In this document: piece by piece, positions 1 through 64,000 of the stretch
How the letters are laid out: each line of letters opens with the position of its first letter
How positions within the stretch are numbered: position 1 is the stretch's first letter
From: a virus
Taxonomy: Duplodnaviria > Caudoviricetes
Direction: 5' to 3' (one strand)
IMG/VR virus record: IMGVR_UViG_3300037249_000571
Location: 3,527 to 67,526 of that record
DNA length: 64,000 bases
Translations under genes and position numbers: made by a program
Notes under the pieces: generated by a model
Told to the model about the DNA's origin: nothing
Database searches by the model: none
Seen by the model: only the letters and a program-made list of their open reading frames with translations

Positions 1-50
1 AGAAACCGATCCGTTTTCTGGAAATCGCCTTTGTGGGTAAAAGAAATCAT
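1..50 (-). CDS. 5' end of a probable HK97-gp10-like tail component (MISFTHKGDFQKTDRF..., runs off window)
   Basis: ATG at 50-48 with AAGGAG RBS; open to position 1; position after tail chaperones and before TMP in the circular order. Confidence 0.45.
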   Translation of the reverse strand, partial: MISFTHKGDFQKTDRF

Positions 51-70
51 AGGCAGGCTCCTTTGCGCTT

Positions 71-613
71 TTATCCACGGGAGCCTGTTTTGGCCCGCCG
101 GGCTCTGTTGATGGCTGCCCATTGCAGGCCGATAGCATCCTTATTCTGCTTTTGCTTCGGCGCGTTCTGGCGCGAGCATACTTCGATCAGCGCCATCAGC
201 TGGTTTAAGTGCCATTTTTCGCATTCAAATGGAATGCCATAAGAAACCATCCATCCGTAAACCGTTTCCGCTGTTATCACCCGGCGCCGCTTTTTGTTGT
301 CGTCGCTCCGAAATTTAACGGCGGTCATCGGCTCGTCGATATAGGCTCGTATGGCGATCATATCCCGCTTTGTAAGGCACCGAAACGCATCCGGAGAAGA
401 CGCCTGGTTCACGCACATACATCGCACGTAATCCAGATTCTCCTCCGTCGTCAGCTTACTGGCGCTGTTCATGTAGCTCTTATGCCATTTTGATTCCCAC
501 TTGCGAATGGAGAGCAGAGAATGCTCCAGCTTCAGCGTCTGCGCCGGCACGTGGATATATTCATCGGTTGTTTCGTTATACAGCCGCGTCGCCCGAATGG
601 GTATCTGAAGCAT
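71..613 (-). CDS. tail assembly chaperone-like protein (second)
   Basis: 180-aa ORF with RBS; synteny between major tail gene and TMP. Confidence 0.55.
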   Translation of the reverse strand: MLQIPIRATRLYNETTDEYIHVPAQTLKLEHSLLSIRKWESKWHKSYMNSASKLTTEENLDYVRCMCVNQASSPDAFRCLTKRDMIAIRAYIDEPMTAVKFRSDDNKKRRRVITAETVYGWMVSYGIPFECEKWHLNQLMALIEVCSRQNAPKQKQNKDAIGLQWAAINRARRAKTGSRG

Positions 614-633
614 TCTCTCTCATTTCCTCTCCA

Positions 634-1071
634 TTAAGCCTCGGCCAGCAGCGGAGCGCTCGCCTGTTCGGCCGCGGCTCTTTCGGCGTTCGCTTCCAAG
701 ATCTTGTCGCGCATCTTGGCCGGCAGAATGTCACGAATGAAGGCGCTCAGCTTATCCATATCCGTGGTCAGTTCCATAAAGAGCTGATCGTAGGCGTCGG
801 TCTGGGTAAACTCGTTCCTGATTTCGTCGTTCTTGATGAACGAATGGTGGTCCAGGGATTCCCGGCCAACGCTGGTCATGATGATCTTGTCCATGATCTT
901 CACGATCTCTTCGCCGTTCTTCGTATCGAACAGCCGCTTCATCAGCACGTCCAGGCCCACGAAGGTGCCCATGTTGATCTTGGTCACTTCGGATTCACGC
1001 AGATGAAAATCAAACGTGACGTCGAATTTGGAGCCGTCAAATCCATTGCAGGTAAAAGTACGGGAAAGCAT
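634..1071 (-). CDS. tail assembly chaperone (gpG-like)
   Basis: 145-aa acidic ORF directly downstream of major tail gene; AAAGGAG RBS. Confidence 0.6.
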   Translation of the reverse strand: MLSRTFTCNGFDGSKFDVTFDFHLRESEVTKINMGTFVGLDVLMKRLFDTKNGEEIVKIMDKIIMTSVGRESLDHHSFIKNDEIRNEFTQTDAYDQLFMELTTDMDKLSAFIRDILPAKMRDKILEANAERAAAEQASAPLLAEA

Positions 1072-1110
1072 GTGTTCTATCTCCTTTCATTTTTCGCCGG
1101 TGGTTTGCAC

Positions 1111-1145
1111 ATAAATACCCCTGCCGAAGCAGCATCCGGCAGGGG
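1111..1145 (-). terminator. hairpin terminator after major tail gene
   Basis: CCCCTGCCG/CGGCAGGGG 9-bp stem followed by a short T-rich run on minus strand. Confidence 0.55.
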
Positions 1146-1166
1146 CGGTGTTTGTCGCTTAAAATG

Positions 1167-1823
1167 TTACAGAGCGTTCAGCGTGGTGATCAGCCAATCG
1201 GGATCAGGCATCGCGGAATCGCTGTTCTGGGTTCCGTACACCTTGTTCTCGATGGTCGTCATCTTGGCGGAACCCGCGTTGATGGAGTTCACCTCGAAAT
1301 GGGCCGTGGGCTTCGTAAGACCGGAAACGACCACAGGCGTGCAGTCGAAATCGAACTCGAATTCGAGAAGTTCGGGATTGTCGTCCTCAGTGTTGTATTC
1401 CACGTCGCCCACCTGGGCCACGCAGCCGTAGATGAAATGCAGGATATAGCCCTTTTCGGGAGTGGTGTCGCTGCCGATCTCAGTCCGGTAGCAAAACCCG
1501 AAAGGAGTGTGCTTCTGGCCGTGCACAATGGCGCCGGGCGCGGGAGTGGCATGGCCTAAGCATTCCTCGAATTCGTCAGGATACATAAAGCACTTCACTT
1601 TGCCCTTGGGGTCTTCGGGAGAGTAAAGCGCGGCGTACTTCATGTTATCGGCCCAAAACGCATTGGGTTCACCGCCTTCGGAATTGTCGGAGGCGGAGGT
1701 CAGGCCGTTCCAGGCTACGCCGGACTTGTAGGTGCCGTCCGAGTTCTGCACGAAAAGAACGCCCTTGCTTACGCCGCTCTGATACTCGCGCTCGCCGCTC
1801 TTATCCCATTCCAGTTGAGACAT
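1167..1823 (-). CDS. major tail protein
   Basis: 218 aa, N-terminus LEWDKSGEREYQSGVSKGVLF typical of Firmicutes siphovirus tail tube proteins; synteny. Confidence 0.85.
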   Translation of the reverse strand: MSQLEWDKSGEREYQSGVSKGVLFVQNSDGTYKSGVAWNGLTSASDNSEGGEPNAFWADNMKYAALYSPEDPKGKVKCFMYPDEFEECLGHATPAPGAIVHGQKHTPFGFCYRTEIGSDTTPEKGYILHFIYGCVAQVGDVEYNTEDDNPELLEFEFDFDCTPVVVSGLTKPTAHFEVNSINAGSAKMTTIENKVYGTQNSDSAMPDPDWLITTLNAL

Positions 1824-1837
1824 GTCGATTTCCTCCT

Positions 1838-2146
1838 TTAATAGTACAGGTTGTAAACGAAATGGTGCAGATTGTCCGCCACATAAGGGCGGTCAAACTT
1901 GCAGTGTTTGAAATTGCTCAGCATCTCCATCTTTTTGTTATCATCCGGATCATCCGTAATGTATTTGACGCAATACTGATCCATGATCAGATAAACCCCG
2001 TTATCGGCATACTTTACGTTCAGGTCTTCCAGATGATAAACAAAGCAGGGATACTCCATGGTGGTATTGGATGGCGGCTGAAAGTATACATGATCGGTTC
2101 CAAGAATTTCATGCAGTTTTGCACTCAGCTCAAGTCGTCCTCCCAT
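1838..2146 (-). CDS. tail terminator/completion protein
   Basis: VYFQPP..YP..VY motif; synteny; start moved to MGGR (GGAGGAG RBS). Confidence 0.7.
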   Translation of the reverse strand: MGGRLELSAKLHEILGTDHVYFQPPSNTTMEYPCFVYHLEDLNVKYADNGVYLIMDQYCVKYITDDPDDNKKMEMLSNFKHCKFDRPYVADNLHHFVYNLYY

Positions 2147-2453
2147 TGTATACTCCTCCAATCGTTAAGATCAGACGGGGGCTCTGTACGTCAACATGCG
2201 TGACCTTCCAACGAGCCCCCATCCACGTCACATAACGAATGGCAAAGAAGTGCTGGTAGGCGAAAGGGTCGGCCACGATGCTGATTTTATTGTTTACCGC
2301 AATATTATCGTTCGTGCTTTCCCCGTGTTCCAGCCGCCTGCTGTTTTGGAGAACGTCGCCTGAATAGGGCCGTTCGGAAACGACCGGTTTCCATACGTCA
2401 GGCTTTACTTCTGTATCAACAGCATAACCTACCATACCGTAAAACTTCGCCAT
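2130..2453 (-). CDS. head closure / head-tail adaptor
   Basis: 107 aa, YVTWMGARWKV motif, synteny after capsid. Confidence 0.7.
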   Translation of the reverse strand: MAKFYGMVGYAVDTEVKPDVWKPVVSERPYSGDVLQNSRRLEHGESTNDNIAVNNKISIVADPFAYQHFFAIRYVTWMGARWKVTHVDVQSPRLILTIGGVYNGRTT

Positions 2454-2467
2454 TTTGATGCCTCCGC

Positions 2468-2857
2468 TTATTCAGCCAAACAGGTCAGGCCCGACAGCGT
2501 AAACACCTTAGTAACAGATTCGCAGCCTTCCTTGCTCGCCACGACAGTGATCGTCTGCGTGCTCTTGTCAGCGATACGCAGCACGGCGATCCCGTCCTCA
2601 TCCAGAGTCACGGGATTCGTCACCTTCACGGTAATAGCCACGCCATCAACGCCGGGTACTTCCGCGTGAATCGCGATGTAGTTGCCGGAACTCAAATCCC
2701 CGCCAAACGCAGAGGAGTAGTCCTCAACATACTTCAAAGTACCGGTGATAGCGCTGTCACCGATGGTCACGTTGCTCTGAAGATCGGAAACGGTTTTGCC
2801 GAACAGATCCACAGAGCCGCCGATGCTGGTATCAACCTTCAAGCCTGTTAAGGGTTT
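2468..2857 (-). CDS. beta-rich (Ig-like) capsid extension, probably translated by -1 frameshift from the capsid gene
   Basis: ORF has only a TTG start with no RBS; A-AAC-CCT slippery heptamer at 2857-2851 directly before the capsid TAA opens into this frame. Confidence 0.55.
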   Translation of the reverse strand, partial: KPLTGLKVDTSIGGSVDLFGKTVSDLQSNVTIGDSAITGTLKYVEDYSSAFGGDLSSGNYIAIHAEVPGVDGVAITVKVTNPVTLDEDGIAVLRIADKSTQTITVVASKEGCESVTKVFTLSGLTCLAE

Positions 2858-4746
2858 TCAGTCACGTCTTCTTCCAGCGCGATGGCGGAGAAGGGGCGGG
2901 TGTTCGCGCCGCTCAGGCGGGTTTCAATCAGAGAAATCAGCTTATTGAAGTTCAGATCGAAATCGGTGAAGTGGCTGATTTCGCCGCCCTTGGTAGCGCC
3001 TACGTGATAGTCGCTGAAGTTGTAAACCAGAGCCAGCAGCTTCTTGGTGCGCACCACATCCTGGGTGCCGCCACCCTGTACGGGAACCCGCACGGTCACT
3101 TCACGGGTACGGTCCTCGAACTGCTCCACGGTCACGATTTTGCTCACGTTCAGCGCGGCCTTCAGTTCGTTCACGCTGTCATAAATGCGGCGGCCGTTCA
3201 GGTCGCGGGCCAGCAGCATGATGTTCAGCGTATGGGGATGGATCAGCATCATGGGACTGCCGCTGCCCTTGTACTTCTCACGGGCATACAGCAGGGTCTG
3301 GATGATGCTTTCGGCGTAAATATAGTTTTCGCCGAAGTTGGCGGCGGTGTTGGTGCCCTGGAGCTCGGTCCGCATGCTTTCCAGGTCCACGTCGGCGTGA
3401 ATGGTGTACAGCTCATCGTCGGTCCAGACGGGACGGATTTTGGTTTCATCGATCTTGCCGTCAGTGCCTTCCACGCGGCCGTCACCCAGCACGATGGCGG
3501 TGGCCAGTTCCTCGTTCAGGTCCATCCTGTCGATGCTGTACTGATACTGAACAATATCGAAGTCGGTGATATCCACCACGTCATCCCGATGAAGCTGATT
3601 CTTCACGAATACAGTGGTAGGTTCGGTGGTACGGCCCAGGAGGCTGATGTTGCCGCGGAAACCCTTTTCGGTTCCTTTCACATAGCCCTTGGCGCGCAGA
3701 TTTTCGATGTTGCGGACATCGGCATAGCGGGTGCGGATGCGGCTGATGGGGCTCTTATGGGTCCCGTTCAGTACCTCGCTGATCCAGCCCTGATCGGTGG
3801 TCAGCATTTCGGGCGCGCCGGGATTCAGCAGCTTGGGATCGGGGAACAGGGTGTGAATGTCGGCGAAGCCCAGATCATCGGCGGCGTGCGCCAATTCCTT
3901 TTTCTGCTCGGTGATGTACTTTTTCATCGCCTGCTTGAGGCCCATGTCGCCTTCCTTCGCCATCTTGATAATGGCTACGCCGTCCGCATGGCTCAGATAG
4001 GCGTCATTGGTCACGGTTTCCTGATCGAACAGGTTCTTTTTCATGGGGTCTTCCTCCTCTTCCGTTTCGGAATGTTTTACTTCGGAATCGCTCTTCTCTG
4101 CTTCGGATTCGGCGTTTCCTTCTTGGTCGAGAACGGTAGCCATAACGGCAGCGACAACGTTTCTCTGCTTTTCGGTCAGAGTATTCATGACATCCTGATA
4201 ACTTTCTTCGCCTTCCGGATCAGCTTTTTCGCTGGGGGCTTCTTTCTGTTCCTCACCGTCATCGGCATGGGCCAGCTCCAGCGGAAGTTCAATGAACTCG
4301 CCGGTGTAGATAATGCCCTGTTCCGGGTCTGTAGTGCTGGTGCCGTCGCTGTGATATACCACGGAATCGATCATGGCCCCGGGATTCGCGCCAGCGTATA
4401 CCAGGCTCACTTCCCGGATCATGCCGTGAATCACGGTCTTGGCTTCTTCTTTCAGCTGATTGGCATAGATCGAAAGCGCAGTAATGTCCTTATGCAGAAC
4501 CAATTTTTTACTGTTCAGGCCGGAGTCAGTGTCATTAAAAAAGCATTCCACACGCATGTCGCCGTTGGCGCTGTGCAGAATGCCATATCCGAGAACAGTA
4601 TCCGGCGTGGAGTGATTATGGTTCCACACCAGCGGCACCTTTTGCCCGTCCTGATGTTTGAATGCGTCCTTTGCGATGATGCGCCCGTCGGAACAACGCA
4701 TGTTGGCCCGCGTCGCATAACCTGCAAAATCGTATTCCTCAGCCAT
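2848..4746 (-). CDS. prohead protease - scaffold - major capsid fusion (HK97 type)
   Basis: N-terminal FAGYA..DGRII..VPLVWNH (HK97-type protease), acidic linker, C-terminal capsid-like region; directly after portal. Confidence 0.85.
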   Translation of the reverse strand: MAEEYDFAGYATRANMRCSDGRIIAKDAFKHQDGQKVPLVWNHNHSTPDTVLGYGILHSANGDMRVECFFNDTDSGLNSKKLVLHKDITALSIYANQLKEEAKTVIHGMIREVSLVYAGANPGAMIDSVVYHSDGTSTTDPEQGIIYTGEFIELPLELAHADDGEEQKEAPSEKADPEGEESYQDVMNTLTEKQRNVVAAVMATVLDQEGNAESEAEKSDSEVKHSETEEEEDPMKKNLFDQETVTNDAYLSHADGVAIIKMAKEGDMGLKQAMKKYITEQKKELAHAADDLGFADIHTLFPDPKLLNPGAPEMLTTDQGWISEVLNGTHKSPISRIRTRYADVRNIENLRAKGYVKGTEKGFRGNISLLGRTTEPTTVFVKNQLHRDDVVDITDFDIVQYQYSIDRMDLNEELATAIVLGDGRVEGTDGKIDETKIRPVWTDDELYTIHADVDLESMRTELQGTNTAANFGENYIYAESIIQTLLYAREKYKGSGSPMMLIHPHTLNIMLLARDLNGRRIYDSVNELKAALNVSKIVTVEQFEDRTREVTVRVPVQGGGTQDVVRTKKLLALVYNFSDYHVGATKGGEISHFTDFDLNFNKLISLIETRLSGANTRPFSAIALEEDVTENP

Positions 4747-5998
4747 GTTGATTTTTCACCTCTTTTGGTTGCTCTCCACGGGTTTCACGACCGGGTGGAA
4801 CGAGCATTTTCTTATCCTCCTGGGACGCGCTCAGGTTCTTGTTCCGAAGCACATCGGCATTGGGATCGTCGCTGGGCGTCATACCGATCACCTGACGAAC
4901 TTCATTGGAAGTCATGATTTCGTTCCGGGTGAACTTATCGGCGATCTCGGCAATATTGTTCACGGGCACCAGCTTAAACGGATCGCGGAAGAACATGATC
5001 TTCTGTCCCTGCGTCCTGGCTGTTTTGGTCAGGAACTTCCGGTTCATTTCTTCGGTCACAGCGGTCACAAGAGGCTCAAGCATCCTGGTCTGGTAGTTCA
5101 GCATTTCCTGCTCGTCGGCGGTCCCGTCCAATATGGCCTGAGAGAAACCGAACTGATTAAAAAGCTGATTCGTCAGATACTCGATGTGCTTAAGCAAGTT
5201 GTTTTCCACAGGCCGGTTCAGCTGCGTCACGTGCTCCGTGCCGTCGATATAGGCGATACCGTATTTCCCCTCGGCCAGTTGCCGCTCCACGTCCTTGCGG
5301 CGTCTTTCCGCCTGATCCTGGCGAATTTTTGATTTCACCGTGTAAGGAAGCTGAATGATCAGATCCAGTTTTCCGCTGCTGGTCTGTTCGTCTACCGCGT
5401 CCAGCAAACTCAGTTTCCGGCTCAGCCGCTGCAATACGGAATTCGGCTCGTTCATCACGGCGTACAACGGATTCTCAACAATGCACGCGATGCTTTTGGG
5501 GACGATCGCTTCCCGATGCTTTCCCAAATTCTCATCGTACACATCGACGCGGATATGATGCGGATACCAGTCCAGAATGCGGGCCGTTCGCATCGAATAA
5601 ATCTTGAAAGTCCCGGAATCATCTGGTTCGTCATCCGTGTCGATCGGTACAACGGCTACGCACCCGTCGTCCAATAAACTGGCATAAATGTCCTGCCGGA
5701 AGCTTCGCGCCGCCTGATCCAAATTAGCTTCTACGGTCAGGCAGTTGTTCAGATCAGATTCGATCGTCTCCTTATAGCGCTTATTCTCATCGAGGCGGAC
5801 ATGTTTGATATCGATAGCGGCGGCGTCCATGGCGATTCGATTTTCCACGGAAGCTACGATGGATCGTTCGTTCCCTCTGCTGAATCGAATCCTGTCCGGA
5901 CGGTATCCGTAAGACGGGCCGAGATCGAGAACGCTTTTGGTAGGGTCTTTGTTCCTGAAAATGTTCCAGACGTGTCTGATTCCGTCCAGCCAACCCAT
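4739..5998 (-). CDS. portal protein
   Basis: 419 aa from MGWLDG (AGGAGG RBS); HK97-type portal features; between terL and protease/capsid. Confidence 0.9.
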   Translation of the reverse strand: MGWLDGIRHVWNIFRNKDPTKSVLDLGPSYGYRPDRIRFSRGNERSIVASVENRIAMDAAAIDIKHVRLDENKRYKETIESDLNNCLTVEANLDQAARSFRQDIYASLLDDGCVAVVPIDTDDEPDDSGTFKIYSMRTARILDWYPHHIRVDVYDENLGKHREAIVPKSIACIVENPLYAVMNEPNSVLQRLSRKLSLLDAVDEQTSSGKLDLIIQLPYTVKSKIRQDQAERRRKDVERQLAEGKYGIAYIDGTEHVTQLNRPVENNLLKHIEYLTNQLFNQFGFSQAILDGTADEQEMLNYQTRMLEPLVTAVTEEMNRKFLTKTARTQGQKIMFFRDPFKLVPVNNIAEIADKFTRNEIMTSNEVRQVIGMTPSDDPNADVLRNKNLSASQEDKKMLVPPGRETRGEQPKEVKNQHG

Positions 5999-6083
5999 TT
6001 TGATAAGTCCTCCTATATCGTAGATTGGAAAAAGGCAATAAAAAAGACCGCGGACTTGTCGTCCACGGTGATCGGTATATGTC

Positions 6084-6281
6084 CTAAATTCGTTCAAGTT
6101 GCTCGGCCGTACATTCGTATTGCGGGAAACGAAGATTGAAAGCATCTGGATCGCTGCTGGGACCTTCCGTTAGATCCTCAACGGTGTAATAAACGTTTCC
6201 GTCACGTCCTCGATAGATGTCAATGATTTCTCCAATTACACCTTTATCAACGATACGAACACGGTCGTAAAGATCAAACAT
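6084..6281 (-). CDS. putative immunity protein (DUF4926-like)
   Basis: 65 aa, D.V.I...G..G.I pattern, directly downstream of toxin-like ORF, followed by hairpin at about 6041-6072. Confidence 0.45.
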   Translation of the reverse strand: MFDLYDRVRIVDKGVIGEIIDIYRGRDGNVYYTVEDLTEGPSSDPDAFNLRFPQYECTAEQLERI

Positions 6282-6288
6282 TTTGCTT

Positions 6289-6774
6289 TTAATCCTCCTT
6301 TACTCGCCGATCGAGATATGCGCTCGTCATGCGAGGCTCGTCTCCAGGTTCATCGATTTGCCAGGAAGTCGTGAATGTTCGCTGCTTTGTCACGCCAAGC
6401 TTCATCGGGATGGCGAATTGCTCCGCGCCTGATTCCCTGAACCTGCTTTCACTTTTCTTATTCATATCGAACCCGCTTTGTATATGCTGAAAAAGAATCG
6501 CTTCGTCGGTTTCTTTATAACCGACTTCAAAGAATTCTTTAGCATGCGGTTTGTCGGGGTTAAGACAATATTTCGCCAATTTGCTTTGAGCAACGGCAAA
6601 ACCCTTCGTACTATGATATATCCCGTCAACCATTGTAGCAGATTCTTCTGATTTTTCAATAGTCTTTCGTCTCGGCTCATGGCCTAATTGTTCTGGGCTT
6701 CTGCGAACGCCCCATTTCATTCCCTTTACGCCGTAATGGCAGAGAACGCCACCCAAGAATTGTTCGTAGATCAT
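6289..6774 (-). CDS. HYG-KGMKWGVRR leader protein with C-terminal DUF6883-like putative nuclease toxin domain
   Basis: leader LCHYGVKGMKWGVRRSPEQLGH; C-terminal KLAKYCLNPDKPH...TSWQID...PRMTSAY resembles DUF6883 (recalled, unverified). Confidence 0.55.
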   Translation of the reverse strand: MIYEQFLGGVLCHYGVKGMKWGVRRSPEQLGHEPRRKTIEKSEESATMVDGIYHSTKGFAVAQSKLAKYCLNPDKPHAKEFFEVGYKETDEAILFQHIQSGFDMNKKSESRFRESGAEQFAIPMKLGVTKQRTFTTSWQIDEPGDEPRMTSAYLDRRVKED

Positions 6775-6776
6775 CC

Positions 6777-8522
6777 TCAGTCAAACGCCTCCCTGTTGAT
6801 CTTGTACGCCACATAAGCATCCATCATAGCCGCCACCGCGTCGATTTTTTGGTCGTATCGCTTTTTCAGCAGCTTTTTATTACCGTTGGTGTCGGTAATC
6901 ACGATACAGTTGCCCATGGCAAAGGTCATCAGCTTTTCGTCAAATAACAGCATCCGTTCCTCGGACAGCTTTTTCAGCTCACCCAACGGAACGGACTCTG
7001 TTTTCATACCTTGTATTACTATTTCTATCCCGAACGGGCCGTTTTCTGTTTCCCATCGGGCCACGAAATCCTTTGCGTTATAGGGATCATACCCGAAACA
7101 GCGCACATCGTATTCTTTTTCCTCAATAAAGCGGTCCAAATCGTCGTATACATCCATCATATCCAGCACGGTTCCGTCCATGACTACCAGGCTTCCTTCC
7201 CGAATGAATTCTTCGTATTTGAAATGAAGAGCGCTCGGCAGCCGGTCGAAAGTGAGCTGAGAAATGTAATCACGGGTCTTTACGCCAAAGCTTCCGTCTC
7301 CCAAAGGAAACAGGAAGGTGAACGCGCAAAAGTCATCGCCCATGGATAGGTCAGCGCCCAGCGCACAGGACATCCGCCAGAAGCTCCTGGACCGATGCGC
7401 CTGCGTCTCATCGTAAGAGAAGTAGTAGGTATAACCTTCTGCGGGAATGCCGAATCGCTTCGCCAGAATGTCGTTCTTTTCTGACGGCGATTTCTCCATC
7501 TTGTCAACATCGCGCTGGTATGTTTCGTAGCTGACGGTCTTTCCCAAATTGGGGTTGGCCTTCAGCCACATTTCAGGCTTGCCGACTTCCGAAATATCAT
7601 CCAGCCTGTAGTACCAGATGCTCACCCACGGCGCGATGATCTCGCCCCGCAGAATGTTCATCAGCTCCATTTTGATGGTGTCGCCGATCGCGTTGCGAAC
7701 GGTCCCTTCGGAGCTGAGGGCCACGATCAGATAATCGTCGATCTTGCTGCTGCCCTGCTCGATAGCGCCGATTACGTTTTCCCTTACGTCACAGGAAAGC
7801 CATTCGTCCACGGTCGCGATCTTGGTTCGCAGGGATTGCAGCTTGTCGATGCTCATAGGCACCGTTTCAATGCGGCTTCCGGTGCAGAAATTCTCGATGC
7901 CCTTTTTGGTACTGGCCAGGATGGGCCGGTTCAGCTTGCTGCCGGTCGTGTTCTGGATGCTTCCCCTGGTCAGCAGCTTGAATAAGGGGCCGCGGGCGCG
8001 GGTGATAGACGTTCGGATGGGCGACAGCGTTTCCTCCGCCTGACGCATGGTAAACGCGGTTGCGATCTGATGCGTCGTGCTGCTGTCAATGTTCAGGAAA
8101 TAGCTTTGGATGCAGCTGGCATACATGGTTTTCGCGGCGCCTCTGGCTACGATCAGATATTGCTTATTCGTAAGCCGTTTGAGCCGCTTCTTCCGAACGT
8201 AGACGATCCCGGTCCCCGCCTTATTGGGCATGGGCACCGTCCGCTCCACGTAATAATACCAGCCAAAGATCTGTTCCGCCCACAGCTTGAAGCTGTCCAG
8301 CAAATTCAAATCCGAGCCGTCGGTAAGGGTAAGTTCGTTATTGCAGTATTCAATGAATCCCTCAACCGCCTGGTCGTCGTAATACATCCCCGGATTGGCG
8401 ATCAGATCATCGATCCGATTCATCTCCATCTCGATCTCTCGATTGATGGGGATTTGCCCGGCCATTACGGCATCTCGGAACATGCCGTAATACTTTGGTA
8501 CAGCAGTGTTCGATAATGCCAT
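6777..8522 (-). CDS. terL: terminase large subunit
   Basis: 581 aa; Walker A VARGAAKT, Walker B ATVDE, nuclease GADLS and KIDAVAA. Confidence 0.95.
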   Translation of the reverse strand: MALSNTAVPKYYGMFRDAVMAGQIPINREIEMEMNRIDDLIANPGMYYDDQAVEGFIEYCNNELTLTDGSDLNLLDSFKLWAEQIFGWYYYVERTVPMPNKAGTGIVYVRKKRLKRLTNKQYLIVARGAAKTMYASCIQSYFLNIDSSTTHQIATAFTMRQAEETLSPIRTSITRARGPLFKLLTRGSIQNTTGSKLNRPILASTKKGIENFCTGSRIETVPMSIDKLQSLRTKIATVDEWLSCDVRENVIGAIEQGSSKIDDYLIVALSSEGTVRNAIGDTIKMELMNILRGEIIAPWVSIWYYRLDDISEVGKPEMWLKANPNLGKTVSYETYQRDVDKMEKSPSEKNDILAKRFGIPAEGYTYYFSYDETQAHRSRSFWRMSCALGADLSMGDDFCAFTFLFPLGDGSFGVKTRDYISQLTFDRLPSALHFKYEEFIREGSLVVMDGTVLDMMDVYDDLDRFIEEKEYDVRCFGYDPYNAKDFVARWETENGPFGIEIVIQGMKTESVPLGELKKLSEERMLLFDEKLMTFAMGNCIVITDTNGNKKLLKKRYDQKIDAVAAMMDAYVAYKINREAFD

Positions 8523-8599
8523 AAATCACCTTCTGAACAAATGAAAAGAGGACCTGTAATCGGCCCTCAACTCAACCTACTGAATAGAAAAGCGGTACA

Positions 8600-9004
8600 T
8601 TATGCTCGCAGTTTTTGACTCACTTCATATAAGTGGTCGCCAACGTCAATTGCATTCACCGACTCGTTAAGCCATTTAGAAATTGTTTGATATTGGCTCC
8701 GCATCTTGATTGCAAGACCGGCAGCGACGGAAACGCTCCCAATAACTGCAAGTGCGCTCTTGATGGCACGGTGTCCACGTTCCACAGAAGACGGATTCAT
8801 TTGGCTGTACTGTCGTTCCATGTTCAACCGATTCAACCGGTTTCTGAGTTCGGTATCACTCATATTCTTCACGCTTTTACGATCGTGCGCATTTTTGTAA
8901 TCTGCATGTTCCTGTTTTTCAGCAGGAGTATGCCCAAGTTGTTCCGGAGTCCTGCGGACGCCCCATTTCATACCTTTGATTCCATGATGATTAAGCTCGC
9001 TCAT
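8600..9004 (-). CDS. HHG-KGMKWGVRR leader protein, probable head-associated protein
   Basis: N-terminus ELNHHGIKGMKWGVRRTPEQLGH nearly identical to leader of 6289..6774. Confidence 0.65.
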   Translation of the reverse strand: MSELNHHGIKGMKWGVRRTPEQLGHTPAEKQEHADYKNAHDRKSVKNMSDTELRNRLNRLNMERQYSQMNPSSVERGHRAIKSALAVIGSVSVAAGLAIKMRSQYQTISKWLNESVNAIDVGDHLYEVSQKLRA

Positions 9005-9080
9005 GGCAGAGGATCTCCTTTCTTTGGAAATAAAAAGACCGGCTTACCGATCATAGCAAGCCAGTCCGTATCGATATTTC

Positions 9081-10052
9081 TTATTCTATTGTCGAAGAAT
9101 CGTCGATGATAAGAGCACTGTCGTCCGTTTTTTCATCAGGGTCGCTTAAAACCGTATGCCGCAGGGATTCTTTCAGTTTATCGCAGCAAGGCTTGAAAGA
9201 AAGAAAAGTCACCGTACCTCCGATCACGCCGCCGACTACCGGAATCGCTTTCTTGAAGAATCCTGCAAATGCCTGCTTGGTGATCTTCTGCCCGAACCAT
9301 TTACCAATGCTTTTAACGATCGGGTAAATCGTTCCCTTGGTCAGCGCTTTTTTCATCAGCTGCCGTTCTACGCCCGTTGCCAGCGCGTTGGCGATCGCTT
9401 TCAATGCGTTGTTTGCTCCAGCCGCGCCATACATCACGCCCAAACACAAGGTCAGAATATTGATCGTTTCGGAATCGAACACATGATCTTTCTCGGTCGT
9501 ATCGATCTGCGGAAATCCGTACAGATACATCAGCTTCTGCGCGGCGCGTAGCATGAACCCGTAATACTGCGCGATATCTGCCGGAATCGTCGCCGCCATA
9601 GCCAGTCCGCCTGGCATTCCCAAAGCGGTCGAAATTCCGGAAACACAGTTGCGCTCATACGCGATCACCTGATCGGCAATTTTATCGATTTCGTCCTTCG
9701 GAATCCCGGCTTTTGACGGGGTGGACGCTACAGCAGCGTCAATGGTTTCCTGATCGTACTTTGTCTTAAACTCTGTTCTCAGAAAATTTTCCCGATTCAC
9801 CGAAAAGCCAGGAATACGCATCCCATGAATGATGAAATCCTCCAGGTCGATTTCGCCGTTTCCATTGGCATCAACCGCGCCGATGAGCGTGTTCTTTCCC
9901 TGGTCGATCAGCTCTCCGGCTTTTCCAGCCACACTGGTAACAGTTCCGCCCGCAGCCTGTATCGCACTGCCAACGGAATTTCCGACATTCTGTAAAACGC
10001 CGTTTACCGATTGGATCAGATTCGTTTCCTTGCTTTTATTCTCGTCATTCAT
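9081..10052 (-). CDS. moron: EcsC-like protein with an EF-hand-like loop
   Basis: 323 aa; DANGNGEIDLED Ca-binding-like loop; hydrophobic helices (TIPADIAQYYG) resembling EcsC family; own promoter and terminator (about 9021-9067). Confidence 0.55.
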   Translation of the reverse strand: MNDENKSKETNLIQSVNGVLQNVGNSVGSAIQAAGGTVTSVAGKAGELIDQGKNTLIGAVDANGNGEIDLEDFIIHGMRIPGFSVNRENFLRTEFKTKYDQETIDAAVASTPSKAGIPKDEIDKIADQVIAYERNCVSGISTALGMPGGLAMAATIPADIAQYYGFMLRAAQKLMYLYGFPQIDTTEKDHVFDSETINILTLCLGVMYGAAGANNALKAIANALATGVERQLMKKALTKGTIYPIVKSIGKWFGQKITKQAFAGFFKKAIPVVGGVIGGTVTFLSFKPCCDKLKESLRHTVLSDPDEKTDDSALIIDDSSTIE

Positions 10053-10120
10053 TCTCTATCACATCCGTTTCCGGCTACGCTTACGATATTGTTACAAATA
10101 TATGTATGCCTTGAATGTTT

Positions 10121-10149
10121 ATTATATCACATACCCCCCCCCCCCGGAA
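10121..10149 (-). promoter_or_regulatory. promoter with G12 homopolymer in spacer (TTCCGG-17-TATAAT, extended TG)
   Basis: plus-strand C12 at 10134-10145; TATAAT at 10126-10121 preceded by TGA; tandem ATTACGAAAT x2 at 10161-10180. Confidence 0.7.
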
Positions 10150-10182
10150 ATTAAATTTCTATTACGAAATATTACGAAATTA

Positions 10183-10533
10183 TTAACTATCGTTTGTCGC
10201 TTCCTCCGCAGCCACCGTGATGCGCCATTCATACTGCTTAGCCTGACGTTCAAAAGACTCAAGAACGGAAGCGGAGCTGGGCGGATCGAAAGCGATCTTC
10301 ACTTTAAGGTAAACGTAGGTCGGCACCAGATTCAGCAGTTTGTTCGTGCTGATAAAATCGCTCCACTTCGCTTCCTTGTTTTCGATAGCGAATCCGTCCT
10401 CGGGGCCAACGCCCAACTGTGTCAGGATAGCGAGCGCGGTGTTGATATGGATGATGATGTCGGTGTCAAAGTGCTCGTACTCTTCTTCCGGCCCGAGCAT
10501 CTTCTTGATCGATGTAAGGATGCTATCTTCCAT
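10183..10533 (-). CDS. probable head-tail connector (gp6-like)
   Basis: 116 aa, SILTSIKKML...FDTDIIIHIN, YVYLKVK..FDPP pattern. Confidence 0.55.
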   Translation of the reverse strand: MEDSILTSIKKMLGPEEEYEHFDTDIIIHINTALAILTQLGVGPEDGFAIENKEAKWSDFISTNKLLNLVPTYVYLKVKIAFDPPSSASVLESFERQAKQYEWRITVAAEEATNDS

Positions 10534-10536
10534 GGC

Positions 10537-11094
10537 CTACTCCTTTCTGCGATATTCCGCCAGAGCCTTTTGAAACTCCTCTGTATCGGCGTATCCGCAG
10601 GAATGAAACTCGGGGCAGAAACCGCGGTAGATACATTCCGGCACCATTACAGAGCCAAGCATGGGATCAGCTTCCGTCACTTTCTCCTTCACTTCCTGCC
10701 AGGCCGCCCTGGTTTCGGGAGAAGCCTGATTGCAAAGCCGCCGCCTGCTAATAAAAATCAATGCCTGGGCGTTCGCTTCGCACTCGTGATTTACCGGCGT
10801 GGCCTGCACGCTCATATCCCGGTTTACGCCGGTCCTGTCACTTCGCTGGGTGGAAACCCAATGCTCGATGCCGAACTTGTGCCGGACGAAATGCACGGAA
10901 ACCCAGCTTTTCAGGCCCTCCCAGCGCCAGGAAAACAGAATGCGCCGAATAGGGCTATGCTCCGCAAGAAGGATCGTTTTCTTCCAGGACGGCGAGGGAT
11001 ACACGCCTTCCCCGTCTTTATTGGCAGTGGTCCTGGCAGCTCTTTTTACCAAGAACCACCGATCGTAATACTCGGTCCATTTGATCATAGCCAT
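10537..11094 (-). CDS. thyX: ThyX/Thy1-like flavin-dependent thymidylate synthase homolog
   Basis: EHSP and RHKFGIEHWVSTQR (divergent RHRx7SxR motif). Confidence 0.6.
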   Translation of the reverse strand: MAMIKWTEYYDRWFLVKRAARTTANKDGEGVYPSPSWKKTILLAEHSPIRRILFSWRWEGLKSWVSVHFVRHKFGIEHWVSTQRSDRTGVNRDMSVQATPVNHECEANAQALIFISRRRLCNQASPETRAAWQEVKEKVTEADPMLGSVMVPECIYRGFCPEFHSCGYADTEEFQKALAEYRRKE

Positions 11095-11525
11095 ATTCCT
11101 TTCTCATTCTTTCTCCACGGGCAAGTATCAAAAGGTGTTCGCTCAACGAATCCAAGATCAAGCAGCGATTCGTCCCCGTAATGGATCGCATTGTGGGTCC
11201 TGTAACTTGCGCAGATCAAATATTCGGGGTCCAATATACTGGCTGTGATTCGTTTTAAGTCCTCAGGCAGCATGGGATTCATATGATGAATATATATAGC
11301 CCCTTTGATCTCACGGTCTAACATGCCAAGATCGCATCCGGTATCGCGAACGATAATGAAATCACGAATCTCCCGCCACTCTTTGGAATGATAAAACCGC
11401 TGGTTCAAATATCGGTCGAAGCCGAACGTCTCTTTTCCGACAGCCCCTTGCAGCCGCAGATACTTGTACCGATCAAGAAAAGAATCAAGAAGGATCAGCT
11501 CAGAATATGTCCTGATCGTCCGCAT
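11085..11525 (-). CDS. HNH endonuclease (packaging-associated)
   Basis: IVRDTGCDLG...IHHMNP...HNAIH. Confidence 0.8.
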   Translation of the reverse strand: MRTIRTYSELILLDSFLDRYKYLRLQGAVGKETFGFDRYLNQRFYHSKEWREIRDFIIVRDTGCDLGMLDREIKGAIYIHHMNPMLPEDLKRITASILDPEYLICASYRTHNAIHYGDESLLDLGFVERTPFDTCPWRKNEKGIWL

Positions 11526-11844
11526 GTCCGCTATACCTCTTGAACGCATCCATGGCTTCGGAAATCATCTGCTCCATTTTCTCCTGAGATTGCAAGGCCA
11601 GCCGCTTCGCCTCGGCCAATTCGATCTCGGCTTCCATTCGCTTTTGCTCCAATTTCGCCTGTTCGGTTCCAAGCTTGAGAAAATGGGTCGTTTCCTGCGA
11701 GGAAGCGGTGCCGTCACGCAATCGCTGCTCCACCAGATCGAAGGCGAGTGAGATCATCTGGTTCTCACGCCCGTTAGGAGTCAGCGCCGGTCTCAATGGC
11801 GGTAAAGCATGAGAAGGCTCCGCCACTTTTGGTCTTCTTCCCAT
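11500..11844 (-). CDS. probable terminase small subunit
   Basis: 114 aa, basic N-terminus, coiled-coil C-terminus, first gene of late cluster. Confidence 0.55.
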   Translation of the reverse strand: MGRRPKVAEPSHALPPLRPALTPNGRENQMISLAFDLVEQRLRDGTASSQETTHFLKLGTEQAKLEQKRMEAEIELAEAKRLALQSQEKMEQMISEAMDAFKRYSGHADDQDIF

Positions 11845-11874
11845 TACTTTAACCCCCGATAGAATATACTTCCA

Positions 11875-12005
11875 TGATACTTAAAAGAGCTTGCAGAGCG
11901 GTATCCAATCATATGGTGAAAGGAGGAAAGCCCACAAAAAAAAAGAAAAAAGGAGGTAAGAAGGTGATGAAGCTGCTCCCGCCCCGCAAACCCTTTTAAG
12001 TATCA
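11875..12005 (-). ncRNA. putative structured RNA: 27-bp stem enclosing a pyrimidine-rich loop with two anti-Shine-Dalgarno motifs
   Basis: arms 11875-11901 and 11979-12005; 23 Watson-Crick pairs plus 4 mismatches that are all G-U on the minus strand. Confidence 0.45.
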
Positions 12006-12080
12006 CGTTTTAGCCATCCCGAAAATATAACTTTTTTCCAACTTTTACCCCCGGAGAATTTTTAAGGAGGCGCGCGATGC

Positions 12081-12113
12081 AGGGAGGGGGTGGTTTTTTC
12101 AGACCCCCTCCCT
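12081..12113. other. perfect 11-bp GC-rich inverted repeat without U-tract
   Basis: AGGGAGGGGGT / ACCCCCTCCCT with 11-nt loop, directly after the RNAP operon. Confidence 0.6.
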
Positions 12114-12120
12114 ATGCTTA

Positions 12121-12375
12121 TTACATCTTCTTCATACTGCGTCTCACCTTCTTATAGATATTCCGGAAGTCATACTTGATGATCTCGTTGATCGCTGATT
12201 CAATTTCCCGATTGTTTTCTTCATCTGTCATTTCATCGCTTGTGTTAGCGATTCTTGCCAGATATTCACACGAGTCATAGCCTTTTTCTTTGTCAAACAG
12301 CAGCCACTGATTGAACTGAGTGAACGGATTGTACGGATTATCAAACGTTGTAAGCATACACGATTCGTTTGCCAT
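12121..12375 (-). CDS. small protein directly downstream of the RNAP gene
   Basis: 84 aa from MANESC with RBS; LTTFDNPYNPF motif. Confidence 0.7.
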   Translation of the reverse strand: MANESCMLTTFDNPYNPFTQFNQWLLFDKEKGYDSCEYLARIANTSDEMTDEENNREIESAINEIIKYDFRNIYKKVRRSMKKM

Positions 12376-12389
12376 TCCATTCACCCCTT

Positions 12390-15299
12390 TCATTTCAGGT
12401 ACTTGGATACCGTGGACGAGGAGATACCCAAAGCGTCCGCGATTTCGGAGGTCGTGTAGCCGGAACTCTTCATGGCCCTGATCTTCGCCTGCTTGCCCTC
12501 GGACAAAGCGCTCTGGCTTCTGGGCGTCGCATACGATCTGACCTGATCAATGTCCGCAAAGCGCAGGATCTGGTTCAGGATATTCTCGCTTATTGCGCCA
12601 GCCTGAATAGCTTCCCATCCTCTGGGCGTGATCTCAACGGGATTGCGCTGCGCTCCAAATCGGATTCGGGCGCGGCTCAAAGCCATCTGCGCTTGCTTTT
12701 TCTTTTCCTTATTGGTCATGTCTGGATTGGCTTTCACCATGGCGCTTACTTCGCTCTTGGCCGCAAGCTGTGCCTGCCGTTCGCGAGGCGCATTCTTGAG
12801 GGCGACGTTAAGCTGCGCCATCAGGTGATCGACTTCATCCCGATAGGTCTCCTTTGCGGTGGCGCTGTATTTGATGCGTCCCGTTGAAACCATTTCTTTT
12901 CTGGCCTGGTTCGCCATGGCCTTCATCTGGTTCGCATAGTGGGCGTATGCTTCTTCCTGAACGGTCCCAGAAGACAGCTTCCGGGCATCCCCGGTCTCCA
13001 TCATCTTGGTGGAATCCTGGGTACGCACCCTCGTCTTGCCGTTCTTATCCACATACTCCTCATGCACGCTCTTATACAGCAGGGCGCCTTCCGGCTTGGT
13101 CGGATCGTACCAATCTTTGCCCTTCTGGTTGATCTTGGGGGTACCGACCCGCTTTTCCACCGCAATAGGGCTCTTGGCCCGGGAGAGCAAGGTGGAAGCT
13201 CCGCCACGATCATTTCCATCTTCGTCGGTGTATCCCTGCCACTTGCGTTTCAGATAAGCAACCTCGTTGTCTACCTCGCTCTGCTTCCAGTCCAGCTTAT
13301 GCTTCTCGGCATCGATAACGACCATCGAATGCCGGACGGCTTTGGCGATGTCCCCTTCCGGCGCGCCTTTCAAGGTCATGTCGGTGATCAGATTGCTGAT
13401 CTTTCCCATTTCCATCTGGGTGTTCCGCATCACCTTGAACTCGTGTCCGTCACGATAATAATGCGTGACCCCATTTGCGTCCGTTTCTTTTCTGGAATAG
13501 CCGTAGCTCATTTTGGGATCGAAGCCTTCCAGCCCCTTCAGCGGTGGCGTGGAAGTGATCTTCACATTGCTGAAACGGGAATTGCAGGGGATCACCATGA
13601 CGGTATCACCGTCGAAGTCGGCCCCGGAAAGCCTGGCCGCAACGTTGGCGTTGATGCCGATGGCGTCGGCCGGTGTGTTGCCTAAAATCCGCATGCCATC
13701 CGGATGCTTGTTGTTCACCTTCAGGATCGGAATCTCAAACGTTCCACCATGCGGATACCGGATCAGCGCTACTGTTTCCCCATCATGGTAATTCGGCGCG
13801 TAGCATTCGTTGTCATTCAACGTGGCGATAGGAAGGATCACCTGATACTTCTGCCTGGGAAGCGCGGCAGCCTGCATGTGAACGGCAGCGGAATCGCAAT
13901 CGTTGGCAAAGGTCTCCAGTAATTGCTTCTTCACGGTCGGGTTGGTCAGGACGCAGATCTCTTCGTATTCCGTTTTCTTGTCGGCGAGGGCCAAGTTCAG
14001 CTGCTTGGTGATCAGCTGCATACTCTGCTTGGCTAAGAATTGGTGCGGCGTCGAATCCGCCCATTCTCCCCAATCGCCTTCCATGCGGGTCTTATTGATC
14101 AGGCCGAGCTTTCGCTCTCCATTCTCATCCGTGTATTCGTACTGGCCGCCCTCCTGCCGGAGCAGCGCGCCAAACGGATTATTCGGATCGTTGGTTTTGA
14201 TGGCTTTCAGCGCTTCAGAACCCGGCTTCTTGTTCGTGTTGAATATCACGTCAACGCCGTCGGGCATGTCGTCGCTGTAGAACGCCATCCCTTTCAGGTA
14301 CTTATCGCCATCTACCAGAATACGGACCTGCGCGTAGTGGCTGCCCTCCAGACTCAGATCGGCAACGCCGCGGCGAAGCTCGATCGTCCCGTCCTTTTCA
14401 ACACTGGTGTGTCCATCCGGCGTCGGATCGTCTCTGTACCGAACCAGAAGCCTGCTGGAATCCATGGAAGCAGGATATTGGAAGCCTTTTACGAATACGT
14501 CGTTTCCGTCCTCGTCCACGCGCATTTTGTAGTCGGTAATGGTATGGATTTGATCGAAATTGTAAATATCCTTATGCTCGGTTCCGGGCGGGCAAAGCAC
14601 TTTCAAATGGGTCACTTTGCCGGGGTTGGTAGCCTGCGGAACGCTGCCGCCATAAATGACATACCCTTCGTCTTCCAGCATCTTCAGCGCTTGATTCAGT
14701 TTTTCCTGACTGATGTTCAATTCTCTGGCAACGTCTCCAGTACCGGAAATGGCTTCTCCAAGCTCTTTTTCCACACCGGCGCCCACGTCGATCATGCCCT
14801 TTTCGTCCACCTGCGAGCGAAGAAAATCAGCGGTCGCTTTGGCAGCGTTCATTCGGGCGGCGGAGCGTTCGTTCAGCAGTGAGCGCAATGTGGATTCATT
14901 GATGCCCATTTCCCTTGCCACCTGGGCAGGACTCTTTCCGGCGTCCAGCAAAGCCTTGGCTCGATCAATGCGCTCGGAACGTTCGGCGTTGTGGTCATTG
15001 GCGTATCGCTTGCGAAGCTCCGTCGTACTGTCCAAACCAACGGCGGTAGCGATTTCTTTTTCGCTCAGGCCCTGCTTCCGCAATTCACGAACGCGGCTGG
15101 CAAAGTCTCCGCTGTGCTGGTAAGGATCGCCGCCGCTGCCCAAAGGATATCTTCCGGAACCGGGTCCTGGCGCGCCGTCCATTTTGCTGCGGCCGTAGTG
15201 TATCAGAAAATCATCGAAATCTTCCTCTCCGACGGCTAATGAATCCGCCAGTCCGTAAGACTCGGAGGGCGTCAATTCCTCATCCAGAATATAAGTCAT
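12390..15299 (-). CDS. single-subunit two-barrel RNA polymerase (YonO/RDR-like) fused to multiple HTH domains
   Basis: AQVR...LKG (barrel B), LIRYPH and LSGADFDGD at 13619-13605 (barrel A catalytic motif); three N-terminal and one C-terminal HTH. Confidence 0.8.
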   Translation of the reverse strand: MTYILDEELTPSESYGLADSLAVGEEDFDDFLIHYGRSKMDGAPGPGSGRYPLGSGGDPYQHSGDFASRVRELRKQGLSEKEIATAVGLDSTTELRKRYANDHNAERSERIDRAKALLDAGKSPAQVAREMGINESTLRSLLNERSAARMNAAKATADFLRSQVDEKGMIDVGAGVEKELGEAISGTGDVARELNISQEKLNQALKMLEDEGYVIYGGSVPQATNPGKVTHLKVLCPPGTEHKDIYNFDQIHTITDYKMRVDEDGNDVFVKGFQYPASMDSSRLLVRYRDDPTPDGHTSVEKDGTIELRRGVADLSLEGSHYAQVRILVDGDKYLKGMAFYSDDMPDGVDVIFNTNKKPGSEALKAIKTNDPNNPFGALLRQEGGQYEYTDENGERKLGLINKTRMEGDWGEWADSTPHQFLAKQSMQLITKQLNLALADKKTEYEEICVLTNPTVKKQLLETFANDCDSAAVHMQAAALPRQKYQVILPIATLNDNECYAPNYHDGETVALIRYPHGGTFEIPILKVNNKHPDGMRILGNTPADAIGINANVAARLSGADFDGDTVMVIPCNSRFSNVKITSTPPLKGLEGFDPKMSYGYSRKETDANGVTHYYRDGHEFKVMRNTQMEMGKISNLITDMTLKGAPEGDIAKAVRHSMVVIDAEKHKLDWKQSEVDNEVAYLKRKWQGYTDEDGNDRGGASTLLSRAKSPIAVEKRVGTPKINQKGKDWYDPTKPEGALLYKSVHEEYVDKNGKTRVRTQDSTKMMETGDARKLSSGTVQEEAYAHYANQMKAMANQARKEMVSTGRIKYSATAKETYRDEVDHLMAQLNVALKNAPRERQAQLAAKSEVSAMVKANPDMTNKEKKKQAQMALSRARIRFGAQRNPVEITPRGWEAIQAGAISENILNQILRFADIDQVRSYATPRSQSALSEGKQAKIRAMKSSGYTTSEIADALGISSSTVSKYLK

Positions 15300-15301
15300 G
15301 T

Positions 15302-15859
15302 TCAGCCCTCCTGTTCCTTGATCCTACGAATGATCTTATCGTAGTCGATGATCTTGTTCATGATGGGGAGAATCTCGTCGGCTCCCGGCTGATGGTACAG
15401 CACCTCGTCATTCTGGTATAGCCGGAGTTCGGTTTGTATCATACCGGGTTTTACCTTATATTCCAGGCAGAACAGCGCAGCGTACACCATCAGCTGCTCC
15501 ATGTGCGCCGGAGTCTTTCCGGTTTTCAGATCATGAATCCGAAGGAAATTCTGTCGGAACATGATCGCGTCGGCGGTGCCATAACAGTTCTCGCTGTAAA
15601 ACAAAACCTGCTCGGATTCCATCTTGTACTTGATGGCGTCGTTCACGAACATGTTCAGCGTCTTGTCCACCTTGGGAAGCTTCTGGCCGAGCTTGATGCA
15701 GGTGGACGCGAAGGCGTGCAGCTCAACGCCTTGCTGGGTTGCCAGGAAATTGCGGTACGCTTCCGCTATTTTGTCTGAATCATAATTGATCCAGTGAAAT
15801 TTACTTGCCGACAGGAAGGCGTGGGTTCCCTCCAAGTCCGAATGCTTGTTCCAGTTCAT
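15302..15859 (-). CDS. PD-(D/E)XK nuclease (DUF2800/Cas4-like)
   Basis: HAFLSAS, GTADAI, IHDLKTG, QLMVYA motifs. Confidence 0.75.
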   Translation of the reverse strand: MNWNKHSDLEGTHAFLSASKFHWINYDSDKIAEAYRNFLATQQGVELHAFASTCIKLGQKLPKVDKTLNMFVNDAIKYKMESEQVLFYSENCYGTADAIMFRQNFLRIHDLKTGKTPAHMEQLMVYAALFCLEYKVKPGMIQTELRLYQNDEVLYHQPGADEILPIMNKIIDYDKIIRRIKEQEG

Positions 15860-16133
15860 GCAGGACTTCCTCCTTGTTCTCGGGAAATATGAATCTCGAA
15901 AAGGACATGCCATCCATGAGCTTGACATAATATTCCTGATTGGGCTGACGGTGCGCCTTGGCGCTTTTCTTACACTCCAGCGCGGCCCAATGTTTTCCCC
16001 AGAGAATCAACAGATCGGGAATGCCCTGAATATACCCGGAGTCCAGCTTAATGACCATGCAGCCGATGAAGCGCTTCTTGACTTCGCGAATCAATGCGTT
16101 CTGAAATCTGCTTTCAAGCTTTCTGCCTTTCAT
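15801..16133 (-). CDS. VRR-NUC domain nuclease
   Basis: ESRFQ, GIPDLLIL, ALECKK, QPNQ motifs; start at MKGRK with GAGGAG RBS. Confidence 0.8.
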   Translation of the reverse strand: MKGRKLESRFQNALIREVKKRFIGCMVIKLDSGYIQGIPDLLILWGKHWAALECKKSAKAHRQPNQEYYVKLMDGMSFSRFIFPENKEEVLHELEQAFGLGGNPRLPVGK

Positions 16134-16195
16134 TAAGCTGGCTCCTCTCTCCGGGCGTAAACGAAAAGAGAGAAGGCGCGTATTGTCTTCTCTCT

Positions 16196-16224
16196 TCATA
16201 AAAGGGCATGTTTTTTTCGCGGAA
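16196..16224 (-). promoter_or_regulatory. phage-specific promoter-like motif upstream of VRR-NUC/nuclease/RNAP operon
   Basis: TTCCGC-G-16nt-TTATGA, same geometry as nine other copies. Confidence 0.7.
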
Positions 16225-16271
16225 ATATAAAAAGCCCGTGTTTATATTTTCACGGACTTTCGTTTGTTATG

Positions 16272-16586
16272 TCAAAGCATGGGGTCGTCAGACTTGATAG
16301 GGTATAGGGCGCAGTGCTTCTTGCAGAACGGATAGTTTTCATGGCAGCTTGCAACGCAGGCGCTTCCGGGCGGATCGGCACCGATATAATTCATATACTC
16401 GGCGCGGCTCTCTATTTCCTGCCCGCAGTCGGCGCAGTACCAAATATGCTTTTTCGGTTCCCACTTCATGCTCCCGCCGCATTGATCGCAGGAGACAGCG
16501 TCGCCGTTCTCGTCATAAGCTCCGCATTCCCATTCCTTGTTCATGTCCAGTCGATATATTTCCTCATAGTCGTCAAATGAATTCAT
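16272..16586 (-). CDS. moron: Cys-rich zinc-finger protein
   Basis: CDQC, CADC, C..SC, CKKHC; own promoter and terminator (about 16229-16260). Confidence 0.65.
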   Translation of the reverse strand: MNSFDDYEEIYRLDMNKEWECGAYDENGDAVSCDQCGGSMKWEPKKHIWYCADCGQEIESRAEYMNYIGADPPGSACVASCHENYPFCKKHCALYPIKSDDPML

Positions 16587-16610
16587 GTAAGCACCTCCTG
16601 GCTCTCCGTC

Positions 16611-16640
16611 ATTGTACCAAAGTTCAATGCAGATTGCAAG
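16611..16640 (-). promoter_or_regulatory. sigmaA-type promoter TTGCAA-18-TGgTACAAT
   Basis: near-consensus -35 and extended -10 upstream of GGAGGT RBS of 16272..16586. Confidence 0.65.
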
Positions 16641-16711
16641 GAGTGTCTCTGGGTCTTGGGAACCTTGTGTCGGTCTTATAGCATCCCTCCAATTTTTGTG
16701 AAAAACAAGGC

Positions 16712-16955
16712 TCTGCCCATTTGCCCACTTTTTATCCCTATTATATATAAAATATAATTTTTTCTTTTCGCGTTTAATAAGGAATAAAAGTGGGAAAGTG
16801 GGCAGAAAGTCCGCAAAGCCTTATATTTCCTCACTTTTTCGTGCCCACTTTTGTTTTCAAAACCGGGCATTTGCCCACTTTTTTTGGCCATTTTTCAATT
16901 TTGTTCGCGCTGTTTTTCTCCGTTGCCCAAACAAAACCGGGCAGAGCCCACTTTT
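16712..16955. repeat. iteron-like repeat cluster, candidate replication origin
   Basis: GCCCACTTT at 16723, 16843, 16873, 16946; inverted copies at 16787 (1 mismatch) and 16795; AT-rich core about 16731-16790. Confidence 0.55.
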
Positions 16956-16979
16956 TTCGGACAAAGTTGGCCACGAAAA

Positions 16980-17330
16980 TCACTCGTCTCCGGCCGCTCT
17001 GTTCAGCGATTTTTCCGCTTCAAAACGCTCGGGATACCTGGCCCGCAGCTTCTGGACGTTCATCTGAAAGATCTCTTCCAGCGAATATCCCAGGGCGTCC
17101 GCGCTCACCGCCAGATACCAGGCCACATCCCCAAGCTCCTTCGCCAGGTGCTCCCGATGCATGTCATGCCCCTGAAACAGATGCTTCTTCAGAATGTCCA
17201 TGGCCTCGCCCGCTTCGCCGTTTAGGCCCATCAGACCCTGGATCAATCTGAAATTCGTTAGAAGCCGGGAACTCGTCCCCATATGACTCTCCGTCCGCAG
17301 CGCTTCCTTCTGGTACTCGTTCGGGCTCAT
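16980..17330 (-). CDS. MazG-like nucleotide pyrophosphohydrolase
   Basis: GLNGEAGEAMDILKK...ELGDVAWY. Confidence 0.85.
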   Translation of the reverse strand: MSPNEYQKEALRTESHMGTSSRLLTNFRLIQGLMGLNGEAGEAMDILKKHLFQGHDMHREHLAKELGDVAWYLAVSADALGYSLEEIFQMNVQKLRARYPERFEAEKSLNRAAGDE

Positions 17331-17446
17331 CGCCGCATTTCTCCTCGAATTCTTTTATGGCTTGTTCCATTCTTTCAAATGTCATTGCCGTTTTACTCGT
17401 TCCTCGGCCAACAATTAACAGCCCTTTCGCCACGCCCTCCAGTTTT

Positions 17447-17650
17447 TCAGCGGCCTTCCGGAACTTTTCGTTTGTGATTTCGATTCGTGCCATTTTCTTG
17501 CTCCTCATACTTGATCGGCTTGTCCGTCCCGTCGTTGTGGAATTGCTCAATACACGAATCACAAGGTTCGTCGGTATCTTTCAAGGATGAATACTTGCAG
17601 GTCGGACAGTATTTGTCATAACGAACTTCTTTGGCCTTGAGTTCCACCAT
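17447..17650 (-). CDS. small Cys-rich hypothetical protein
   Basis: CPTCKY...EPCDSC. Confidence 0.55.
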   Translation of the reverse strand: MVELKAKEVRYDKYCPTCKYSSLKDTDEPCDSCIEQFHNDGTDKPIKYEEQENGTNRNHKRKVPEGR

Positions 17651-17810
17651 AAATAATGACCTCGCTTTCCGGATGTTCTTTCAATACGCGCTTTACAAAC
17701 TCGCGCTGCATTTCAGTCTTTCCGTTTCCTCTGCCGACCATCATAAAAAGCTTTTGGAGCTTCTTTGAAGGCTTCGGAAGTGTCTGCTCTTCGTTCCTAT
17801 GCGGGCTCAT
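17616..17810 (-). CDS. small protein with Walker-A-like VGRGNGKT
   Basis: 64 aa, start overlaps the nrdG stop region. Confidence 0.45.
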   Translation of the reverse strand: MSPHRNEEQTLPKPSKKLQKLFMMVGRGNGKTEMQREFVKRVLKEHPESEVIIYGGTQGQRSSL

Positions 17811-18294
17811 ACAGAACTACCTCGCCTTTCTTGAGGCTTTCCTTCACGTCGATCAGCCGCTGGTTCGTACTGCCGCGCCATGGAATATCAAGACTCTTTT
17901 TGTCTTCCTCGAAAGGACCGTCCACCAGCACGTCGATCTCCCGCAGCAGGTCTTTCCGGGCGTCCTCCCATTCAAGGATCTGTTCGTATGTGTAGCCGGT
18001 GTAGCACCACACGGAAAGATTCCTTTTATGCGCCGCCCGCGCCAGATCCAAAGCCGCCAGAGGCTGTAAGAAAGGTTCCCCACCTGTTAGGGTAATGCCC
18101 GTCAGCAGCGGGTCCTTAGCCATTTCTGTTTTGAACTCCTCGGTATCCATGCGAACCCCGCCATAGATGGGCCAGGAAGTGGGGTTCTGGCAGCCCTTGC
18201 ACTTGTGCAGGCAGCCCTGCATGAAGATCGCCATGCGGATGCCAGGCCCGTCTACGATAGAATTTTGTTGAGAACCGAATACGCGAAATATCAT
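17797..18294 (-). CDS. nrdG: anaerobic RNR activating enzyme (radical SAM)
   Basis: VDGPGIR, GCLHKCKGCQNP (CxxxCxxC), GGEPF, VLVDGPF, GSTNQR. Confidence 0.95.
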   Translation of the reverse strand: MIFRVFGSQQNSIVDGPGIRMAIFMQGCLHKCKGCQNPTSWPIYGGVRMDTEEFKTEMAKDPLLTGITLTGGEPFLQPLAALDLARAAHKRNLSVWCYTGYTYEQILEWEDARKDLLREIDVLVDGPFEEDKKSLDIPWRGSTNQRLIDVKESLKKGEVVLYEPA

Positions 18295-18330
18295 GATTTA
18301 TCGTTCCTCCTTTTCGTTAGTCGCCGCGGC

Positions 18331-18597
18331 TTAACTGATCATAACATCTGGCGGGAGTTCCGTAATGATGCCATGAGGACTGCCCGACAATGCTCGCCGG
18401 ACTTCATTCATTGTCATAATTCCTTGGCGCAGGAACGTCTCCACACGGCGATCGTCGGCATATAGGGTGATTTCTTCAATATCCTCAAAGTTTGGATAAG
18501 TTCTGCCGCAGTAGGAACAAGTGCGCCTGCCCGGTTCGTAAGGCGCTCCGCATCCTTCACAGTTTATCGAGGCGCTTCGATTTTCTGTCTTCCGCAT
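18331..18597 (-). CDS. zinc-ribbon protein
   Basis: CEGCGA...CSYCG. Confidence 0.55.
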   Translation of the reverse strand: MRKTENRSASINCEGCGAPYEPGRRTCSYCGRTYPNFEDIEEITLYADDRRVETFLRQGIMTMNEVRRALSGSPHGIITELPPDVMIS

Positions 18598-18824
18598 CTT
18601 TGTTCGACCTCCTGTACATGATCGATCGCGTCTATAACGGCTATCGTGCATCCTGGGCATGTTATCCAGCTCTTATCCTGAATATAGAAGCTTACGTATT
18701 CGCTCTTTTCAAAGTTATTGATTGTTGTATATCCGCCGTCAAATGCTTCGGTTCCGATGTATGGTTTATATTCAACGGCGCCGCAGATACTGCACACTCG
18801 TTTTCGGAAAATATCAGTAGCCAT
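18564..18824 (-). CDS. Cys-rich hypothetical protein
   Basis: CSIC...CPGC; RBS. Confidence 0.55.
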   Translation of the reverse strand: MATDIFRKRVCSICGAVEYKPYIGTEAFDGGYTTINNFEKSEYVSFYIQDKSWITCPGCTIAVIDAIDHVQEVEQRCGRQKIEAPR

Positions 18825-18886
18825 TTCGTCTCTCCTTTCGCACGAAAAAGAAGAGAGCCTGCGGATAGTGCAAGCCCTCTTCGTTT

Positions 18887-19054
18887 TTACATGCCCATCG
18901 CGTCAAAGAAATTCTTCAAAGTCAGAACCACCCAATACAGCACAATGAACGCCCAGGCGGATACGTTGTTCAGCAATATGAGTGTCACCACGATGAAGGA
19001 TATAATGATCAATGCGAACACGCAAAGCTGTGATAGCCGTTTCCATTCGTTCAT
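18887..19054 (-). CDS. small two-TM membrane protein
   Basis: two hydrophobic segments; GGAGG RBS. Confidence 0.55.
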   Translation of the reverse strand: MNEWKRLSQLCVFALIIISFIVVTLILLNNVSAWAFIVLYWVVLTLKNFFDAMGM

Positions 19055-19212
19055 ATAGCCTCCATCATGCCGTTCTTTTCCCAAAGGATCTGCTCTGCTT
19101 CTTTTGACGCTTCGACGATAGTATCAAAGTTCCCGCAGAAACGCCCATCGATTTTCAGAGTGTAATATCCCTTGGGGTTTCGGACGATATCAATGTGCTC
19201 GTTATCCGGCAT
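19051..19212 (-). CDS. hypothetical 53-aa protein (not in ORF track)
   Basis: MPDNEHIDIV...; ATGA overlap with next gene. Confidence 0.5.
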   Translation of the reverse strand: MPDNEHIDIVRNPKGYYTLKIDGRFCGNFDTIVEASKEAEQILWEKNGMMEAI

Positions 19213-19468
19213 CGTGCTTCACCCGATCCCTTTCTTCCGCCTGCTTGGCGTTGTTCCACCGGTCCAGAGTGCCTACCAGATAGCCCGTGATACGCCGCAC
19301 CCGTTCAAAGGGCGGATTGTCCAGATGGTAAGTGATTTCCACGTCTTCCTCGTTCAGAACGTTGACGTCCATTTCTTTCAGCATGTCTCCGAACTTCTCG
19401 ATGGCACGCTGTTTGTAGTGCGCCAGCTCTTCTTCGCTGACAGGACCGTTGATAACGTTGATAATCAT
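19202..19468 (-). CDS. stand-alone glycyl-radical domain (NrdD C-terminus-like)
   Basis: 88 aa ending PFERVRRITGYLVGTLDRWNNAKQAEERDRVKH. Confidence 0.85.
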   Translation of the reverse strand: MIINVINGPVSEEELAHYKQRAIEKFGDMLKEMDVNVLNEEDVEITYHLDNPPFERVRRITGYLVGTLDRWNNAKQAEERDRVKHDAG

Positions 19469-19692
19469 ATCTGTGCTTCTCCTCTCTTTGAAAACAGCTC
19501 GTCCAAGCTTAATCCGCAGTTCAGCGCTTTCTGGATCTTTTTGGCTTCATCCAAATGCAGGGGGGACACGCCTCTCAGCTTTCGCAGCAGCGACGTATAG
19601 GATATCTGCGATTCTTCCGCCAGCTTCCGTTTATCCCAACCGAGCAGATAGCATTGGATCATTACCTGCATGTAAATGATATCCCCGCGCAT
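19465..19692 (-). CDS. Cro/CI-type HTH protein
   Basis: 75 aa from MRGDII (AAGGAGG RBS); KRKLAEESQISYTSLLRKLRG...LDELF. Confidence 0.75.
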   Translation of the reverse strand: MRGDIIYMQVMIQCYLLGWDKRKLAEESQISYTSLLRKLRGVSPLHLDEAKKIQKALNCGLSLDELFSKRGEAQI

Positions 19693-19693
19693 G

Positions 19694-21535
19694 TTACGTT
19701 CCGGCCTCCTTATCAGCTTTTGCTTCGGGTTTCCACCGTTTGAACTGTTCTTTTTCCGTATCGTGCTCCCGCCGTCCGCAACAGGGGCATACGTCGCCGA
19801 TAATGCCATTGAAGCCGCACACCGGGTCCCGGTCCACGGGATGGTTGATGCTGCCGTAGCCGATACCGCTTTCCTTCATGTGGCGGATGATTGCCTCAAA
19901 CGCCTCCAGGTTCTTCGTGGGGTCGCCGTCCATTTCCACATAAGAAATATGCCCCGCGTTGGTCAGGGCATGGTAGGGGGCTTCCAATTCTATTTTTTTC
20001 GCTGCGGTGATGGGGAAATATACGGGGATGTGGAAGCTGTTGGTGTAGTAATCCCGGTCTGTCACGCCGGGAATGACGCCGTAGAAGTCCCTGTCCATCT
20101 TCACGAACCGTCCGGACAGGCTTTCAGCGGGCGTCGCCAGGCAAGTCACGTTCATATCCAGCTGTTCGCTCATTTCGTCGCAGAAGTTGCGAATATAATG
20201 AACGATATTGATGCCCAGCTTCTGCGCCTCGGTGCTTTCCCCGTGGTGTTCCCCGATCAGGGCTTTCAGCGTTTCTGCCAGGCCGATGAAGCCGATGGAC
20301 AGGGTTCCGTGTTTCAGCACCTCGCCGACTGGATCGTCCGGACCCAGCTTTTCCGAATCCATCCATACGCCCTCGCCCATCAGAAAGGGGAAGTTTCGCA
20401 CTTTCCGCTCTGCCTGCACCATGAATCTCGCCAGCAGCTGCCGCATCACGGCGGTCAGCATCCAGTTCAGATGAATATAGAACACCTTCACGTCATGGTT
20501 CGATTCCAGGGCCAACCGCGGAAGATTGATAGAAGTGAAGCTCAGGTTCCCCCGTCCGGGAGCGATCTCCGGTCCGCACATGTTGCCCATTACGCGGGTA
20601 CGGCAGCCCATATAGCCCACTTCCGTTTCCGGATGGCCCGGCTCGTAGAATTGCAGGTTAAAGGGAGCGTCCAGGAAACTGAAATTGGGGAACAGCCGCT
20701 TGGCGCTCACTCGCATCGCCAGCCGGAACAGATCGTAATTCGGGTCGCCGGGATTGTAGTTTACGCCTTCCTTGACGCGGAAGATCTGAATGGGGAAGAT
20801 CGGTGTTTCACCGTTGCCCAGGCCCGCCTCCGTCGCAAGCAGCAGTTGTTCCATAGCCAGCCTTCCTTCCCAGGAGGTGTCCATGCCATAGTTGATGCTG
20901 CTGAACGGTACTTGGGCGCCCGCGCGGGAATGCATGGTGTTCAGGTTGTGCACCAAGCCCTCCATGGCCTGGTAGGTGTCGCGGGTGGTCTTCCTCATTG
21001 CGTAATCCTGCCGCCAGGATATGTCCCCGCCGCTTCCAAGCTCCGCCTGAATATCAAAGGCTTCCCGCAGATATTTCTGATACGTCAGCCGAACCCCATC
21101 GGCCATGGCGTAATCAAAATCCACAATGGATTGCCCTCCGTGCTGGTCGTTCTGGTTGCTTTGAATGGCAATGGCAGCCAATGCTGCATAGCTGCCGATG
21201 GACTTCGGCTCTCGTAAGTGCCCGTGACCGGTGTTGAACCCACCCTTGAACAGCTTCTTGAGCTCGATTTGGGTACAGGTGGTAGTCCAGCCGTAGAAGT
21301 CCAGGTCATGAATGTGAATCCAACCTTTCCTATGAAGATTGGCGGTTTCCGGGTCGATCATGGTTTCCAGATAGTATTCTTTGGCGGTATTGCCGCCTTG
21401 CTGAAGCATAGCTCCCATAGGCGTATCGCCGTTGATATTGCCGTTCTCTCGCTTCAGATTGCTGTCCTTGGCGGGAGAGCCGGTAATGTCGTCATAGATT
21501 TTTTTGACCGTTTGGCCAAAGAGGGTTTCGTTCAT
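19694..21535 (-). CDS. nrdD: class III ribonucleotide reductase, lacking ATP cone and C-terminal glycyl-radical loop
   Basis: IHIHDLDF, SNQNDQHGGQ, MGCRT finger loop, NLSFTSINLPR, ATPAESL, DPVC..CPCC Zn site; ends without RITGY. Confidence 0.9.
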   Translation of the reverse strand: MNETLFGQTVKKIYDDITGSPAKDSNLKRENGNINGDTPMGAMLQQGGNTAKEYYLETMIDPETANLHRKGWIHIHDLDFYGWTTTCTQIELKKLFKGGFNTGHGHLREPKSIGSYAALAAIAIQSNQNDQHGGQSIVDFDYAMADGVRLTYQKYLREAFDIQAELGSGGDISWRQDYAMRKTTRDTYQAMEGLVHNLNTMHSRAGAQVPFSSINYGMDTSWEGRLAMEQLLLATEAGLGNGETPIFPIQIFRVKEGVNYNPGDPNYDLFRLAMRVSAKRLFPNFSFLDAPFNLQFYEPGHPETEVGYMGCRTRVMGNMCGPEIAPGRGNLSFTSINLPRLALESNHDVKVFYIHLNWMLTAVMRQLLARFMVQAERKVRNFPFLMGEGVWMDSEKLGPDDPVGEVLKHGTLSIGFIGLAETLKALIGEHHGESTEAQKLGINIVHYIRNFCDEMSEQLDMNVTCLATPAESLSGRFVKMDRDFYGVIPGVTDRDYYTNSFHIPVYFPITAAKKIELEAPYHALTNAGHISYVEMDGDPTKNLEAFEAIIRHMKESGIGYGSINHPVDRDPVCGFNGIIGDVCPCCGRREHDTEKEQFKRWKPEAKADKEAGT

Positions 21536-21771
21536 TGTTGGTTGTTCCTTTCCATAAGGATCATACATTCTTCTAACAGTCTGTAGGCTGTCTTTCCGAT
21601 CGAGGCATAGGCGTCTTCCGTTTCGTCGCTTATCAGCGGACACCAGCGAGGACGGCGTTTGTTGTACGTTTCTGAATTGAGAGGTTTATTTTTGGCTTGA
21701 CAGTAGGTTTCCTCATTCATGCATGGACAGTCTTGGCAATTATCAGGCATCCGGATATTGATTTTTACCAT
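21532..21771 (-). CDS. Cys-rich hypothetical protein
   Basis: MPDNCQDCPC...RPRWCPL. Confidence 0.55.
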   Translation of the reverse strand: MVKINIRMPDNCQDCPCMNEETYCQAKNKPLNSETYNKRRPRWCPLISDETEDAYASIGKTAYRLLEECMILMERNNQQ

Positions 21772-21796
21772 TCATGACCTCCTTGCTCGATTCAAC

Positions 21797-22231
21797 TTAA
21801 TAATGCCGGTTCCGCTCGTTTTCCAACTGGACGTGGACTTGACCCAAAACCTCTTGCAAAATATTCTCGTTACGACCATAAACGGAAAGCGTACTGTCAA
21901 CCATATGGCGTGCAAGGTCTTTGATAATCGCTTCTTCTCCGGCCTTCCTCGCCATTTCGACCATTTCACGAGCCTTTTTCTCAAGAAGTTCATCCGATAT
22001 GGGCTCATTGAGAATCGCTTCGATTTTCTCGTAAAGCCTTTTCAGAATTTGTTCTTTAATCAAACGCTCGATTTCGGGCGCTTTCCGTGTTCCATAGTCG
22101 TATTTAACAAGATTGAGTTCACCCCAAACTTGTTCGGCCCTATGTTTAAGTTCTTCTTCTGATATTGTGGCAGCGAATAATTTAGCCATCTCGGTGCCAA
22201 ATACCTTATTCATTTCCGTATTGATCTCCAT
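21797..22231 (-). CDS. hypothetical coiled-coil protein
   Basis: ORF with RBS in co-oriented operon. Confidence 0.55.
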   Translation of the reverse strand: MEINTEMNKVFGTEMAKLFAATISEEELKHRAEQVWGELNLVKYDYGTRKAPEIERLIKEQILKRLYEKIEAILNEPISDELLEKKAREMVEMARKAGEEAIIKDLARHMVDSTLSVYGRNENILQEVLGQVHVQLENERNRHY

Positions 22232-22646
22232 CGCTTTCGTCCTCCAAGCATTCTGGCGCTTCCAACTCAATGTCTGTAGGTTTGGCCATAACAATTGCTT
22301 TTTCGCCGTGGCAGAGAAGGATAAGGCCGTTTTCCTTTTCTTTCAAAAGCTGATCATATATCTTTTTTCTCGCATCTTTGTTGAGGATATACGGATGTTG
22401 TACGACCAATAGGTCATCCGCCGGAACGACCTTGATTGCCGGTTCTTCCAGGCGGCACAGTTCTACGAAATCAGGCTTGGATGCCTCCTCGATAGCGTGC
22501 TGCATTTCCTTGGATCGAAGCTCGTGAGAATATACAGGACGCCCCATTTTTTCAGCGATGTACTGGTAGTAGATATACAGTTTATCACCTTTCAGCATAA
22601 CGGTGCCCGTGTAAGCCATAACGATTGCTTTTTCACGATCTGTCAT
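22206..22646 (-). CDS. hypothetical protein
   Basis: 146-aa ORF with RBS. Confidence 0.55.
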   Translation of the reverse strand: MTDREKAIVMAYTGTVMLKGDKLYIYYQYIAEKMGRPVYSHELRSKEMQHAIEEASKPDFVELCRLEEPAIKVVPADDLLVVQHPYILNKDARKKIYDQLLKEKENGLILLCHGEKAIVMAKPTDIELEAPECLEDESDGDQYGNE

Positions 22647-22662
22647 TTCGTCTTTCGTCCTT

Positions 22663-22956
22663 TCAGTATTCGTTCGGAAACAGGATCGTCGTCGCGCTCC
22701 TGTCCCATTCGGTAATGATCCAGATACGCCAGCCTTCGCGGTCCGGATGCTGATATGCTGCCAGAATCCTATCGCCGCATCTCACCGCTTCGTCGTTCTG
22801 CTCCCAGTCCTCTTTGCAGATGTCGCCCCAGTCGCAGCGGATATAGCGGTTGAAACACTGATTCACAAAGCTGGCAAAGTTTTCGTTTTCTTCCTGTAAT
22901 TCGGCTATGGCGCGGGTCGCAACCAATTGTCCGATTTGAAATCTAAGTTCGTCCTT
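22663..22956 (-). CDS. conserved small protein (GDW...WIITEWDRSATTILFPNEY), start codon appears damaged
   Basis: frame open upstream to AT/AAG after GGAGG+7 nt. Confidence 0.5.
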   Translation of the reverse strand, partial: KDELRFQIGQLVATRAIAELQEENENFASFVNQCFNRYIRCDWGDICKEDWEQNDEAVRCGDRILAAYQHPDREGWRIWIITEWDRSATTILFPNEY

Positions 22957-22969
22957 ATTTTTGTACCTC

Positions 22970-23203
22970 CTATTTTGTAAGAAACTCCGGATAAACTTTT
23001 TCTAAGAGCGTTCTATCCGGATATGCGTTTGTCGTTACTGTCAATCTCGGAATATCATATATTTTGTCTGTCAAAGTAGGAATGGACAAAACAATCTCGA
23101 CATTGAATATGCTATTGATATCAGGAATGATCTTCTCTGCTCGATCTATTAAATCTTGACAAGCGAGACGTATGCTTCTAATAGCCATTTCTTTGTATGT
23201 CAT
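22970..23203 (-). CDS. hypothetical protein
   Basis: from MTYKEM with GAGGTG RBS. Confidence 0.5.
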   Translation of the reverse strand: MTYKEMAIRSIRLACQDLIDRAEKIIPDINSIFNVEIVLSIPTLTDKIYDIPRLTVTTNAYPDRTLLEKVYPEFLTK

Positions 23204-23211
23204 TGCTTCGT

Positions 23212-23427
23212 TCACCTCGATTGGTCCACAGGTTTCGCCATAAGCATTTTGTAGATGTTCACGGCGTCTTCCCCGGTAAAGGCGTTGACGACATCCAAAG
23301 TCTTTCCGGTCTTCGTCCCTACCAGACATACCTCTACGTCTTTTCCCCTGGAAAAGTCAAAGCTCACCAAATATACTTTGGCGAGCGACCCATAGGGAAT
23401 CTGCGGTTCACCTTCACGATTTTTCAT
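23212..23427 (-). CDS. hypothetical protein
   Basis: SFDFSRGKD..VCLVG motif. Confidence 0.55.
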   Translation of the reverse strand: MKNREGEPQIPYGSLAKVYLVSFDFSRGKDVEVCLVGTKTGKTLDVVNAFTGEDAVNIYKMLMAKPVDQSR

Positions 23428-23432
23428 TCAGC

Positions 23433-24020
23433 TCACCCCAATTTCAGCGTTACGTCCTTACCCGGCTTTCCCGTCATGGACGAGGCGATAGACTGGTAGA
23501 TCTTGCCCACGTTGTCCAGATTGCGGTTGTAATCCTCCAGCAGGCCGTCCAGTTTCCCGTCGAACCGCTCCACGATCAGGTCTTTGGCCCGTTCGGTCGC
23601 TTCCCGCATCACGTCGTCCTTATCCACCTTAGCGGCTTCCCTGGCGATGGCTTCCGTCACCGTCTTGGAGAGCTTGCCGTAATTCTGTTCCACCGCGGCC
23701 CGCACCCGCTTTTGCGTTTCCTCCGTGATACTTTCTTCCAGGCTGCGCACGGCTTTGCTGACGGCCCTACCCACTTCCCGGTTGGTAGCGTTTCCGATGG
23801 CGCGGTCAATGATGGTCTGCTCCACGTCTACAATGGTCAGATCCGACACGTGATCAGCCGCCTTGCCCACCAGCTTCAGCGTTTTTCTCATGTCGACAGC
23901 GGCAACTACGGCGGCGATCACAGCAACCCCCGTCAGGGTCAGACACGCGATCCGCTCAATTTTCCGAAGCCGCTTGTCGAATTCGTCTTCCTTGATTTCG
24001 TTCATATTCACAGTTGGCAT
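23433..24020 (-). CDS. N-terminally membrane-anchored coiled-coil protein
   Basis: TM segment followed by helical region; AAAGGAG RBS. Confidence 0.6.
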   Translation of the reverse strand: MPTVNMNEIKEDEFDKRLRKIERIACLTLTGVAVIAAVVAAVDMRKTLKLVGKAADHVSDLTIVDVEQTIIDRAIGNATNREVGRAVSKAVRSLEESITEETQKRVRAAVEQNYGKLSKTVTEAIAREAAKVDKDDVMREATERAKDLIVERFDGKLDGLLEDYNRNLDNVGKIYQSIASSMTGKPGKDVTLKLG

Positions 24021-24212
24021 TTTCTTTCGCTCCTTTATTTCATCAGATTGACGATTCCACGAATGAAGTTGATTGCGAACAGCGCCGACGCATACAGGTA
24101 TCTGTACGCTCCGTGGAGACGGAATTTTTCATACATCCTGTAAGCGATCGTCGCATATGCCGCCAGCGCACAGGCGTCAAGGCAATACCGAAGAACTTCT
24201 GCTATCATGTCT

Positions 24213-24458
24213 TTATTCCTCGCGATAGAGGCTAACCTCAACTCTCTCGGGCATATCGCGCAGTCTTCTCTCCAGCATTTCTTCAATGGAATATTGACAT
24301 GAAGTGCAAAATTTCAAAGGACGCAAATAAAATGCGCGATCTTCTCGATCTCTGCACGCCTTGTGAATTTCGTACTTGTGGCTCGTGACGAATCTGTCTA
24401 TCTGCTTACCGCAGCAATCGCAAACCCAAATGTCCATTTTCGTTTTCTCCTTCACCAT
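24213..24458 (-). CDS. Cys-rich hypothetical protein
   Basis: CDCCG...CTSC. Confidence 0.5.
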   Translation of the reverse strand: MVKEKTKMDIWVCDCCGKQIDRFVTSHKYEIHKACRDREDRAFYLRPLKFCTSCQYSIEEMLERRLRDMPERVEVSLYREE

Positions 24459-25687
24459 TTGATTAACCGGCTCCGGCTCTCATTGAAGTCTTTCTTTTGA
24501 TCCAGCGCCCGGCTGATGGCCAGATCGATCCCGCTGCGGCTCTTCAGATAGTAATAGTACAGGTCGTGATAGGGCGTGGTCAGCCGGTCGATCCGTCCTC
24601 TGGACTGTTTCAGCACCCGATAGCTGTACTGCTGGGAATAAAAAAGGATCGTATCTGTTTCAATACAGTTCCAGGCTTCCGCTCCGGCGCTGTAGTTCAC
24701 CAGATAGACCCATCTTTCTCCTTTGGGTACTTCCTCATGCTTGTGGCTGTTCAGTTCAGCGATCACCGTTCCGGGCGGCCATGCGAGCGCGCGAAGGATC
24801 TCAAGCTCGTAATCGAAGCTGTAGAATATAATCATCCGAGGATGCTTTTCCGCGATCTCCAACGCCATCCGCTGCCTGCTTTCGTCCATGTTCACCGCTT
24901 TGCGGATCAGGTAATACATCTTTCCAGGGTTCTCGATAGGCAGCCCCTCCCATGGGTCCCATCGGGTCCGTATGATGTTTTTGTACAGCGCTACGTTGTA
25001 TTGAACGTAGGCGTCCTCGTGATGCGCTTCCGTAGAACGGGTAAAAGCCATGTCCACCAGAATGGAATCCCGTAGCCTTTCCAATTTCGGCGTTCCAATA
25101 TAATGGTCGATCTTGGGGAACTTCGTGACGTATTGGGAATATACCACGTGTTCCTTATTGAACTGGGTCCGGTTGCGGAAGAATCCGTTGGCGATGAACA
25201 GCGGAATATAATCGCTCCAGCTGTCTCCCGGGGTGGCGGAGAGAAGAATCCATCGGTTGCTTCGGGTGATCCTCAGAAAGCTCTTTACCCATACGCCGTT
25301 GCCTACCACCCGCTGCTCGTCGAATATAAAGAAGGCGTCCCGTATGTCCGCGTATTTCTGGATGTTGTTCCAGCTATCGACGACGATTTGGTTTCCGTAC
25401 ATATTCGTTTTTTGATCCGTCGTCATCAGGAACGGCGCCATCTCTTTCTCCCACTCGCAGGAGTCGCGCTTTTTCGCGGTGGTGATGATGTACAGGTCTT
25501 TGGGCGGATCATCCATCGGCATGTAGTCGCCGCCCTCCAGCGTATCGGTATCCCCGCCGTTTTCCAGATAGTAATAGCTTAAAGCGGTAATGCTCTTTCC
25601 ACTGCCGACACCTCCGCACAATACGCAGCCGTTTTTCATACGGCCGATCGCATCGATCTGATGAGGATATAAATGGATGTTCGCCAT
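24452..25687 (-). CDS. superfamily 2 helicase
   Basis: LYPHQ, GGVGSGKS, FIFDEQ, LLSATPG, QSRGRIDR. Confidence 0.9.
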   Translation of the reverse strand: MANIHLYPHQIDAIGRMKNGCVLCGGVGSGKSITALSYYYLENGGDTDTLEGGDYMPMDDPPKDLYIITTAKKRDSCEWEKEMAPFLMTTDQKTNMYGNQIVVDSWNNIQKYADIRDAFFIFDEQRVVGNGVWVKSFLRITRSNRWILLSATPGDSWSDYIPLFIANGFFRNRTQFNKEHVVYSQYVTKFPKIDHYIGTPKLERLRDSILVDMAFTRSTEAHHEDAYVQYNVALYKNIIRTRWDPWEGLPIENPGKMYYLIRKAVNMDESRQRMALEIAEKHPRMIIFYSFDYELEILRALAWPPGTVIAELNSHKHEEVPKGERWVYLVNYSAGAEAWNCIETDTILFYSQQYSYRVLKQSRGRIDRLTTPYHDLYYYYLKSRSGIDLAISRALDQKKDFNESRSRLIKW

Positions 25688-25811
25688 GGCGTCACCCCTC
25701 GCTTATCAATGAGAATATGGGCTGTTTCCTCTTTTGTGCGTGAGCATGTAGTATATTTGGACATTTAACCGGACATCCAAAGCCGGCACCCATGTTGATC
25801 GCCGGATGAAT

Positions 25812-26333
25812 TTACTCGTCCTCTTCCGTCATCTGACGGCGGTAGCGGGCGGCGTAGGGGTCGTCATCCAGGCGCTGCTCCACGTACATGGTGCTGATGT
25901 ACAGGTTTTCTTCGTGCGTAACCGGGTCGTACTCATGCGGATTCAGCACCACGTTCACATTTTTCACGCGGATGTTGTCCAGGCAGGCTACGTTTTCTTC
26001 CGTCAGCAGCACCGGATCGTTACCGCCAGTCACCAGATACACCTTGGGCGGCCACTTCACCGGTTCCCCATTCGTCTTGCGGTAACGCAGGATAGCCTGA
26101 ACGAAATATTTGGGCTGGTAGGTTTCGGGGTCGTCGGTGGGACGGGGCTTGGTGGAACGCACTTTGAAGCCGGCCGCTTTCAGTTCGCGCACCTGCTCCA
26201 GATCGGGGATCAGCACGTTGACCTTGCGGCGGGAATCCCCGTACCTGTCCCGTTCGGGAAGGCCGGCGAAATTCGTGGTATAGATGAAGTTGGTGTCGTC
26301 GATGTTGTACTGAATCGGTTTACGTTCGTTCAT
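25812..26333 (-). CDS. single-stranded DNA-binding protein
   Basis: TNFAG...RKVNV motif, acidic C-tail TEEDE, beside polymerase. Confidence 0.65.
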   Translation of the reverse strand: MNERKPIQYNIDDTNFIYTTNFAGLPERDRYGDSRRKVNVLIPDLEQVRELKAAGFKVRSTKPRPTDDPETYQPKYFVQAILRYRKTNGEPVKWPPKVYLVTGGNDPVLLTEENVACLDNIRVKNVNVVLNPHEYDPVTHEENLYISTMYVEQRLDDDPYAARYRRQMTEEDE

Positions 26334-26339
26334 GGTTTT

Positions 26340-26543
26340 TTACTCCCTTACATATTTTTTGATATTTCCTTGTTCATCTTGGATCGTTACTTGTGTTCCA
26401 GGCATAAACCAGTGTTTTTCCTGGAGCCATGTGGTGTCGTGCGTGGCCCAATCATCCATTGTCACCTGATACCGTTTCGCGACGGTCCTGTGGTTGACTG
26501 TCACACGCGCTTTTCCCTCATAACAAAGGGTGAACGTCTTCAT
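26340..26543 (-). CDS. hypothetical protein
   Basis: 67 aa, TGATG overlap with polymerase stop. Confidence 0.5.
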   Translation of the reverse strand: MKTFTLCYEGKARVTVNHRTVAKRYQVTMDDWATHDTTWLQEKHWFMPGTQVTIQDEQGNIKKYVRE

Positions 26544-29500
26544 CAGGCGCTCACCTCTTTGATCGGTTTATCTTCCGGCGGAACGTCGTATCGGTCTTCG
26601 GATACGAACCATTCAAAGTCGCCGTACTCGGATATAGATTCTACAGCCGCGTCTACCAGTTTGTCGTAGAATTTCCGGTCAATGTCGTCTTCCCGGTGCA
26701 GTTCGCGCACCATTTCCGATTCCATCCACCGGAAATCCTTGCTGCCCGTCGCGAAGGAGTATTTGCCGTCCGCTTCCCGCAGCAGCCACCCGCCCCCGCA
26801 TCCGGGCTTAACGGGCGTGAATTGCCCCACACGCCCAACGAAGTGGTAGTCGTGGCCGGCATCAATGGTTTCCTGAAGCGCCCGCAGTTTTCGTTCCAGA
26901 TCGACGCTGAGAGGAAACGTTCCCTGTTTTGCCAGGAAATCCTGATAATCTTCCCAACGCATGCCGATCGCTTTCAGGCTCTTTTGCAGCAGCTTTTCCT
27001 CCGCTTCCACGTTCGGAAGTTCCTCGTTCATGTCCAGATATAACGCACCGCTGACCGAGAACGTTTCGCACAGGTCGTCGAAGGTGATAGGCTCTTTGCT
27101 GAAAAGAGACTTGAATACGTAGGGTACTGCGAACTGCTTTCCGGTTGCTGTCCATTCGCCGGGGTGATCCTTTACGTCGCCCGGCACGTACCCGTACTTG
27201 CCCATACAGGCTTCCGGTGTATCGTACTTGGCGATATAGACGGCGTCGTTCACGAGGCACATCTTGTCGTAGGTGGCCTCATGCTCAAAGGTGTAGCCAT
27301 ATTTCTTCCCGAAATCCATCACAAACTGGATGATGTCCCTGTCGGCATCAGGGATTTTAATGGAATCGGTTTTGATATGGGCGACGGTGTAGCCGCGTTT
27401 CTGAACCTCCCTTTTCAAATCCACCATGAACAAGGCGCCTCGCTTTGCAACGATGTTGTCCTTGTTCCGGGGATCGCGGAAAGCGTTCTCAAACGCCGCG
27501 CTGGTCAGCCCGTACACGGAATTGATGGCCGTTTTCAGGGCGTTCGCCAGCTCTTTCGCCGTCAATTCTCCGTTCTTTACCTTTTGGATATAAGGCGTCA
27601 GCTTCCCGTCCAGAATATTGTTCACGTCTTCCCAGGCTTTGTGCTTGATGCTCACGCGCCCGTCCACGATTTCCTTGAACCGTGCCGTAAATCGGGGGCC
27701 GAATAGGCATTCCGCGATGATGCTGTGGGGATGCATAGAAGCTACGTCCAATAGCGCTACGTTCCCATGCATTCCGGGAACAGCGTATACATAGCCCCCT
27801 TCGCCCACTTCTTCATCCCGGTAGATACTCACGTAGCCGTTTTTTCCCGACAGATCAATGCTTTCGTAACCGGACTGCGTTTTCTCGGGTGGTCCATAGT
27901 AATACCCGGGGAAATATGGCAGCAGGCTTTCTTCTTCGCCATGAAGCTGGTTCATCATATCGGGGCAGGCGTCCTTCAGGAATTTGAGCACTTCATCCTT
28001 CAGTTCCTTTACCGGCTTGCTCAAATCCCGATAGTTGAAATCCGTCTGCGGTTTCCGTACCTGCCCGAATATGATTTTCGTTGTCAAGCTGTTCGTGGTA
28101 TCGTTTACTGTGAGCCCCGCGATATCGGCCAGAATCTGTCTCGCCGTCCAGTCGCCGGACAGATGGTTGAATACCGCTTCCGTTGCAATCACGTCGTTAT
28201 CGCAGTATTCAGCCACCTTTGACCACAGTTCTTCAGGAACGGGCTTGTCCCATGGCAGGCCAAGCTCCTGATGGTGAATCCCCAGCTCGATCTCGAATTT
28301 TTTCAGGCTCTTTTTGTTCGCGGCAGAGGCAAAGTCATACACATCGGTATAGCTCACATTGTAGGCTTCTCCGAAGAAACTGTCGTTTCGCTTCCCACCG
28401 TTGATGATCCGCTGGCTCAGGTCGTAAAGCTGCTTGTTGCTGTAGCCCATCAGCCTGGCATAAAGAATATGATTATCGTACCGTCGGCAGTTAAAGCCGA
28501 TCAGCCGGTAGCGCATCAATTCCTCGATTTCAGCAGGCTTCGGATTGATCATCCGAACCACCGGCTTTCCCTCGCCAGCCGCTTTCCAGTTCACCAGAAA
28601 GAGATTGGGAAATACTTCCACGTCATAAAATACGATGGGCGCTTCGCTTTCTGTTTTTGCCTCTATTCTGTCCGCTGAGCAGAACTGCATCTTATTCACA
28701 AGCTTCAGGCAGTAGTCCGCCTGATGAGTGCTTCCGGCGGCGAAGGCAATCACGGCGTTCCGCATATCGCTCACGTCGTAGCTCAGCTTTTCGTCGTTGT
28801 AGGCGTCCTCCAGGATCTTGTATATGAAATCGATGCTGGGCTTTGTTCCCGCGTGAATCTCCTTATTCAGGTTTCGTTGAATCAAAGCTCGCAGGCCCTT
28901 TTCGCTTTGAACCGTATCGAAGTTGACTATTTTTTTCGCCTCCTTCAAGGGCAGTCCGTGCGTAATGGTATTCAGCGGCAAGTCGTTGCAGAGCGTCAGT
29001 TTTCGCCTCAAGCTGCTGTTGCCGTTATATACCTTTACCTCGATATGATTGGCGTACATTCGGCTCAACTGCGTCACGTCGCCATTGTAGATATAATGCA
29101 GATGAATGGCTTTCCCGCTTTTGCTCACTTCCGCGTAGGTGGGCGGCCATTTGCTTGCTTCCTCCAGATTCTTCGCGAAGTCCTTTTCCCCGTCCGGACC
29201 CGGAATATCAAAGTCGATCACGATCACGTTTTCGGGGATCTTCACGTAATGAGCTTTGGTTGTATCCAGATCGGCGAGCGTCGTCTTTACCCGATCCCAC
29301 CGCATGGACGGCGTTCCCGTCTCATTGGCGTACTGGGCGGGGCATTCGGCGAATTGCTTATCGAACAGGGAAGGCTGCTCCATTAGCCGCAAAGCGGGCG
29401 GTGTTTTTGTCTCTACTTTTTCATTGTGCTTTTCCTCCTCGAACTTTTCTCTTCGGAATCCCTTGTAATAGCTGCGCACTCTGGTTCCGTCCGGCAGGAT

Positions 29501-30739
29501 TTCCCGTTCGCTGTATTCCCGGAAGTAATTCTTCAATTCTTCCTTGAAAGCGCGCTGGGAATACGGAAAGTTCACCTTAGCGTCCTCGCAGTAGTTCTTG
29601 TACATCGTCCAGGCCGCTTTCAGCGTCGTGTCATCCTGCTTATGGAACACTGCCCAGCTATCCATCACGAAGTTGTAAAAGTCGTTGCTGGCCCCTAACA
29701 TGTTCAGAGGAATATAATCGTCGTAGGCGTCCGGATGATCCAAATATTCCTCTAAACAATGATTGGCGATGGCGCCAAGTTCAAAGGTGATCTGCTTCAT
29801 CAGCCGCCGGTATTCGCCCGGATGCAGCTTTTCCCCAGTGGGAGAAATATCGATCAGCCGCCTGATCAGGCCGCTTTTCGCGTCCGTGATCTTAACGGGC
29901 CGGTTTGTGCCCATAAACAGGAAGCATTTGAAGCTGTTAGAATATAATCCCTTGAACTTTTCGTTCACCGTCATCAGCTCGTGGCTTACCAGGCTGTTGA
30001 GCCTTGTGTTGTCCTCGATCCTGCTCAGATCGCCGTCGTGCTGGATCGCTACCAGCGGATTGCTTTTGAATGCTTCCAGGGCGAAGCTGTCGTTGGCCTG
30101 CCCCAGCGCTTTCGCGTCGAATGTGCTTGTGTAGCCCTCGAACAACTGCTGGATCACGTTCAGCACCGTGGATTTTCCCGTTCCCGCCGCGCCGTAAAAC
30201 ACCACGAACTTTTGCAGTTTCCGGCTTTCTCCCGATACGATGCTGCCAATGGCCCATTCGATTTTCCGGCGTTCTTCCTCGGAATATAACACTTCCATCA
30301 TCCGGTCCCAGGCGCTCGTATCGCCTTTCTCCAAAGGATAGGACAGACGTTTGGAAGCGTAGTCCTTCCGGGTGGTCACCGTGTTGGCGAAAATCAGCTT
30401 CTCGTCCAGCATGTGGAAAGAATCCCGCATCTGCCGCTGGCAATACTTGTGCCATGCGTCGATCATGCCGCTTTCCGCGTCCCACAGATGCATCACCCGG
30501 TATCCGTTCTCAAATCGATGGGCGTTTTCCTTGGCGTACTTATCCAGCTCTCTGTCGATCAGATCCACGGCGTCCTGCTCGTTGGTGGACCACAAGCCTC
30601 TTTCTTCTACCCAGATCGCATAGAAATCACCGCCGCGTATCATTAAATGTTCGCTCGGATTCCGTATGATGAATTTAGGGTAGATTTCCGTTATCCCGCG
30701 TTTTCCCTGGCGGGTGGAAATCATCAGAAAGTCGATCAT
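26543..30739 (-). CDS. SF3 helicase - primase(-like) - family B DNA polymerase fusion
   Basis: GAAGTGKST; VIDFD..SKSGKAIHLHY; YDVE / FNCRRYD / YCDND exonuclease; LDVASMHP, KTAINSVYG, IKTDS polymerase motifs. Confidence 0.85.
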   Translation of the reverse strand: MIDFLMISTRQGKRGITEIYPKFIIRNPSEHLMIRGGDFYAIWVEERGLWSTNEQDAVDLIDRELDKYAKENAHRFENGYRVMHLWDAESGMIDAWHKYCQRQMRDSFHMLDEKLIFANTVTTRKDYASKRLSYPLEKGDTSAWDRMMEVLYSEEERRKIEWAIGSIVSGESRKLQKFVVFYGAAGTGKSTVLNVIQQLFEGYTSTFDAKALGQANDSFALEAFKSNPLVAIQHDGDLSRIEDNTRLNSLVSHELMTVNEKFKGLYSNSFKCFLFMGTNRPVKITDAKSGLIRRLIDISPTGEKLHPGEYRRLMKQITFELGAIANHCLEEYLDHPDAYDDYIPLNMLGASNDFYNFVMDSWAVFHKQDDTTLKAAWTMYKNYCEDAKVNFPYSQRAFKEELKNYFREYSEREILPDGTRVRSYYKGFRREKFEEEKHNEKVETKTPPALRLMEQPSLFDKQFAECPAQYANETGTPSMRWDRVKTTLADLDTTKAHYVKIPENVIVIDFDIPGPDGEKDFAKNLEEASKWPPTYAEVSKSGKAIHLHYIYNGDVTQLSRMYANHIEVKVYNGNSSLRRKLTLCNDLPLNTITHGLPLKEAKKIVNFDTVQSEKGLRALIQRNLNKEIHAGTKPSIDFIYKILEDAYNDEKLSYDVSDMRNAVIAFAAGSTHQADYCLKLVNKMQFCSADRIEAKTESEAPIVFYDVEVFPNLFLVNWKAAGEGKPVVRMINPKPAEIEELMRYRLIGFNCRRYDNHILYARLMGYSNKQLYDLSQRIINGGKRNDSFFGEAYNVSYTDVYDFASAANKKSLKKFEIELGIHHQELGLPWDKPVPEELWSKVAEYCDNDVIATEAVFNHLSGDWTARQILADIAGLTVNDTTNSLTTKIIFGQVRKPQTDFNYRDLSKPVKELKDEVLKFLKDACPDMMNQLHGEEESLLPYFPGYYYGPPEKTQSGYESIDLSGKNGYVSIYRDEEVGEGGYVYAVPGMHGNVALLDVASMHPHSIIAECLFGPRFTARFKEIVDGRVSIKHKAWEDVNNILDGKLTPYIQKVKNGELTAKELANALKTAINSVYGLTSAAFENAFRDPRNKDNIVAKRGALFMVDLKREVQKRGYTVAHIKTDSIKIPDADRDIIQFVMDFGKKYGYTFEHEATYDKMCLVNDAVYIAKYDTPEACMGKYGYVPGDVKDHPGEWTATGKQFAVPYVFKSLFSKEPITFDDLCETFSVSGALYLDMNEELPNVEAEEKLLQKSLKAIGMRWEDYQDFLAKQGTFPLSVDLERKLRALQETIDAGHDYHFVGRVGQFTPVKPGCGGGWLLREADGKYSFATGSKDFRWMESEMVRELHREDDIDRKFYDKLVDAAVESISEYGDFEWFVSEDRYDVPPEDKPIKEVSA

Positions 30740-30742
30740 GCC

Positions 30743-30946
30743 TCATTCCGCCGTTTCCTTCTTGTTTTTCTTATCCAGCTTTTCGTTCAGTTCGTCGATC
30801 TGCTTCTGTAAACCGGCAGAGAGGATCAAGGTCCCCAGCGTCAGCATAATGATCGCCGTTCCAATATTTCTCCTGGTCGCCATCATCTTGCGGATGATTT
30901 TTCGTGTTTGCTTTGAGCTGATGATAACATAATACGTATCATCCAT
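30743..30946 (-). CDS. small TM/coiled-coil protein
   Basis: single hydrophobic helix. Confidence 0.55.
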   Translation of the reverse strand: MDDTYYVIISSKQTRKIIRKMMATRRNIGTAIIMLTLGTLILSAGLQKQIDELNEKLDKKNKKETAE

Positions 30947-30949
30947 GGT

Positions 30950-31540
30950 TTATTCGCTCCCTTCATCGGTAAGTTCGATCAGATATCGCATCATTTGATA
31001 CCAGATTTCCATACGCGGCATGTTGTACGGCGGGTTTCGTACAATGAACAGTCCACCATGGCCGTCGTCAGCATATCGTCTTTCCAAAAAACAGGAGACA
31101 GCCGCCTCAACGAAACTTTCGTTAAAACGACTGTCATCCATGTAATTGAGACAAAGACTTTCAACCATTTCAAAGAACCATTTCCCCGTCCGGTTTCCGC
31201 TGTCGGGATCGTCCATAATGGATTCCTCGCACCGATGCGCCAGGGCAACCATCATTTCCAGCACGCTGCACGGCCTTGTGTCGATGGTTTGCCTGATCTC
31301 CTCAGCAGAATATCCGTGCTCATAGGCAAATCGGTATCTTAAATCGGTTCCGTCGTCAGCGCGGCTTTTGTCCATCGGTAGAATATACGTAAATTCCGTT
31401 CGATGCAGCAGCCGCATCAGCTTGTTCCAGGTTCTTTCTCTGGTATATTGCGGATATGCTACCAAACGAACCATCCAGTCAAAATATTTTTGTCCTATAT
31501 TCGCGGTCGCTCTCCTCGCATACACCTCTCTTTCAGCCAT
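30950..31540 (-). CDS. conserved hypothetical protein
   Basis: 196-aa ORF with RBS. Confidence 0.7.
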   Translation of the reverse strand: MAEREVYARRATANIGQKYFDWMVRLVAYPQYTRERTWNKLMRLLHRTEFTYILPMDKSRADDGTDLRYRFAYEHGYSAEEIRQTIDTRPCSVLEMMVALAHRCEESIMDDPDSGNRTGKWFFEMVESLCLNYMDDSRFNESFVEAAVSCFLERRYADDGHGGLFIVRNPPYNMPRMEIWYQMMRYLIELTDEGSE

Positions 31541-31552
31541 ATATCATTTTCC

Positions 31553-32122
31553 TTAATTTGCCAAATAAGGCTTCTCTTTCAGAATGGCTGCGTAGGTTCG
31601 CGGATCGAGCAGGATTTCAAAATCGGTTTTCAGCCGATCATTCCGCACGTGTACGGAATCGTCCTCGTATTCCCCGAAATGGGTCAGGCTTTCCTTGCCC
31701 ACATATTCCTCGATCAGGTCGTCGTCCATGGGTTTCTCATTGCTGTCCGTCAGCGTTCCGTCCGCGTAATAGGTCAGCGTTACGGAATCATAGCCTTCCT
31801 GATCCTCGAATTCATCCGGGGAAATCACGCGCGGCTTCAAAACGAGAGCAGGCGTTTCCTCCTGCGTATAGCCGTATTGCTTCGCGTAGTGGACGTACTT
31901 CCTTTTGACTTCTTCCGTCACCGGCGTTTCTTTTTCGGAGGGTTTTGGGGAGGCGGCGTCTTTTTTCTTATCCTCGTTCTGCTTCAGAAATACTTCTTTC
32001 ACAGATTCGATTTCTTCTTGGGCCAGCTGGGCATACTGCTGCTCCAGCAGCTTTTTCCCGATCCAGATACCGACGCCGCCGCCGGCAATAAAGGAAAGAA
32101 TGCCGATCGTTCCTTTGTTCAT
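31553..32122 (-). CDS. hypothetical protein with N-terminal membrane anchor
   Basis: FIAGGGVGIWIG segment, acidic C-terminal domain. Confidence 0.7.
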   Translation of the reverse strand: MNKGTIGILSFIAGGGVGIWIGKKLLEQQYAQLAQEEIESVKEVFLKQNEDKKKDAASPKPSEKETPVTEEVKRKYVHYAKQYGYTQEETPALVLKPRVISPDEFEDQEGYDSVTLTYYADGTLTDSNEKPMDDDLIEEYVGKESLTHFGEYEDDSVHVRNDRLKTDFEILLDPRTYAAILKEKPYLAN

Positions 32123-32277
32123 TCTTCGTCACCCCTTGTTTTTATCGTTACGACCGTCACAGCCAATCCGCAGAACATTGCGGAAGCACTGAATAAGATG
32201 CCGCCGACAATATGGCGCTTTCGTTCAGTATCCAGCATCCGGTCCAATCGAAAAATAATTACGTCCAAATAGTCCAT
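32119..32277 (-). CDS. 52-aa TM protein (not in ORF track)
   Basis: MDYLDV...KRHIVGGILFS; GAGGTG RBS; ATGA overlap. Confidence 0.6.
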   Translation of the reverse strand: MDYLDVIIFRLDRMLDTERKRHIVGGILFSASAMFCGLAVTVVTIKTRGDEE

Positions 32278-32292
32278 GCCATCACCTCGAAT

Positions 32293-32448
32293 TTAGTTCT
32301 GTTGTACGAATCGTGTTTGTTCTTTACCCTTCTTAAAGGGAGCTCCTGCGCTGTTCATCACGGCGTATCCGCCGATCAGGCATACGGTGCCCATAGCCGC
32401 AAACATAACGCAGGCAGCAGTTTTCAGGGCTTTCATAGCGGTTTCCAC
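32293..32448 (-). CDS. 51-aa TM protein (not in ORF track)
   Basis: GTG start after GGGAGGT; hydrophobic helix. Confidence 0.5.
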   Translation of the reverse strand: METAMKALKTAACVMFAAMGTVCLIGGYAVMNSAGAPFKKGKEQTRFVQQN

Positions 32449-32493
32449 GTTCGACACCTCCCGTCCGCCGCGTATTTCCCATAAGAAATATGC

Positions 32494-33411
32494 TTATTCC
32501 GTGATAAGCCCCATATGGTAAGCGTGTTCTTCGATCACGCCGTCCACATTGGGGTCGATCATCAGCACATGTTCATAGTCTCCGGGCGCGTCGCTGCGTT
32601 TCCGATATACGTCCTGAATGCGAAGATCAATATAATTGTCCCCGCTCCCTTCATTGTGCTTATCGTAGACCCAGCCAACGCGCTGGCCGGCGATGGAACG
32701 CTTGATGCCCAGCATGTCGTAAATATCATTCAGGGTGAGCATTCCCTTGGCTTGAAGCATCTGATTCGCTACCCGTTCCTGCGCCTGGAGAAAGAACAGA
32801 TTGTAGTCGTCGTTCTGTTCGGCGCCCTGGGCTTCTCCGTAACAGAAATATCTGGCGTAATCGCTGGGAACGGCCTTATCCGTTATATGCACCGTCTTTT
32901 CGACAGTTTGCTCCTTGCCGTCCTCGTCCCGAACCGTTTCCTGAATGGTTTCTTCGTGGGTACCGTTGCGAAGATCTCGATCCGCCTCCTCTCTGTAACG
33001 ATCGACCACCCGGCCGCGGTATTCCTTAAAGCCCGCGTCAAGCACGGTATAGGCGGCTGCCAGCGCCATATTCCGCTTGTGCAGAATATGATGGCCCGCC
33101 AGAATGCTGGTGATGGACGCCGCTTCCACGGCGACGGAAGGCCCGTAAAGCGCAGCGATGCGGATTCCGGTCTTCAAGCGTGCTTTCCGTACTTCTTTTT
33201 TCGTATCCTCTGCTTGTTCGCTGAAGTTTTGGATGTTATTCACTTGCTCGCGATGGGCGTTCAGAATATCGCTCAGCTTCATTGTTGCGAAGCAGGCCAT
33301 GACGCCGCCGGCAACCGCGCCGATGCATCCGCCTGCCACCATGATCTGCGGGCTGTGCTGTTTCAGACAAATCGCGGTCTGATTCCAAATCGAAAGAATC
33401 TTGTTATTCAT
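32494..33411 (-). CDS. DUF6353-like protein, paralog 1
   Basis: KRNMALAAAY..FKEYR and LTLNDIYDMLG shared with 35553 and 37224 ORFs. Confidence 0.7.
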   Translation of the reverse strand: MNNKILSIWNQTAICLKQHSPQIMVAGGCIGAVAGGVMACFATMKLSDILNAHREQVNNIQNFSEQAEDTKKEVRKARLKTGIRIAALYGPSVAVEAASITSILAGHHILHKRNMALAAAYTVLDAGFKEYRGRVVDRYREEADRDLRNGTHEETIQETVRDEDGKEQTVEKTVHITDKAVPSDYARYFCYGEAQGAEQNDDYNLFFLQAQERVANQMLQAKGMLTLNDIYDMLGIKRSIAGQRVGWVYDKHNEGSGDNYIDLRIQDVYRKRSDAPGDYEHVLMIDPNVDGVIEEHAYHMGLITE

Positions 33412-33820
33412 GCGTTTCCTCCTGTGTTACATCGATATACGCTTGGATAAGATCAGCTGCTAAAGAACAGGCTTGAAAATCGTGGGCATCGACAATATTC
33501 TCAATCGCCATTCTCAGCATATCAGGAATCTTCTTATCCTCACAGTATTCCTGAACCGAAATTTCATAGGCCGTGCTGTTAAGATGAACTGTTCGTACCG
33601 AGCAAAACATTGGGGTCTGAACGGCTCGCCGTAAATACCACATAGCCTTTCTCAAATCTTCGATTTTCTTTCCGGGTTCTTTTTTTCCGGCTCTGGAAAT
33701 ATACTTGACAGCATTCCCAAGATGGAAGCCGAGCCCCCGGCTTTCAATGAAATCAATGACCTCGTATTTCCCATCCGTATAGTGGCTTGGATGTTCTACA
33801 GGGTCAAAACTCCCGTCCAT
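33404..33820 (-). CDS. DUF3310-like protein
   Basis: VEHPSHY, GNAVKYISRAGKK, EDLRKAMWYL. Confidence 0.8.
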   Translation of the reverse strand: MDGSFDPVEHPSHYTDGKYEVIDFIESRGLGFHLGNAVKYISRAGKKEPGKKIEDLRKAMWYLRRAVQTPMFCSVRTVHLNSTAYEISVQEYCEDKKIPDMLRMAIENIVDAHDFQACSLAADLIQAYIDVTQEETHE

Positions 33821-34037
33821 AAATATGATACCTCCTTTTCTTTTCGGGGAGCCATACAGGATGTTTCATATGGTTCCAAATATATCTGGCGCGCCATTGA
33901 AAGCGGCTTCTTCTGCTCGTAAAACCGCAGTGAAGACAGCGAATAGAATATTCTTTTCGTTTTCCATCATCGAAGAGGACGTATACCCAGCCCGTCCATG
34001 CACAGAATGGGCATCTTTTTACTCTTGGCTGGATCAT
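33804..34037 (-). CDS. Lar-like restriction-alleviation zinc protein
   Basis: CPFCA...IRCLHCG...A...WN. Confidence 0.55.
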   Translation of the reverse strand: MIQPRVKRCPFCAWTGWVYVLFDDGKRKEYSIRCLHCGFTSRRSRFQWRARYIWNHMKHPVWLPEKKRRYHIYGREF

Positions 34038-34040
34038 AAG

Positions 34041-34187
34041 CTACCACTCCCTCCAGGAATAGAAGACGCGGCTCAGCCCATTGCCCAGCATCGTGAACGG
34101 CAGCAATGCCAGGCAAAGGGGAAGCAGCACCAGATAACAGACCACGCGCTTGAAGAACTGTTCAAAAGCCCATCTTGTGTATGGCAT
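34041..34187 (-). CDS. 48-aa TM protein (not in ORF track)
   Basis: AGGAGG RBS, hydrophobic core. Confidence 0.5.
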   Translation of the reverse strand: MPYTRWAFEQFFKRVVCYLVLLPLCLALLPFTMLGNGLSRVFYSWREW

Positions 34188-34199
34188 AGGAGCTTCCTC

Positions 34200-34811
34200 C
34201 TACAGCCGTTCGGCACGGGGAAGATCGATTCGGTATCCGCCGCCGCGGGCCCGTTCCACAAAGCTGCCGTTCAGGTTTGTCCAGCCGTACTTCTGCGCGG
34301 TATAGTCCGCTTTCAGGCCGGCGAAATCGAACATATCGCCAACGCTAACCGATTGGCAGTCACGCAGCATCCGCTCCATCTGGTAAAGCACGTTCTCCGC
34401 GTCTCCCCGGGAATCAAATATCACGTCGTTGTAGCTGTAGTTCACGGTCGTCTTGGGCTGCGCGCTCGCAGTTTGCCGATTGTCCCGATCTTCATAATAC
34501 TGCCGATAGCTTACGTGTTCCCCGGGCCGCCTGCGAATGGTTTCGCCGGTCATTTTCAGGTTGATCGCGTTGCACACGATGTCCGCGATCGTTCCGATGC
34601 CATTGCAGAACATATCAGAGATGGAGCGCATGAAGAAATTTTCCAGATTTTCCGCGTCGCTCTGCTTGAACATGCTCAGAACGAACTTTTCCAGTCCGCT
34701 CCGTTTCCGCTGTGTCACGCCGCCCGTAACTACTTTTTCAGTATGGCGTTCAGGGATCGGATCGTGCAGTTCCTCTTTCGAGCGATTGGAATTCGACTTG
34801 TATTCGCTCAT
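34200..34811 (-). CDS. conserved hypothetical protein with C-terminus similar to DUF6353-like paralogs
   Basis: VSVGDMFDFAGL...YGWTNL. Confidence 0.65.
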   Translation of the reverse strand: MSEYKSNSNRSKEELHDPIPERHTEKVVTGGVTQRKRSGLEKFVLSMFKQSDAENLENFFMRSISDMFCNGIGTIADIVCNAINLKMTGETIRRRPGEHVSYRQYYEDRDNRQTASAQPKTTVNYSYNDVIFDSRGDAENVLYQMERMLRDCQSVSVGDMFDFAGLKADYTAQKYGWTNLNGSFVERARGGGYRIDLPRAERL

Positions 34812-34829
34812 AATATCCGCTCCTTATTC

Positions 34830-35105
34830 TCAGTGTTGATTGAAGGGGAATAAACCGTGCCGTCGATTGATTCTCCCCATTTGAGCCCGCCATCCATCAA
34901 CTGCTAATTTGCCGAAAAGGACGCGGCGCCATAACGGAACCATTGGGCTTTGAACGAGCTTTTTTAATAGGCGTCGTCCGCTATGGCAGCGCTGACATTT
35001 CCTAAAAAAATTCCTGCTGAGTCCAGTTCCAAGCTGGCGGTTTACTTTAGATACGCCCATGGCCCTTAATCTGGCTTTGGCGATGTTTCTCAAATACTTT
35101 CGCAT
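34830..35105 (-). CDS. basic hypothetical protein
   Basis: from MRKYLR with GAGGAGG RBS. Confidence 0.5.
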   Translation of the reverse strand: MRKYLRNIAKARLRAMGVSKVNRQLGTGLSRNFFRKCQRCHSGRRLLKKLVQSPMVPLWRRVLFGKLAVDGWRAQMGRINRRHGLFPFNQH

Positions 35106-35175
35106 AATTCTCCTCCTCATTTTTGTAAGAAAATCCAAAAAGAAAGGCGCCTTGTTATCAGCGCCTTTGCCTTCG

Positions 35176-35484
35176 TCAGGATTCTTCTTCCTCGTCATCG
35201 ATCTTGAGATCTTCTTCCAGGTTCACTTCCACGACCTGGGGCTCTGCCGGTTTGCCGGTTTTCGTTTTCTTGGCGGCCTTCCTGTCAGCGGCATGGGTTT
35301 TCATCTTGAGGATCAGCGGATCAATCGCATATTTGCAGAGTGCCATTCCGGTGTAGTACGCTCCGATAGCGATCAAACCACCGATCCCCATGGACTTAAG
35401 ATCCAATTTCCACTCAGGCAGGTTGTCCTTGATTGTGTCAACCGTCTCCTGCGCAACAGCCTCGTTCATTTCGATGCTTTCCAT
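35176..35484 (-). CDS. TM-containing hypothetical protein
   Basis: from MESIEM; own promoter motif (35522-35550) and terminator (about 35136-35170). Confidence 0.65.
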   Translation of the reverse strand: MESIEMNEAVAQETVDTIKDNLPEWKLDLKSMGIGGLIAIGAYYTGMALCKYAIDPLILKMKTHAADRKAAKKTKTGKPAEPQVVEVNLEEDLKIDDEEEES

Positions 35485-35521
35485 TGTCTTTCTCTCCTTT
35501 CGTTTTCGAGGGTGTGTCCCT

Positions 35522-35550
35522 TCATAAAAACCTTTGTTTTTTTCGCGGAA
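35522..35550 (-). promoter_or_regulatory. phage promoter-like motif
   Basis: TTCCGC-17-TTATGA. Confidence 0.7.
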
Positions 35551-35552
35551 TA

Positions 35553-36341
35553 TCACTTGTCGAAATCGTAGATCGGCGGAATCAAATGCGTTATTACCAG
35601 ACAGGGTTCTTTCTCGTTGACCAGTTGGCTTGAATAACGCAGTTCGATCATGCCTTTGTCCACGTTCCAGCCAAGTTCGCTGCCAACATCCACCGGCGGC
35701 AATCCGATTTCCATATAGAATTCATTCAAGGAAATATACGGTTCCGTCATGGTTGTCATTTGACGGTTCAGTTTGTTCACAGCGCGTTTGATCGTGTCGA
35801 TGTCCGAATAGAAATATCTTCCAAACAGACTGTCGTAACACAGCGTCCGTTTGGTGTCACCTTCCACGATCGGCGCCTCGGTTTCATTCGGCCTTGGCGG
35901 GTTTTGGGCCACTCGATCCCGGTCGATAGCGTCCCTGATCGCCGATTCTTTTTTTTCGCCGACGGTTTCAACCACCTTGTTCCTGTATTCCCGCAGGCTC
36001 GTTTCCGCCAGGCTATAGGCCGTCGCCAAAGCCGCGTTTCTGCGGTCTTTCATCGTGCTTGCTCCGATCAGGCAGGCCGTCGATACCAGGCCGGTAGCCG
36101 TAGCCGGAATATAACATTTCCAGGCGGCTTCCACCGTTTGCTTCGCGGTCAGCTTTTTGTGGTGTTCATCCTGTTTCTTTTTTTCGATGCGCCGAAGCGC
36201 TTCCGGCGTCGCTTTCACTGCCAGAATGGTTGTCAGGATCATTCCGCTGATGCCGAGGCCCATCAGAATATCGGGGCTGTTCTGCCTCAGCACTCTTCCG
36301 CCATTTTCAATCATTTGTCTAAAGTTAAATTTCTTCATCAT
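35553..36341 (-). CDS. DUF6353-like protein, paralog 2
   Basis: LAVKATPEAL, RRNAALATAY, ISLNEFYMEIGL, LGWN. Confidence 0.75.
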   Translation of the reverse strand: MMKKFNFRQMIENGGRVLRQNSPDILMGLGISGMILTTILAVKATPEALRRIEKKKQDEHHKKLTAKQTVEAAWKCYIPATATGLVSTACLIGASTMKDRRNAALATAYSLAETSLREYRNKVVETVGEKKESAIRDAIDRDRVAQNPPRPNETEAPIVEGDTKRTLCYDSLFGRYFYSDIDTIKRAVNKLNRQMTTMTEPYISLNEFYMEIGLPPVDVGSELGWNVDKGMIELRYSSQLVNEKEPCLVITHLIPPIYDFDK

Positions 36342-36729
36342 CGTATTCTCCTTTGCCTCCGATCCCGAGATATCTTGCCACCAAATTTTCTCCTAAGAAG
36401 CAGTGTTTTTGCTTCTCGTCCTCGTATCGCAGATCAACCAGGATATCGCCAAGGCATTCCGTAACGATTTTCAGGAATTTATGCGTATAAACGTTATCGC
36501 TTTCCATCATGAACATGTCCGAATTCCAATACGCTTTGTGGACGACGGCGATTGGATTCTCGTTGGAATTTCGGATTTTTTCGATCAGCAAGCCGATCAC
36601 ATATTGCATATACGTATACTTCTGAATCACGTAGTCGTTTTTTCGCCAAGGAATATAGAACGGACTGATCCGCACGTCTCTCCGATACCGTCTCAGAAAC
36701 GATACCGCTTCAGACTTCGTCACCCCCAA
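36325..36729 (-). CDS. hypothetical protein
   Basis: 134-aa ORF with GGAGG RBS. Confidence 0.55.
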   Translation of the reverse strand: MGVTKSEAVSFLRRYRRDVRISPFYIPWRKNDYVIQKYTYMQYVIGLLIEKIRNSNENPIAVVHKAYWNSDMFMMESDNVYTHKFLKIVTECLGDILVDLRYEDEKQKHCFLGENLVARYLGIGGKGEYDDEEI

Positions 36730-36774
36730 TCCACCTCCAAAAAGAAAAGAGCCCTTGTGATTGGGCTCTCGTCT

Positions 36775-36927
36775 TTATTCGTCCTTGTTCATGTTGGTCA
36801 AAGCTTCCTGAACTTTTTCTTCGATTTTCTGGTTCAGCTTGACTTCACTGACAATACTGCTCAATGCGCTTACAATAATGCCGGTGACACCAAGAATCTT
36901 CCCCAAAACGTTAATCCATTTATTCAT
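36775..36927 (-). CDS. 50-aa amphipathic/TM protein (not in ORF track) in its own promoter-terminator cassette
   Basis: AAGGAGG RBS; motif 36944-36972 upstream; terminator about 36739-36770. Confidence 0.65.
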   Translation of the reverse strand: MNKWINVLGKILGVTGIIVSALSSIVSEVKLNQKIEEKVQEALTNMNKDE

Positions 36928-37220
36928 GCTTTCACCTCCTTTTCCGTAACAGGCTTTGTTTTTTTCGCGGAATCTGAGATTGTCCCGGCAAAGATATATT
37001 CCGCTATAGAGCCATCGTCAAATGCGATCCGGCATGCTCTCGGATAGCCTCCCAGAATATGTGATCTAAGCTCAACGCCGGGATAATCAACATCAATGAG
37101 ACTTATTGCTCTTTTGTGCTGATCGAAGCATTCTTCTGCTTCCTGTGCCGTATTGAATACCATGCCGCATCCCGCGCACTTGTAACGAGTAACGATCTCT
37201 ACTTTCGGCATCATTTCCAT
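36924..37220 (-). CDS. zinc-finger-like hypothetical protein
   Basis: YKCAGCG...AEECFDQH. Confidence 0.55.
   Translation of the reverse strand: MEMMPKVEIVTRYKCAGCGMVFNTAQEAEECFDQHKRAISLIDVDYPGVELRSHILGGYPRACRIAFDDGSIAEYIFAGTISDSAKKTKPVTEKEVKA
36944..36972 (-). promoter_or_regulatory. phage promoter-like motif
   Basis: TTCCGC-17-TTACGG. Confidence 0.65.
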
Positions 37221-37223
37221 TGC

Positions 37224-38012
37224 TCATTCCTCCGCGTTCTCATCCAGCGAATGAGGGCCGAAAGGCATGTCGATTGAGCATACGATCAGCCCATCATCCG
37301 TTGCGTAATGCCTGTGGTCAAAGTCGATCCATCGATAACCATAGTCCGTTTCCCCGATGTACTCGTCCCAACCTACAAGATCGCCCTCCGGGACGTGCTC
37401 CAGGCCGAATATATCCAAGACTTCGTTCAGCGTGATGTCGCCGTTCAGCTTGAAATATCGGTTGATTTCGTATTCAGCCCGAAGCACTTCTTCCATGGTG
37501 CGTTCAAAGAATTTCGGTGTTCCGCAGTATTCAAAGTAAAAGGTCTGCTTTTCGTTCCAGGGTGGATCATCCCGCTTCTGTTCTTCTTCCTCTTGAAGAA
37601 TCGCGCGGCTGATCGTTCTATTCGTGCCCTCTCCGCAGATCGTGTCCGTCTTTTTCCGATAGTTTTGGAATAGCTGTTCCAAGGCGGCGTAGGCTCCGGC
37701 AAGCTCGGCCTGTTTCCGTTTGTTCAGCACATTCGCGCCAAATATACAGGACAGCGAGGCAGCCCCCATCATAACAGTCGGAATATAATCGACCCAGCAG
37801 GCTTTGACGGTTTCCAGCATGGTCAGCTTTGGTAAACCGATTTCTTTTGGATTACCTGCTTTATTGACTCGCGCTTTGTCGATCTTGACAAGCGCCTTGG
37901 GCGTCGCTTTCACTGCCAGCGCCACCGTTGTGACCATACTGCCAGCGCCTAAGAAGGTCAAGGCAGTCGCTCCGTTTTCTTTCATCCATTTTTGAATATC
38001 AAAGTTCGTCAT
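37224..38012 (-). CDS. DUF6353-like protein, paralog 3
   Basis: LAVKATPKAL, KRKQAELAGAY, ITLNEVLDIFGL, VGWD. Confidence 0.75.
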   Translation of the reverse strand: MTNFDIQKWMKENGATALTFLGAGSMVTTVALAVKATPKALVKIDKARVNKAGNPKEIGLPKLTMLETVKACWVDYIPTVMMGAASLSCIFGANVLNKRKQAELAGAYAALEQLFQNYRKKTDTICGEGTNRTISRAILQEEEEQKRDDPPWNEKQTFYFEYCGTPKFFERTMEEVLRAEYEINRYFKLNGDITLNEVLDIFGLEHVPEGDLVGWDEYIGETDYGYRWIDFDHRHYATDDGLIVCSIDMPFGPHSLDENAEE

Positions 38013-38047
38013 TTTCTCCCATCCTTTCCAAAGAAGAAGAGCCCTTG

Positions 38048-38266
38048 CTAAAGCTCTTCCACTTTCTGGTCGATCAGCCGCATCAGTTCTTTTTCAGTCA
38101 TTGTCACAGTCACATTAAGTTGTAAAGTCACATTTCCGTTGTTCAGTGCCGTATCTATTTCGTTAAAACGGATTGCTGCACTATCGCAGTCTAACCGTTT
38201 CCGAATCAGCCCGGTCACAATCTTAGAAACCATTTTCTTTACGAATCCCGTATTGATAATTGACAT
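38048..38266 (-). CDS. hypothetical early protein
   Basis: AAGGAGG RBS; motif at 38295-38323. Confidence 0.65.
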   Translation of the reverse strand: MSIINTGFVKKMVSKIVTGLIRKRLDCDSAAIRFNEIDTALNNGNVTLQLNVTVTMTEKELMRLIDQKVEEL

Positions 38267-38294
38267 AAATCATTCCTCCTTTTTCGGCTGTCTT

Positions 38295-38323
38295 CCATAA
38301 TATGGAATGCAGTTTTCGCGGAA
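38295..38323 (-). promoter_or_regulatory. phage promoter-like motif
   Basis: TTCCGC-17-TTATGG, fused to upstream terminator T-tract. Confidence 0.7.
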
Positions 38324-38364
38324 AGAAAAAGAAGACGGCTTGCTGTTGCCGTCCCCTTCGTTCG

Positions 38365-38589
38365 TTACCGATATTCCACCACGGTTGCCTGTCCGCTCAT
38401 GATCGTTTTCGTCCGCATGAAGGATAGGAAAGAGCCTTCCAGCATATAAACATACAATGGTTCTCCCTCGTCGCCGTAGCCCTGATCCAACCCGACCAGT
38501 GTGCCGCCGCCCTCAAAGGGTTCTCCCTTGTGCTGTTCATAGTAGTCCCGCATTTCCTTCGTTCCTTCCACACATACTCCAAATACCAT
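38365..38589 (-). CDS. hypothetical early protein (paralog of 39425..39673)
   Basis: from MVFGVC with GGAGG RBS. Confidence 0.6.
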   Translation of the reverse strand: MVFGVCVEGTKEMRDYYEQHKGEPFEGGGTLVGLDQGYGDEGEPLYVYMLEGSFLSFMRTKTIMSGQATVVEYR

Positions 38590-38619
38590 TTGTCTCGCCT
38601 CCATTTCAAATTCGGTTTT

Positions 38620-38648
38620 CCATAACAGAATCTGAAAATTTCGCGCTA
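38620..38648 (-). promoter_or_regulatory. phage promoter-like motif (variant)
   Basis: TAGCGC-17-TTATGG. Confidence 0.55.
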
Positions 38649-39005
38649 AATATCTCTCCGGTCGAACACGGTCTCCCAGCGTTCCTTGGGAAGCGGTTTC
38701 ATTTTCAGCGCCCACATGATCTGCCTTACCGTTACCGTAGGATATAATCCATCCTTACCCGGCCCGGCCCGCTCCTCGAAGAATGCCCGAAAGCCTGCGT
38801 TCAGATAAACGGCGTCCGTCACCCATGGATCGATCTCGCTCCACCACGTCTTTTTCGTCTCCGGATCGAATCGCTGTTGGATCACAGCAAGTCCTTTTCC
38901 CCCGATTTCGTACAGTGTGCAGCGTGTATAAACGGGATGCTCGCAAATGTAAATCCGGCCGTACATACTCGTATGAAAAGCCGGCTTCTCGAAATGGTAC
39001 CGCAT
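38646..39005 (-). CDS. conserved hypothetical early protein
   Basis: from MRYHFEKP; GLAVIQQRFD..K.TWW..IDPW. Confidence 0.65.
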   Translation of the reverse strand: MRYHFEKPAFHTSMYGRIYICEHPVYTRCTLYEIGGKGLAVIQQRFDPETKKTWWSEIDPWVTDAVYLNAGFRAFFEERAGPGKDGLYPTVTVRQIMWALKMKPLPKERWETVFDRRDI

Positions 39006-39058
39006 ATCGCCTCCGAGCAAAAAGAAGAGCCCTTGTAAGGCCCTCCTTTTGTGAAACG

Positions 39059-39331
39059 TCATACTTTGATCAGAATCCCTTCCCGTGCCACCATATCCGC
39101 GAACGCAACATGCTTGGTGAAGTCAGCGGTTTTCACAGCTTCCTTGTAGTCCTTGTACAGTCCCGGCCGGTCGTCTACGGCATAAATAACGACGGATTCA
39201 GGATTTGTGTTTATCATCCATCGCGCTAACCGCAGCATATTCCGAATCGAGATTTCTTCCCCTGTCAGAAACTTGTAGTCCACCACTTTCAGCACCTTGT
39301 TGAATGCGTACAAATATACCTTCCTGTCCAT
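39059..39331 (-). CDS. hypothetical early protein
   Basis: AAAGGAG RBS; motif 39359-39387. Confidence 0.65.
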   Translation of the reverse strand: MDRKVYLYAFNKVLKVVDYKFLTGEEISIRNMLRLARWMINTNPESVVIYAVDDRPGLYKDYKEAVKTADFTKHVAFADMVAREGILIKV

Positions 39332-39358
39332 GTTCTTTCTCCTTTCATTTGTGAGTTT

Positions 39359-39387
39359 CCATAACAGCGTTCGTAAATATCGCGGAC
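39359..39387 (-). promoter_or_regulatory. phage promoter-like motif
   Basis: GTCCGC-17-TTATGG; nearly identical to 39706-39734. Confidence 0.7.
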
Positions 39388-39424
39388 AAAAAGAGAAAGC
39401 GCCTTGTAATCGGCGCTTCCGTCT

Positions 39425-39673
39425 TTACCAACCTTTCAAAACCGAGCAAGCATGATGAATGCATTCAAGATGAATTTTGTGCCAGAGATACGACCAAAGC
39501 GGTCCAGTACACAGAAAAGCAATTCCGGCATTCTTTTTTTCTTCAAACGGTGTTATAAGATCGACTATCGAATAGCCTCTCAAATTCGCACCGTTGCCAT
39601 AGCGTTTTCCAGAATGTTCTTCCGCGTAACGGATCACCTCAGGAGTATTTTTCATCATCACCACGAATTTCAT
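39425..39673 (-). CDS. hypothetical early protein (paralog of 38365..38589)
   Basis: AAGGAGG RBS; own promoter motif and terminator. Confidence 0.65.
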   Translation of the reverse strand: MKFVVMMKNTPEVIRYAEEHSGKRYGNGANLRGYSIVDLITPFEEKKNAGIAFLCTGPLWSYLWHKIHLECIHHACSVLKGW

Positions 39674-39705
39674 GCATCTTTCCTCCTTCGTTTTTGTTTA
39701 TGTTT

Positions 39706-39734
39706 CCATAACAGCATTCGTAAATATCGCGGAC
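39706..39734 (-). promoter_or_regulatory. phage promoter-like motif
   Basis: GTCCGC-17-TTATGG. Confidence 0.7.
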
Positions 39735-39788
39735 AAAAAGAAAGAGGCCGTGAATTTCTCACGACCCCGTTCTTTGAGTCATCCGTCA

Positions 39789-40184
39789 TCACTTCTTGAA
39801 TTGGAACAGTCGCAGATGGCTCGACACCCATTGTTCTGTTTTCTTGGTAAACGAACCGGTCTTCTCAAACTGTATTCCTTCCATCATCCAGAAACAGGAA
39901 ACCACCGTAGGGATCAGCAGTGAAGCCCCGTCCAATACGCATTTGACGATCCTGTCCTTCTTGCCCTGCTCCTCCTTTTGCTTCAGTTCTTTCGACTTCC
40001 AAGTCATGTCGTCGAACCTCGCGCCGGATTCGTTGTCAGCATGCTTCCGATCCATCAGCTGCTTATGTAAAGCCGTCAACTTCTGCAATTCCCATGATGC
40101 CTCTTCTGAATCTTTTTTGGCGTCGGATACCGCTTGGAGTGAAATCCGGTACGCTTCCTCCAGCATCACTTCAATGTCGTCCAT
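39789..40184 (-). CDS. coiled-coil protein with C-terminal hydrophobic segment
   Basis: 131 aa; RBS; motif 40218-40246. Confidence 0.65.
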   Translation of the reverse strand: MDDIEVMLEEAYRISLQAVSDAKKDSEEASWELQKLTALHKQLMDRKHADNESGARFDDMTWKSKELKQKEEQGKKDRIVKCVLDGASLLIPTVVSCFWMMEGIQFEKTGSFTKKTEQWVSSHLRLFQFKK

Positions 40185-40217
40185 AGTCTTTCCTCCTTAT
40201 TTGTAATCAGGATTTCT

Positions 40218-40246
40218 CCATCAAAGCGGGTGTTATTCTCGCGGAA
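40218..40246 (-). promoter_or_regulatory. phage promoter-like motif
   Basis: TTCCGC-17-TGATGG. Confidence 0.65.
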
Positions 40247-40478
40247 TATAATTTTCCCGAAGCACTTGGAACGTGACGTATTCCTGCGTCTGAAGTTTGG
40301 CATACCCTTCGTTCATCAGTTCCAGAAATAAATAAGGCGGCTCGTCCGGATCGGACCGATCAACTCGGAGCGTCCCGATAACACGTCCTTTATGATCTCG
40401 AACGATAATGCACGCCCCAGTAATAATGCCAAATATAAAGCACCCAACCAAAGCGATAATGATAATCACCGTATTCAT
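40233..40478 (-). CDS. N-terminal TM protein
   Basis: IGTLRVDRSDPDEPPYLFLEL; preceded by TGaTACAAT extended -10 (40494-40502). Confidence 0.65.
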   Translation of the reverse strand: MNTVIIIIALVGCFIFGIITGACIIVRDHKGRVIGTLRVDRSDPDEPPYLFLELMNEGYAKLQTQEYVTFQVLRENYIPRE

Positions 40479-40575
40479 TTTGCACCTCCATAGATTGTAT
40501 CACACAGATTCGTCACCTGCGTACTGTTTTTGAGAAAAGAAAGAGGCCATGCGTGTTTGCATGACCCCTGTTCCG

Positions 40576-40956
40576 TCAACCTTGCGTACCAGCGTCAAAG
40601 ATGTCCAGAACCACAGCGATCGGTGTTTCCATGGTGATGGTTTCCACGCCGCAGTCTTTCACGATCGATTCGCCCAGTTTTCCGATGTCCGCCATGGTCA
40701 GCTTGTTTACGATCATGTTCTTGAAGTTGGGGCACTCCTGCCAGAAATCCAGCATTTCTCCCACAGCCAGCTTGTTCGCCGGTGTAATATCATTCACCTT
40801 GAAATTACTGCCGGGAGGAACGTCGCATCCAACAGCCTTTGTCATTCCCCGCGTCATGAGCATGAGCCCGGCAATGCCGGCCACCGCGCTTCCGATACCT
40901 GCGATAGCGTCCTTGTGCTGCCCGATGAATTCCTTCACCTTTTCACCTTTAGTCAT
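40576..40956 (-). CDS. membrane-anchored hypothetical protein
   Basis: from MTKGEK with AGGAGG RBS; motif 40991-41019. Confidence 0.65.
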   Translation of the reverse strand: MTKGEKVKEFIGQHKDAIAGIGSAVAGIAGLMLMTRGMTKAVGCDVPPGSNFKVNDITPANKLAVGEMLDFWQECPNFKNMIVNKLTMADIGKLGESIVKDCGVETITMETPIAVVLDIFDAGTQG

Positions 40957-40990
40957 TGTTCTTTCCTCCTTAAATATGATACCTTTCGGT

Positions 40991-41019
40991 TCATAAAACG
41001 CCATGTATTTTTCGCGGAA
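40991..41019 (-). promoter_or_regulatory. phage promoter-like motif
   Basis: TTCCGC-17-TTATGA. Confidence 0.7.
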
Positions 41020-41021
41020 TG

Positions 41022-41429
41022 CTATTTTCGCGCTTTGTCCAGCAGCCAGAAAAACCGCCTATACATGGTATACCAGACTTCTTTGCAGCATGGCGGCATC
41101 AGTTTGCTGTAGGAATATCCCTGTGTTACCGCTAAAATCATGTAATTGCTTAAATCGCCGGCAGCCTCCTCCGCAGTATGAGTCACCATGTCAAGCCTTT
41201 CGCGAAAATATAGCTTTGCTTCCGCATATTTTGCGGTAGGATCTGCCATATCGCTATCCTTGCGCTTCTCAACGATGCTTCTTGACACAATGGACGCCCC
41301 GTCAAGCGAAGCATAACATCTGATCCACTCGTTATACTGCATACAGAAGTGGCTCAATTCGTAATACCGATGCTTTGAAATCCAATACGTATTCTTTTCC
41401 GACAGTTCCGGACGAATATCCGTACTCAT
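41022..41429 (-). CDS. putative ArpU/RinA-like transcriptional regulator
   Basis: SDMADPTAKYA, AVTQGYSY, YRRFFWLL pattern resembling phage activators (inference). Confidence 0.45.
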   Translation of the reverse strand: MSTDIRPELSEKNTYWISKHRYYELSHFCMQYNEWIRCYASLDGASIVSRSIVEKRKDSDMADPTAKYAEAKLYFRERLDMVTHTAEEAAGDLSNYMILAVTQGYSYSKLMPPCCKEVWYTMYRRFFWLLDKARK

Positions 41430-41585
41430 ATCAAACCCTCCATTTTCAATTTAGAATAGATATAGCTTGCTAATCTTTCGGCGGTCCTCGCGGCCAAAAA
41501 ACACAAAAATCCATCTCATTTCTAATCTAAGTTAAAAATTCTATCTTAGAATAGAATATCAGATGGCAAAAAGAAAGAGCCCTTG

Positions 41586-41870
41586 TTATTGGGCTCTGTC
41601 CTCACAGCAGTGATTCCTAATATAATTGTTCATTTTAGTACAATGGCTTTTCGCCCAGCGTGGGAGCACATAGGGCCACATCAGCGCCATCCTGCCTATC
41701 TGCTTGAGCGTAACTTCCTCTTCGGTTCCGTAAAGTTCGTCCAACGCGTTTTTCGTTACCACGATTCCGTATTTCACGCAGAAGTACAGGTCTAAAGCCA
41801 GCAATGTTCCCGTAGTAGCTAACAAGCCGATTCCTTCGTACCACCATACCAACAGTATCAGATTCGTCAT
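41586..41870 (-). CDS. membrane protein, first gene after attP
   Basis: TM segments; AGGAGG RBS; motif 41885-41913. Confidence 0.65.
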   Translation of the reverse strand: MTNLILLVWWYEGIGLLATTGTLLALDLYFCVKYGIVVTKNALDELYGTEEEVTLKQIGRMALMWPYVLPRWAKSHCTKMNNYIRNHCCEDRAQ

Positions 41871-41884
41871 AGCGAATCACCTCC

Positions 41885-41913
41885 TCATAGGAGGCTGTGT
41901 ATATATCGCGGAA
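41885..41913 (-). promoter_or_regulatory. phage promoter-like motif
   Basis: TTCCGC-17-CTATGA. Confidence 0.65.
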
Positions 41914-42022
41914 AAATAAAAGAGAAAGTAAACCATATCATCAAGAAAATTCCGTTCTGCCGGAACTTTATTCATGATACGTCCTGAATCGAGCAGCATA
42001 CCGGCCAAGTGACATCCAGTTT

Positions 42023-42067
42023 TTGGTAAGGATGAGGTCCCCAGTTCGAATCTGGGTATCAGCTCCA
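42023..42067 (+). other. attP core: 3' half of tRNA-Thr(GGT)
   Basis: TTGGTAA anticodon loop, GGATG, AGGTC, T-arm CCCAG-TTCGAAT-CTGGG, TATCAGC-T-CCA; 5' half and D-arm absent; next to integrase. Confidence 0.9.
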
Positions 42068-42069
42068 GT

Positions 42070-42097
42070 AAACCAGTCAGAAATGGCTGGTTTTTTT
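42070..42097 (+). terminator. intrinsic terminator after the tRNA fragment
   Basis: AACCAGTC/GGCTGGTT stem plus T-run. Confidence 0.75.
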
Positions 42098-42176
42098 CTA
42101 TATTTGTACATTTTCAAGCGTTTTGATGTGGTTTTTGGCTCAGAACCATACATCTCATCTTTTCGCTCGGCCCATT

Positions 42177-42264
42177 TTCGTCAGTAAATTCGTCAATTGC
42201 CCTTCCCGGAAACCCTTATGACATAAGGCTTTGGAGGCATTTTCTTCGTCAATTTTTCGTCAGT
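42177..42264. repeat. putative integrase arm-type sites
   Basis: TTCGTCART at 42177, 42189, 42245, 42256 (two tandem pairs). Confidence 0.6.
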
Positions 42265-43435
42265 TAGCCGCCAATCCGTAACAGGATGCGATGGCCTGGC
42301 TGGCGTCCGCGGCTCTGCTCCGGCCCTTGTCGTAGTGTTTCAGGGTGATCTGCGGCGTAGAGTGACCCAAAGATTTCTGCACCAGTTTCAGATCGTGGGT
42401 CATGGCAGAAATATCCGTCGCAACCGTCGTCCTGAACCGCCTTGGAGTGATGGTCTCCCCAAACTTGGTTTGGTAGTTGATGCGTTTGCGTAAGCCACGA
42501 AGCTGCATGTAGCTCAAGGGCTTTTCTCCGCCGATCACGAACTCGTCCGGCTGTCCGCGTTCGGGTAAGTACGCCAGAATCTCCTGCGGGAAAACCAGAT
42601 GGCGCACGCTGGACGCTGTTTTTGTATAAGACTTGAAGTGGGGTTCGTTGCGGGTCGGATGAGTGACAGTGTTCTGAACATGAATCATGCAGGATTCTTC
42701 GTCCACGTCCTCCCACTTCAATCCAAGCACTTCCTCTGGACGAAGCGGCAGGGACAGAGACAACGCGAGCCAGGCGCGATCTGTCGGCTTTACCACGTCG
42801 TTCAGATGGCTCGCCAAATATCGCATCTGCTCAATGGTGTAAGGCTCCGTTTCCTCGGCGGCAAGCCCTTTGATACGGATGGATGACGCCTTCAGCGGGT
42901 TTTTCATGATGAATCCGTCGTCAATCGCTTTGTTGAAGATCTGGTTCAACACGTTTTTGACCTTGTCTTTTGACCCCTGCTTCATATCGTCGCCCATAGC
43001 GTTGAATACGCGCTGCACGTCCTCCGCCGTAATATCTTCTACGTTCAAACCGTTGAGAATCGGGTAAATATAATTCCTTAACTGCCGTTCATAGGTTACG
43101 GCGGTCACGCGATCGATGTTTGGCTTGGAAAACACTTCAAACCAATTGTCTGCGTAAGCTTTGAACGGATGCTTTTCTTGTGGCCGTGTATCCTCCTGCG
43201 GCCCCATCGCCAGCCTCAGCAATTTGTTTGCGTATTCCTGTTCCGAATTGGCTGTAAGCCAGACCTTGGTTCCGTTTACCGTAACCTGACGGCGGATTTT
43301 GCTTGTGTTCAGTGGCATTTCTTCCTCGCTTTCCTCACGAGGCAAATATGCTGCTCGATTGTCAAGATCCTCGGATGAACAGAGCTTCTGTCCGATCCGA
43401 TTCAAAGTATACCGAATCAACTTATTCATTGTCAA
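42260..43435 (-). CDS. int: tyrosine integrase
   Basis: LRPEEV (R), TPRRFR (HxxR variant), LGH, LKHY (Y). Confidence 0.9.
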   Translation of the reverse strand: MTMNKLIRYTLNRIGQKLCSSEDLDNRAAYLPREESEEEMPLNTSKIRRQVTVNGTKVWLTANSEQEYANKLLRLAMGPQEDTRPQEKHPFKAYADNWFEVFSKPNIDRVTAVTYERQLRNYIYPILNGLNVEDITAEDVQRVFNAMGDDMKQGSKDKVKNVLNQIFNKAIDDGFIMKNPLKASSIRIKGLAAEETEPYTIEQMRYLASHLNDVVKPTDRAWLALSLSLPLRPEEVLGLKWEDVDEESCMIHVQNTVTHPTRNEPHFKSYTKTASSVRHLVFPQEILAYLPERGQPDEFVIGGEKPLSYMQLRGLRKRINYQTKFGETITPRRFRTTVATDISAMTHDLKLVQKSLGHSTPQITLKHYDKGRSRAADASQAIASCYGLAAN

Positions 43436-43511
43436 CCTCCGAAATATAATAGTGAAGAAAATCCAAAAGAGAAAGCGCCCGCCGCGTGGACGAGCGCCTT
43501 CCCCTCATTGA

Positions 43512-43751
43512 TTATTCTTCGTCCAGTTCCTGAACCGCAGCGGCCACTTTGTCATACTGCGCCTTGCTGATGCCCAGGATGACGCCGAGGAACGTGTCTA
43601 CGGCGGTGATCGTACCAACCACCTGCTCCCCGTAAGGAAAGCCCCAAATGCCTGCCAGGGCGAAATAGAGCGTTCCAACAGCGGGAAGCAGGTACTGGGC
43701 GACCCATTTGAGCTGGTCATACGTCTTGTTGCTGAAGACAAGCATATCCAA
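43512..43751 (-). CDS. holin (Dp-1 type)
   Basis: SNKTYDQLKWVAQYLLPAVGTLYFALAGIWGFPYGEQVVGTITAVDTFLG. Confidence 0.85.
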   Translation of the reverse strand: MDMLVFSNKTYDQLKWVAQYLLPAVGTLYFALAGIWGFPYGEQVVGTITAVDTFLGVILGISKAQYDKVAAAVQELDEE

Positions 43752-43757
43752 TCCCTC

Positions 43758-44066
43758 CTATCCTTTGATCGGCAGTCGATTAACTTCCTGCATGATCCGT
43801 TTGGCGGACCCGTTGCCGCCCATTTCCTCATAGGGTTTGTACAGGTACTCATACAGATTTTCGTATTCGTCGTGGGTGATATAGCCACGTTCGATATACT
43901 TCATAGAAAGGTACATGATGCGGTCGTGCCCCAGCCCGATCAGCATCCGGGTGCGCACGTCCTTTTTATCCGTCCGTTTCTGAAGCCAGGCCCAAAATCC
44001 GGATGACGCAAGGACCGCGCCGATAATGGTCAACACAGTTTTCAGCCATTCGGGCATAGCGATCAA
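43758..44066 (-). CDS. lysis-module membrane protein
   Basis: N-terminal TM; LGHDRI...YEEMGGNG pattern common in Firmicutes phage lysis modules. Confidence 0.65.
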   Translation of the reverse strand: MIAMPEWLKTVLTIIGAVLASSGFWAWLQKRTDKKDVRTRMLIGLGHDRIMYLSMKYIERGYITHDEYENLYEYLYKPYEEMGGNGSAKRIMQEVNRLPIKG

Positions 44067-45433
44067 CCCTCCTGCCTGCGTGTTACGGTTACTTTGGAAT
44101 ACTTGGGCGACACCCAGCAGATACGTTTTTCCATACGGATCGCGTGCCAGCCGGTGACCGGGGACGTAGCTACCCAGTCATAGGTTTCACCCTTGTGAAC
44201 ATGGCCGATGCTGTCGTATTTCTGATGGTCGCCGATCCGGGCGTTCACCTTATCGCTGGTAATGGTCACAACGGTTACAGGTTTGCCTGTTTCTTCCTTG
44301 GTTTCGGTTTCGACGGGCTTCACTTCCGGCATGCCCCAATCGGGTCTGCCGAAGCCAGCCAGGCGGTTATAGGTCAGCTTATACTTCTTCTGGCACACGC
44401 CGCCGCCATTGGAAATGACGCCGTTCGCGCCGCTGGTATTGCCTTCTACCGTGTAAACGTTTTCGTCATCCACGGCGTACACCAAACCGGTATGTTGGAT
44501 GGACGAGCCGCCAATGCCGTCCTTCGGGTAGAAGAATATCTGGTCGCCGGGCTCGGGTTTGTCAAACAGCCGGCCGTTCTTCTTGTAGTAGTCCCGGCTG
44601 TACCGGCACCCAGCACCGCAGTTTGCTTTGCCGGGCGTCTGATAGGTCAGCTTGGCGGCAGCTTCCAGGCCATACGCCTGCACAAAGCACCAGTCCACGA
44701 AAATATCGCACCAGGCGACGCTTTGCTTTTTGCCGTTGTAGAAGCCAAGCTCGTCCAGGTCGCGGGCATACTTGGTGTAGTTCTTATCCCCGGCGTTGGC
44801 GGTCTTGTCGTCCAGACCATTCTTATCTTTCTTTTCCAGATAGCCGATTTCGTTCAAGGCTACCTGAACGACCTTATTCGGGTCATAGAACATGGGAATC
44901 TCCTCCTCCTTTTCGACAGTCACCACTTTGCCTGGCACGTTGGCAAACATGTCGAAATACTTTTGACCGTATGCGGCCCGTTTCTTCTTGACGGAATCGC
45001 TTTGATTCGCAGGCATCTCGTACTTTGTCAGAATCAAATCGGATGCCTCTTGAACGGACGTTGCGGCAAGCAGGCTGCGCATTACGGATTTATAGCTGGA
45101 CAGCTCCTTCCAAAGGAATTCCAGCTGCATTTCCAGATCGCCAATGGAACGCTGCCGCTCCCTGGCATAATTCAGCAGGTTTTGCTTTCGGGTCTTGTAC
45201 GTCCACTGAGCAAGTCCATATCCGGCGGAATCACTGGCAAACTCGTCATAGACGCCGCTGTCAACAGCCTGGGTATAACCATTGTCGGTCATGCCCAGCT
45301 TAACTTCGCACTTGTTTTCCAGATTTCTTGGGTTCAGGCCCGATTCCGCGTACAAGTTCCCCATCAGTCCGGCTGCGGAAAATACATTTCCGGTTCGTTC
45401 CCACAGGAACCTCCAAATATAATTCTCGTTCAT
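44063..45433 (-). CDS. endolysin: phage-tail-lysozyme-like + CHAP/amidase + SH3b
   Basis: AAGLMGNLYAESG; WCDIFVDWCF...HTGLV...VEGNT; C-terminal SH3b-like. Confidence 0.85.
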   Translation of the reverse strand: MNENYIWRFLWERTGNVFSAAGLMGNLYAESGLNPRNLENKCEVKLGMTDNGYTQAVDSGVYDEFASDSAGYGLAQWTYKTRKQNLLNYARERQRSIGDLEMQLEFLWKELSSYKSVMRSLLAATSVQEASDLILTKYEMPANQSDSVKKKRAAYGQKYFDMFANVPGKVVTVEKEEEIPMFYDPNKVVQVALNEIGYLEKKDKNGLDDKTANAGDKNYTKYARDLDELGFYNGKKQSVAWCDIFVDWCFVQAYGLEAAAKLTYQTPGKANCGAGCRYSRDYYKKNGRLFDKPEPGDQIFFYPKDGIGGSSIQHTGLVYAVDDENVYTVEGNTSGANGVISNGGGVCQKKYKLTYNRLAGFGRPDWGMPEVKPVETETKEETGKPVTVVTITSDKVNARIGDHQKYDSIGHVHKGETYDWVATSPVTGWHAIRMEKRICWVSPKYSKVTVTRRQEG

Positions 45434-45442
45434 ACTGCTCCT

Positions 45443-45805
45443 TTACGGGGGAAGAAGATCCACTTCCGTCCCGGCATACACGATTCCTTGACCGGGAACC
45501 AATGCGCACGGGCTGTCCACAATATCGACTGCGGCATAGACGCAATCGCAGGCGATATCCAATTGAAACAATCCTTCCCGGCTGATTGGAGCGATCACAA
45601 CAAAACCGCCGCCGCATCGCAAAACGAAGGATACTCTGGCGAAGAAGACATCGTCGACCAAATCAGCCCGTCCTTCCAGAGAAAAGCCGTCGTAAACGAC
45701 GTATTGGATGTATACGGATGGCTCCTCGCTTTCTGTTAAACAAAGATTGCAGGCGGAGCCGACAAGCAAATATAGCGCTAAAAACAGCGCGCAAAGCTTC
45801 TTCAT
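45443..45805 (-). CDS. secreted/lipoprotein-like protein
   Basis: MKKLCALFLALYLLVGSAC signal-like N-terminus; alternative start 45838. Confidence 0.6.
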   Translation of the reverse strand: MKKLCALFLALYLLVGSACNLCLTESEEPSVYIQYVVYDGFSLEGRADLVDDVFFARVSFVLRCGGGFVVIAPISREGLFQLDIACDCVYAAVDIVDSPCALVPGQGIVYAGTEVDLLPP

Positions 45806-45834
45806 CTCCGGATTCTCCTTTTCGGCAAGGGTTT

Positions 45835-45936
45835 TCATTTATACTTGTGCGTCCACCAAATGCTGATGAGAAGCAAGATCGTCAGAATGACGAAAGCTGA
45901 TCCGAAAACCAGAATGATGGACATTTCCTCACTCAT
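45835..45936 (-). CDS. 33-aa single-TM peptide (not in ORF track)
   Basis: MSEEMSIILVFGSAFVILTILLLISIWWTHKYK; GAAAGGA RBS; ATGA overlap. Confidence 0.6.
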   Translation of the reverse strand: MSEEMSIILVFGSAFVILTILLLISIWWTHKYK

Positions 45937-45966
45937 AATGGGTCCTTTCACGAATGCCGTCTCCCT

Positions 45967-46371
45967 TCATTCCAGTTTGCCGAAGCGCTCCTTATCCCGT
46001 TTCAACGCGCCTTTTACCAGCTTCCGTTCCTTTTCCACCAGTCCCATCCAGAAAGTCATACAGTCGCTTTTCAACCCGAAAAGCTCATTGGCTACTTCTA
46101 TCTGGGAAACGATGTTGTGCAGATCGGCGTAGGCTTTCAGCATGTATTCTCTGCGCAGCCAGTAATCGGTTCTGGACGCAGGATAAATGCTGTTGGCGCA
46201 TTTCACGTTTTCATGAATTCTTGTCGCGCATTCAACAATTGGATGTCCGCAGTAAAACGTGTACCGTTTGGGAAAGCCCACACACTTCCGTACTGTATAG
46301 ATGTGCAGTTCCCGCGCCGTATGCACATATTCCATATCGGATATTTCACGGTCTGTTTTCTTAACGGACAC
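45967..46371 (-). CDS. avd: DGR accessory variability determinant
   Basis: 134 aa, FPKRYTFY, ANSIYP, four-helix-bundle pattern; within 0.6 kb of the RT. Confidence 0.8.
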   Translation of the reverse strand: MSVKKTDREISDMEYVHTARELHIYTVRKCVGFPKRYTFYCGHPIVECATRIHENVKCANSIYPASRTDYWLRREYMLKAYADLHNIVSQIEVANELFGLKSDCMTFWMGLVEKERKLVKGALKRDKERFGKLE

Positions 46372-46392
46372 TTATACGCACCCGCTTTTCCA

Positions 46393-46524
46393 TCATTCAG
46401 TGATCAATTCTTCCATGCCGGAATCGATCAGGATTTCCCGAACCTGCTCCTTGAGCAGCCGGGGAACCTGCGCGAAGGTCTTCTTGCCGAGCATAATGCT
46501 CTGCGCCCACAGCATAGCCATCAT
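46393..46524 (-). CDS. CD1375/XkdX-like small tail-associated protein
   Basis: GKKTFAQVPRLLKEQVREIL; start at MMAMLW (AAAGGAG RBS). Confidence 0.6.
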   Translation of the reverse strand: MMAMLWAQSIMLGKKTFAQVPRLLKEQVREILIDSGMEELITE

Positions 46525-46573
46525 GGTTTCACACTCCTTTCCAAATATGATTCGGAATATCCATTGCGCCAGC

Positions 46574-46975
46574 TTATCCATAGACGATCTCGCTTATCTC
46601 CAGAAGGCATTCCACCAGCATAGTGTTCTGCTCTTCCAGGTCATGCACCCGGGCGGTGAGTTCGGCGCGGGTCAGCGGCGTTTCTTCCTGTTCCGGCGTT
46701 TCCGGGGTTTCATCCTCGGGATCTGGAACGGAAGCGACGATGCCGTTGTATTCCGCTTCGGTGATGATCTCCGCCCACGGCGCTTTTTCTCCTTGGGGCA
46801 TTTGGCCGCCGAGAAGATAGATGGTTTCCCCGTCGCTGGAAAGAATCGCCTGGGCCGCTTCAGGTTCGCACCGAACCAGCATCCCATTGCTGACCTGCCA
46901 GCGGACATATACGGGGTCGTCGATTCGTTCCGCGCCGGTCACCCGATCTTCGGCGTCGAATGTTTTGATGTACAC
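46574..46975 (-). CDS. tail-fibre-associated protein
   Basis: GTG start just after RT stop; C-terminal coiled coil ...VECLLEISE. Confidence 0.55.
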   Translation of the reverse strand: MYIKTFDAEDRVTGAERIDDPVYVRWQVSNGMLVRCEPEAAQAILSSDGETIYLLGGQMPQGEKAPWAEIITEAEYNGIVASVPDPEDETPETPEQEETPLTRAELTARVHDLEEQNTMLVECLLEISEIVYG

Positions 46976-46976
46976 G

Positions 46977-48101
46977 TCACCACTCCCCAAATATAAATAA
47001 TTGGTTGTAGAGTTTCCCAAGGTTCTGAATCGTGTGCCAGGCGTTGAATTTCCGGGCGTAGCCGCTCCAGCTCTGCCAGGAGTTCCAAATATCCCGGAAA
47101 ACGATCTCGCCCCGGTCCAGCCGTTTTTTCATGGTCTTAAACCTTCGCCTTGCCCGGCAGATGCTTTTCTTGCAGATCTTCCTTACCACTTTTCCTGTCG
47201 GCGTCAGAAATATCCGGGATTGCAGCCAGGTAAAGCCGTGGCTCAGCTTGACGAGCTGGGTCTTCTTTCGGTTCAGGGTAATATGAAGCTGATCGCAGAC
47301 AGCGAAGATACTTTCCAGGCATTTTTGAAGATAAGCCTTGGAAGGGTGGATCAAATATCCGTCGTCCATATACCGCCCGTATGCACGAATGCGAAGAACT
47401 TCCTTGATGAAATGATCCAGCCGGTTCGCGCTGGCCAAAGCAAGCACCTGGCTGATCTGGCTGCCCAGCCCCAGACCCACGGGCCCGAAAGCGTCGATGA
47501 AATGGCCGGTGAGCTGTTTTACTCGTTCATCGGTAAAGGTCTTTTCCAGGATGCCTTTTACCACGGCATGAGACACTCGGTCGAAAAACTTGGAAAAGTC
47601 GTATAGCAGAATATAACCTTCCTGCCCGTATTTCCGATAGTGCGCCTGCAAATGCCGGGTGATGCGCCGCATACAGAAATCGTACCCCTTGTATTTCATG
47701 GACGCGCCGTTATCGTAGATCATGGTGGGCATCAGTGCCGGAACCAGCGCGTTATCGCACAGGCACCTTTGCACCACCCTTTCGCCGATCACGGTAGATC
47801 GGATATGCCGCCGTTTCCCGCGCTCAAAGAGATCGAACTCGAAAAAGCCGGGGCTGCGGTATTTACCGGACATCAGCCGCTGCCAGGTTTGGTACAGGTA
47901 AAGGGGCGCGTTGGAAATATACCGCTGCACGCTCGCTTTCCAGCTTACTCCGCGTCGGCAGCATTTATAGGCTTTATAGAGGTTTTCGTAGGAAAACACG
48001 GTATGGAAATCGTCATGGCCTTCCAATCGCCGCCTTTTCTGTTCGTCCCGGTGCTGCCGCCGTCTTTTGTATCGGTTCTCTTTTCTTTCTTCGCTCGTCA
48101 T
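46977..48101 (-). CDS. DGR reverse transcriptase
   Basis: 374 aa from MTSEE; GKRRHI, ERVVQR, DFSKFF, LGSQISQ, RYMDD. Confidence 0.95.
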   Translation of the reverse strand: MTSEERKENRYKRRRQHRDEQKRRRLEGHDDFHTVFSYENLYKAYKCCRRGVSWKASVQRYISNAPLYLYQTWQRLMSGKYRSPGFFEFDLFERGKRRHIRSTVIGERVVQRCLCDNALVPALMPTMIYDNGASMKYKGYDFCMRRITRHLQAHYRKYGQEGYILLYDFSKFFDRVSHAVVKGILEKTFTDERVKQLTGHFIDAFGPVGLGLGSQISQVLALASANRLDHFIKEVLRIRAYGRYMDDGYLIHPSKAYLQKCLESIFAVCDQLHITLNRKKTQLVKLSHGFTWLQSRIFLTPTGKVVRKICKKSICRARRRFKTMKKRLDRGEIVFRDIWNSWQSWSGYARKFNAWHTIQNLGKLYNQLFIFGEW

Positions 48102-48428
48102 ATTGGTTCTTCCGTCTGTCCCTCCCCACCCCTGCCGGATGGTTGCGTATAGGGGCATAATGTCACCGGGCATGAAACGGCGCATCACCATCAAGCTCCG
48201 CCATGCAAGCAGCGTCCGCCCGGACATGTGGGAGGGAATATTTACCCGAAAACACCAGGAGCAAACCCCTTGCGGGTTTGTGACGCGGAACCAGCCAAGA
48301 AACATGGCTTGGTAGAGCGCGCGCAAGCGAAGCGCAGGGCGTGCGTGGTGTTTGGGAGGGTCACGCGCTCCTTCTCTCCAGTCTGGACGGATTTCACCCT
48401 TCTGGGTTACTCTGTCTGCCATGAGAGG

Positions 48429-48553
48429 AGCCGAAACTGATGCCATATGAATTGTTCGCGTTGTTGTTGTTGCTCCCGTTGCTGTTCGTATTCCAGAAGT
48501 TGTTGGTGTTGCCGGTATTCGGCGAACGCAACCACCAGTTGTTCGCGGCACCG
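48429..48553 (-). repeat. DGR template repeat (TR)
   Basis: AAC-rich 125-nt copy of the VR; mismatches only at TR adenines. Confidence 0.95.
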
Positions 48554-48661
48554 AAAACATGTTTACAGCGCGTAACCCATATCTTTGTTGCAATGGAAAA
48601 GCCGCCGGGAAACCGCCTCCAAGTGCGGAAGCGGCCCCGACGGCAGGCTCATCCGGGAACA

Positions 48662-48677
48662 GCCCCCACAAGGGGGC
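48662..48677 (-). other. DGR target-recognition hairpin
   Basis: GCCCCC-TTGT-GGGGGC about 20 nt after target stop codon. Confidence 0.7.
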
Positions 48678-48697
48678 AGATTTCCACGGATCACAGG

Positions 48698-51600
48698 TCA
48701 AATACAGAAGCCGAAACTGATGCCATATGAATAGCCCGCGCCGGCGTAGTAGTAGGCGCTCCCGTCGCTGTACGTACTCCAGAAGCCGTTGGCGTAGCCG
48801 GCATACGGCGAACGCAACCACCAGCCGTCCGCGGCACCGGCGCCGAAATTCAGCCTTTTGATACGACTGTTGTTATCGGTGAACACCGTGAACGGTGCAT
48901 CAGATTCCTGAGCGTAAGGCGTGGTGTTGACTTCCCAGCCCATTTCTTTCGTACTGGGAATCCAGATTTTGTCTTCGGCAGGCGGGTCTACAAGGCTGGT
49001 AGATTTATTACCCGCGCTGGAATGAACGTAAACCGTCAGCAGCATCTGCCGCCACTTACAGGGCAGAGCTTTGAGCAGGCGGGTATTCAGCCACGTCCTG
49101 ATCGGCGCGTCCTTCCAGCCGCCTACATTCGTATTCGTCGGGTTCATCTGGTGCGTTTCTTCCAGTAGTTCCTTGAGCAGGAAGGCGCAGTTCACATAAC
49201 GCTGGTTATCCACTCGCGTGAAATTGCGGAAAGCCCTTTCGCTGCTGCCGACCGCCTGCATTTTGAAGGTTTGCCTCGGCCACGCGGCGATGTCCCGGCA
49301 GATGGTGTCACCCAAATCGCCATCCCACAGCTTTGCCCAGTAAACGGTGCCTTTGCCGTAGTTTTCCACGTAGGAATCCTCCGCCATCTGCGCGCCGAAT
49401 ACCAGGGGTGCGTTATGGCTGGGAGCGCTGGCCTGTTCCAGGGCCGCGTATACGATGGCATTGGCGTTCTTATTCGATCCGTACACGTGCAGCTTGTTTT
49501 CGCCTGCTTTCTTGCGAAGGACCACCATCTGCCTTACACCGTTGCTGGATACTGCCTGAGTGGCGGAAATGCCGTAGCGAACGGAACCGCCGGAAGCGTA
49601 GCGAAGCAGGAAGCCATTGCCATGATAGCAGGCTGCCAGGCAGCCGCCCGCGTCACTGGTGGTGTCGTAAGCAAAGTCGATCGCCAGGGTAAAGGATTTG
49701 TCCGTATCGAACAGCAAAATATCATTGCCGTCGATCTGCGGTTTCAGATAGTTCGTCCCGTCAAAGGTCTGCGGACTGGCGAGGGAAATCAGCTCATGGC
49801 TGTCCACATTGCTGAAGGTGTAGTCGTTACCAGCCACAATGTCGATTGTATCGCCGGACGCTACCAGGGTATTGTTCGCGCCGGTTGGCGAAAGCACTTC
49901 CGTCTCTACCAGAGCATGAAGCTGCTCTGGCGTAAAACCGGAAAGTATACCGCTGCTGGGCGCTACGGCCCCATCGTACTGTGCATATACATCCAGGTCC
50001 TCCGCTACAAAGCCGGTGCTCTTGTCCCAGCCCTTGAACAGGTAATACATGGCGTAATCGCCTTCGGCCTCGCTCACAGGATCATTCCCGGAGTAAACAG
50101 CGTCCGCGCCATAATTCACGGTCTGGGTTTCCAGCAGCGTGCTTCCGTTATACCAACGGACGCGGTAGGTACGGACGCTTTCAGTATAATGGGCATACAG
50201 ATCGGAATCCTGGGTAATCACGACTTCGCTCAGATCGTCGATCACCGTTCCGCCATTCGTCCAGCTCCATCCGTCGAAGGTGTAGGAGGTGGAAACGCTG
50301 CTGGCCCGTGTGGGTGTAATGCCGGGATTGCTGGGAGCGGAGCCTTGCTCAATAGACTGAGCTGCGGTCAGTACGGTTCCGTCATAGTTCAGGAACCGAA
50401 CGGTGTAATTCGGCACTTCCCCGGAGGGATTGGCGGTGATCGTCAGATCAGGGAAAGCCGCTTGAACAGCGGTCAGCTTGCTCTGGGACCATCTTTGAAC
50501 CGTGACTGCGCCCGTAAGAACGGGGGCGTTCTGTTCCTCGCCCAGAGCGTTGTAGCCCTTCCATTTGGTCGCCAGGGAATACAATGTTGAAATATCCTGA
50601 ATAGCCCAGTTCACGCCGATCATACGGATTCTTCGGGTCGCGTTTCCACCGGCTGCCGTTGCCTGATTCAGGTAAGCCAGCATGGCTTCGTTGATGAGGC
50701 TATTGCAGTCCTCGATCAGTACGGAAGTGAGGTTGCCGCCGCTTTCCAGACTGAAATCCTCCACCGCGTTCAGATGGCGCGCAGTAATGCCCGTGCAGGC
50801 ATTCAGCTTCACAGAGGTCAGCGGAGCATAGGAGGGAAGCGTGATTTGGCCCGCGTTCGTACCCCGCGTATCCAGCGTTTCCAATTCCACATTGGCGGAC
50901 AGGTTTAACGCGCCGGAGAAGTTCACCATATTGCGGATGGACAAGTCTTTCAGGATCACGGAAGGGATATTCAAGCCCGTGCCGGAAAGCCAGGCAGTGT
51001 TCTCTGTTTCGCCTCCCAGCAGCGCTTCCATCAGCTTAGCAGCGCCGGAAGCCGAGAAGGTACTATTCTGCGTTTCGTTCAAAGGACGCACACGCTGGAT
51101 CAGCCTGTCCGGGGTGATATAGATTGTGGTGTTGGAACCTACGGACACATTGGCAAACACTGCTTCGCCACCGGCCTCCACCTTCCGTGACGCCACCTTG
51201 CTGTCATCCGCCAATACGGTAATGTACGTTTTGGCGTAGGCTTTTACGGTGAAATCCTTCCGGCTGCTGTCGCCGTTGGTTCGGAACTGGGTAGAATTCG
51301 TTTTGGAATAGTACCCGTATTTGCCGTCCATGTACGCGGTCTGGTAGGTAAAGAACTGCTTCCGCTGGTATGTTTTGCTTCCAGCCAGTCGGCTCAGGTA
51401 GTTGTCGTCATAGCCCAGGGTGGTGCCGTCGATGACGACGCCGATGGTTTTGTAGGGATAAATATACTTGACATAGGCGTCATGCACCATGGCGGCGTGG
51501 GGCCTGCGATTTTGGTAATTATCCCATTTGGCGATCATATCCTCCGCGTTCCACGCACCCTGGCTCCGCAGGGAAATATACATGGCGGAAAGCTCGGGCT

Positions 51601-54600
51601 GGAATGCTTCTTTGATGTTCGCCCAGATGGGGTTGTCCACCGCGTTGAAGTAGCTTCTGCCGTTGACCGTGCCGTCAATGGTGTCGCCATAGTCCAGCCC
51701 ATAGTCACCCAGAGGTTTGCCGTCGTTGTCGTAAGCCAGAATGGTGTCCCAGTCGTAGGCTTTTACGATATTCCACAAATACCGCTGCTCCGTCTTGTCC
51801 CAGTCGTAGGAGTAGAAGGTGTTCTTGGATACGTCATCGTAAGCGTTCAGGAACTCGATGGCGAGGAAATGGTAGAGCAGCGAATTGATGGCGAAGTAAT
51901 TGCCTACTTCCCGCTTGAACTTGGCGCTGTCTCCAACCGTGGAAGCCGCCCAGGCTACGGCAGCGTCCCAGGCCGCCACGACATCGTCCAGGTCTTCAGC
52001 CTCTGGCTCCATGCGCCATTCAAATTCCTTGGTGACGACGGTTTGTCCGTTCTCGATCCGTGTCGTCTGCCATTCGCCGTCTTCCGCATTGTAAGTTGCG
52101 GTACTGCGGAATCGCTGAGCTTCAGTATCATTGCCGGATACTTCAACGCAGCCCTTGGTGGGGTGGGCGCCTTCGCCATTCTGTCCGAATACGCCCGTAT
52201 TCTTCTTGGAATTGCAAAGGTCGCCCATGACGTAGAGGATGGTTTCTCCGGGCTCTACCAACTGGGAACTGACCCAAACGGCGCTATCGCTGGTGTTGGT
52301 GAAGAACACGGCGCAGGGTTTGCCTTCCATCGTGTCCCGCACAGCGCTGTTGTTCTCCCTGGCCTCGATCAGATAGGGCTGGAAGTTATTATACCAGTCT
52401 ACAGCGCAGATATTATTAGCGTTCTCGGAGGAAGCAATGTTGGCCTTCACATTCAGATAGCTGACGGGAATCGCGCCGCTGGACAGGGCATAAGACAGCC
52501 CGGTTTTTTTGAAATCCAGGTCCATATTGTAGCCGGATCGTCCGTAGGCTACGGAGGAAGTGCCCTGTACCTTAAATACCGTTCCGTCGGCGGCCAGAAG
52601 AAGGATTACGTTGGAGCCGTCGGTAATCCGAATATCGGCGGGTACAGGGTCATTTTTGCTCACCGTCATCCGAGGAGCCGAAATTTCGATGACGGTCAGG
52701 CCCGGCATGGCGGCGTGCAGAGTGGCGGGGGTGATTTTGCCATTGCTGTCAAAAATATTATTGACCAGATAACGGCTGATCTTCTCCTGTGTGGTGCTGC
52801 CCAGGGAAATATAATTCTGAATCATTTCCTGCTGAGAGAAGGCCGCGTTATAAGCGCGGATGGTGTAAATCCACACGTCGCAGTGGTCGGAGCCGATGAC
52901 AAGGCTGTTTTCATCTTGCACCAGGGTGTTGGCTTCGTAAGCGTCCACCTTGGAAGGGATGCCGTCCAGCCAGAGGGTGACGATCCGCTGATTGGTCACT
53001 TCTTCCACCAGTATGGAAAGGTCAATGCGGCTTTCCTCGCAATAGCGGAACGACTGGCCGGAAACGTTGTTCAGCCGTAATTCGCCCTCGTTCGCCCGTA
53101 GGATCAGGCCCTTGGTTGCGCCATTGTTCATATCCTGCATGGCAACGGCGTCATACTGGTCGCTGTTAGTGATTTTGAAGGAAAGATGGATCATTTTGCC
53201 ATTGGTATCGCTGTCCGCAAACAGGGAACGCGGCAAGGTCGCCCGATGGCCCTTTTTTACCACAAAGGCGCTCGCTCCGTCACCGTCCGTCTGAAACCCG
53301 CCGTTTACCCAGTCGAAACCCGGGCTGAAGGTCATTCCGCCAAACTGGTCGCGGTCATTATCGGCGTTGCTGTGTCCCACGGGGTCGAGATGATAGCGCA
53401 GGCTGTCGCCAGAGACCATGCCGATATTATAGGCGCTGGGCTCCACGGTCAGAGTCATACTGGCGCTGCTCATGCCACAGCGAAGCGTGACCGTCACAGT
53501 CCCGTCTTCCTGAGGCGCGTGGCGGTAGGTCTGCATTTCCCGGCTGGCAGAAAGGCTTCTGGCCGTTTCAGAACCGAACTGGATTGACGCGGCAGCGGTT
53601 TCATTGCCGGGATCGTACACGAAGTAATGGATAACGGAAATATCATACTGTGTACCCGTCTGGGCGCTTTTGGCAAACGCGACGACAGGCGCGGAAGTTC
53701 CGTATCCCCACAGCGCCACATAATGAATGTCTTCCGCGGTGTCAGTGACATCCGTGCTGGATACCATGCTGGCCGTAACCGTATTGGCCCCAAGCTGGAA
53801 CCAAGATTTATCCAACGCGACGGTAAGCGCGCGGCTGCCGGTAACGGAGCGCGTCACTTCATGGCCGTTTACGGTAACGGTCACATTATTTACCGTTCCA
53901 CCCTGGGCTGTCACATTTACGACTGCGTAAATATCCTCATTTGCGGTGTACAGTGTGATCGGATTGATGGCAGCGCCCCAGCTCAGAGAGAAGGCAGTGG
54001 AAGTCACCGTCCATTTCCGGGTCAGAGAAGCGCCGCTTTCAGAGGAAATGGTAACCTGCACGATGCTGGTGTCAGACGGCCGCAGATAGTTCTTCGCGTT
54101 GAAGCTGAAGGATGCGCCGCTGTCTTTTTCGTCTGTCGAAACCTGTACACCATCGACAAACCACCGCGCCATGATGCCGGTATCATCCGAGGAAGTGGCG
54201 GTAAAGCCGAACAGAGCGTCCGCGCCATTTCGTACAGCAGTATGCTTGACCACGTTGGTGAGAACGATAGCGGATGTGCTGCCGGTTCCGCCTCCGCCTG
54301 TGGCCGGAATTTCAATAGGATTGAAGTCCTCGATTTCCTCGCCGTCGGCTGTCAGATGCAGATAAAACTTTCCATCTTCCTCATTCTGCTGCACAAAGCC
54401 GCCATCGAAAGCCAGGCCACCGCTGTCGATAGGAATATCTTCCGTGCTTTCATCCCCGAATGTCACCAAAATCCCCGTTGGGGATTGTTCGATACTCTGA
54501 ACGAAATCGTTCAGTTTGGTGTTCACTTCGTTCTTTGTCGCATGAGTATTGGAAGCGGTTTTCAGATCGGCAATATCGTCCTGCATACCGCTGAGCTCGT

Positions 54601-54874
54601 CCTGCATATCCTGATGCAGCTTCTGCTTGGTAATGGACCCATTCTGCACCGTGGTCGTGGCTTCCGGATGGTCTGTCAGCCAGTCGGATACGGCTTCACC
54701 CACCTGCTCGTCAGTAGGCGTGCCCTCATCCACCCATTCGGTGGTACCGTCGCCATTGGAACGGAGCAGTTGTCCGTCTGTGCCATTGGGGTTTTCGACA
54801 GGCAAAGGCACTTTACTTCCGTCACGGAAAACATACAGCCTGCCGTCAATGTTTACTTTTGGAATTTCGCTCAA
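48698..54874 (-). CDS. 2058-aa multidomain adhesin/tail fibre, DGR target
   Basis: LamG-like, CotH-kinase-like (VQGTSS, YDWDT), LRR-like, InlB-B-like repeats (YTVRFLNYDG), C-terminal C-type-lectin-like (DUF6273-like) VR domain. Confidence 0.85.
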   Translation of the reverse strand: MSEIPKVNIDGRLYVFRDGSKVPLPVENPNGTDGQLLRSNGDGTTEWVDEGTPTDEQVGEAVSDWLTDHPEATTTVQNGSITKQKLHQDMQDELSGMQDDIADLKTASNTHATKNEVNTKLNDFVQSIEQSPTGILVTFGDESTEDIPIDSGGLAFDGGFVQQNEEDGKFYLHLTADGEEIEDFNPIEIPATGGGGTGSTSAIVLTNVVKHTAVRNGADALFGFTATSSDDTGIMARWFVDGVQVSTDEKDSGASFSFNAKNYLRPSDTSIVQVTISSESGASLTRKWTVTSTAFSLSWGAAINPITLYTANEDIYAVVNVTAQGGTVNNVTVTVNGHEVTRSVTGSRALTVALDKSWFQLGANTVTASMVSSTDVTDTAEDIHYVALWGYGTSAPVVAFAKSAQTGTQYDISVIHYFVYDPGNETAAASIQFGSETARSLSASREMQTYRHAPQEDGTVTVTLRCGMSSASMTLTVEPSAYNIGMVSGDSLRYHLDPVGHSNADNDRDQFGGMTFSPGFDWVNGGFQTDGDGASAFVVKKGHRATLPRSLFADSDTNGKMIHLSFKITNSDQYDAVAMQDMNNGATKGLILRANEGELRLNNVSGQSFRYCEESRIDLSILVEEVTNQRIVTLWLDGIPSKVDAYEANTLVQDENSLVIGSDHCDVWIYTIRAYNAAFSQQEMIQNYISLGSTTQEKISRYLVNNIFDSNGKITPATLHAAMPGLTVIEISAPRMTVSKNDPVPADIRITDGSNVILLLAADGTVFKVQGTSSVAYGRSGYNMDLDFKKTGLSYALSSGAIPVSYLNVKANIASSENANNICAVDWYNNFQPYLIEARENNSAVRDTMEGKPCAVFFTNTSDSAVWVSSQLVEPGETILYVMGDLCNSKKNTGVFGQNGEGAHPTKGCVEVSGNDTEAQRFRSTATYNAEDGEWQTTRIENGQTVVTKEFEWRMEPEAEDLDDVVAAWDAAVAWAASTVGDSAKFKREVGNYFAINSLLYHFLAIEFLNAYDDVSKNTFYSYDWDKTEQRYLWNIVKAYDWDTILAYDNDGKPLGDYGLDYGDTIDGTVNGRSYFNAVDNPIWANIKEAFQPELSAMYISLRSQGAWNAEDMIAKWDNYQNRRPHAAMVHDAYVKYIYPYKTIGVVIDGTTLGYDDNYLSRLAGSKTYQRKQFFTYQTAYMDGKYGYYSKTNSTQFRTNGDSSRKDFTVKAYAKTYITVLADDSKVASRKVEAGGEAVFANVSVGSNTTIYITPDRLIQRVRPLNETQNSTFSASGAAKLMEALLGGETENTAWLSGTGLNIPSVILKDLSIRNMVNFSGALNLSANVELETLDTRGTNAGQITLPSYAPLTSVKLNACTGITARHLNAVEDFSLESGGNLTSVLIEDCNSLINEAMLAYLNQATAAGGNATRRIRMIGVNWAIQDISTLYSLATKWKGYNALGEEQNAPVLTGAVTVQRWSQSKLTAVQAAFPDLTITANPSGEVPNYTVRFLNYDGTVLTAAQSIEQGSAPSNPGITPTRASSVSTSYTFDGWSWTNGGTVIDDLSEVVITQDSDLYAHYTESVRTYRVRWYNGSTLLETQTVNYGADAVYSGNDPVSEAEGDYAMYYLFKGWDKSTGFVAEDLDVYAQYDGAVAPSSGILSGFTPEQLHALVETEVLSPTGANNTLVASGDTIDIVAGNDYTFSNVDSHELISLASPQTFDGTNYLKPQIDGNDILLFDTDKSFTLAIDFAYDTTSDAGGCLAACYHGNGFLLRYASGGSVRYGISATQAVSSNGVRQMVVLRKKAGENKLHVYGSNKNANAIVYAALEQASAPSHNAPLVFGAQMAEDSYVENYGKGTVYWAKLWDGDLGDTICRDIAAWPRQTFKMQAVGSSERAFRNFTRVDNQRYVNCAFLLKELLEETHQMNPTNTNVGGWKDAPIRTWLNTRLLKALPCKWRQMLLTVYVHSSAGNKSTSLVDPPAEDKIWIPSTKEMGWEVNTTPYAQESDAPFTVFTDNNSRIKRLNFGAGAADGWWLRSPYAGYANGFWSTYSDGSAYYYAGAGYSYGISFGFCI
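48709..48839 (-). repeat. DGR variable repeat (VR)
   Basis: 131 nt at 3' end of adhesin gene encoding WWLRSP...GISFG. Confidence 0.95.
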
Positions 54875-54893
54875 ACGTTGTTCCTCCTCTCAC

Positions 54894-55346
54894 TCAATGC
54901 ACCTGCGACATAACGAACAGCGTATCGCCTTCCACATAAATGTTGGGCGCATTGATGATCTGAACATTTGTTTCAAGAGCAACGGTTTCTTCGGGAATAT
55001 AATTCTTGACATAGGCTTCCAGCAATGCGATGGTCGTTTTGGTTTCCCCATTCTTTACTTGAACGGCGATCGTGTCCTTGCCAACGATGGCGTAAGCGGC
55101 TTCCGGAAGATCGATATACGCTTTCCCTTCGTCAATACCGCCGGGAATGATCACAAGGCTTCCATTGTCTCGCATCACATAGCCAGTCACTTCGCCTTCT
55201 AAGTTTTGAAGCGTATGGTTCTTGCATACCTCCACGACGATTCGGTTTGCCAGATTATCCCGAGAAAAGAACGTGGCTCCCGTTCGCTGTGTTTGTAATG
55301 GCACGGTCAATTCAGTTCGGACCGGCGTTATAAATTGCTGAGCCAT
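54894..55346 (-). CDS. BppU N-terminal-like baseplate protein
   Basis: DNLANRIVVEV, GKAYIDLPEAAYAIVG pattern. Confidence 0.65.
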   Translation of the reverse strand: MAQQFITPVRTELTVPLQTQRTGATFFSRDNLANRIVVEVCKNHTLQNLEGEVTGYVMRDNGSLVIIPGGIDEGKAYIDLPEAAYAIVGKDTIAVQVKNGETKTTIALLEAYVKNYIPEETVALETNVQIINAPNIYVEGDTLFVMSQVH

Positions 55347-55360
55347 AAACGTTCATCTCC

Positions 55361-55804
55361 TTATGTTCCGCCGCCGGAAGATGATCCACCGCTGGGCGGG
55401 GTGTAATCCTGGTTATTTCCGCCAGAAAGGCCGTTCTGTTTATCGGTCACGTGCTGCTGAGAAGCGACAACGTCCGCGATCTGCGTAGCCCAGGTGGGAT
55501 CGTTCGTCAGCCTGTAAAGATCATCAAAAGTCTTTTGCAGGTAATCCACGGCGACCCCACGGGCTGCGGAAGCCCTGCTAATAACAACATCCTGAAGGTT
55601 GCTCAACGCTCCATCGATCCCGCTGCCGACGTTCGTTTTCAGCCAATTTACGATCGCGGCTTTCTGCGCCGCCCAATCGGTCAGGTTGATTTCTTTCGTT
55701 GCGTCCGTCGCGTTCTGGTTACCATGGATATTGTTGTATATCGTGGTCGCGGCATCCAACGCCGTCTGTGCCTGTGCAGCATTCGTCGGGGGCGTGGCAG
55801 GCAT
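55361..55804 (-). CDS. hypothetical tail-module protein
   Basis: 147-aa ORF with GGAGG RBS. Confidence 0.6.
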   Translation of the reverse strand: MPATPPTNAAQAQTALDAATTIYNNIHGNQNATDATKEINLTDWAAQKAAIVNWLKTNVGSGIDGALSNLQDVVISRASAARGVAVDYLQKTFDDLYRLTNDPTWATQIADVVASQQHVTDKQNGLSGGNNQDYTPPSGGSSSGGGT

Positions 55805-55845
55805 GGCTCATTCACCTCCCAATGTTCTGCGTTCCGCCATTTTGA

Positions 55846-56127
55846 TCACGCTTCTGCTTTGGGTAAAGGCACCACTTTTTGGGTTTGCTTTCTCTTCGGA
55901 GCAGGTTTCTCGGGCTCCGGCTGCGCTTCCGGCTGGGGCGCCTGGGTGGTCAGCGCCTGCTTCACTTTCTCCAGGATCACCACCACTTCATTGATGGGCT
56001 GGATAATAGCGCTGCACTGTGCGAGGGTGGCGGGAATGTTGCCAAGGGGAATGTTGCCAAGCTTATTCTGGCAATAACTGATCGCTTCAATCGGGGTAAC
56101 AGCCATTTCTTTGTTTTGATTATTCAT
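55846..56127 (-). CDS. hypothetical protein
   Basis: 93-aa ORF with RBS. Confidence 0.55.
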   Translation of the reverse strand: MNNQNKEMAVTPIEAISYCQNKLGNIPLGNIPATLAQCSAIIQPINEVVVILEKVKQALTTQAPQPEAQPEPEKPAPKRKQTQKVVPLPKAEA

Positions 56128-56155
56128 GGATGAAACTTCCTTTCTCTTCTTTTTA

Positions 56156-59100
56156 TCATTCCCAATAAACTGCGCCTGCTACCGTTCCTTTTAACATGAC
56201 GCTGTCTTTATACACATAGTGACCAGCCGCACCGGTAAACGTCTGACCGGGGACAAGCGTAATATCCGAGGGGAATGAAATATAATGATTGTCATTAACA
56301 CTCGCCTTAGCCGTATAAGATGTTGTCGGCGTAACTCCTTGAACGGAGGTAGTGGTTGGGATTGTAACTGTATCAGCAGTTTTCCCAGAAACAGCCACGG
56401 CGGCATTGTAGCCGGCAATCCAGCCAGTGTTATATATAGACGTTGCGTCAACTGGTAGTGTTTTAACGCTTGTTCCATTTACCGTTGCTGTTACTGTCGC
56501 GGCATTATTAGACCAGGTTCCAAGAGACAAAACAGTATTATTCTTTAGAAGCGTTTCAATGTTATACTGTACCCAATCCGAACCAATAGAATGGCTGTTA
56601 TCTTCGATGTTCGTATATAGTCGAACGGTTGTCCCTGTCGGAAAAGACGCGCTATTGGCAGTTGCCGGTAAGCTGATAGCAAAGGCAATGCTGTCAATTG
56701 TCGTATTGTTGTTGTCTTTCATAGCAACAACTCTTGACCGACCAGACCATGAACCTTTATTTAATGTATATCTTGCCGCCGCAATTTGATTCTGATACCA
56801 AGTTGTGGCGGTTACATCAAAAGGGATAGTGTCTCCGCCGCCTCCTAATGTAGTATACGTGAGAGTATAAACTCCATTGGAGAAAGAACCGGAAAGACCA
56901 TCAATGACATTGTCTAATCCGTTGTAATTATCAGCGCTGATGGTCGTTACAGCTAATGTACCCTGACAATTGATGGACTGCACGTCAAGACTGCTGGCTT
57001 CAACGTATCCAAAAACAACATCGTCGCCATACATGTAATACGAGCTCAGATCGTCCATCTTCACAAAACCGGAAAAGCTGATAGACTGGCCAGCAATCGT
57101 AATACCGCTATCTGTCACGCTGACTTCCGATCTGCCAACTTTCGCAGTAAGGCTTGAATTTGCCGAAATATCAATGTAATCGCCAAGCAGCCGCAAAGCG
57201 GTTTTGTTCCCTTGGGATTGCCCTGTCAGTTTTTCAGCAATGATGCCCGCTGTAAGATTATCTTCGGAATAAACACCATAACTCGTTCCGTTCTTATCCA
57301 GCTTCAGCCCGCTGCCTTCGTTGATATGCAGCACATTATTCGCGTCAATGGTCAGGATACCGTTTGCCAAAGACAGATTAGCCGCCGTGGCGTGAATCGT
57401 GCTGCCAAATATCTTCTTGATCGTACCATCGACGGTATCTACGTTTCCCGCCACAAACGTCATCGTGTTGGCCTGCGTATAAATGGTGTCCGCGATGGTC
57501 ACGATGTTGTCTGCCAGGGTATAGATATTATCTGCAATGGTTACGATGTCCTTAGCCTCGTTCCAGATCAGATTGGCATGGGTGTATACGTTATCCGCAA
57601 TCGTCACTACGTTGTCGGCGATATTGTAGATGTTATGGGCATTGTTGATAATGTCCTGGGCCTGATTGTAGATCAGGTTGGCGTGGGTAAAGACATTATC
57701 TGCAATCGTAACCACGTTGTCAGCCACCGTATAGATGTTATCCGCGATGGTTACGATGTCCTTAGCCTCGTTCCAGATCAGATTGGCATGGGTGTATACG
57801 TTATCCGCAATCGTCACTACGTTGTCGGCGATATTGTAGATGTTATGGGCGTTATGAACGATGTTTTCCGCGGCGAGATGGATCATGCCACTGTCAATCG
57901 TGACGCGGCCGTATGTGCCGTCATCGCCCTTTGCAAGCAGCGTCAGCTTGCCCGCTGTACCGAGCCATAAATCTTCCAGCGCGTGCAATTCGATATTGCG
58001 GGAAGAAATCAGAAACAGCTTGGAAATGGAAGAGTCCTCTTCGTCCAGTTCCTCCCGAATGGATTTGTATTTGTACCCCTCGCTGCGGGAAGACGAAGCG
58101 TAGGACGAGGAAATGCTCCCGCTGCTGCTCCCGGCGTCGTTGATAGCCAGTTCGGATACGTTCTTGAAGGTGGCCGTATCGTTCTTCGGGTTTTCCAAAT
58201 CCTTGTGCATCGCAGCGGCGACCATCGGCCCGTCGAAGCCCTCGATATCGTTGAATACGTCCCCCAGATCGACGCGCTCGATTTCCGGGTTCAGCAGATG
58301 CAGATCGATCAGGCTGATTTCGCAGGTCTTGGGTAGCTCCGCCACGCGCCGATTCAGAAAGTCCATGGCCGCGTTGTACAGCGTCTGCGCGTCCTCGATA
58401 TCCGGGAAATTCTCGGTATGGATGATCCGGCCCCATTTCGCGATGCGGTCCGGCAGCTCGATCACCTTGTTTCCGGCGTCCAGATGGGTCCGAATCAGGC
58501 TCTTTCCCTGCTGAAGCAGGAACTCATTTTGACTGGAAAGCGGAATGGACACCCGGGCATATTTCGCGTCGTGGGGCGAAGTCACCCAGGCCAGGGTCTT
58601 TCCGGATTCCGATTCTTCGCCGGACAGCAGCTTCTTTTTGCTGTCGTAAAAGCTCATCCGGAAAGGCGTGGGGCTGCCGGTATAGGGCGAATCCTCCTTG
58701 ACCTCGATGTAAGCGGAAGTATAGCCCCATGCCGCATCGTCCTCAATTTCCTCGCCCATCTCGTAATTCAGCTGTTTCCCGGTCACTTGTCCGCTTCTGC
58801 TGGCAAGATTGCCGGAAGCCGGTTCAAACCGCTGCGTTGCGGTATAACGGCTGGGAAACGAAATCTTGACGAGGGAAATGCCGCTTGGAATGGTGATGTA
58901 ATCGCCGCCCAAATCGTTGACGGGGGTGAAGGTATCCGTCACCTTCATTTCTCCCGTCGGGTCTCCATTTTCGTCTTCAATGGGCTCGTAATAGTTCAGG
59001 TAAACGGAACCGGGCGTCGCCAGATACGTGGCTCCGGGTGTGACGGACACCATCTCCGTATGGCACCACCGGTCCGATTGCGTTGCGATTTCTTTCAGGA

Positions 59101-60178
59101 AGATGCCGCCGAGCACCTCTCCCTGTACATAGCCGCCGATCAGGTTCCGTCCGGGCGTCTTGAACACAGCCCGGTTCTTGTATACGGTGGGGTAGGACAT
59201 CCGGGCGAAGGTTGCCTTTGCCGGGGCCGTCACCTCGTTGCTGCCCGCCTCCTCGGCGGCTGAATCAGGGTCTTCATCCCCGGTAAAGAAAGTGCCTACG
59301 CACTTTTTGGCGCTGTCGTAGAAGTTGATGCGGCATTGCGCCGGGTAGAAAACATAAGTCGCGCCCGGCGTTACCGGCATATAGTCCGGGGAATAGCACC
59401 AGTCCTCCGTGTCCACGATGGTTTCCGTGTCCTTGGCCGTCAGCTTTTTCCCAGACACCAGCGAAGATGAGGAAAACAGGTTTTTGCTGCTGGCGCCCTC
59501 GATGGTCAGCTTGTTCTTCCCAATGGGCCGCAGAATAGAGAATACGTTTTCGCCGGACACGTGCTTCTGCTTATCGATGATGTTTTCGCCAACCTTGATA
59601 GGCTGGCTGTTCACGTGGGTGTTTTCCTGAATGTAATCCAAATAGCGCTTGCCGCCTTCCAGACGCACCCGCAGAAAGCCGCCGTGTTTTCCGGTCAGAC
59701 TGCTGGTCAGCGCGTTCTGCGTGGTGATATAGCTCTCTATTTTGAATTCCATTTCGGTGGACGCCTTTTCGTGGGTCACTTCGCCCACTTCAAACTGCTT
59801 GTTGGCTTCCACCTGACTGTTATGGCTCTCAATGCAGCGCCGGAAGAACGCCGCTATCGTTTCTGTTACGGTCACCGGCTCCAGCTCACTGTCCAGCAGA
59901 AAGGTCAGCGCTCCTTCGCAGTATACCTGAAGCCCGCCGTACAAATCTTCATCCGCTGTCAGCACCCGCCCGTAAAACAAACAGTCGTCGTCCTGGTAGG
60001 CGGTCACGAAAGTCTGCATTTCCTGCATTTGCTCCAGAAGCGGATGACCTTGGAGCAGGGTAAATTCCAGCGATCCAGCCTGGCTCAGTTCAGGGTCCAG
60101 GCCAGGGCCGGTCACAGGGTAATCGTCCTTGTTGGCGCTGTCATAGATCACCTGGTCGCCAGTCAGAATCTTGTACAT
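56156..60178 (-). CDS. Tal/baseplate hub with three inserted CBM-like modules, heptad repeat and variable tip
   Basis: N-terminal prophage-endopeptidase-like tail domain; three xNL...W..S...V.PG..Y modules; about 21 x-x-x-A-x-x-I repeats. Confidence 0.8.
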   Translation of the reverse strand: MYKILTGDQVIYDSANKDDYPVTGPGLDPELSQAGSLEFTLLQGHPLLEQMQEMQTFVTAYQDDDCLFYGRVLTADEDLYGGLQVYCEGALTFLLDSELEPVTVTETIAAFFRRCIESHNSQVEANKQFEVGEVTHEKASTEMEFKIESYITTQNALTSSLTGKHGGFLRVRLEGGKRYLDYIQENTHVNSQPIKVGENIIDKQKHVSGENVFSILRPIGKNKLTIEGASSKNLFSSSSLVSGKKLTAKDTETIVDTEDWCYSPDYMPVTPGATYVFYPAQCRINFYDSAKKCVGTFFTGDEDPDSAAEEAGSNEVTAPAKATFARMSYPTVYKNRAVFKTPGRNLIGGYVQGEVLGGIFLKEIATQSDRWCHTEMVSVTPGATYLATPGSVYLNYYEPIEDENGDPTGEMKVTDTFTPVNDLGGDYITIPSGISLVKISFPSRYTATQRFEPASGNLASRSGQVTGKQLNYEMGEEIEDDAAWGYTSAYIEVKEDSPYTGSPTPFRMSFYDSKKKLLSGEESESGKTLAWVTSPHDAKYARVSIPLSSQNEFLLQQGKSLIRTHLDAGNKVIELPDRIAKWGRIIHTENFPDIEDAQTLYNAAMDFLNRRVAELPKTCEISLIDLHLLNPEIERVDLGDVFNDIEGFDGPMVAAAMHKDLENPKNDTATFKNVSELAINDAGSSSGSISSSYASSSRSEGYKYKSIREELDEEDSSISKLFLISSRNIELHALEDLWLGTAGKLTLLAKGDDGTYGRVTIDSGMIHLAAENIVHNAHNIYNIADNVVTIADNVYTHANLIWNEAKDIVTIADNIYTVADNVVTIADNVFTHANLIYNQAQDIINNAHNIYNIADNVVTIADNVYTHANLIWNEAKDIVTIADNIYTLADNIVTIADTIYTQANTMTFVAGNVDTVDGTIKKIFGSTIHATAANLSLANGILTIDANNVLHINEGSGLKLDKNGTSYGVYSEDNLTAGIIAEKLTGQSQGNKTALRLLGDYIDISANSSLTAKVGRSEVSVTDSGITIAGQSISFSGFVKMDDLSSYYMYGDDVVFGYVEASSLDVQSINCQGTLAVTTISADNYNGLDNVIDGLSGSFSNGVYTLTYTTLGGGGDTIPFDVTATTWYQNQIAAARYTLNKGSWSGRSRVVAMKDNNNTTIDSIAFAISLPATANSASFPTGTTVRLYTNIEDNSHSIGSDWVQYNIETLLKNNTVLSLGTWSNNAATVTATVNGTSVKTLPVDATSIYNTGWIAGYNAAVAVSGKTADTVTIPTTTSVQGVTPTTSYTAKASVNDNHYISFPSDITLVPGQTFTGAAGHYVYKDSVMLKGTVAGAVYWE
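57537..57850. repeat. exact 104-bp direct repeat, period 210 nt
   Basis: 57537-57640 identical to 57747-57850. Confidence 0.9.
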
Positions 60179-60190
60179 GGCGTTTTCTCC

Positions 60191-60652
60191 TTATGAGAGT
60201 AATGAATCGATACTGGTCGCCTGTGTTTTTGCCTCATATTCCGTCGGCTCGATGATATACTCAAAGGTAATAGCGGTGGCATTCTTTCCGGTGGTCGTTT
60301 CGCCCACGGTAAAGCGCCCCTGCCAGTAGTAATCCGGGTCTTCCTCGAACTGCACCTTCATCCGTCCGCCATGCAGGAATTTTCGGATCTCCCTCATCAA
60401 CTGGGGTCTTTCTGTGGTATTGTCTGCCACCACGAAGTCCCAGCTTCCCTCGCTGTTCTTGAAGGTGGTTTCCCCGTCGTTCAGCACGCCGGTAAGGTCC
60501 AGCGGGCCTTTCTTCCTTCCGGGAATCTCTACGAAGTTGAAATCCGGCTCGGGGGGAATAACCATCGGCGGAGTAGTGGGGATCAAGCGCCAATCCTCCC
60601 AGGTATTCTTCTTCTGCCCGTCCTCTCGGGTAAAGGTTACGGAGTAATACAT
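60191..60652 (-). CDS. distal tail protein (Dit)
   Basis: from MYYSVTF; EIPGR..PLDLT, G.W.F, FEEDPDYYWQGR. Confidence 0.8.
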   Translation of the reverse strand: MYYSVTFTREDGQKKNTWEDWRLIPTTPPMVIPPEPDFNFVEIPGRKKGPLDLTGVLNDGETTFKNSEGSWDFVVADNTTERPQLMREIRKFLHGGRMKVQFEEDPDYYWQGRFTVGETTTGKNATAITFEYIIEPTEYEAKTQATSIDSLLS

Positions 60653-60653
60653 C

Positions 60654-60682
60654 TTGCATTTCCTCTGAAAATCATATAGAAT
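60654..60682 (+). promoter_or_regulatory. sigmaA-type promoter TTGCAT-17-TAGAAT
   Basis: divergent from the Dit start, upstream of plus-strand moron. Confidence 0.7.
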
Positions 60683-60705
60683 GAACGTAAGGATGGTGAT
60701 CGCAT

Positions 60706-61020
60706 ATGTCGGTGAGGCTCGTTTCGCTGAAATGCCCAAGCTGCGGCAAAGCGCTTTCCGTGGAAAAAGGCGCTGAAAACGTATTCTGCACCTATTGCGG
60801 CACGCCGCTGCGCGTGGAACCGAGAAACCGCTTTTCCTTACATTTCTTCAATGAAGCGAAGATCAGAAAAGCGGAAGCGAATGAGAAGATCAGGCTGAAA
60901 CAGCTCGAAATGAAGGAACGGGAAGCCCAGCGAAAACGAAAAGACCAATGGATCGCCATTGCCGTCGCTCTGCTGTTCGCTTTCGCCATGATCTTCATTC
61001 CGATGCTGCTTCGCAAATAA
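60706..61020 (+). CDS. moron: zinc-ribbon, coiled-coil, C-terminal TM protein
   Basis: CPSCG...CTYCG; TM helix; own promoter and terminator. Confidence 0.75.
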   Translation: MSVRLVSLKCPSCGKALSVEKGAENVFCTYCGTPLRVEPRNRFSLHFFNEAKIRKAEANEKIRLKQLEMKEREAQRKRKDQWIAIAVALLFAFAMIFIPMLLRK

Positions 61021-61025
61021 AGAAT

Positions 61026-61058
61026 CCGGGCAGGCTTTTTACGGCACTGCCCGGTTTT
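61026..61058. terminator. hairpin between convergent moron and TMP stops
   Basis: CCGGGCAG/CTGCCCGG stem with T-run. Confidence 0.65.
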
Positions 61059-61060
61059 GT

Positions 61061-64000
61061 TCAGCCGCGGCGGCGCGCTTTCGCTGCCCGCACGCCAAGG
61101 CTCTTGTCCATCTTGTCTACGATACCGCCCACCAATTCCCCTGAATCCAGCACCATTTCCCAATGCTCCATGGCGTCCTGCATCCTGTCGAGCCGGCTGT
61201 TGATGGAATCAACGATCCGGTTGATGCTGCTGCCATTTTGATTGGGATTGACGGCTGCCGCTGCGGGCACGTTGCCGCGTCCCACCAGGGCGGGCATGTT
61301 TCCGTTCAGGGATACGCCGTAGCCGCGCCCGAAGGCGCCGTGCATCCATTGCATCCCTTCTTCGATATTGCTCATGTCGATTACAGGGCGGATCACCGGC
61401 GTGGCGTCGATGCCTTCCGCCATAGCCAGAGAAAGCGGCTCCAATTCTTCCTTCATGGCTTGCAGGTAAGCGTCCGCTTCTTCCTCGCCTGTCCTGGTAA
61501 AGATGCTGCCATACCGATCCTGGCCTAACTCGAAGCCGTCGGCAATATAGCCCATCATTTCGATCATCGCTTTGGAAGGGCTTCCGATACGAGAGGCCCA
61601 TTTGAATCCGTTCAGATAGTTTCGGCCCGCCGCAGCACCCAATGCGAAGAATCGGCCCGAATTAGCCGAAGCACCGGCTGCCGCGCCGTTCGCCAGTTCA
61701 GAACCGGCGGAGTATGCGTTACCTTTATTCGCGTCTGCACCAAGGCCGAATGTGCTGAACAAATCGGTAAAGATAGTCAGATAGCTATCTTTTTCACCTT
61801 CCACGGTCTCTTTTCCGGTGTTCAGCATATCGGTCAACGGTTCCGTAATAGTGCTCAAATCCATTTCGGGAAACACGTCCCCGAGGCCGAGCTGAGAAAG
61901 ATAGCCGCCTACTGAATCCCAGGCGTTTTTCGCTTCTTCCTCGATCCCATCAACAAGATTAAGGTCTGATAGATCCGCAGTTCCGTCTCCGCTGCCCAAA
62001 TCAATTCCTCCAAGCGTAGCCGCGATTGCCGCCCGAATCTGGTCCGAGCCGCCTGTGATGCCAGCCACAATGGCAGTAATGATCGGAGAAGAATCAATGG
62101 ATAATGCGCCTTCGGAAATCCCTTCATTGATAGGGTTGGAGATATTGCTAAAGAAGCTGATAAAACCGCTCCAATCTGTCATGTCCTCCGTAGTTTCAAA
62201 GTAATTGTCCTGATCCCATTTGAAACCGAGAAGATGTGACAAATCCATCAAATCTCCACCCGAAATCTTCTGCAACAGATTGATGCTTTCGGCCAACATT
62301 TTAATAGCTTTTGCTCCGCGTTCAACGTTATCCAAATTTGTATTTTGTATTTTATCGCCAAATGTTTTTACAGCAGTACCAAAGTTACCTAATTCATCCC
62401 CAAGGCTCATCAATGTCTTTTCTCCAGCAAGCCATTGAGACAGAAAGGTAGCGTCGTTGATTTTGATGTTCGCAATTTCCTGCACTTTGCCAACAGCGTC
62501 CATCATCTTATTGAATCCGTCAATGTTTAACTCTGCACCGATTTCACCCAATTGATGGAGTTGATCCTGCAAATTGAGTATTTGTTCGGTTCCGTCTTCC
62601 AACGTTATTGTCTGTGGCATAAAAATGCTTGCAATTGGACTCACGATGCCAGCAAGAATCTGCCCAACACCCTCAAAGATCGCTCGAACAACCGCCGCGC
62701 CCTCCTGAATCCGATCAACAAGACCGGGATCAAGCTCCGTAAGCCAACTCAAGCCATACAGGATCGCGCCAATCATTACAGTGAACACGGCAATCGCAGC
62801 GCCCGCCGAAGCCGCTCCTTTTATACTTCCAGCCATACCAAGCTTGCTGAATACGCCAATGATGATGGAGAAAGCTGTCACGATACCGGAAAGCGACACA
62901 ATTGCAGAAATGCCTTGATTTAGCTTGTCAGTATCCATTTCGCCAAGCAGCTTCACGCCTACGATCAATCCTGCCAATCCTACCAGCAGCCCGCCAATGG
63001 AAAGTAAGCTGGAAAGCGGTCCCAAGAACTCATTCAATCCTTGTGAGAAGCTTGTCGGAGCCAGAGATTTGTTGATCAGCTGTCCGAGCCCTTCAAAAGC
63101 GGACACAAGTCCAGTCAGTGCGGCAACAGCCTCAACCGCCCCGACAAGCCGATCGGGTTTCACTTTGGAGAGCTCCACCACCGAATCGGTCATGCCGCGT
63201 AGAGCCACAACGAATGCCGTCATATCCCCGAGGTGGGAAAGCGCGGCTAATGGATCGCCGCCAATATTGCTGTTTACGAATGTCACAGCTTCTACCAGTG
63301 CCGTAAGGGCGGCGATCAGGCCAAAGTTGCTCCATTTTTCCTTCGTGTTCTCGATGCTATCAAGAAGAACCAGATCCTTGGACAAGCTGGAAATAGCCAT
63401 CACCATAGCGGTCAGGTTCGTAATAAACGACAGATCGATTTGCTGTTTGGTTCCAAGTCCGTCGTGTGTATTAACAAAGGTAACAGCTTCCATCAGCGCG
63501 GTAAGCGCAGCAATCAGCCCGAAATTTTCCCATTTTTGATCGGGATTCTTAAGGGTGTCAAACGTTTCCATAGCCTCAACCAATGTATTCAATTGAGTTA
63601 TGAACCCAATGGAAAGCTGAATTCGATTCAATGTTAATCCCGGTTTAATTGCATCAAACCAGGAGTTAGAAGCCTTTTCGGTAATGCTGAATACTTCCAT
63701 CAGGGCAGTAAGCGCAGCGACCAATCCGAAGTTTTCCCATTTCTGATCGGGATTCTTCAGATTGTCAAACGTCTGCATAGCGCCGACTAAAGTATTCAAC
63801 TGTGCAATAAACGAAATCGTAGTTCCAAGTTTCAATCCAGAAGAAAACTTACTGAATCCGCTTTTGATCCATGAACTTCCGGCTTTTTCGGTTAAATCAA
63901 ATACTTCCATCAGGGCGGTAAGCGCAGCGACCAATCCGAAGTTTTCCCATTTCTGATCGGGATTATTCAGGTTATCAAACGTCTGCATAGCGCCGACTAA
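61061..64000 (-). CDS. tape measure protein (5' part outside window)
   Basis: long Ala/Gly-rich helical repeats, 70-aa repeats, frame open to window edge, upstream of Dit. Confidence 0.85.
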   Translation of the reverse strand, partial: LVGAMQTFDNLNNPDQKWENFGLVAALTALMEVFDLTEKAGSSWIKSGFSKFSSGLKLGTTISFIAQLNTLVGAMQTFDNLKNPDQKWENFGLVAALTALMEVFSITEKASNSWFDAIKPGLTLNRIQLSIGFITQLNTLVEAMETFDTLKNPDQKWENFGLIAALTALMEAVTFVNTHDGLGTKQQIDLSFITNLTAMVMAISSLSKDLVLLDSIENTKEKWSNFGLIAALTALVEAVTFVNSNIGGDPLAALSHLGDMTAFVVALRGMTDSVVELSKVKPDRLVGAVEAVAALTGLVSAFEGLGQLINKSLAPTSFSQGLNEFLGPLSSLLSIGGLLVGLAGLIVGVKLLGEMDTDKLNQGISAIVSLSGIVTAFSIIIGVFSKLGMAGSIKGAASAGAAIAVFTVMIGAILYGLSWLTELDPGLVDRIQEGAAVVRAIFEGVGQILAGIVSPIASIFMPQTITLEDGTEQILNLQDQLHQLGEIGAELNIDGFNKMMDAVGKVQEIANIKINDATFLSQWLAGEKTLMSLGDELGNFGTAVKTFGDKIQNTNLDNVERGAKAIKMLAESINLLQKISGGDLMDLSHLLGFKWDQDNYFETTEDMTDWSGFISFFSNISNPINEGISEGALSIDSSPIITAIVAGITGGSDQIRAAIAATLGGIDLGSGDGTADLSDLNLVDGIEEEAKNAWDSVGGYLSQLGLGDVFPEMDLSTITEPLTDMLNTGKETVEGEKDSYLTIFTDLFSTFGLGADANKGNAYSAGSELANGAAAGASANSGRFFALGAAAGRNYLNGFKWASRIGSPSKAMIEMMGYIADGFELGQDRYGSIFTRTGEEEADAYLQAMKEELEPLSLAMAEGIDATPVIRPVIDMSNIEEGMQWMHGAFGRGYGVSLNGNMPALVGRGNVPAAAAVNPNQNGSSINRIVDSINSRLDRMQDAMEHWEMVLDSGELVGGIVDKMDKSLGVRAAKARRRG

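Follow-up and report, generated by a model that had tools for sequence, protein, structure and literature searches.

How the minimal single-chain RNA polymerases of the two-barrel type find their promoters is an open question, and it is raised again by a minus-strand gene in the window, i.e. the whole stretch of 64,000 nucleotides of phage DNA that was analysed: its product of 969 residues had been described, in an initial annotation, as a two-barrel polymerase with four built-in helix-turn-helix (HTH) modules. The translation does contain the three core motifs that had been pointed out, in the order found in RDR/QDE-1-like polymerases: AQVR..LKG (within AQVRILVDGDKYLKG, residues 323-337), LIRYPH (residues 512-517) and LSGADFDGD (residues 557-565). 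These motifs are far beyond chance, because their key residues do not vary among 150 representatives of clusters at 50% identity: Q324, R326, K336, G337, R514, P516, S558, G559, A560, D561, D563, G564 and D565. The gut phage is temperate, as had been proposed, with an integrase gene at positions 42260-43435 and with relatives that are integrated in large bacterial contigs; its host probably belongs to the Oscillospiraceae. The features of the locus are collected in Table 1.

Table 1. Features of the polymerase locus, in coordinates of the window.
Feature	Position	Strand	Basis
Perfect 10-bp GC-rich hairpin, 8 nt after the 84-aa gene	12082..12112	-	direct sequence reading
84-aa partner gene, PHROG 4303, three-helix protein	12121..12375	-	ORF, homologues, model
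Polymerase CDS (P0001), 969 aa	12390..15299	-	uninterrupted ORF and translation
C-terminal HTH, residues 930-969	12393..12512	-	Pfam on fragment
Two-barrel catalytic core (predicted), residues 274-804	12888..14480	-	VIA-align and Foldseek
Second (beta-prime-like) barrel: R514-x-P516 and metal loop D561-F-D563-G-D565	13605..13760	-	invariant; hhalign, PF05183
First (beta-like) barrel signature D303, R326, K336	14292..14393	-	invariant in 150 representatives
Winged HTH3, residues 176-236	14592..14774	-	HTH_24, 23.6 bits vs cut-off 21.9
HTH2, residues 112-150	14850..14966	-	HTH_29, HTH_23, HTH_31, E about 1e-4 on fragment
HTH1, residues 66-100	15000..15104	-	model helices 66-75, 80-86, 92-119
N-terminal leader, residues 26-56 (DFDDFLIHYG...GSGRYPLGSGG)	15132..15224	-	within disordered segment
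Cas4-like PD-(D/E)XK exonuclease, start MNWNKHS	15302..15859	-	PHROG 3953, E 1e-78
110-aa endonuclease, first gene of the cassette	15801..16133	-	PHROG 93
Leader hairpin, terminator-like: GAAGAGAGAAG...CTTCTCTC then TTTT	16160..16195	-	dG -9.6, z -3.5
Promoter-like motif TCCGCG-N16-TTATGA ahead of the cassette	16196..16223	-	copy counts

By its sequence, the polymerase is a member of the very common 1706 ORF75 family (PHROG 4291), which has already been predicted by computation in 2010 and in 2021: Ruprich-Robert & Thuriaux (2010, PMC2919709) have described a "1706 family" of YonO-like proteins, and Koert et al. (2021, bioRxiv 10.1101/842583) have described an "HTH domain / putative RNA polymerase" as the signature protein of a group of actinophages, Lactococcus phages and Faecalibacterium phages. 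The match to the PHROG profile has an E-value of 0 (1149 bits) and aligns residues 28-969 with profile positions 8-906 of 909; the phage collection holds 250 matching records, and the family comprises 2199 clusters at 50% identity and more than 8000 at 90% identity. In gut viromes the family is very common, yet most of its records say merely "HTH DNA-binding protein". Like the rest of the family, the window copy has a leader, three HTH modules, a two-barrel core with DFDGD and IRYPH, a helical region and a C-terminal HTH, with a small gene directly 3' and a position beside the packaging genes; HTH modules are found at both ends in Mudcat gp94 (46% identity) and in 1706 ORF75 (37%) as well. What sets it apart from known records is its divergence, i.e. 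it is no more than 49% identical to the records of the phage collection, and 73-75% identical to relatives from metagenomes, and a megablast of the locus against that collection has returned no match; otherwise, the window copy shows nothing beyond its many relatives. We have found no bench test or measured activity of any family member in the literature. The family offers a compact enzyme with built-in DNA-reading modules and a conserved candidate promoter, and it occurs in cultivable systems (Lactococcus phage 1706, and phages of Arthrobacter, Gordonia and Streptomyces) and in prophages of the isolates Hungatella hathewayi WAL-18680 and [Ruminococcus] torques ATCC 27756.

The comparison of an AF2 model of the polymerase (computed with 76 sequences; pLDDT 86.5, pTM 0.78) with solved structures bears out the proposed two-barrel fold, and confirms at the level of the predicted structure that the protein, a putative enzyme, is related to the catalytic core of cellular RNA polymerases, in a single chain to which four DNA-binding modules are fused. 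In VIA-align, the core matches QDE-1 (Z 15.6, 364 aligned residues, rmsd 4.3), RDR2 (Z 14.9) and two gp64-type enzymes of Thermus phages, P32 gp64 (Z 13.3) and P74 gp62 (Z 13.2), while residues 474-702 reach a Z of about 10 with Rpb1-type subunits; Foldseek ranks QDE-1 first (E 4e-9), followed by P74 gp62 and P32 gp64, RDR2, P23-45 gp96, and then Pol II Rpb1. The matches in BFVD are phage entries named "RNA-dependent RNA polymerase" and crAss-like proteins. Eight residues are universal among the two-barrel, or double-psi beta-barrel, polymerases, including D709, R738, K743, R962 and P964 of QDE-1 (PMC2919709); their counterparts here are D303, R326, K336, R514, P516, D561, D563 and D565, the first five as mapped onto these QDE-1 residues by spacing and aligned ranges, and all eight invariant in the 150 representatives. 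Searches of PDB chains by sequence, with the single protein and with the family profile, have found HTH proteins only and have not reached QDE-1; the link to QDE-1 therefore needed fold comparison. The Pfam RdRP family PF05183 matches residues 552-637, in a search with the core fragment, below its gathering threshold (16.8 vs 23.8 bits, E 0.003). A precomputed match to PF05183 is present in a few relatives.

Among the known systems, YonO of the Bacillus prophage SPbeta is a proven DNA-dependent RNA polymerase (Forrest et al. 2017, PMC5467207), which has a single start site for its transcription of late genes. The initial annotation had set the polymerase beside YonO, and this comparison holds in part: both are single-chain two-barrel polymerases of temperate phages, with the motifs of the second barrel paired by hhalign (R-x-P-H and DxDGD, corresponding to ILRSPH and FDNDGD in YonO), but YonO is a remote relative and not the nearest one. 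Beyond the catalytic loops, hhalign has shown no sequence homology to YonO (E 0.17, probability 0.4%, 82 columns), in a comparison whose sensitivity is limited by its single-sequence template; no Bacillus phage is found among the 250 tblastn hits of the polymerase. A further difference is that YonO reads late genes, whereas the putative promoters of the window phage are located in the early/middle region. In Thermus phage P23-45, gp96 (virion) and gp64 (non-virion) are likewise two-barrel RNA polymerases (PMC10770324); together with gp66 from phi14:2, a crAss-like phage, they are, like the window polymerase, small phage enzymes of this type, which read private early-gene promoters, two of them being virion-borne (PMC10770324). 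HTH modules are unreported for the P23-45 and phi14:2 enzymes, the term being absent from the text of PMC10770324.

The four HTH modules that had been proposed, three N-terminal and one C-terminal, are upheld by different kinds of evidence; the strings that had drawn attention to them are GLSEKEIATAVG (residues 77-88), KSPAQVAREMG (122-132), DVARELNIS (189-197) and YTTSEIADALGISSSTVSKYL (948-968). Pfam backs HTH2, HTH3 and the C-terminal HTH, and the model adds helices 124-131, 135-141 and 144-150 in HTH2, and helices 176-184 and 198-210 with strands 214-221 and 229-236 in HTH3. HTH1, which by itself gives a weak Pfam match, rests on its three predicted helices and on a repeat-like resemblance to both HTH2 and the C-terminal HTH; the sole profile that supports it is PHROG 664, a family of phage DNA-binding proteins, which covers residues 68-157. 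The C-terminal fragment is above the cut-offs of HTH_23, HTH_7, HTH_5, GerE and HTH_24; in the whole-protein search, Sigma70_r4_2 scores 36 bits at this module, where many HTH families fit equally well. Membership of the sigma-70 family has been rejected: the C-terminal HTH is not specific to region 4, and a six-frame search of the phage has found no Sigma70_r2, the region of -10 recognition.

The promoter-like motif ahead of the cassette (Table 1), with the consensus CGCGAAAAAAACAT-N-CCCTTTTATGAAGAG, occurs in six exact copies, where 0.1 would be expected, and by weight matrix in ten copies between positions 16223 and 41912, all on the minus strand. All ten are intergenic and on the coding strand, 20-45 nt before a ribosome-binding site, and they are confined to the early/middle region, with the late structural genes having no copy. 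A relaxed form of the motif precedes the polymerase by about 950 nt in 69 of the 80 Clostridia relatives. The actinophage Mudcat has a look-alike in the corresponding position, ACGC-N7-ACA-N5-TATAATGAGGGAGAG; because its downstream element includes a perfect TATAAT, host sigma-A is possible there. Phage 1706 has no exact copy of the window motif and carries a different one, in ten copies, in its early region. We regard the motif as a putative non-sigma-A, promoter-like element, a candidate promoter; on sequence evidence, its link to the polymerase is one of co-occurrence.

The reading that we prefer, with a probability of roughly 0.65, is that the ORF75-family RNA polymerase starts transcription from about ten private promoters of this consensus, which would be recognised not by a sigma factor but by the HTH modules of the protein itself; a more tentative part of this reading is that the enzyme may be delivered in the virion. 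Promoter reading without a sigma factor, at a bipartite promoter, and possible packaging had both been put forward in the initial annotation; they are plausible and have gained indirect support. The late structural genes would presumably be read by another route. Activity, promoter reading and packaging are what we infer for the polymerase.

The polymerase gene is part of a conserved cassette of four genes, which encodes the endonuclease, the Cas4-like exonuclease, the polymerase and the 84-aa protein. The last of these had been noted as tightly coupled downstream, and rightly so: its ATG at position 12375, backed by 50 aligned homologues, comes 15 nt beyond the stop of the polymerase (an alternative upstream in-frame ATG would give 90 residues and an overlap of 4 nt), and the gene is located directly 3' of the polymerase in all 78 relatives with room for it. 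It has an equivalent in orf76 of phage 1706, 43% identity to Mudcat gp95, and nearest homologues that are 66-94% identical to the window copy. After the gene, the GC-rich hairpin of Table 1 has no T-run, and the terminator scan has made no call there. The 84-aa protein is probably a partner of the polymerase, and this strict linkage and good conservation lend some weight to an alternative that we hold to be unlikely, though the strongest of its competitors: the phage RNA polymerase would not be self-sufficient, but made after infection from a transcript of the host RNA polymerase, and dependent on a host factor or on the 84-aa partner for finding promoters, while its HTH modules would, for example, hold the enzyme on phage DNA ends or act as a pilot protein. 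A weak host-type, sigma-70-like promoter candidate (TTGACA-18-GAAAAT, positions 16275-16246) just upstream of the cassette would suit such a course, and so would the case of YonO, whose promoter and need for extra factors are left open in PMC5467207; self-sufficiency is favoured by the four HTH modules, which family comparison places at fixed positions across phyla, and by the 84-aa protein itself, in which no DNA-binding fold can be recognised (its model, with a pLDDT of 75, consists of three helices, Foldseek gives no match with an E-value under 2.5, and there is no Pfam family).

The two nucleases are linked to the polymerase with similar strictness: of 80 relatives, 78 carry the endonuclease gene upstream in the same orientation, and the Cas4-like exonuclease (53% identity to Mudcat gp93) is directly 5' in 78 of 79; phage 1706 differs from the window phage in having no Cas4-like gene directly upstream. 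This linkage, as well as the placement in the replication module by Koert et al., would fit a protein that is not a transcriptase, i.e. a polymerase with an RNA or ssDNA template, as in QDE-1, or a primer-maker that acts together with the neighbouring nucleases during replication or recombination, its HTH modules binding an origin or DNA ends. The closest solved folds point the same way: QDE-1 of Neurospora and plant RDR2, which match the core best in structure (about 360 residues, the same eight catalytic residues), are eukaryotic silencing enzymes with RNA or ssDNA templates, so that the AF2 model cannot tell template preference; their identity to the window polymerase is 11-14%, and its HTH profile matches all fall outside the regions aligned to them. 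We nevertheless consider this alternative improbable, given that the phage already encodes a primase-polymerase fusion, that YonO and the enzymes of P23-45, the sole tested relatives from bacterial viruses, are transcriptases of the DNA-dependent kind, and that a conserved promoter-like motif, ahead of genes led by ribosome-binding sites, travels with the polymerase. It is very improbable that the host RNA polymerase reads the ten motifs, with the HTH modules or another phage factor as activator and the barrel core as a relic or in an unrelated role: the downstream element is indeed -10-like, as has also been noted for Gordonia phage Vardy (PMC9671010), and becomes TATAAT in Mudcat, but the gut-clade element TTTATGA lacks the T with which a -10 box ends, the 35-nt motif persists among different hosts, for whose sigma-A promoters there is no reason to have it in common, and a relic core would hardly have every catalytic residue invariant in 150 diverse representatives.

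With the preferred reading of a polymerase that recognises its own promoters, we return to how it may reach the cell. The L-x-H-YG leader that had been reported is indeed present, as LIHYG at residues 32-36, within a segment of low pLDDT (residues 1-63); the family consensus is LxHYGxxxxSGRYPWGSG. The match of the leader to DUF7211 is weak (E 0.12 in one search, 0.012 in another), while another family member (P0141) carries a canonical DUF7211 leader, and DUF7211 is found on two head-module proteins of the same phage. In the GenBank record of phage 1706, which marks predictions as "putative", both ORF75 and orf7, with its LQHRGVIGMRWG leader, are named "structural protein"; we have found no mention of DUF7211 or of the KGMKWG motif in the literature. 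The label of ORF75, the DUF7211-variant leader held in common with the two head-module proteins, and the position of the gene behind its own putative promoter are hints of virion delivery. The disordered leader of HYG/DUF7211 type would load the enzyme into the capsid, from which it would enter the cell with the DNA, and the promoters ahead of its own gene could therefore fire; in P23-45, gp96 and the tape measure protein form a fusion, whereas here the short leader is the candidate loading signal. Prophage induction cannot use a packaged enzyme, and some host-driven expression must therefore exist, for which the sigma-70-like site at positions 16275-16246 is a weak candidate.

A bolder version of this scheme is tentative and, on balance, doubtful: the polymerase would be a sigma-independent, virion-delivered transcriptase; its leader of DUF7211 type would serve as a tag for head loading in general, which other cargo would also bear, e.g. 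the DUF6883 protein located between terL and portal; the four HTH modules would read a promoter of about 35 nt, which would have accompanied the polymerase on its way from Clostridia phages to actinophages; and the terminator in the leader of the operon would insulate it, being obeyed by the host polymerase and ignored by the phage enzyme. The hairpin in question keeps its outer GAGAG/CTCTC stem and its T-run in 53 of 61 relatives, while its inner stems are lineage-specific. RNAalifold has predicted no pairs in the 64-sequence alignment of the leaders, because the variable loops misalign; when the leaders are folded one by one, the hairpin is visible.

The gene that was initially annotated as encoding a phage single-subunit, two-barrel RNA polymerase with four helix-turn-helix (HTH) domains belongs to a source record of 67.5 kb, rated complete by CheckV, of which the window covers 64 kb. 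All of the strings quoted in the initial annotation have been found in the 969-aa translation; the observation is confirmed, and the interpretation is supported. The coordinates are collected in the table.

Coordinates of the polymerase, its sequence strings and neighbouring features (residues refer to the polymerase)
Feature	Position	Strand	Detail
Polymerase ORF	12390-15299	-	translation, 969 aa; cassette gene 3
Leader string LIHYG	residues 32-36
N-terminal HTH strings	residues 77-88, 122-132, 189-197
Catalytic string AQVRILVDGDKYLKG	residues 323-337
Catalytic string LIRYPH	residues 512-517
Catalytic string LSGADFDGD	residues 557-565
C-terminal HTH string	residues 948-968
Endonuclease	15801-16133	-	110 aa; cassette gene 1
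Cas4-like exonuclease	15302-15859	-	cassette gene 2
84-aa protein	12121-12375	-	cassette gene 4
Leader hairpin	16160-16195	-	GAGAG/CTCTC outer stem and T-run
Integrase	42260-43435

An AlphaFold2 model of the polymerase was built from 76 diverse relatives (mean pLDDT 86.5, pTM 0.78), with residues 1-63 predicted to be disordered. The comparison of this model with the PDB by Foldseek has placed the eukaryotic two-barrel polymerase QDE-1 at the top (E 4e-9), followed by Thermus phage P74 gp62 and P32 gp64, plant RDR2, P23-45 gp96 and Rpb1 of Pol II; the BFVD matches are phage entries labelled “RNA-dependent RNA polymerase” and crAss-like proteins. In VIA-align, the Z score is 15.6 for QDE-1 (364 residues, rmsd 4.3, model residues 274-804), 14.9 for RDR2 and 13.3 for P32 gp64; for the largest subunits of multisubunit RNA polymerases it is about 10, over residues 474-702. 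Eight residues are invariant in 150 family representatives, i.e. D303, R326, K336, R514, P516, D561, D563 and D565, and correspond, by their spacing and the aligned range, to D709, R738, K743, R962, P964, D1007, D1009 and D1011 of QDE-1. Because of these fold matches and invariant residues, the predicted two-barrel core, as proposed initially, is well supported. The single-chain RNA polymerase YonO of SPbeta appears from profile comparison to be a remote relative only: hhalign places IRYPH on ILRSPH and ADFDGD on FDNDGD, so that the R-x-P-H and DxDGD-type motifs are aligned, but only over 82 columns at E 0.17.

Among the HTH modules, HTH3 (residues 176-236) is of the winged-helix type and exceeds the HTH_24 cut-off (21.9 bits) with a score of 23.6, and HTH2 (112-150) has hits to many HTH families, with E of about 1e-4; HTH1 (66-100) is weak alone in Pfam, but three helices are predicted for it in the model, and the pattern G-x-S-x-x-E-I-A-x-x-x-G is common to HTH1, HTH2 and the C-terminal HTH, in agreement with the three N-terminal HTHs first described. 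For the C-terminal HTH (930-969), initially described as sigma-region-4-like, several Pfam cut-offs are exceeded; with the whole polymerase as query, Sigma70_r4_2 reaches 36 bits, but resolvase, LuxR and homeodomain-like families suit this HTH equally well. A six-frame search of the phage has found no sigma-70 region 2.

The polymerase adds a member to a common family which is already known and has been predicted by computation. PHROG 4291, labelled “RNA-dependent RNA polymerase”, matches it at full length (1149 bits, residues 28-969), and HTH families are its sole Pfam matches at default sensitivity. A tblastn search has returned 250 phage records, each below 50% identity, from Arthrobacter, Gordonia, Streptomyces, Lactococcus and Faecalibacterium phages and gut contigs, the majority annotated as “helix-turn-helix DNA-binding domain protein” and some as “RNA-dependent RNA polymerase”. 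The family is very large: clustering at 90% identity gives over 8000 clusters, and clustering at 50% identity gives 2199 (E up to 1e-3); of these 2199, the 150 that score best match over nearly the full length in almost all cases. The protein of Lactococcus phage 1706 has been described as one of five YonO-like families that carry the eight universal two-barrel residues (Ruprich-Robert & Thuriaux 2010, PMC2919709); HTH domains at the two termini, the DxDGD loop and a link to PF05183 by HHpred have also been reported, with the proposal of a signature gene for a group of actinophages, Lactococcus and Faecalibacterium phages (Koert et al. 2021, bioRxiv 10.1101/842583). Our literature search has found no biochemical study of the family.

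The polymerase gene occupies the third place in a four-gene cassette, which we have compared with 80 related loci in genomes of bacteria, the majority of them Lachnospiraceae, Oscillospiraceae and Ruminococcus. Some of these loci are prophages, since they are situated inside large chromosomal contigs of isolates, e.g. Hungatella hathewayi WAL-18680 (3.5-Mb supercontig) and [Ruminococcus] torques ATCC 27756. In 78 of 79 loci, the gene immediately preceding the polymerase is that of the exonuclease, and 78 of 80 contain the endonuclease; the small downstream gene noted initially directly follows the polymerase in all 78 loci with room for it, and its start at MANES is backed by 50 aligned homologues. 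The four cassette genes, in identical order, are also present in the actinophage Mudcat, and phage 1706 retains the small gene. One isolate genome, Cuneatibacter caecimuris DSM 29486, carries two different polymerase cassettes on two contigs (L027, L043). The cassette is followed by a GC hairpin and the terS/terL packaging genes; this perfect 10-bp hairpin (12082-12112, minus strand) lies 8 nt past the 84-aa gene, without a T-run, and is separated from terS by a structured intergenic region of 276 nt.

A promoter-like motif, TCCGCG-N16-TTATGR, occurs in six exact copies against 0.1 expected. A weight matrix finds ten copies at 16223-41912, all on the coding strand, each intergenic and 20-45 nt ahead of a ribosome-binding site and start codon: nine lie at 35549-41912 (minus strand), in a stretch of about 6.4 kb where small early genes adjoin the integrase, and one precedes the cassette, while the matrix finds no copy in the late region (structural, lysis). 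The copy before the cassette is kept in relatives as CGCGAAAAAAACAT-N-CCCTTTTATGAAGAGAG, a relaxed pattern being found at 69 of the 80 loci, and Mudcat has ACGCTAGAATTACACGGGGTATAATGAGGGAGAGGG at this place. Phage 1706 has instead ten copies of TTTTACA-N4-CTATAGTAGA, all in the early region (24044-42918, plus strand); a T-rich run is ahead of most of them, and AAGAAGG with ATG directly follows several. The suggested link between motif and polymerase is one of co-occurrence, not proof. Just upstream of the cassette's own motif, a sigma-70-like site (16246-16275, minus strand; TTGACA-18-GAAAAT, 10/12 matches) overlaps a hairpin, and could allow basal expression driven by the host.

Directly 3' of the cassette motif, the leader folds as GAAGAGAGAAG-loop-CTTCTCTC followed by TTTT (dG -9.6, z -3.5). 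Of 61 relatives, 53 retain the outer stem and the T-run, and the inner stems are lineage-specific in the alignment of these relatives (A4). This hairpin resembles an intrinsic terminator, here located within the polymerase operon's 5' leader; we would guess that it may attenuate transcription or insulate the operon from the host polymerase.

Three observations bear on the delivery of the enzyme within the virion. In the record of phage 1706, predicted functions bear the label “putative”, and a second class carries the plain label “structural protein”; the polymerase homologue, ORF75, is in the latter class, as is orf7, just upstream of terL, the N-terminus of which has LQHRGVIGMRWG. The “structural protein” labels are said to come from the virion mass spectrometry of Garneau et al. 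in 2008. The sequence H-[HY]-G-x-KGMKWGVRR (Pfam DUF7211) begins two small head-module proteins of the window phage (8600-9004 and 6289-6774, both minus strand); the polymerase family's consensus LxHYGxxxxSGRYPWGSG is a weak match to DUF7211, and one family member, P0141, has the canonical form. Lastly, one of the putative promoters of the polymerase precedes the polymerase gene itself, and therefore the enzyme would be needed already at infection. With these labels, the leader and the promoter position taken together, packaging is plausible and has about even odds. The protein encoded at 6289-6774, between terL and the portal gene, also has a DUF6883-like C-terminal domain.

The temperate lifestyle proposed initially is credible because of the integrase. 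A reverse transcriptase (46977-48821, minus strand; PHROG 1423, Pfam RVT_1), which probably belongs to a diversity-generating retroelement, adjoins a 2058-aa ORF (48698-54874), the sole matches of which are PHROG families of unknown function. PHROG 2152, also of unknown function, has three paralogues in the early/middle region (32494-33411, 35553-36341 and 37224-38012, minus strand). The 632-aa head gene at 2848-4746 (minus strand) is a full-length match to PHROG 3270 (head maturation protease), and may be the fused protease-capsid gene that has been reported for Arthrobacter phages of clusters AM/AU and for 1706 orf10.

Follow-up and report, generated by a model that had tools for sequence, protein, structure and literature searches.

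The recognition of promoters by single-chain two-barrel RNA polymerases is little known, and motifs have so far been mapped for Thermus phage enzymes only. Thermus phage P23-45 has two such polymerases, the virion enzyme gp96 and the non-virion enzyme gp64, and for each of them a separate conserved promoter motif precedes early-gene starts; the link between motif and enzyme was drawn from ChIP-seq, TSS mapping and rifampicin resistance (bioRxiv 10.1101/2022.12.01.518664). A further single-chain two-barrel DNA-dependent RNA polymerase, YonO, is encoded by a temperate Firmicute phage, the Bacillus prophage SPbeta, and reads a long late operon from a single start (Forrest et al., 2017; PMC5467207). 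The promoter of YonO is still undefined. Promoters of the T7/SP6 type resemble the motif described here in their continuous conservation over about 20-26 bp, their many same-strand copies and the presence of a phage-encoded polymerase. The T7/SP6 enzymes have a right-hand fold, unrelated to the two double-psi barrels found here, so that this likeness is an analogy only.

A member of the same motif family was described in Gordonia phage Vardy (cluster DJ), which encodes the same polymerase. Its 50-bp motif contains TATAATGA and occurs in several same-strand intergenic copies in a small-gene region downstream of the tail genes. It was read as a host sigma-70 −10 box, and a link to the polymerase was not drawn (Henson et al., 2022; PMC9671010). 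The motif of the present phage differs in having TnTTAT instead of TATAAT and CGCGAAAAA instead of CGCAGAAAT. In addition, a copy before the polymerase operon was found here, which is not reported for Vardy (PMC9671010).

Sequence, strand and position of the motif copies

The window, i.e., the whole analyzed stretch of 64,000 nucleotides, had been described in an earlier note as carrying ten copies of TCCGCG-N16-TTATGR. Exact matches to this string were found six times, all on the minus strand, compared to 0.03 expected from shuffled sequences. A weight matrix was built from the ten listed sites and used to scan the whole 67,526-bp genome of this gut phage. Exactly these ten sites were recovered with scores between 37 and 49, and no other site scored above 12, leaving a clean gap without intermediates. 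On the plus strand of the genome the scan gave zero copies (10/0), all ten being located on the coding strand. Since the ten copies align without gaps, the spacing is fixed, as had been claimed. The conserved core was determined to be CGCGAaAwwwACA-N5-TnTTATGR, a nearly continuous stretch of 26 nt, of which CGCGA.A....CA-N5-T.T.ATGR is kept across relatives. The leading T or TC is not conserved there, and the upstream element is CGCGA...ACA and not the (T/G)TCCGC hexamer proposed before, the named variants of which (TAGCGC at 38620, GTCCGC at 39359 and 39706) could be found.

Nine of the copies follow attP, in agreement with the note. The attP core is the 3′ part of a tRNA gene (42040..42090, plus strand), just downstream of the integrase gene; in a DNA run it showed a depth of 121 and loose ends, and a tRNA scan of the window yielded no full tRNA gene. 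Copy 1 (41885..41912; this and all following features are on the minus strand) is the first after attP and belongs to the gene 41870..41586 (94 aa). Copy 2 (40991..41018) is located before the gene 40956..40576 (126 aa), with RNA contigs at 40581-40949, and copy 3 (40218..40245; TTTGAT variant) before the gene 40184..39789, with an RNA contig at 39965-40142. The twin copies 4 (39706..39733) and 5 (39359..39386) are preceded by terminators at 39768..39744 and 39420..39395, respectively. Copy 6 (38620..38647; TAGCGCG variant) precedes the gene 38589..38365, and copy 7 (38295..38322) follows a terminator at 38359..38328. Copy 8 (36944..36971; TGTTAC variant) has an SD sequence close behind it. 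Copy 9 (35522..35549) stands at the head of a short unit (35484..35176), which runs up to a terminator (35168..35143). Copy 10 (16196..16223) heads the endonuclease-exonuclease-RNA polymerase operon; it has the best matrix score of the ten, and its position is kept in nearly all relatives.

All ten copies are located 15-63 nt upstream of a Shine-Dalgarno (SD) sequence and a start codon (the note had counted nine near an RBS), and several directly follow terminator hairpins. The single strand, the position before SD sequence and start codon and the frequent placement right after terminators support a promoter-like behavior, and by these sequence features the ten copies are very probably the phage's own promoters. 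The integrase gene (43429..42260) of the same phage has a canonical sigmaA-like promoter, TTGACA-18-TATACT (43406..43435), just after a strong terminator (43506..43466).

Three sequencing runs were used, all as contigs, which locate RNA but do not resolve exact starts, strands or levels. The RNA contigs originate from one bovine-gut metatranscriptome study, at a resolution below that of exact 5′ ends, and are confined to stretches within 410 nt downstream of motif copies. Behind copy 9, contigs from two runs cover the interval between 35514 and 35175 or 35294; the RNA unit has one boundary 8 nt past the motif (35514) and the other at 35175, directly ahead of the terminator at 35168.

A role of the repeats as operators, as recombination or cassette boundaries or as packaging-related sites, in place of promoters, would fit the deletion and replacement joints of a related strain at motif edges (39354/39702, 36972/37216, 40529/41019 and 38628/38638). 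The first of these is seen in a DNA contig of a related strain that joins 39354 to 39702, at copies 5 and 4. Recombination between repeated promoters accounts for such joints without any further role. The confinement to one strand, the constant distance from SD sequence and start codon, the placement right after terminators, the order of an AT-rich part and then purines, and the RNA contigs beginning just downstream all argue against a non-promoter function, which we consider very improbable.

The polymerase operon and its leader

Copy 10 heads the operon of the polymerase, as the note had stated. An endonuclease gene (phrog_93-like; 15801..16133) is followed by a Cas4/RecB-type exonuclease gene (phrog_3953; 15302..15859), the polymerase gene (12390..15299) and a gene for a small conserved protein (phrog_4303; 12121..12375). 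The latter, which could be an accessory factor, is always found directly behind the polymerase. The polymerase has 969 aa and matches PHROG 4291 over its full length (E=0), with 43-47% identity to the actinophage members. The motif GADFDGD, corresponding to the DxDGD catalytic loop, is located at residues 559-565. Helix-turn-helix (HTH) regions were identified in the N-terminal part (about 66-216) and, resembling sigma-70 region 4, at the C-terminus (about 930-969). An AF2 model of the protein matches QDE-1 (E 2e-7) and RDR2 as well as the phage RNA polymerases P74 gp62, P32 gp64 and P23-45 gp96. By sequence it is a member of the PHROG 4291/phage-1706 family of YonO-like two-barrel polymerases (PMC2919709; bioRxiv 10.1101/842583). 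In spite of the structural match, the P23-45 enzymes belong to another polymerase family without fused HTH modules and have other motifs. YonO also lacks HTH flanks, its sequence similarity is limited to the catalytic motifs, and, in contrast to its single late start, the motif in this phage is also found before early cassettes.

A terminator hairpin with a T-run (16227..16256) lies directly upstream of copy 10 and is predicted to insulate the polymerase operon from the replication module. A TTGACA-18-GAAAAT sequence upstream of copy 10, considered as a sigmaA promoter, falls within the loop and stem of this terminator and is absent from relatives, and was therefore treated as chance. Downstream, a second hairpin with a T-run (16156..16197; arms at about 16196-16187 and 16175-16166) starts at the G of TTATGA. 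In this phage, a 5′ hairpin with T-run was found only behind the copy of the polymerase operon. In a per-sequence hairpin search it was detected in 27 of 36 relatives, in none of 52 early copies and in 5% of the shuffled sequences. When a MAFFT alignment of the late leaders was folded with RNAalifold, no base pairs were obtained, as the loop lengths differ too much. Judged from its sequence, the leader hairpin is probably an attenuator. Copy 10 probably heads the late genes as well.

The note had further suggested positive feedback of the polymerase on its own expression. One copy indeed heads the polymerase operon; the upstream terminator and the promoter-proximal hairpin with T-run, however, create a bootstrapping problem. 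With the gene behind its own motif and a terminator, a promoter used exclusively by the polymerase would need a source of the first enzyme. The one indication of a possible delivery with the virion is the N-terminal HYG..GRYPWGSG of the polymerase, which resembles HYGVKGMKWG of small head-module proteins. Literature searches on the HYGVKGMKWG motif and on phage 1706 promoters gave nothing useful.

Start site and comparison with sigma-70 promoters

For the transcription start, the note had expected a position 5-8 nt downstream of the motif. The G directly after TTAT, within TTATGR, is more likely according to three indirect hints. First, the SD sequence GGAGG begins 2 nt past the motif at 41885 and AAGGAGG 3 nt past the motif at 36944, and for one copy of Faecalibacterium phage FP_oengus the SD sequence begins at the motif G itself. 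Second, a tRNA-like gene of FP_oengus starts at the last motif base. Third, the hairpin of the late leaders starts at the G after TTAT in many relatives. These boundaries point to a position 1-2 nt past the hexamer, and the end of the RNA contig at 35514 is compatible with this as well as with a sigma-70 spacing. A start at this G would leave no sigma-70-type −10 element at −12 to −7 and would not fit the sigma-70 geometry. In T7, too, the purine start is immediately preceded by AT-rich sequence, TATA being followed by GGGAGA; at the putative start of this phage, TTAT is followed by GAAGAGAG.

The motif is similar to a bacterial sigma-70 (sigmaA) promoter in its bipartite appearance, its fixed spacing and, in some lineages, a TATAAT downstream element. 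It differs in the lack of a −35 consensus, in a dispensable A at −11, in a conserved "spacer" and in a putative start too near the hexamer. The six bases 16-18 bp upstream of the hexamer are ATTTCC, TATTCC and similar, with TTGTCC in the twin copies only, and relatives do not conserve the −35 position. Aligned with TATAAT, the hexamer reads TnTTAT; T at −7 is present and A at −11 occurs in only one of the ten copies, and for the hexamer CTTTAT of FP_oengus the A was found in none of 13 copies. Sigma-70 factors need an A at −11 of the −10 hexamer. The non-sigmaA nature claimed for the motif thus holds in this phage. The hexamer is TATAAT in Circum, Tanis, Rima and P162 and TATTAT in a Blautia prophage; these actinophage, P162 and prophage versions have both A(−11) and T(−7) and could be usable by host sigmaA.

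Transcription by host RNA polymerase with its housekeeping sigma factor has to be weighed on this basis. TnTTAT or TATAAT would then be the −10 element and the upstream part a phage-regulator site or UP-like element, and the two-barrel polymerase would have a different role, for example in priming or in late transcription from some other signal. The early genes of most phages are served by host RNA polymerase, the bootstrapping problem of the polymerase operon would vanish, and the perfect TATAAT or TATTAT of the lineages named above is in line with this reading. The Vardy motif was interpreted in this way (PMC9671010). On the other hand, the rarity of A(−11) in this phage and in FP_oengus, the lack of a −35 element and an SD sequence or tRNA-like gene beginning 0-3 nt past the motif in several cases do not fit, and the start positions expected for sigma are CCCC in Tanis and Rima. 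Moreover, neither a second repeated motif for the polymerase to read nor, in the early and middle regions (Pfam, 30 ORFs), a regulator gene was found. Altogether, we regard this explanation as unlikely.

Motif and polymerase in related phages

The same motif, with the same layout and strand rule, was found in polymerase-bearing phages of Arthrobacter, Gordonia, Streptomyces, Lactococcus and Faecalibacterium and in 10 of 10 prophages in Clostridia genomes. Forward and reverse counts were 8/0 for Circum, 11/0 for Tanis and 5/0 for Rima, and the 13 copies of FP_oengus and 11 of P162 had no counterpart on the reverse strand. Starting from the polymerase, 45 of 51 IMG/VR relatives were found to carry the motif about 950 nt ahead of the polymerase gene, without exception on the same strand. 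Conversely, when IMG/VR records of at least 50 kb were selected solely for an exact match to the motif, the polymerase was encoded in 29 of 31. One of the exceptions is a contig that breaks off before the polymerase end. Two apparently polymerase-less relatives were set aside. The contig of G010 begins with the gene that follows the polymerase and does not reach the right end, indicating truncation and not loss. The provirus record G016, with five motif copies, no polymerase, no recognizable sigma factor and a fragmentary DNA polymerase gene, may be decaying and was counted neither way. In the 4.1-Mb genome of Blautia faecis, all five motif matches are located within 27 kb around the prophage polymerase; the motif is confined to the prophage and is not a host regulon.

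By these comparisons, the motif travels with the polymerase in phages of three bacterial groups, as the note had proposed to check; the counts partly reflect the common descent of one phage group and hence do not single out the polymerase among conserved phage proteins. A restriction of the motif to relatives with the polymerase is also known for P23-45, where the link is experimental and not, as here, comparative. Among the listed conserved orthologues of the phage group, the polymerase is the sole HTH/DNA-binding protein (Koert et al.; bioRxiv 10.1101/842583).

Host core RNA polymerase could also be redirected by a phage specificity factor, sigma-like or an adaptor, for example an ORFan early protein or the phrog_4303 protein. 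With its two parts at a fixed distance, the motif has a sigma-like appearance, the phrog_4303 gene always adjoins the polymerase gene, and sigma-70-family genes are present in some relatives (G010, G028, G001, G026 and G004). Their occurrence is sporadic, whereas the motif is universal in the group. In this genome, a search with the G010 sigma factor as query found no sigma-like gene, and neither a sigma factor nor a regulator was detected by Pfam among 30 ORFs of the early and middle regions. The G010 sigma factor itself has no significant similarity to the HTH regions of the polymerase (best E 0.47). A start at the G after TTAT would misfit the geometry of the sigma-70 family, and the bootstrapping problem stays unless the factor is injected. 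Such a factor is therefore improbable.

With somewhat better than even confidence, the motif copies are phage-specific promoters read directly by the two-barrel polymerase. Like other phages with promoters for their own RNA polymerase (T7, N4, P23-45), this phage encodes the enzyme and carries a conserved same-strand motif before its genes, which in Blautia faecis is absent from the host outside the prophage. The promoter would comprise about 26 bp, namely CGCGAaAwwwACA, five free bases, TnTTAT and then G-R. Binding of the upstream element would be the task of the fused HTH modules, followed by melting of the AT-rich TnTTAT and an RNA start at the following G. Nine copies would drive the short, terminator-bounded small-gene cassettes behind attP and then the replication genes. 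Copy 10 would drive endonuclease, exonuclease, polymerase and, by read-through, the packaging and structural genes, its output being gated by the promoter-proximal hairpin and T-run. The first polymerase molecules may arrive in the virion or via leaky host transcription. The most complete form of this model, in which one two-barrel polypeptide recognizes a 26-bp duplex promoter by its own HTHs without sigma, begins the RNA at the G behind TTAT and carries out the entire phage program, virion-borne for the early cassettes and attenuator-gated at its own operon, is proposed only tentatively and is less likely than not.

A candidate promoter for such enzymes is thus offered by a large cultivable phage group, including phages of Arthrobacter, Gordonia, Streptomyces and Lactococcus, Faecalibacterium phage FP_oengus and prophages of Blautia and Lachnospiraceae isolates. 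The same group supplies candidates for the start base and for an attenuator, together with a polymerase that carries its own DNA-binding modules, which makes sigma-free promoter finding by a minimal relative of cellular RNA polymerase a testable question. If true, the phages would possess a compact, self-contained and portable transcription system working in hosts from Actinobacteria to Clostridia, and a new orthogonal expression system for Gram-positive bacteria may become possible. The annotation of TATAAT-containing repeats in many SEA-PHAGES genomes would change as well.

Copies of the motif and their association with the polymerase

The repeated signal of about 26 nt (core CGCGAaAwwwACA-N5-TnTTATGR) was analyzed with a weight matrix, which was built on the ten minus-strand sites listed in the earlier note and run over the whole genome. 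The same ten sites and no others were recovered, all on the minus strand and with scores of 37 to 49, everything else scoring 12 or lower; the exact pattern of the earlier note gave 6 matches against 0.03 expected. Nine copies are located in the early region after attP (41885 to 35522) and the tenth at 16196, heading the endonuclease-exonuclease-polymerase operon. The information content peaks at CGCGA, the next A, a C-A 11-12 bases on, and T.TTATGR past five free bases. The leading T or TC, formerly counted as part of the motif, was not conserved in the matrix comparison of relatives. The position before genes was found for all ten copies, at 15-63 nt upstream of a Shine-Dalgarno (SD) sequence and start codon, and hairpin and T-run terminators lie immediately upstream of several of them.

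The phage record (67,526 bp, of which the window covers 64 kb) is complete according to CheckV, and all genes are read from the minus strand. In transcription order, tail genes, lysin and holins are followed by a strong terminator, a canonical sigmaA-like promoter and the tyrosine integrase, then by attP, about 6.5 kb of small ORFan genes and the replication module with primase-polymerase (1398 aa), helicase, SSB-like protein, NrdD with its activase, and MazG. Next come the endonuclease, the Cas4-type exonuclease, the 969-aa polymerase (12390-15299) and a small conserved protein, downstream of which HNH, terminase, portal and a protease-capsid fusion are encoded. Neither a repressor-like gene nor a gene on the plus strand was found in this phage. 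Since relatives occur as prophages in genomes of Oscillospiraceae, Ruminococcus, Blautia faecis and Lachnospiraceae, the host belongs to the Clostridia.

Several further features were recorded. The attP region (about 42040-42090) corresponds to the 3′ portion of a tRNA gene; its depth was 121 in one DNA run, compared to about 5 elsewhere. Three minus-strand DUF6353/phrog_2152 paralogues of 262, 262 and 305 aa (35553-36341, 37224-38012 and 32494-33411) are found in the early to early-middle part of the genome. Flanked by the giant tail gene (2058 aa) and the lysin is an ORF of 614 aa (46977-48821, minus) that contains a reverse-transcriptase domain and may be part of a diversity-generating retroelement. 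NrdD (19202-21535, minus) is seemingly split: most of the domain resides in a 613-649-aa ORF and the C-terminal (glycyl-radical) end in a separate 88-aa ORF, with a 75-aa ORF between the two parts.

The earlier note had linked the motif to the phage polymerase, and the two were found to co-occur across relatives in both directions. Starting from the polymerase, the matrix located a motif copy about 950 nt upstream of its gene in 45 of 51 IMG/VR relatives, on the strand of the gene every time. Starting from the motif, IMG/VR was scanned with the exact 26-nt pattern, and the polymerase is encoded in 29 of the 31 records of at least 50 kb. Of the two exceptions, the provirus G016 carries five copies without the polymerase, and its DNA polymerase gene is fragmentary. 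The other, G010, was rejected as a polymerase-less relative, being a truncation; its contig starts with the gene that follows the polymerase and ends short of the right end.

In Arthrobacter phage Circum, Gordonia phage Tanis, Streptomyces phage Rima and Faecalibacterium phage FP_oengus, a copy of the motif likewise stands ahead of the endonuclease gene. Whole-genome scans gave forward/reverse counts of 8/0 (Circum), 11/0 (Tanis) and 5/0 (Rima), with 0-1 matches for the reversed pattern as control, while 13 copies in FP_oengus and 11 in Lactococcus phage P162 were accompanied by none on the reverse strand. The layout is constant, with clustered motif copies among the small genes that follow the tail genes and one copy before endonuclease, exonuclease and polymerase. 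In the Blautia faecis DFI.3.66 genome (4.1 Mb), all five pattern matches are confined to 27 kb around the polymerase of the prophage, and in the other four host genomes the matches cluster similarly on a few contigs (more thinly in G033), barring three single strays. Accordingly, the motif does not mark a host regulon.

Transcribed regions and terminators

In two bovine-gut metatranscriptome runs, contigs were obtained solely at 35175-35514, 39965-40142, 40581-40949 and 41644-41768, each located at most 410 nt beyond a motif copy in the direction of transcription. In both runs 35514 is the limit, at 8 nt from the motif, and one contig starts at 35175, shortly ahead of the terminator at 35168-35143. 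These contigs, which come from one study and carry neither exact ends nor strands, are consistent with promoter-to-terminator units. The motif is real, phage-specific and very probably a promoter; to a role other than that of a promoter only a very small probability is assigned.

The terminator hairpins between 35143 and 41597 (minus) share the loops AATAACAA, GATTACAA, AATCACAA, GATAACAA and GATTACA. Similar loops were found in relatives, namely CTAACAC in Circum (three times), CTAACCC in Tanis and, immediately ahead of the late promoter of FP_oengus, CTAACAA. Plain intrinsic terminators do not usually have a conserved loop of this TAACA type, which may act as a stop specific to the polymerase or serve as a binding site for a protein.

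In a DNA run of a related strain, deletions or replacements end at motif edges (39354/39702, 36972/37216, 40529/41019 and 38628/38638), and one of these is a loss of 347 nt whose limits are exactly the twin copies (39359 and 39706). The promoters thus border gene cassettes that can be exchanged.

Probable transcription start and candidate readers of the motif

The description of the motif as not of the sigmaA type holds for this phage. In the −10 register, which reads TATAAT in the actinophage and lactococcal versions, the hexamers are TTTTAT, TGTTAT, TATTAT, TTTGAT, TCCTAT or TGTTAC, and an A at −11 is present in one of ten copies; in FP_oengus the hexamer is CTTTAT and none of the 13 copies has this A. 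A TTGACA-like hexamer 16-18 bp upstream of the −10-like hexamer is absent, and the would-be spacer is also conserved. In contrast, the integrase region (42260-43506) of the same phage uses a textbook sigmaA-like promoter of its own (TTGACA-18-TATACT), right behind a strong terminator with an 18-bp stem.

Transcription probably starts at the G directly after T.T.AT, and not 5-8 nt downstream of the motif as proposed before. Three independent hints point to this position. For the copies at 41885 and 36944 the SD sequence starts 2-3 nt past the motif, and in one FP_oengus copy it starts at the G itself; a start 6-7 nt beyond the G would cut into these SD sequences. A tRNA-like gene of FP_oengus (2935-3006), whose anticodon loop is irregular, has its start on the final base of a motif copy and would thus be transcribed almost leaderless. 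Finally, in many relatives the hairpin downstream of the copy in front of the polymerase operon starts at this G or one base later. With this start, positions −12 to −7 are five free GC-rich bases and the A of ACA, so that no sigma-70-family −10 element fits. An AT-rich stretch abutting a purine start, here at its probable position, is a likeness to the promoters of single-subunit phage polymerases.

Recognition by the host holoenzyme with its housekeeping sigma factor was proposed for the Gordonia phage Vardy motif (Henson et al.; PMC9671010) and agrees with the TATAAT or TATTAT of some lineages, but in Tanis and Rima the place expected for a sigma-directed start is taken by CCCC, and the hexamer is followed at once by purines (GAGA). 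We regard this explanation as unlikely.

The 969-aa polymerase matches PHROG 4291 (E=0) and contains GADFDGD, the catalytic loop of two-barrel RNAPs. Pfam identified HTH modules at residues ~66-216 and a sigma-70 region-4-like HTH at ~930-969. An AlphaFold2 model from 21 relatives (pLDDT 74.5) matches QDE-1 (E 2e-7), RDR2 and the phage two-barrel RNAPs P74 gp62, P32 gp64 and P23-45 gp96. The family was published as the '1706 family' of YonO-like proteins (PMC2919709) and as the HTH-RdRP-HTH signature protein of a group of Actinobacteria and Firmicutes phages, being the sole HTH/DNA-binding protein among the group-wide conserved orthologues reported (bioRxiv 10.1101/842583). No experimental study of the family was found in the literature.

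Host core enzyme directed by an unrecognised phage factor is quite unlikely. In 30 ORFs of the early and middle regions, Pfam revealed neither a sigma factor nor an HTH regulator, and the sigma-70-family protein of G010 had no match in this genome; the same query detected sigma-like genes in four polymerase-bearing relatives. Such genes (Sigma70_r2) lie in the replication module of G010 (366-1109, minus), G028, G001, G026 and G004, alongside the two-barrel polymerase. The small phrog_4303 protein, always next after the polymerase, is a possible accessory factor. Direct reading of the motif by the two-barrel polymerase is favored with slightly better than even probability, and a small share is left to explanations beyond these and a non-promoter role.

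Putative control of the polymerase operon and the first polymerase molecules

A terminator directly upstream of the polymerase-operon copy (16196) is present in this phage and many relatives. After this copy, a 5′ hairpin ending in a T-run was found in 27 of 36 distinct relatives, compared to none of 52 early copies and 5% of shuffled leaders. In distant members the two arms of the hairpin vary together (GGGGGGAATAG/CTATTCC in FP_oengus, AGGGCAACCA/TTGGTGCC in Tanis), and the element looks like an attenuator. With the terminator before and the hairpin and T-run after the tenth copy, the polymerase and the late genes would be insulated from upstream transcription and gated. This sharpens the question of bootstrapping: if the motif is read only by the polymerase, the first molecules must come from elsewhere.

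A hint at such a source comes from the polymerase N-terminus (residues 32-56). It has an invariant HYG..SGRYPWGSG (also given as HYG..SGRYPLGSG), which resembles the HYGVKGMKWG opening of small proteins encoded beside terminase and portal; in this phage these open with HYGVKGMKWGVRR (6289-6774 and 8600-9004, minus). No literature on the HYG-type motif was found. The same pairing of small-protein and polymerase motifs occurs in Circum, Rima, Tanis and P162. As a lead, the HYG-type motif could be a head-targeting signal of proteins packed into the head.
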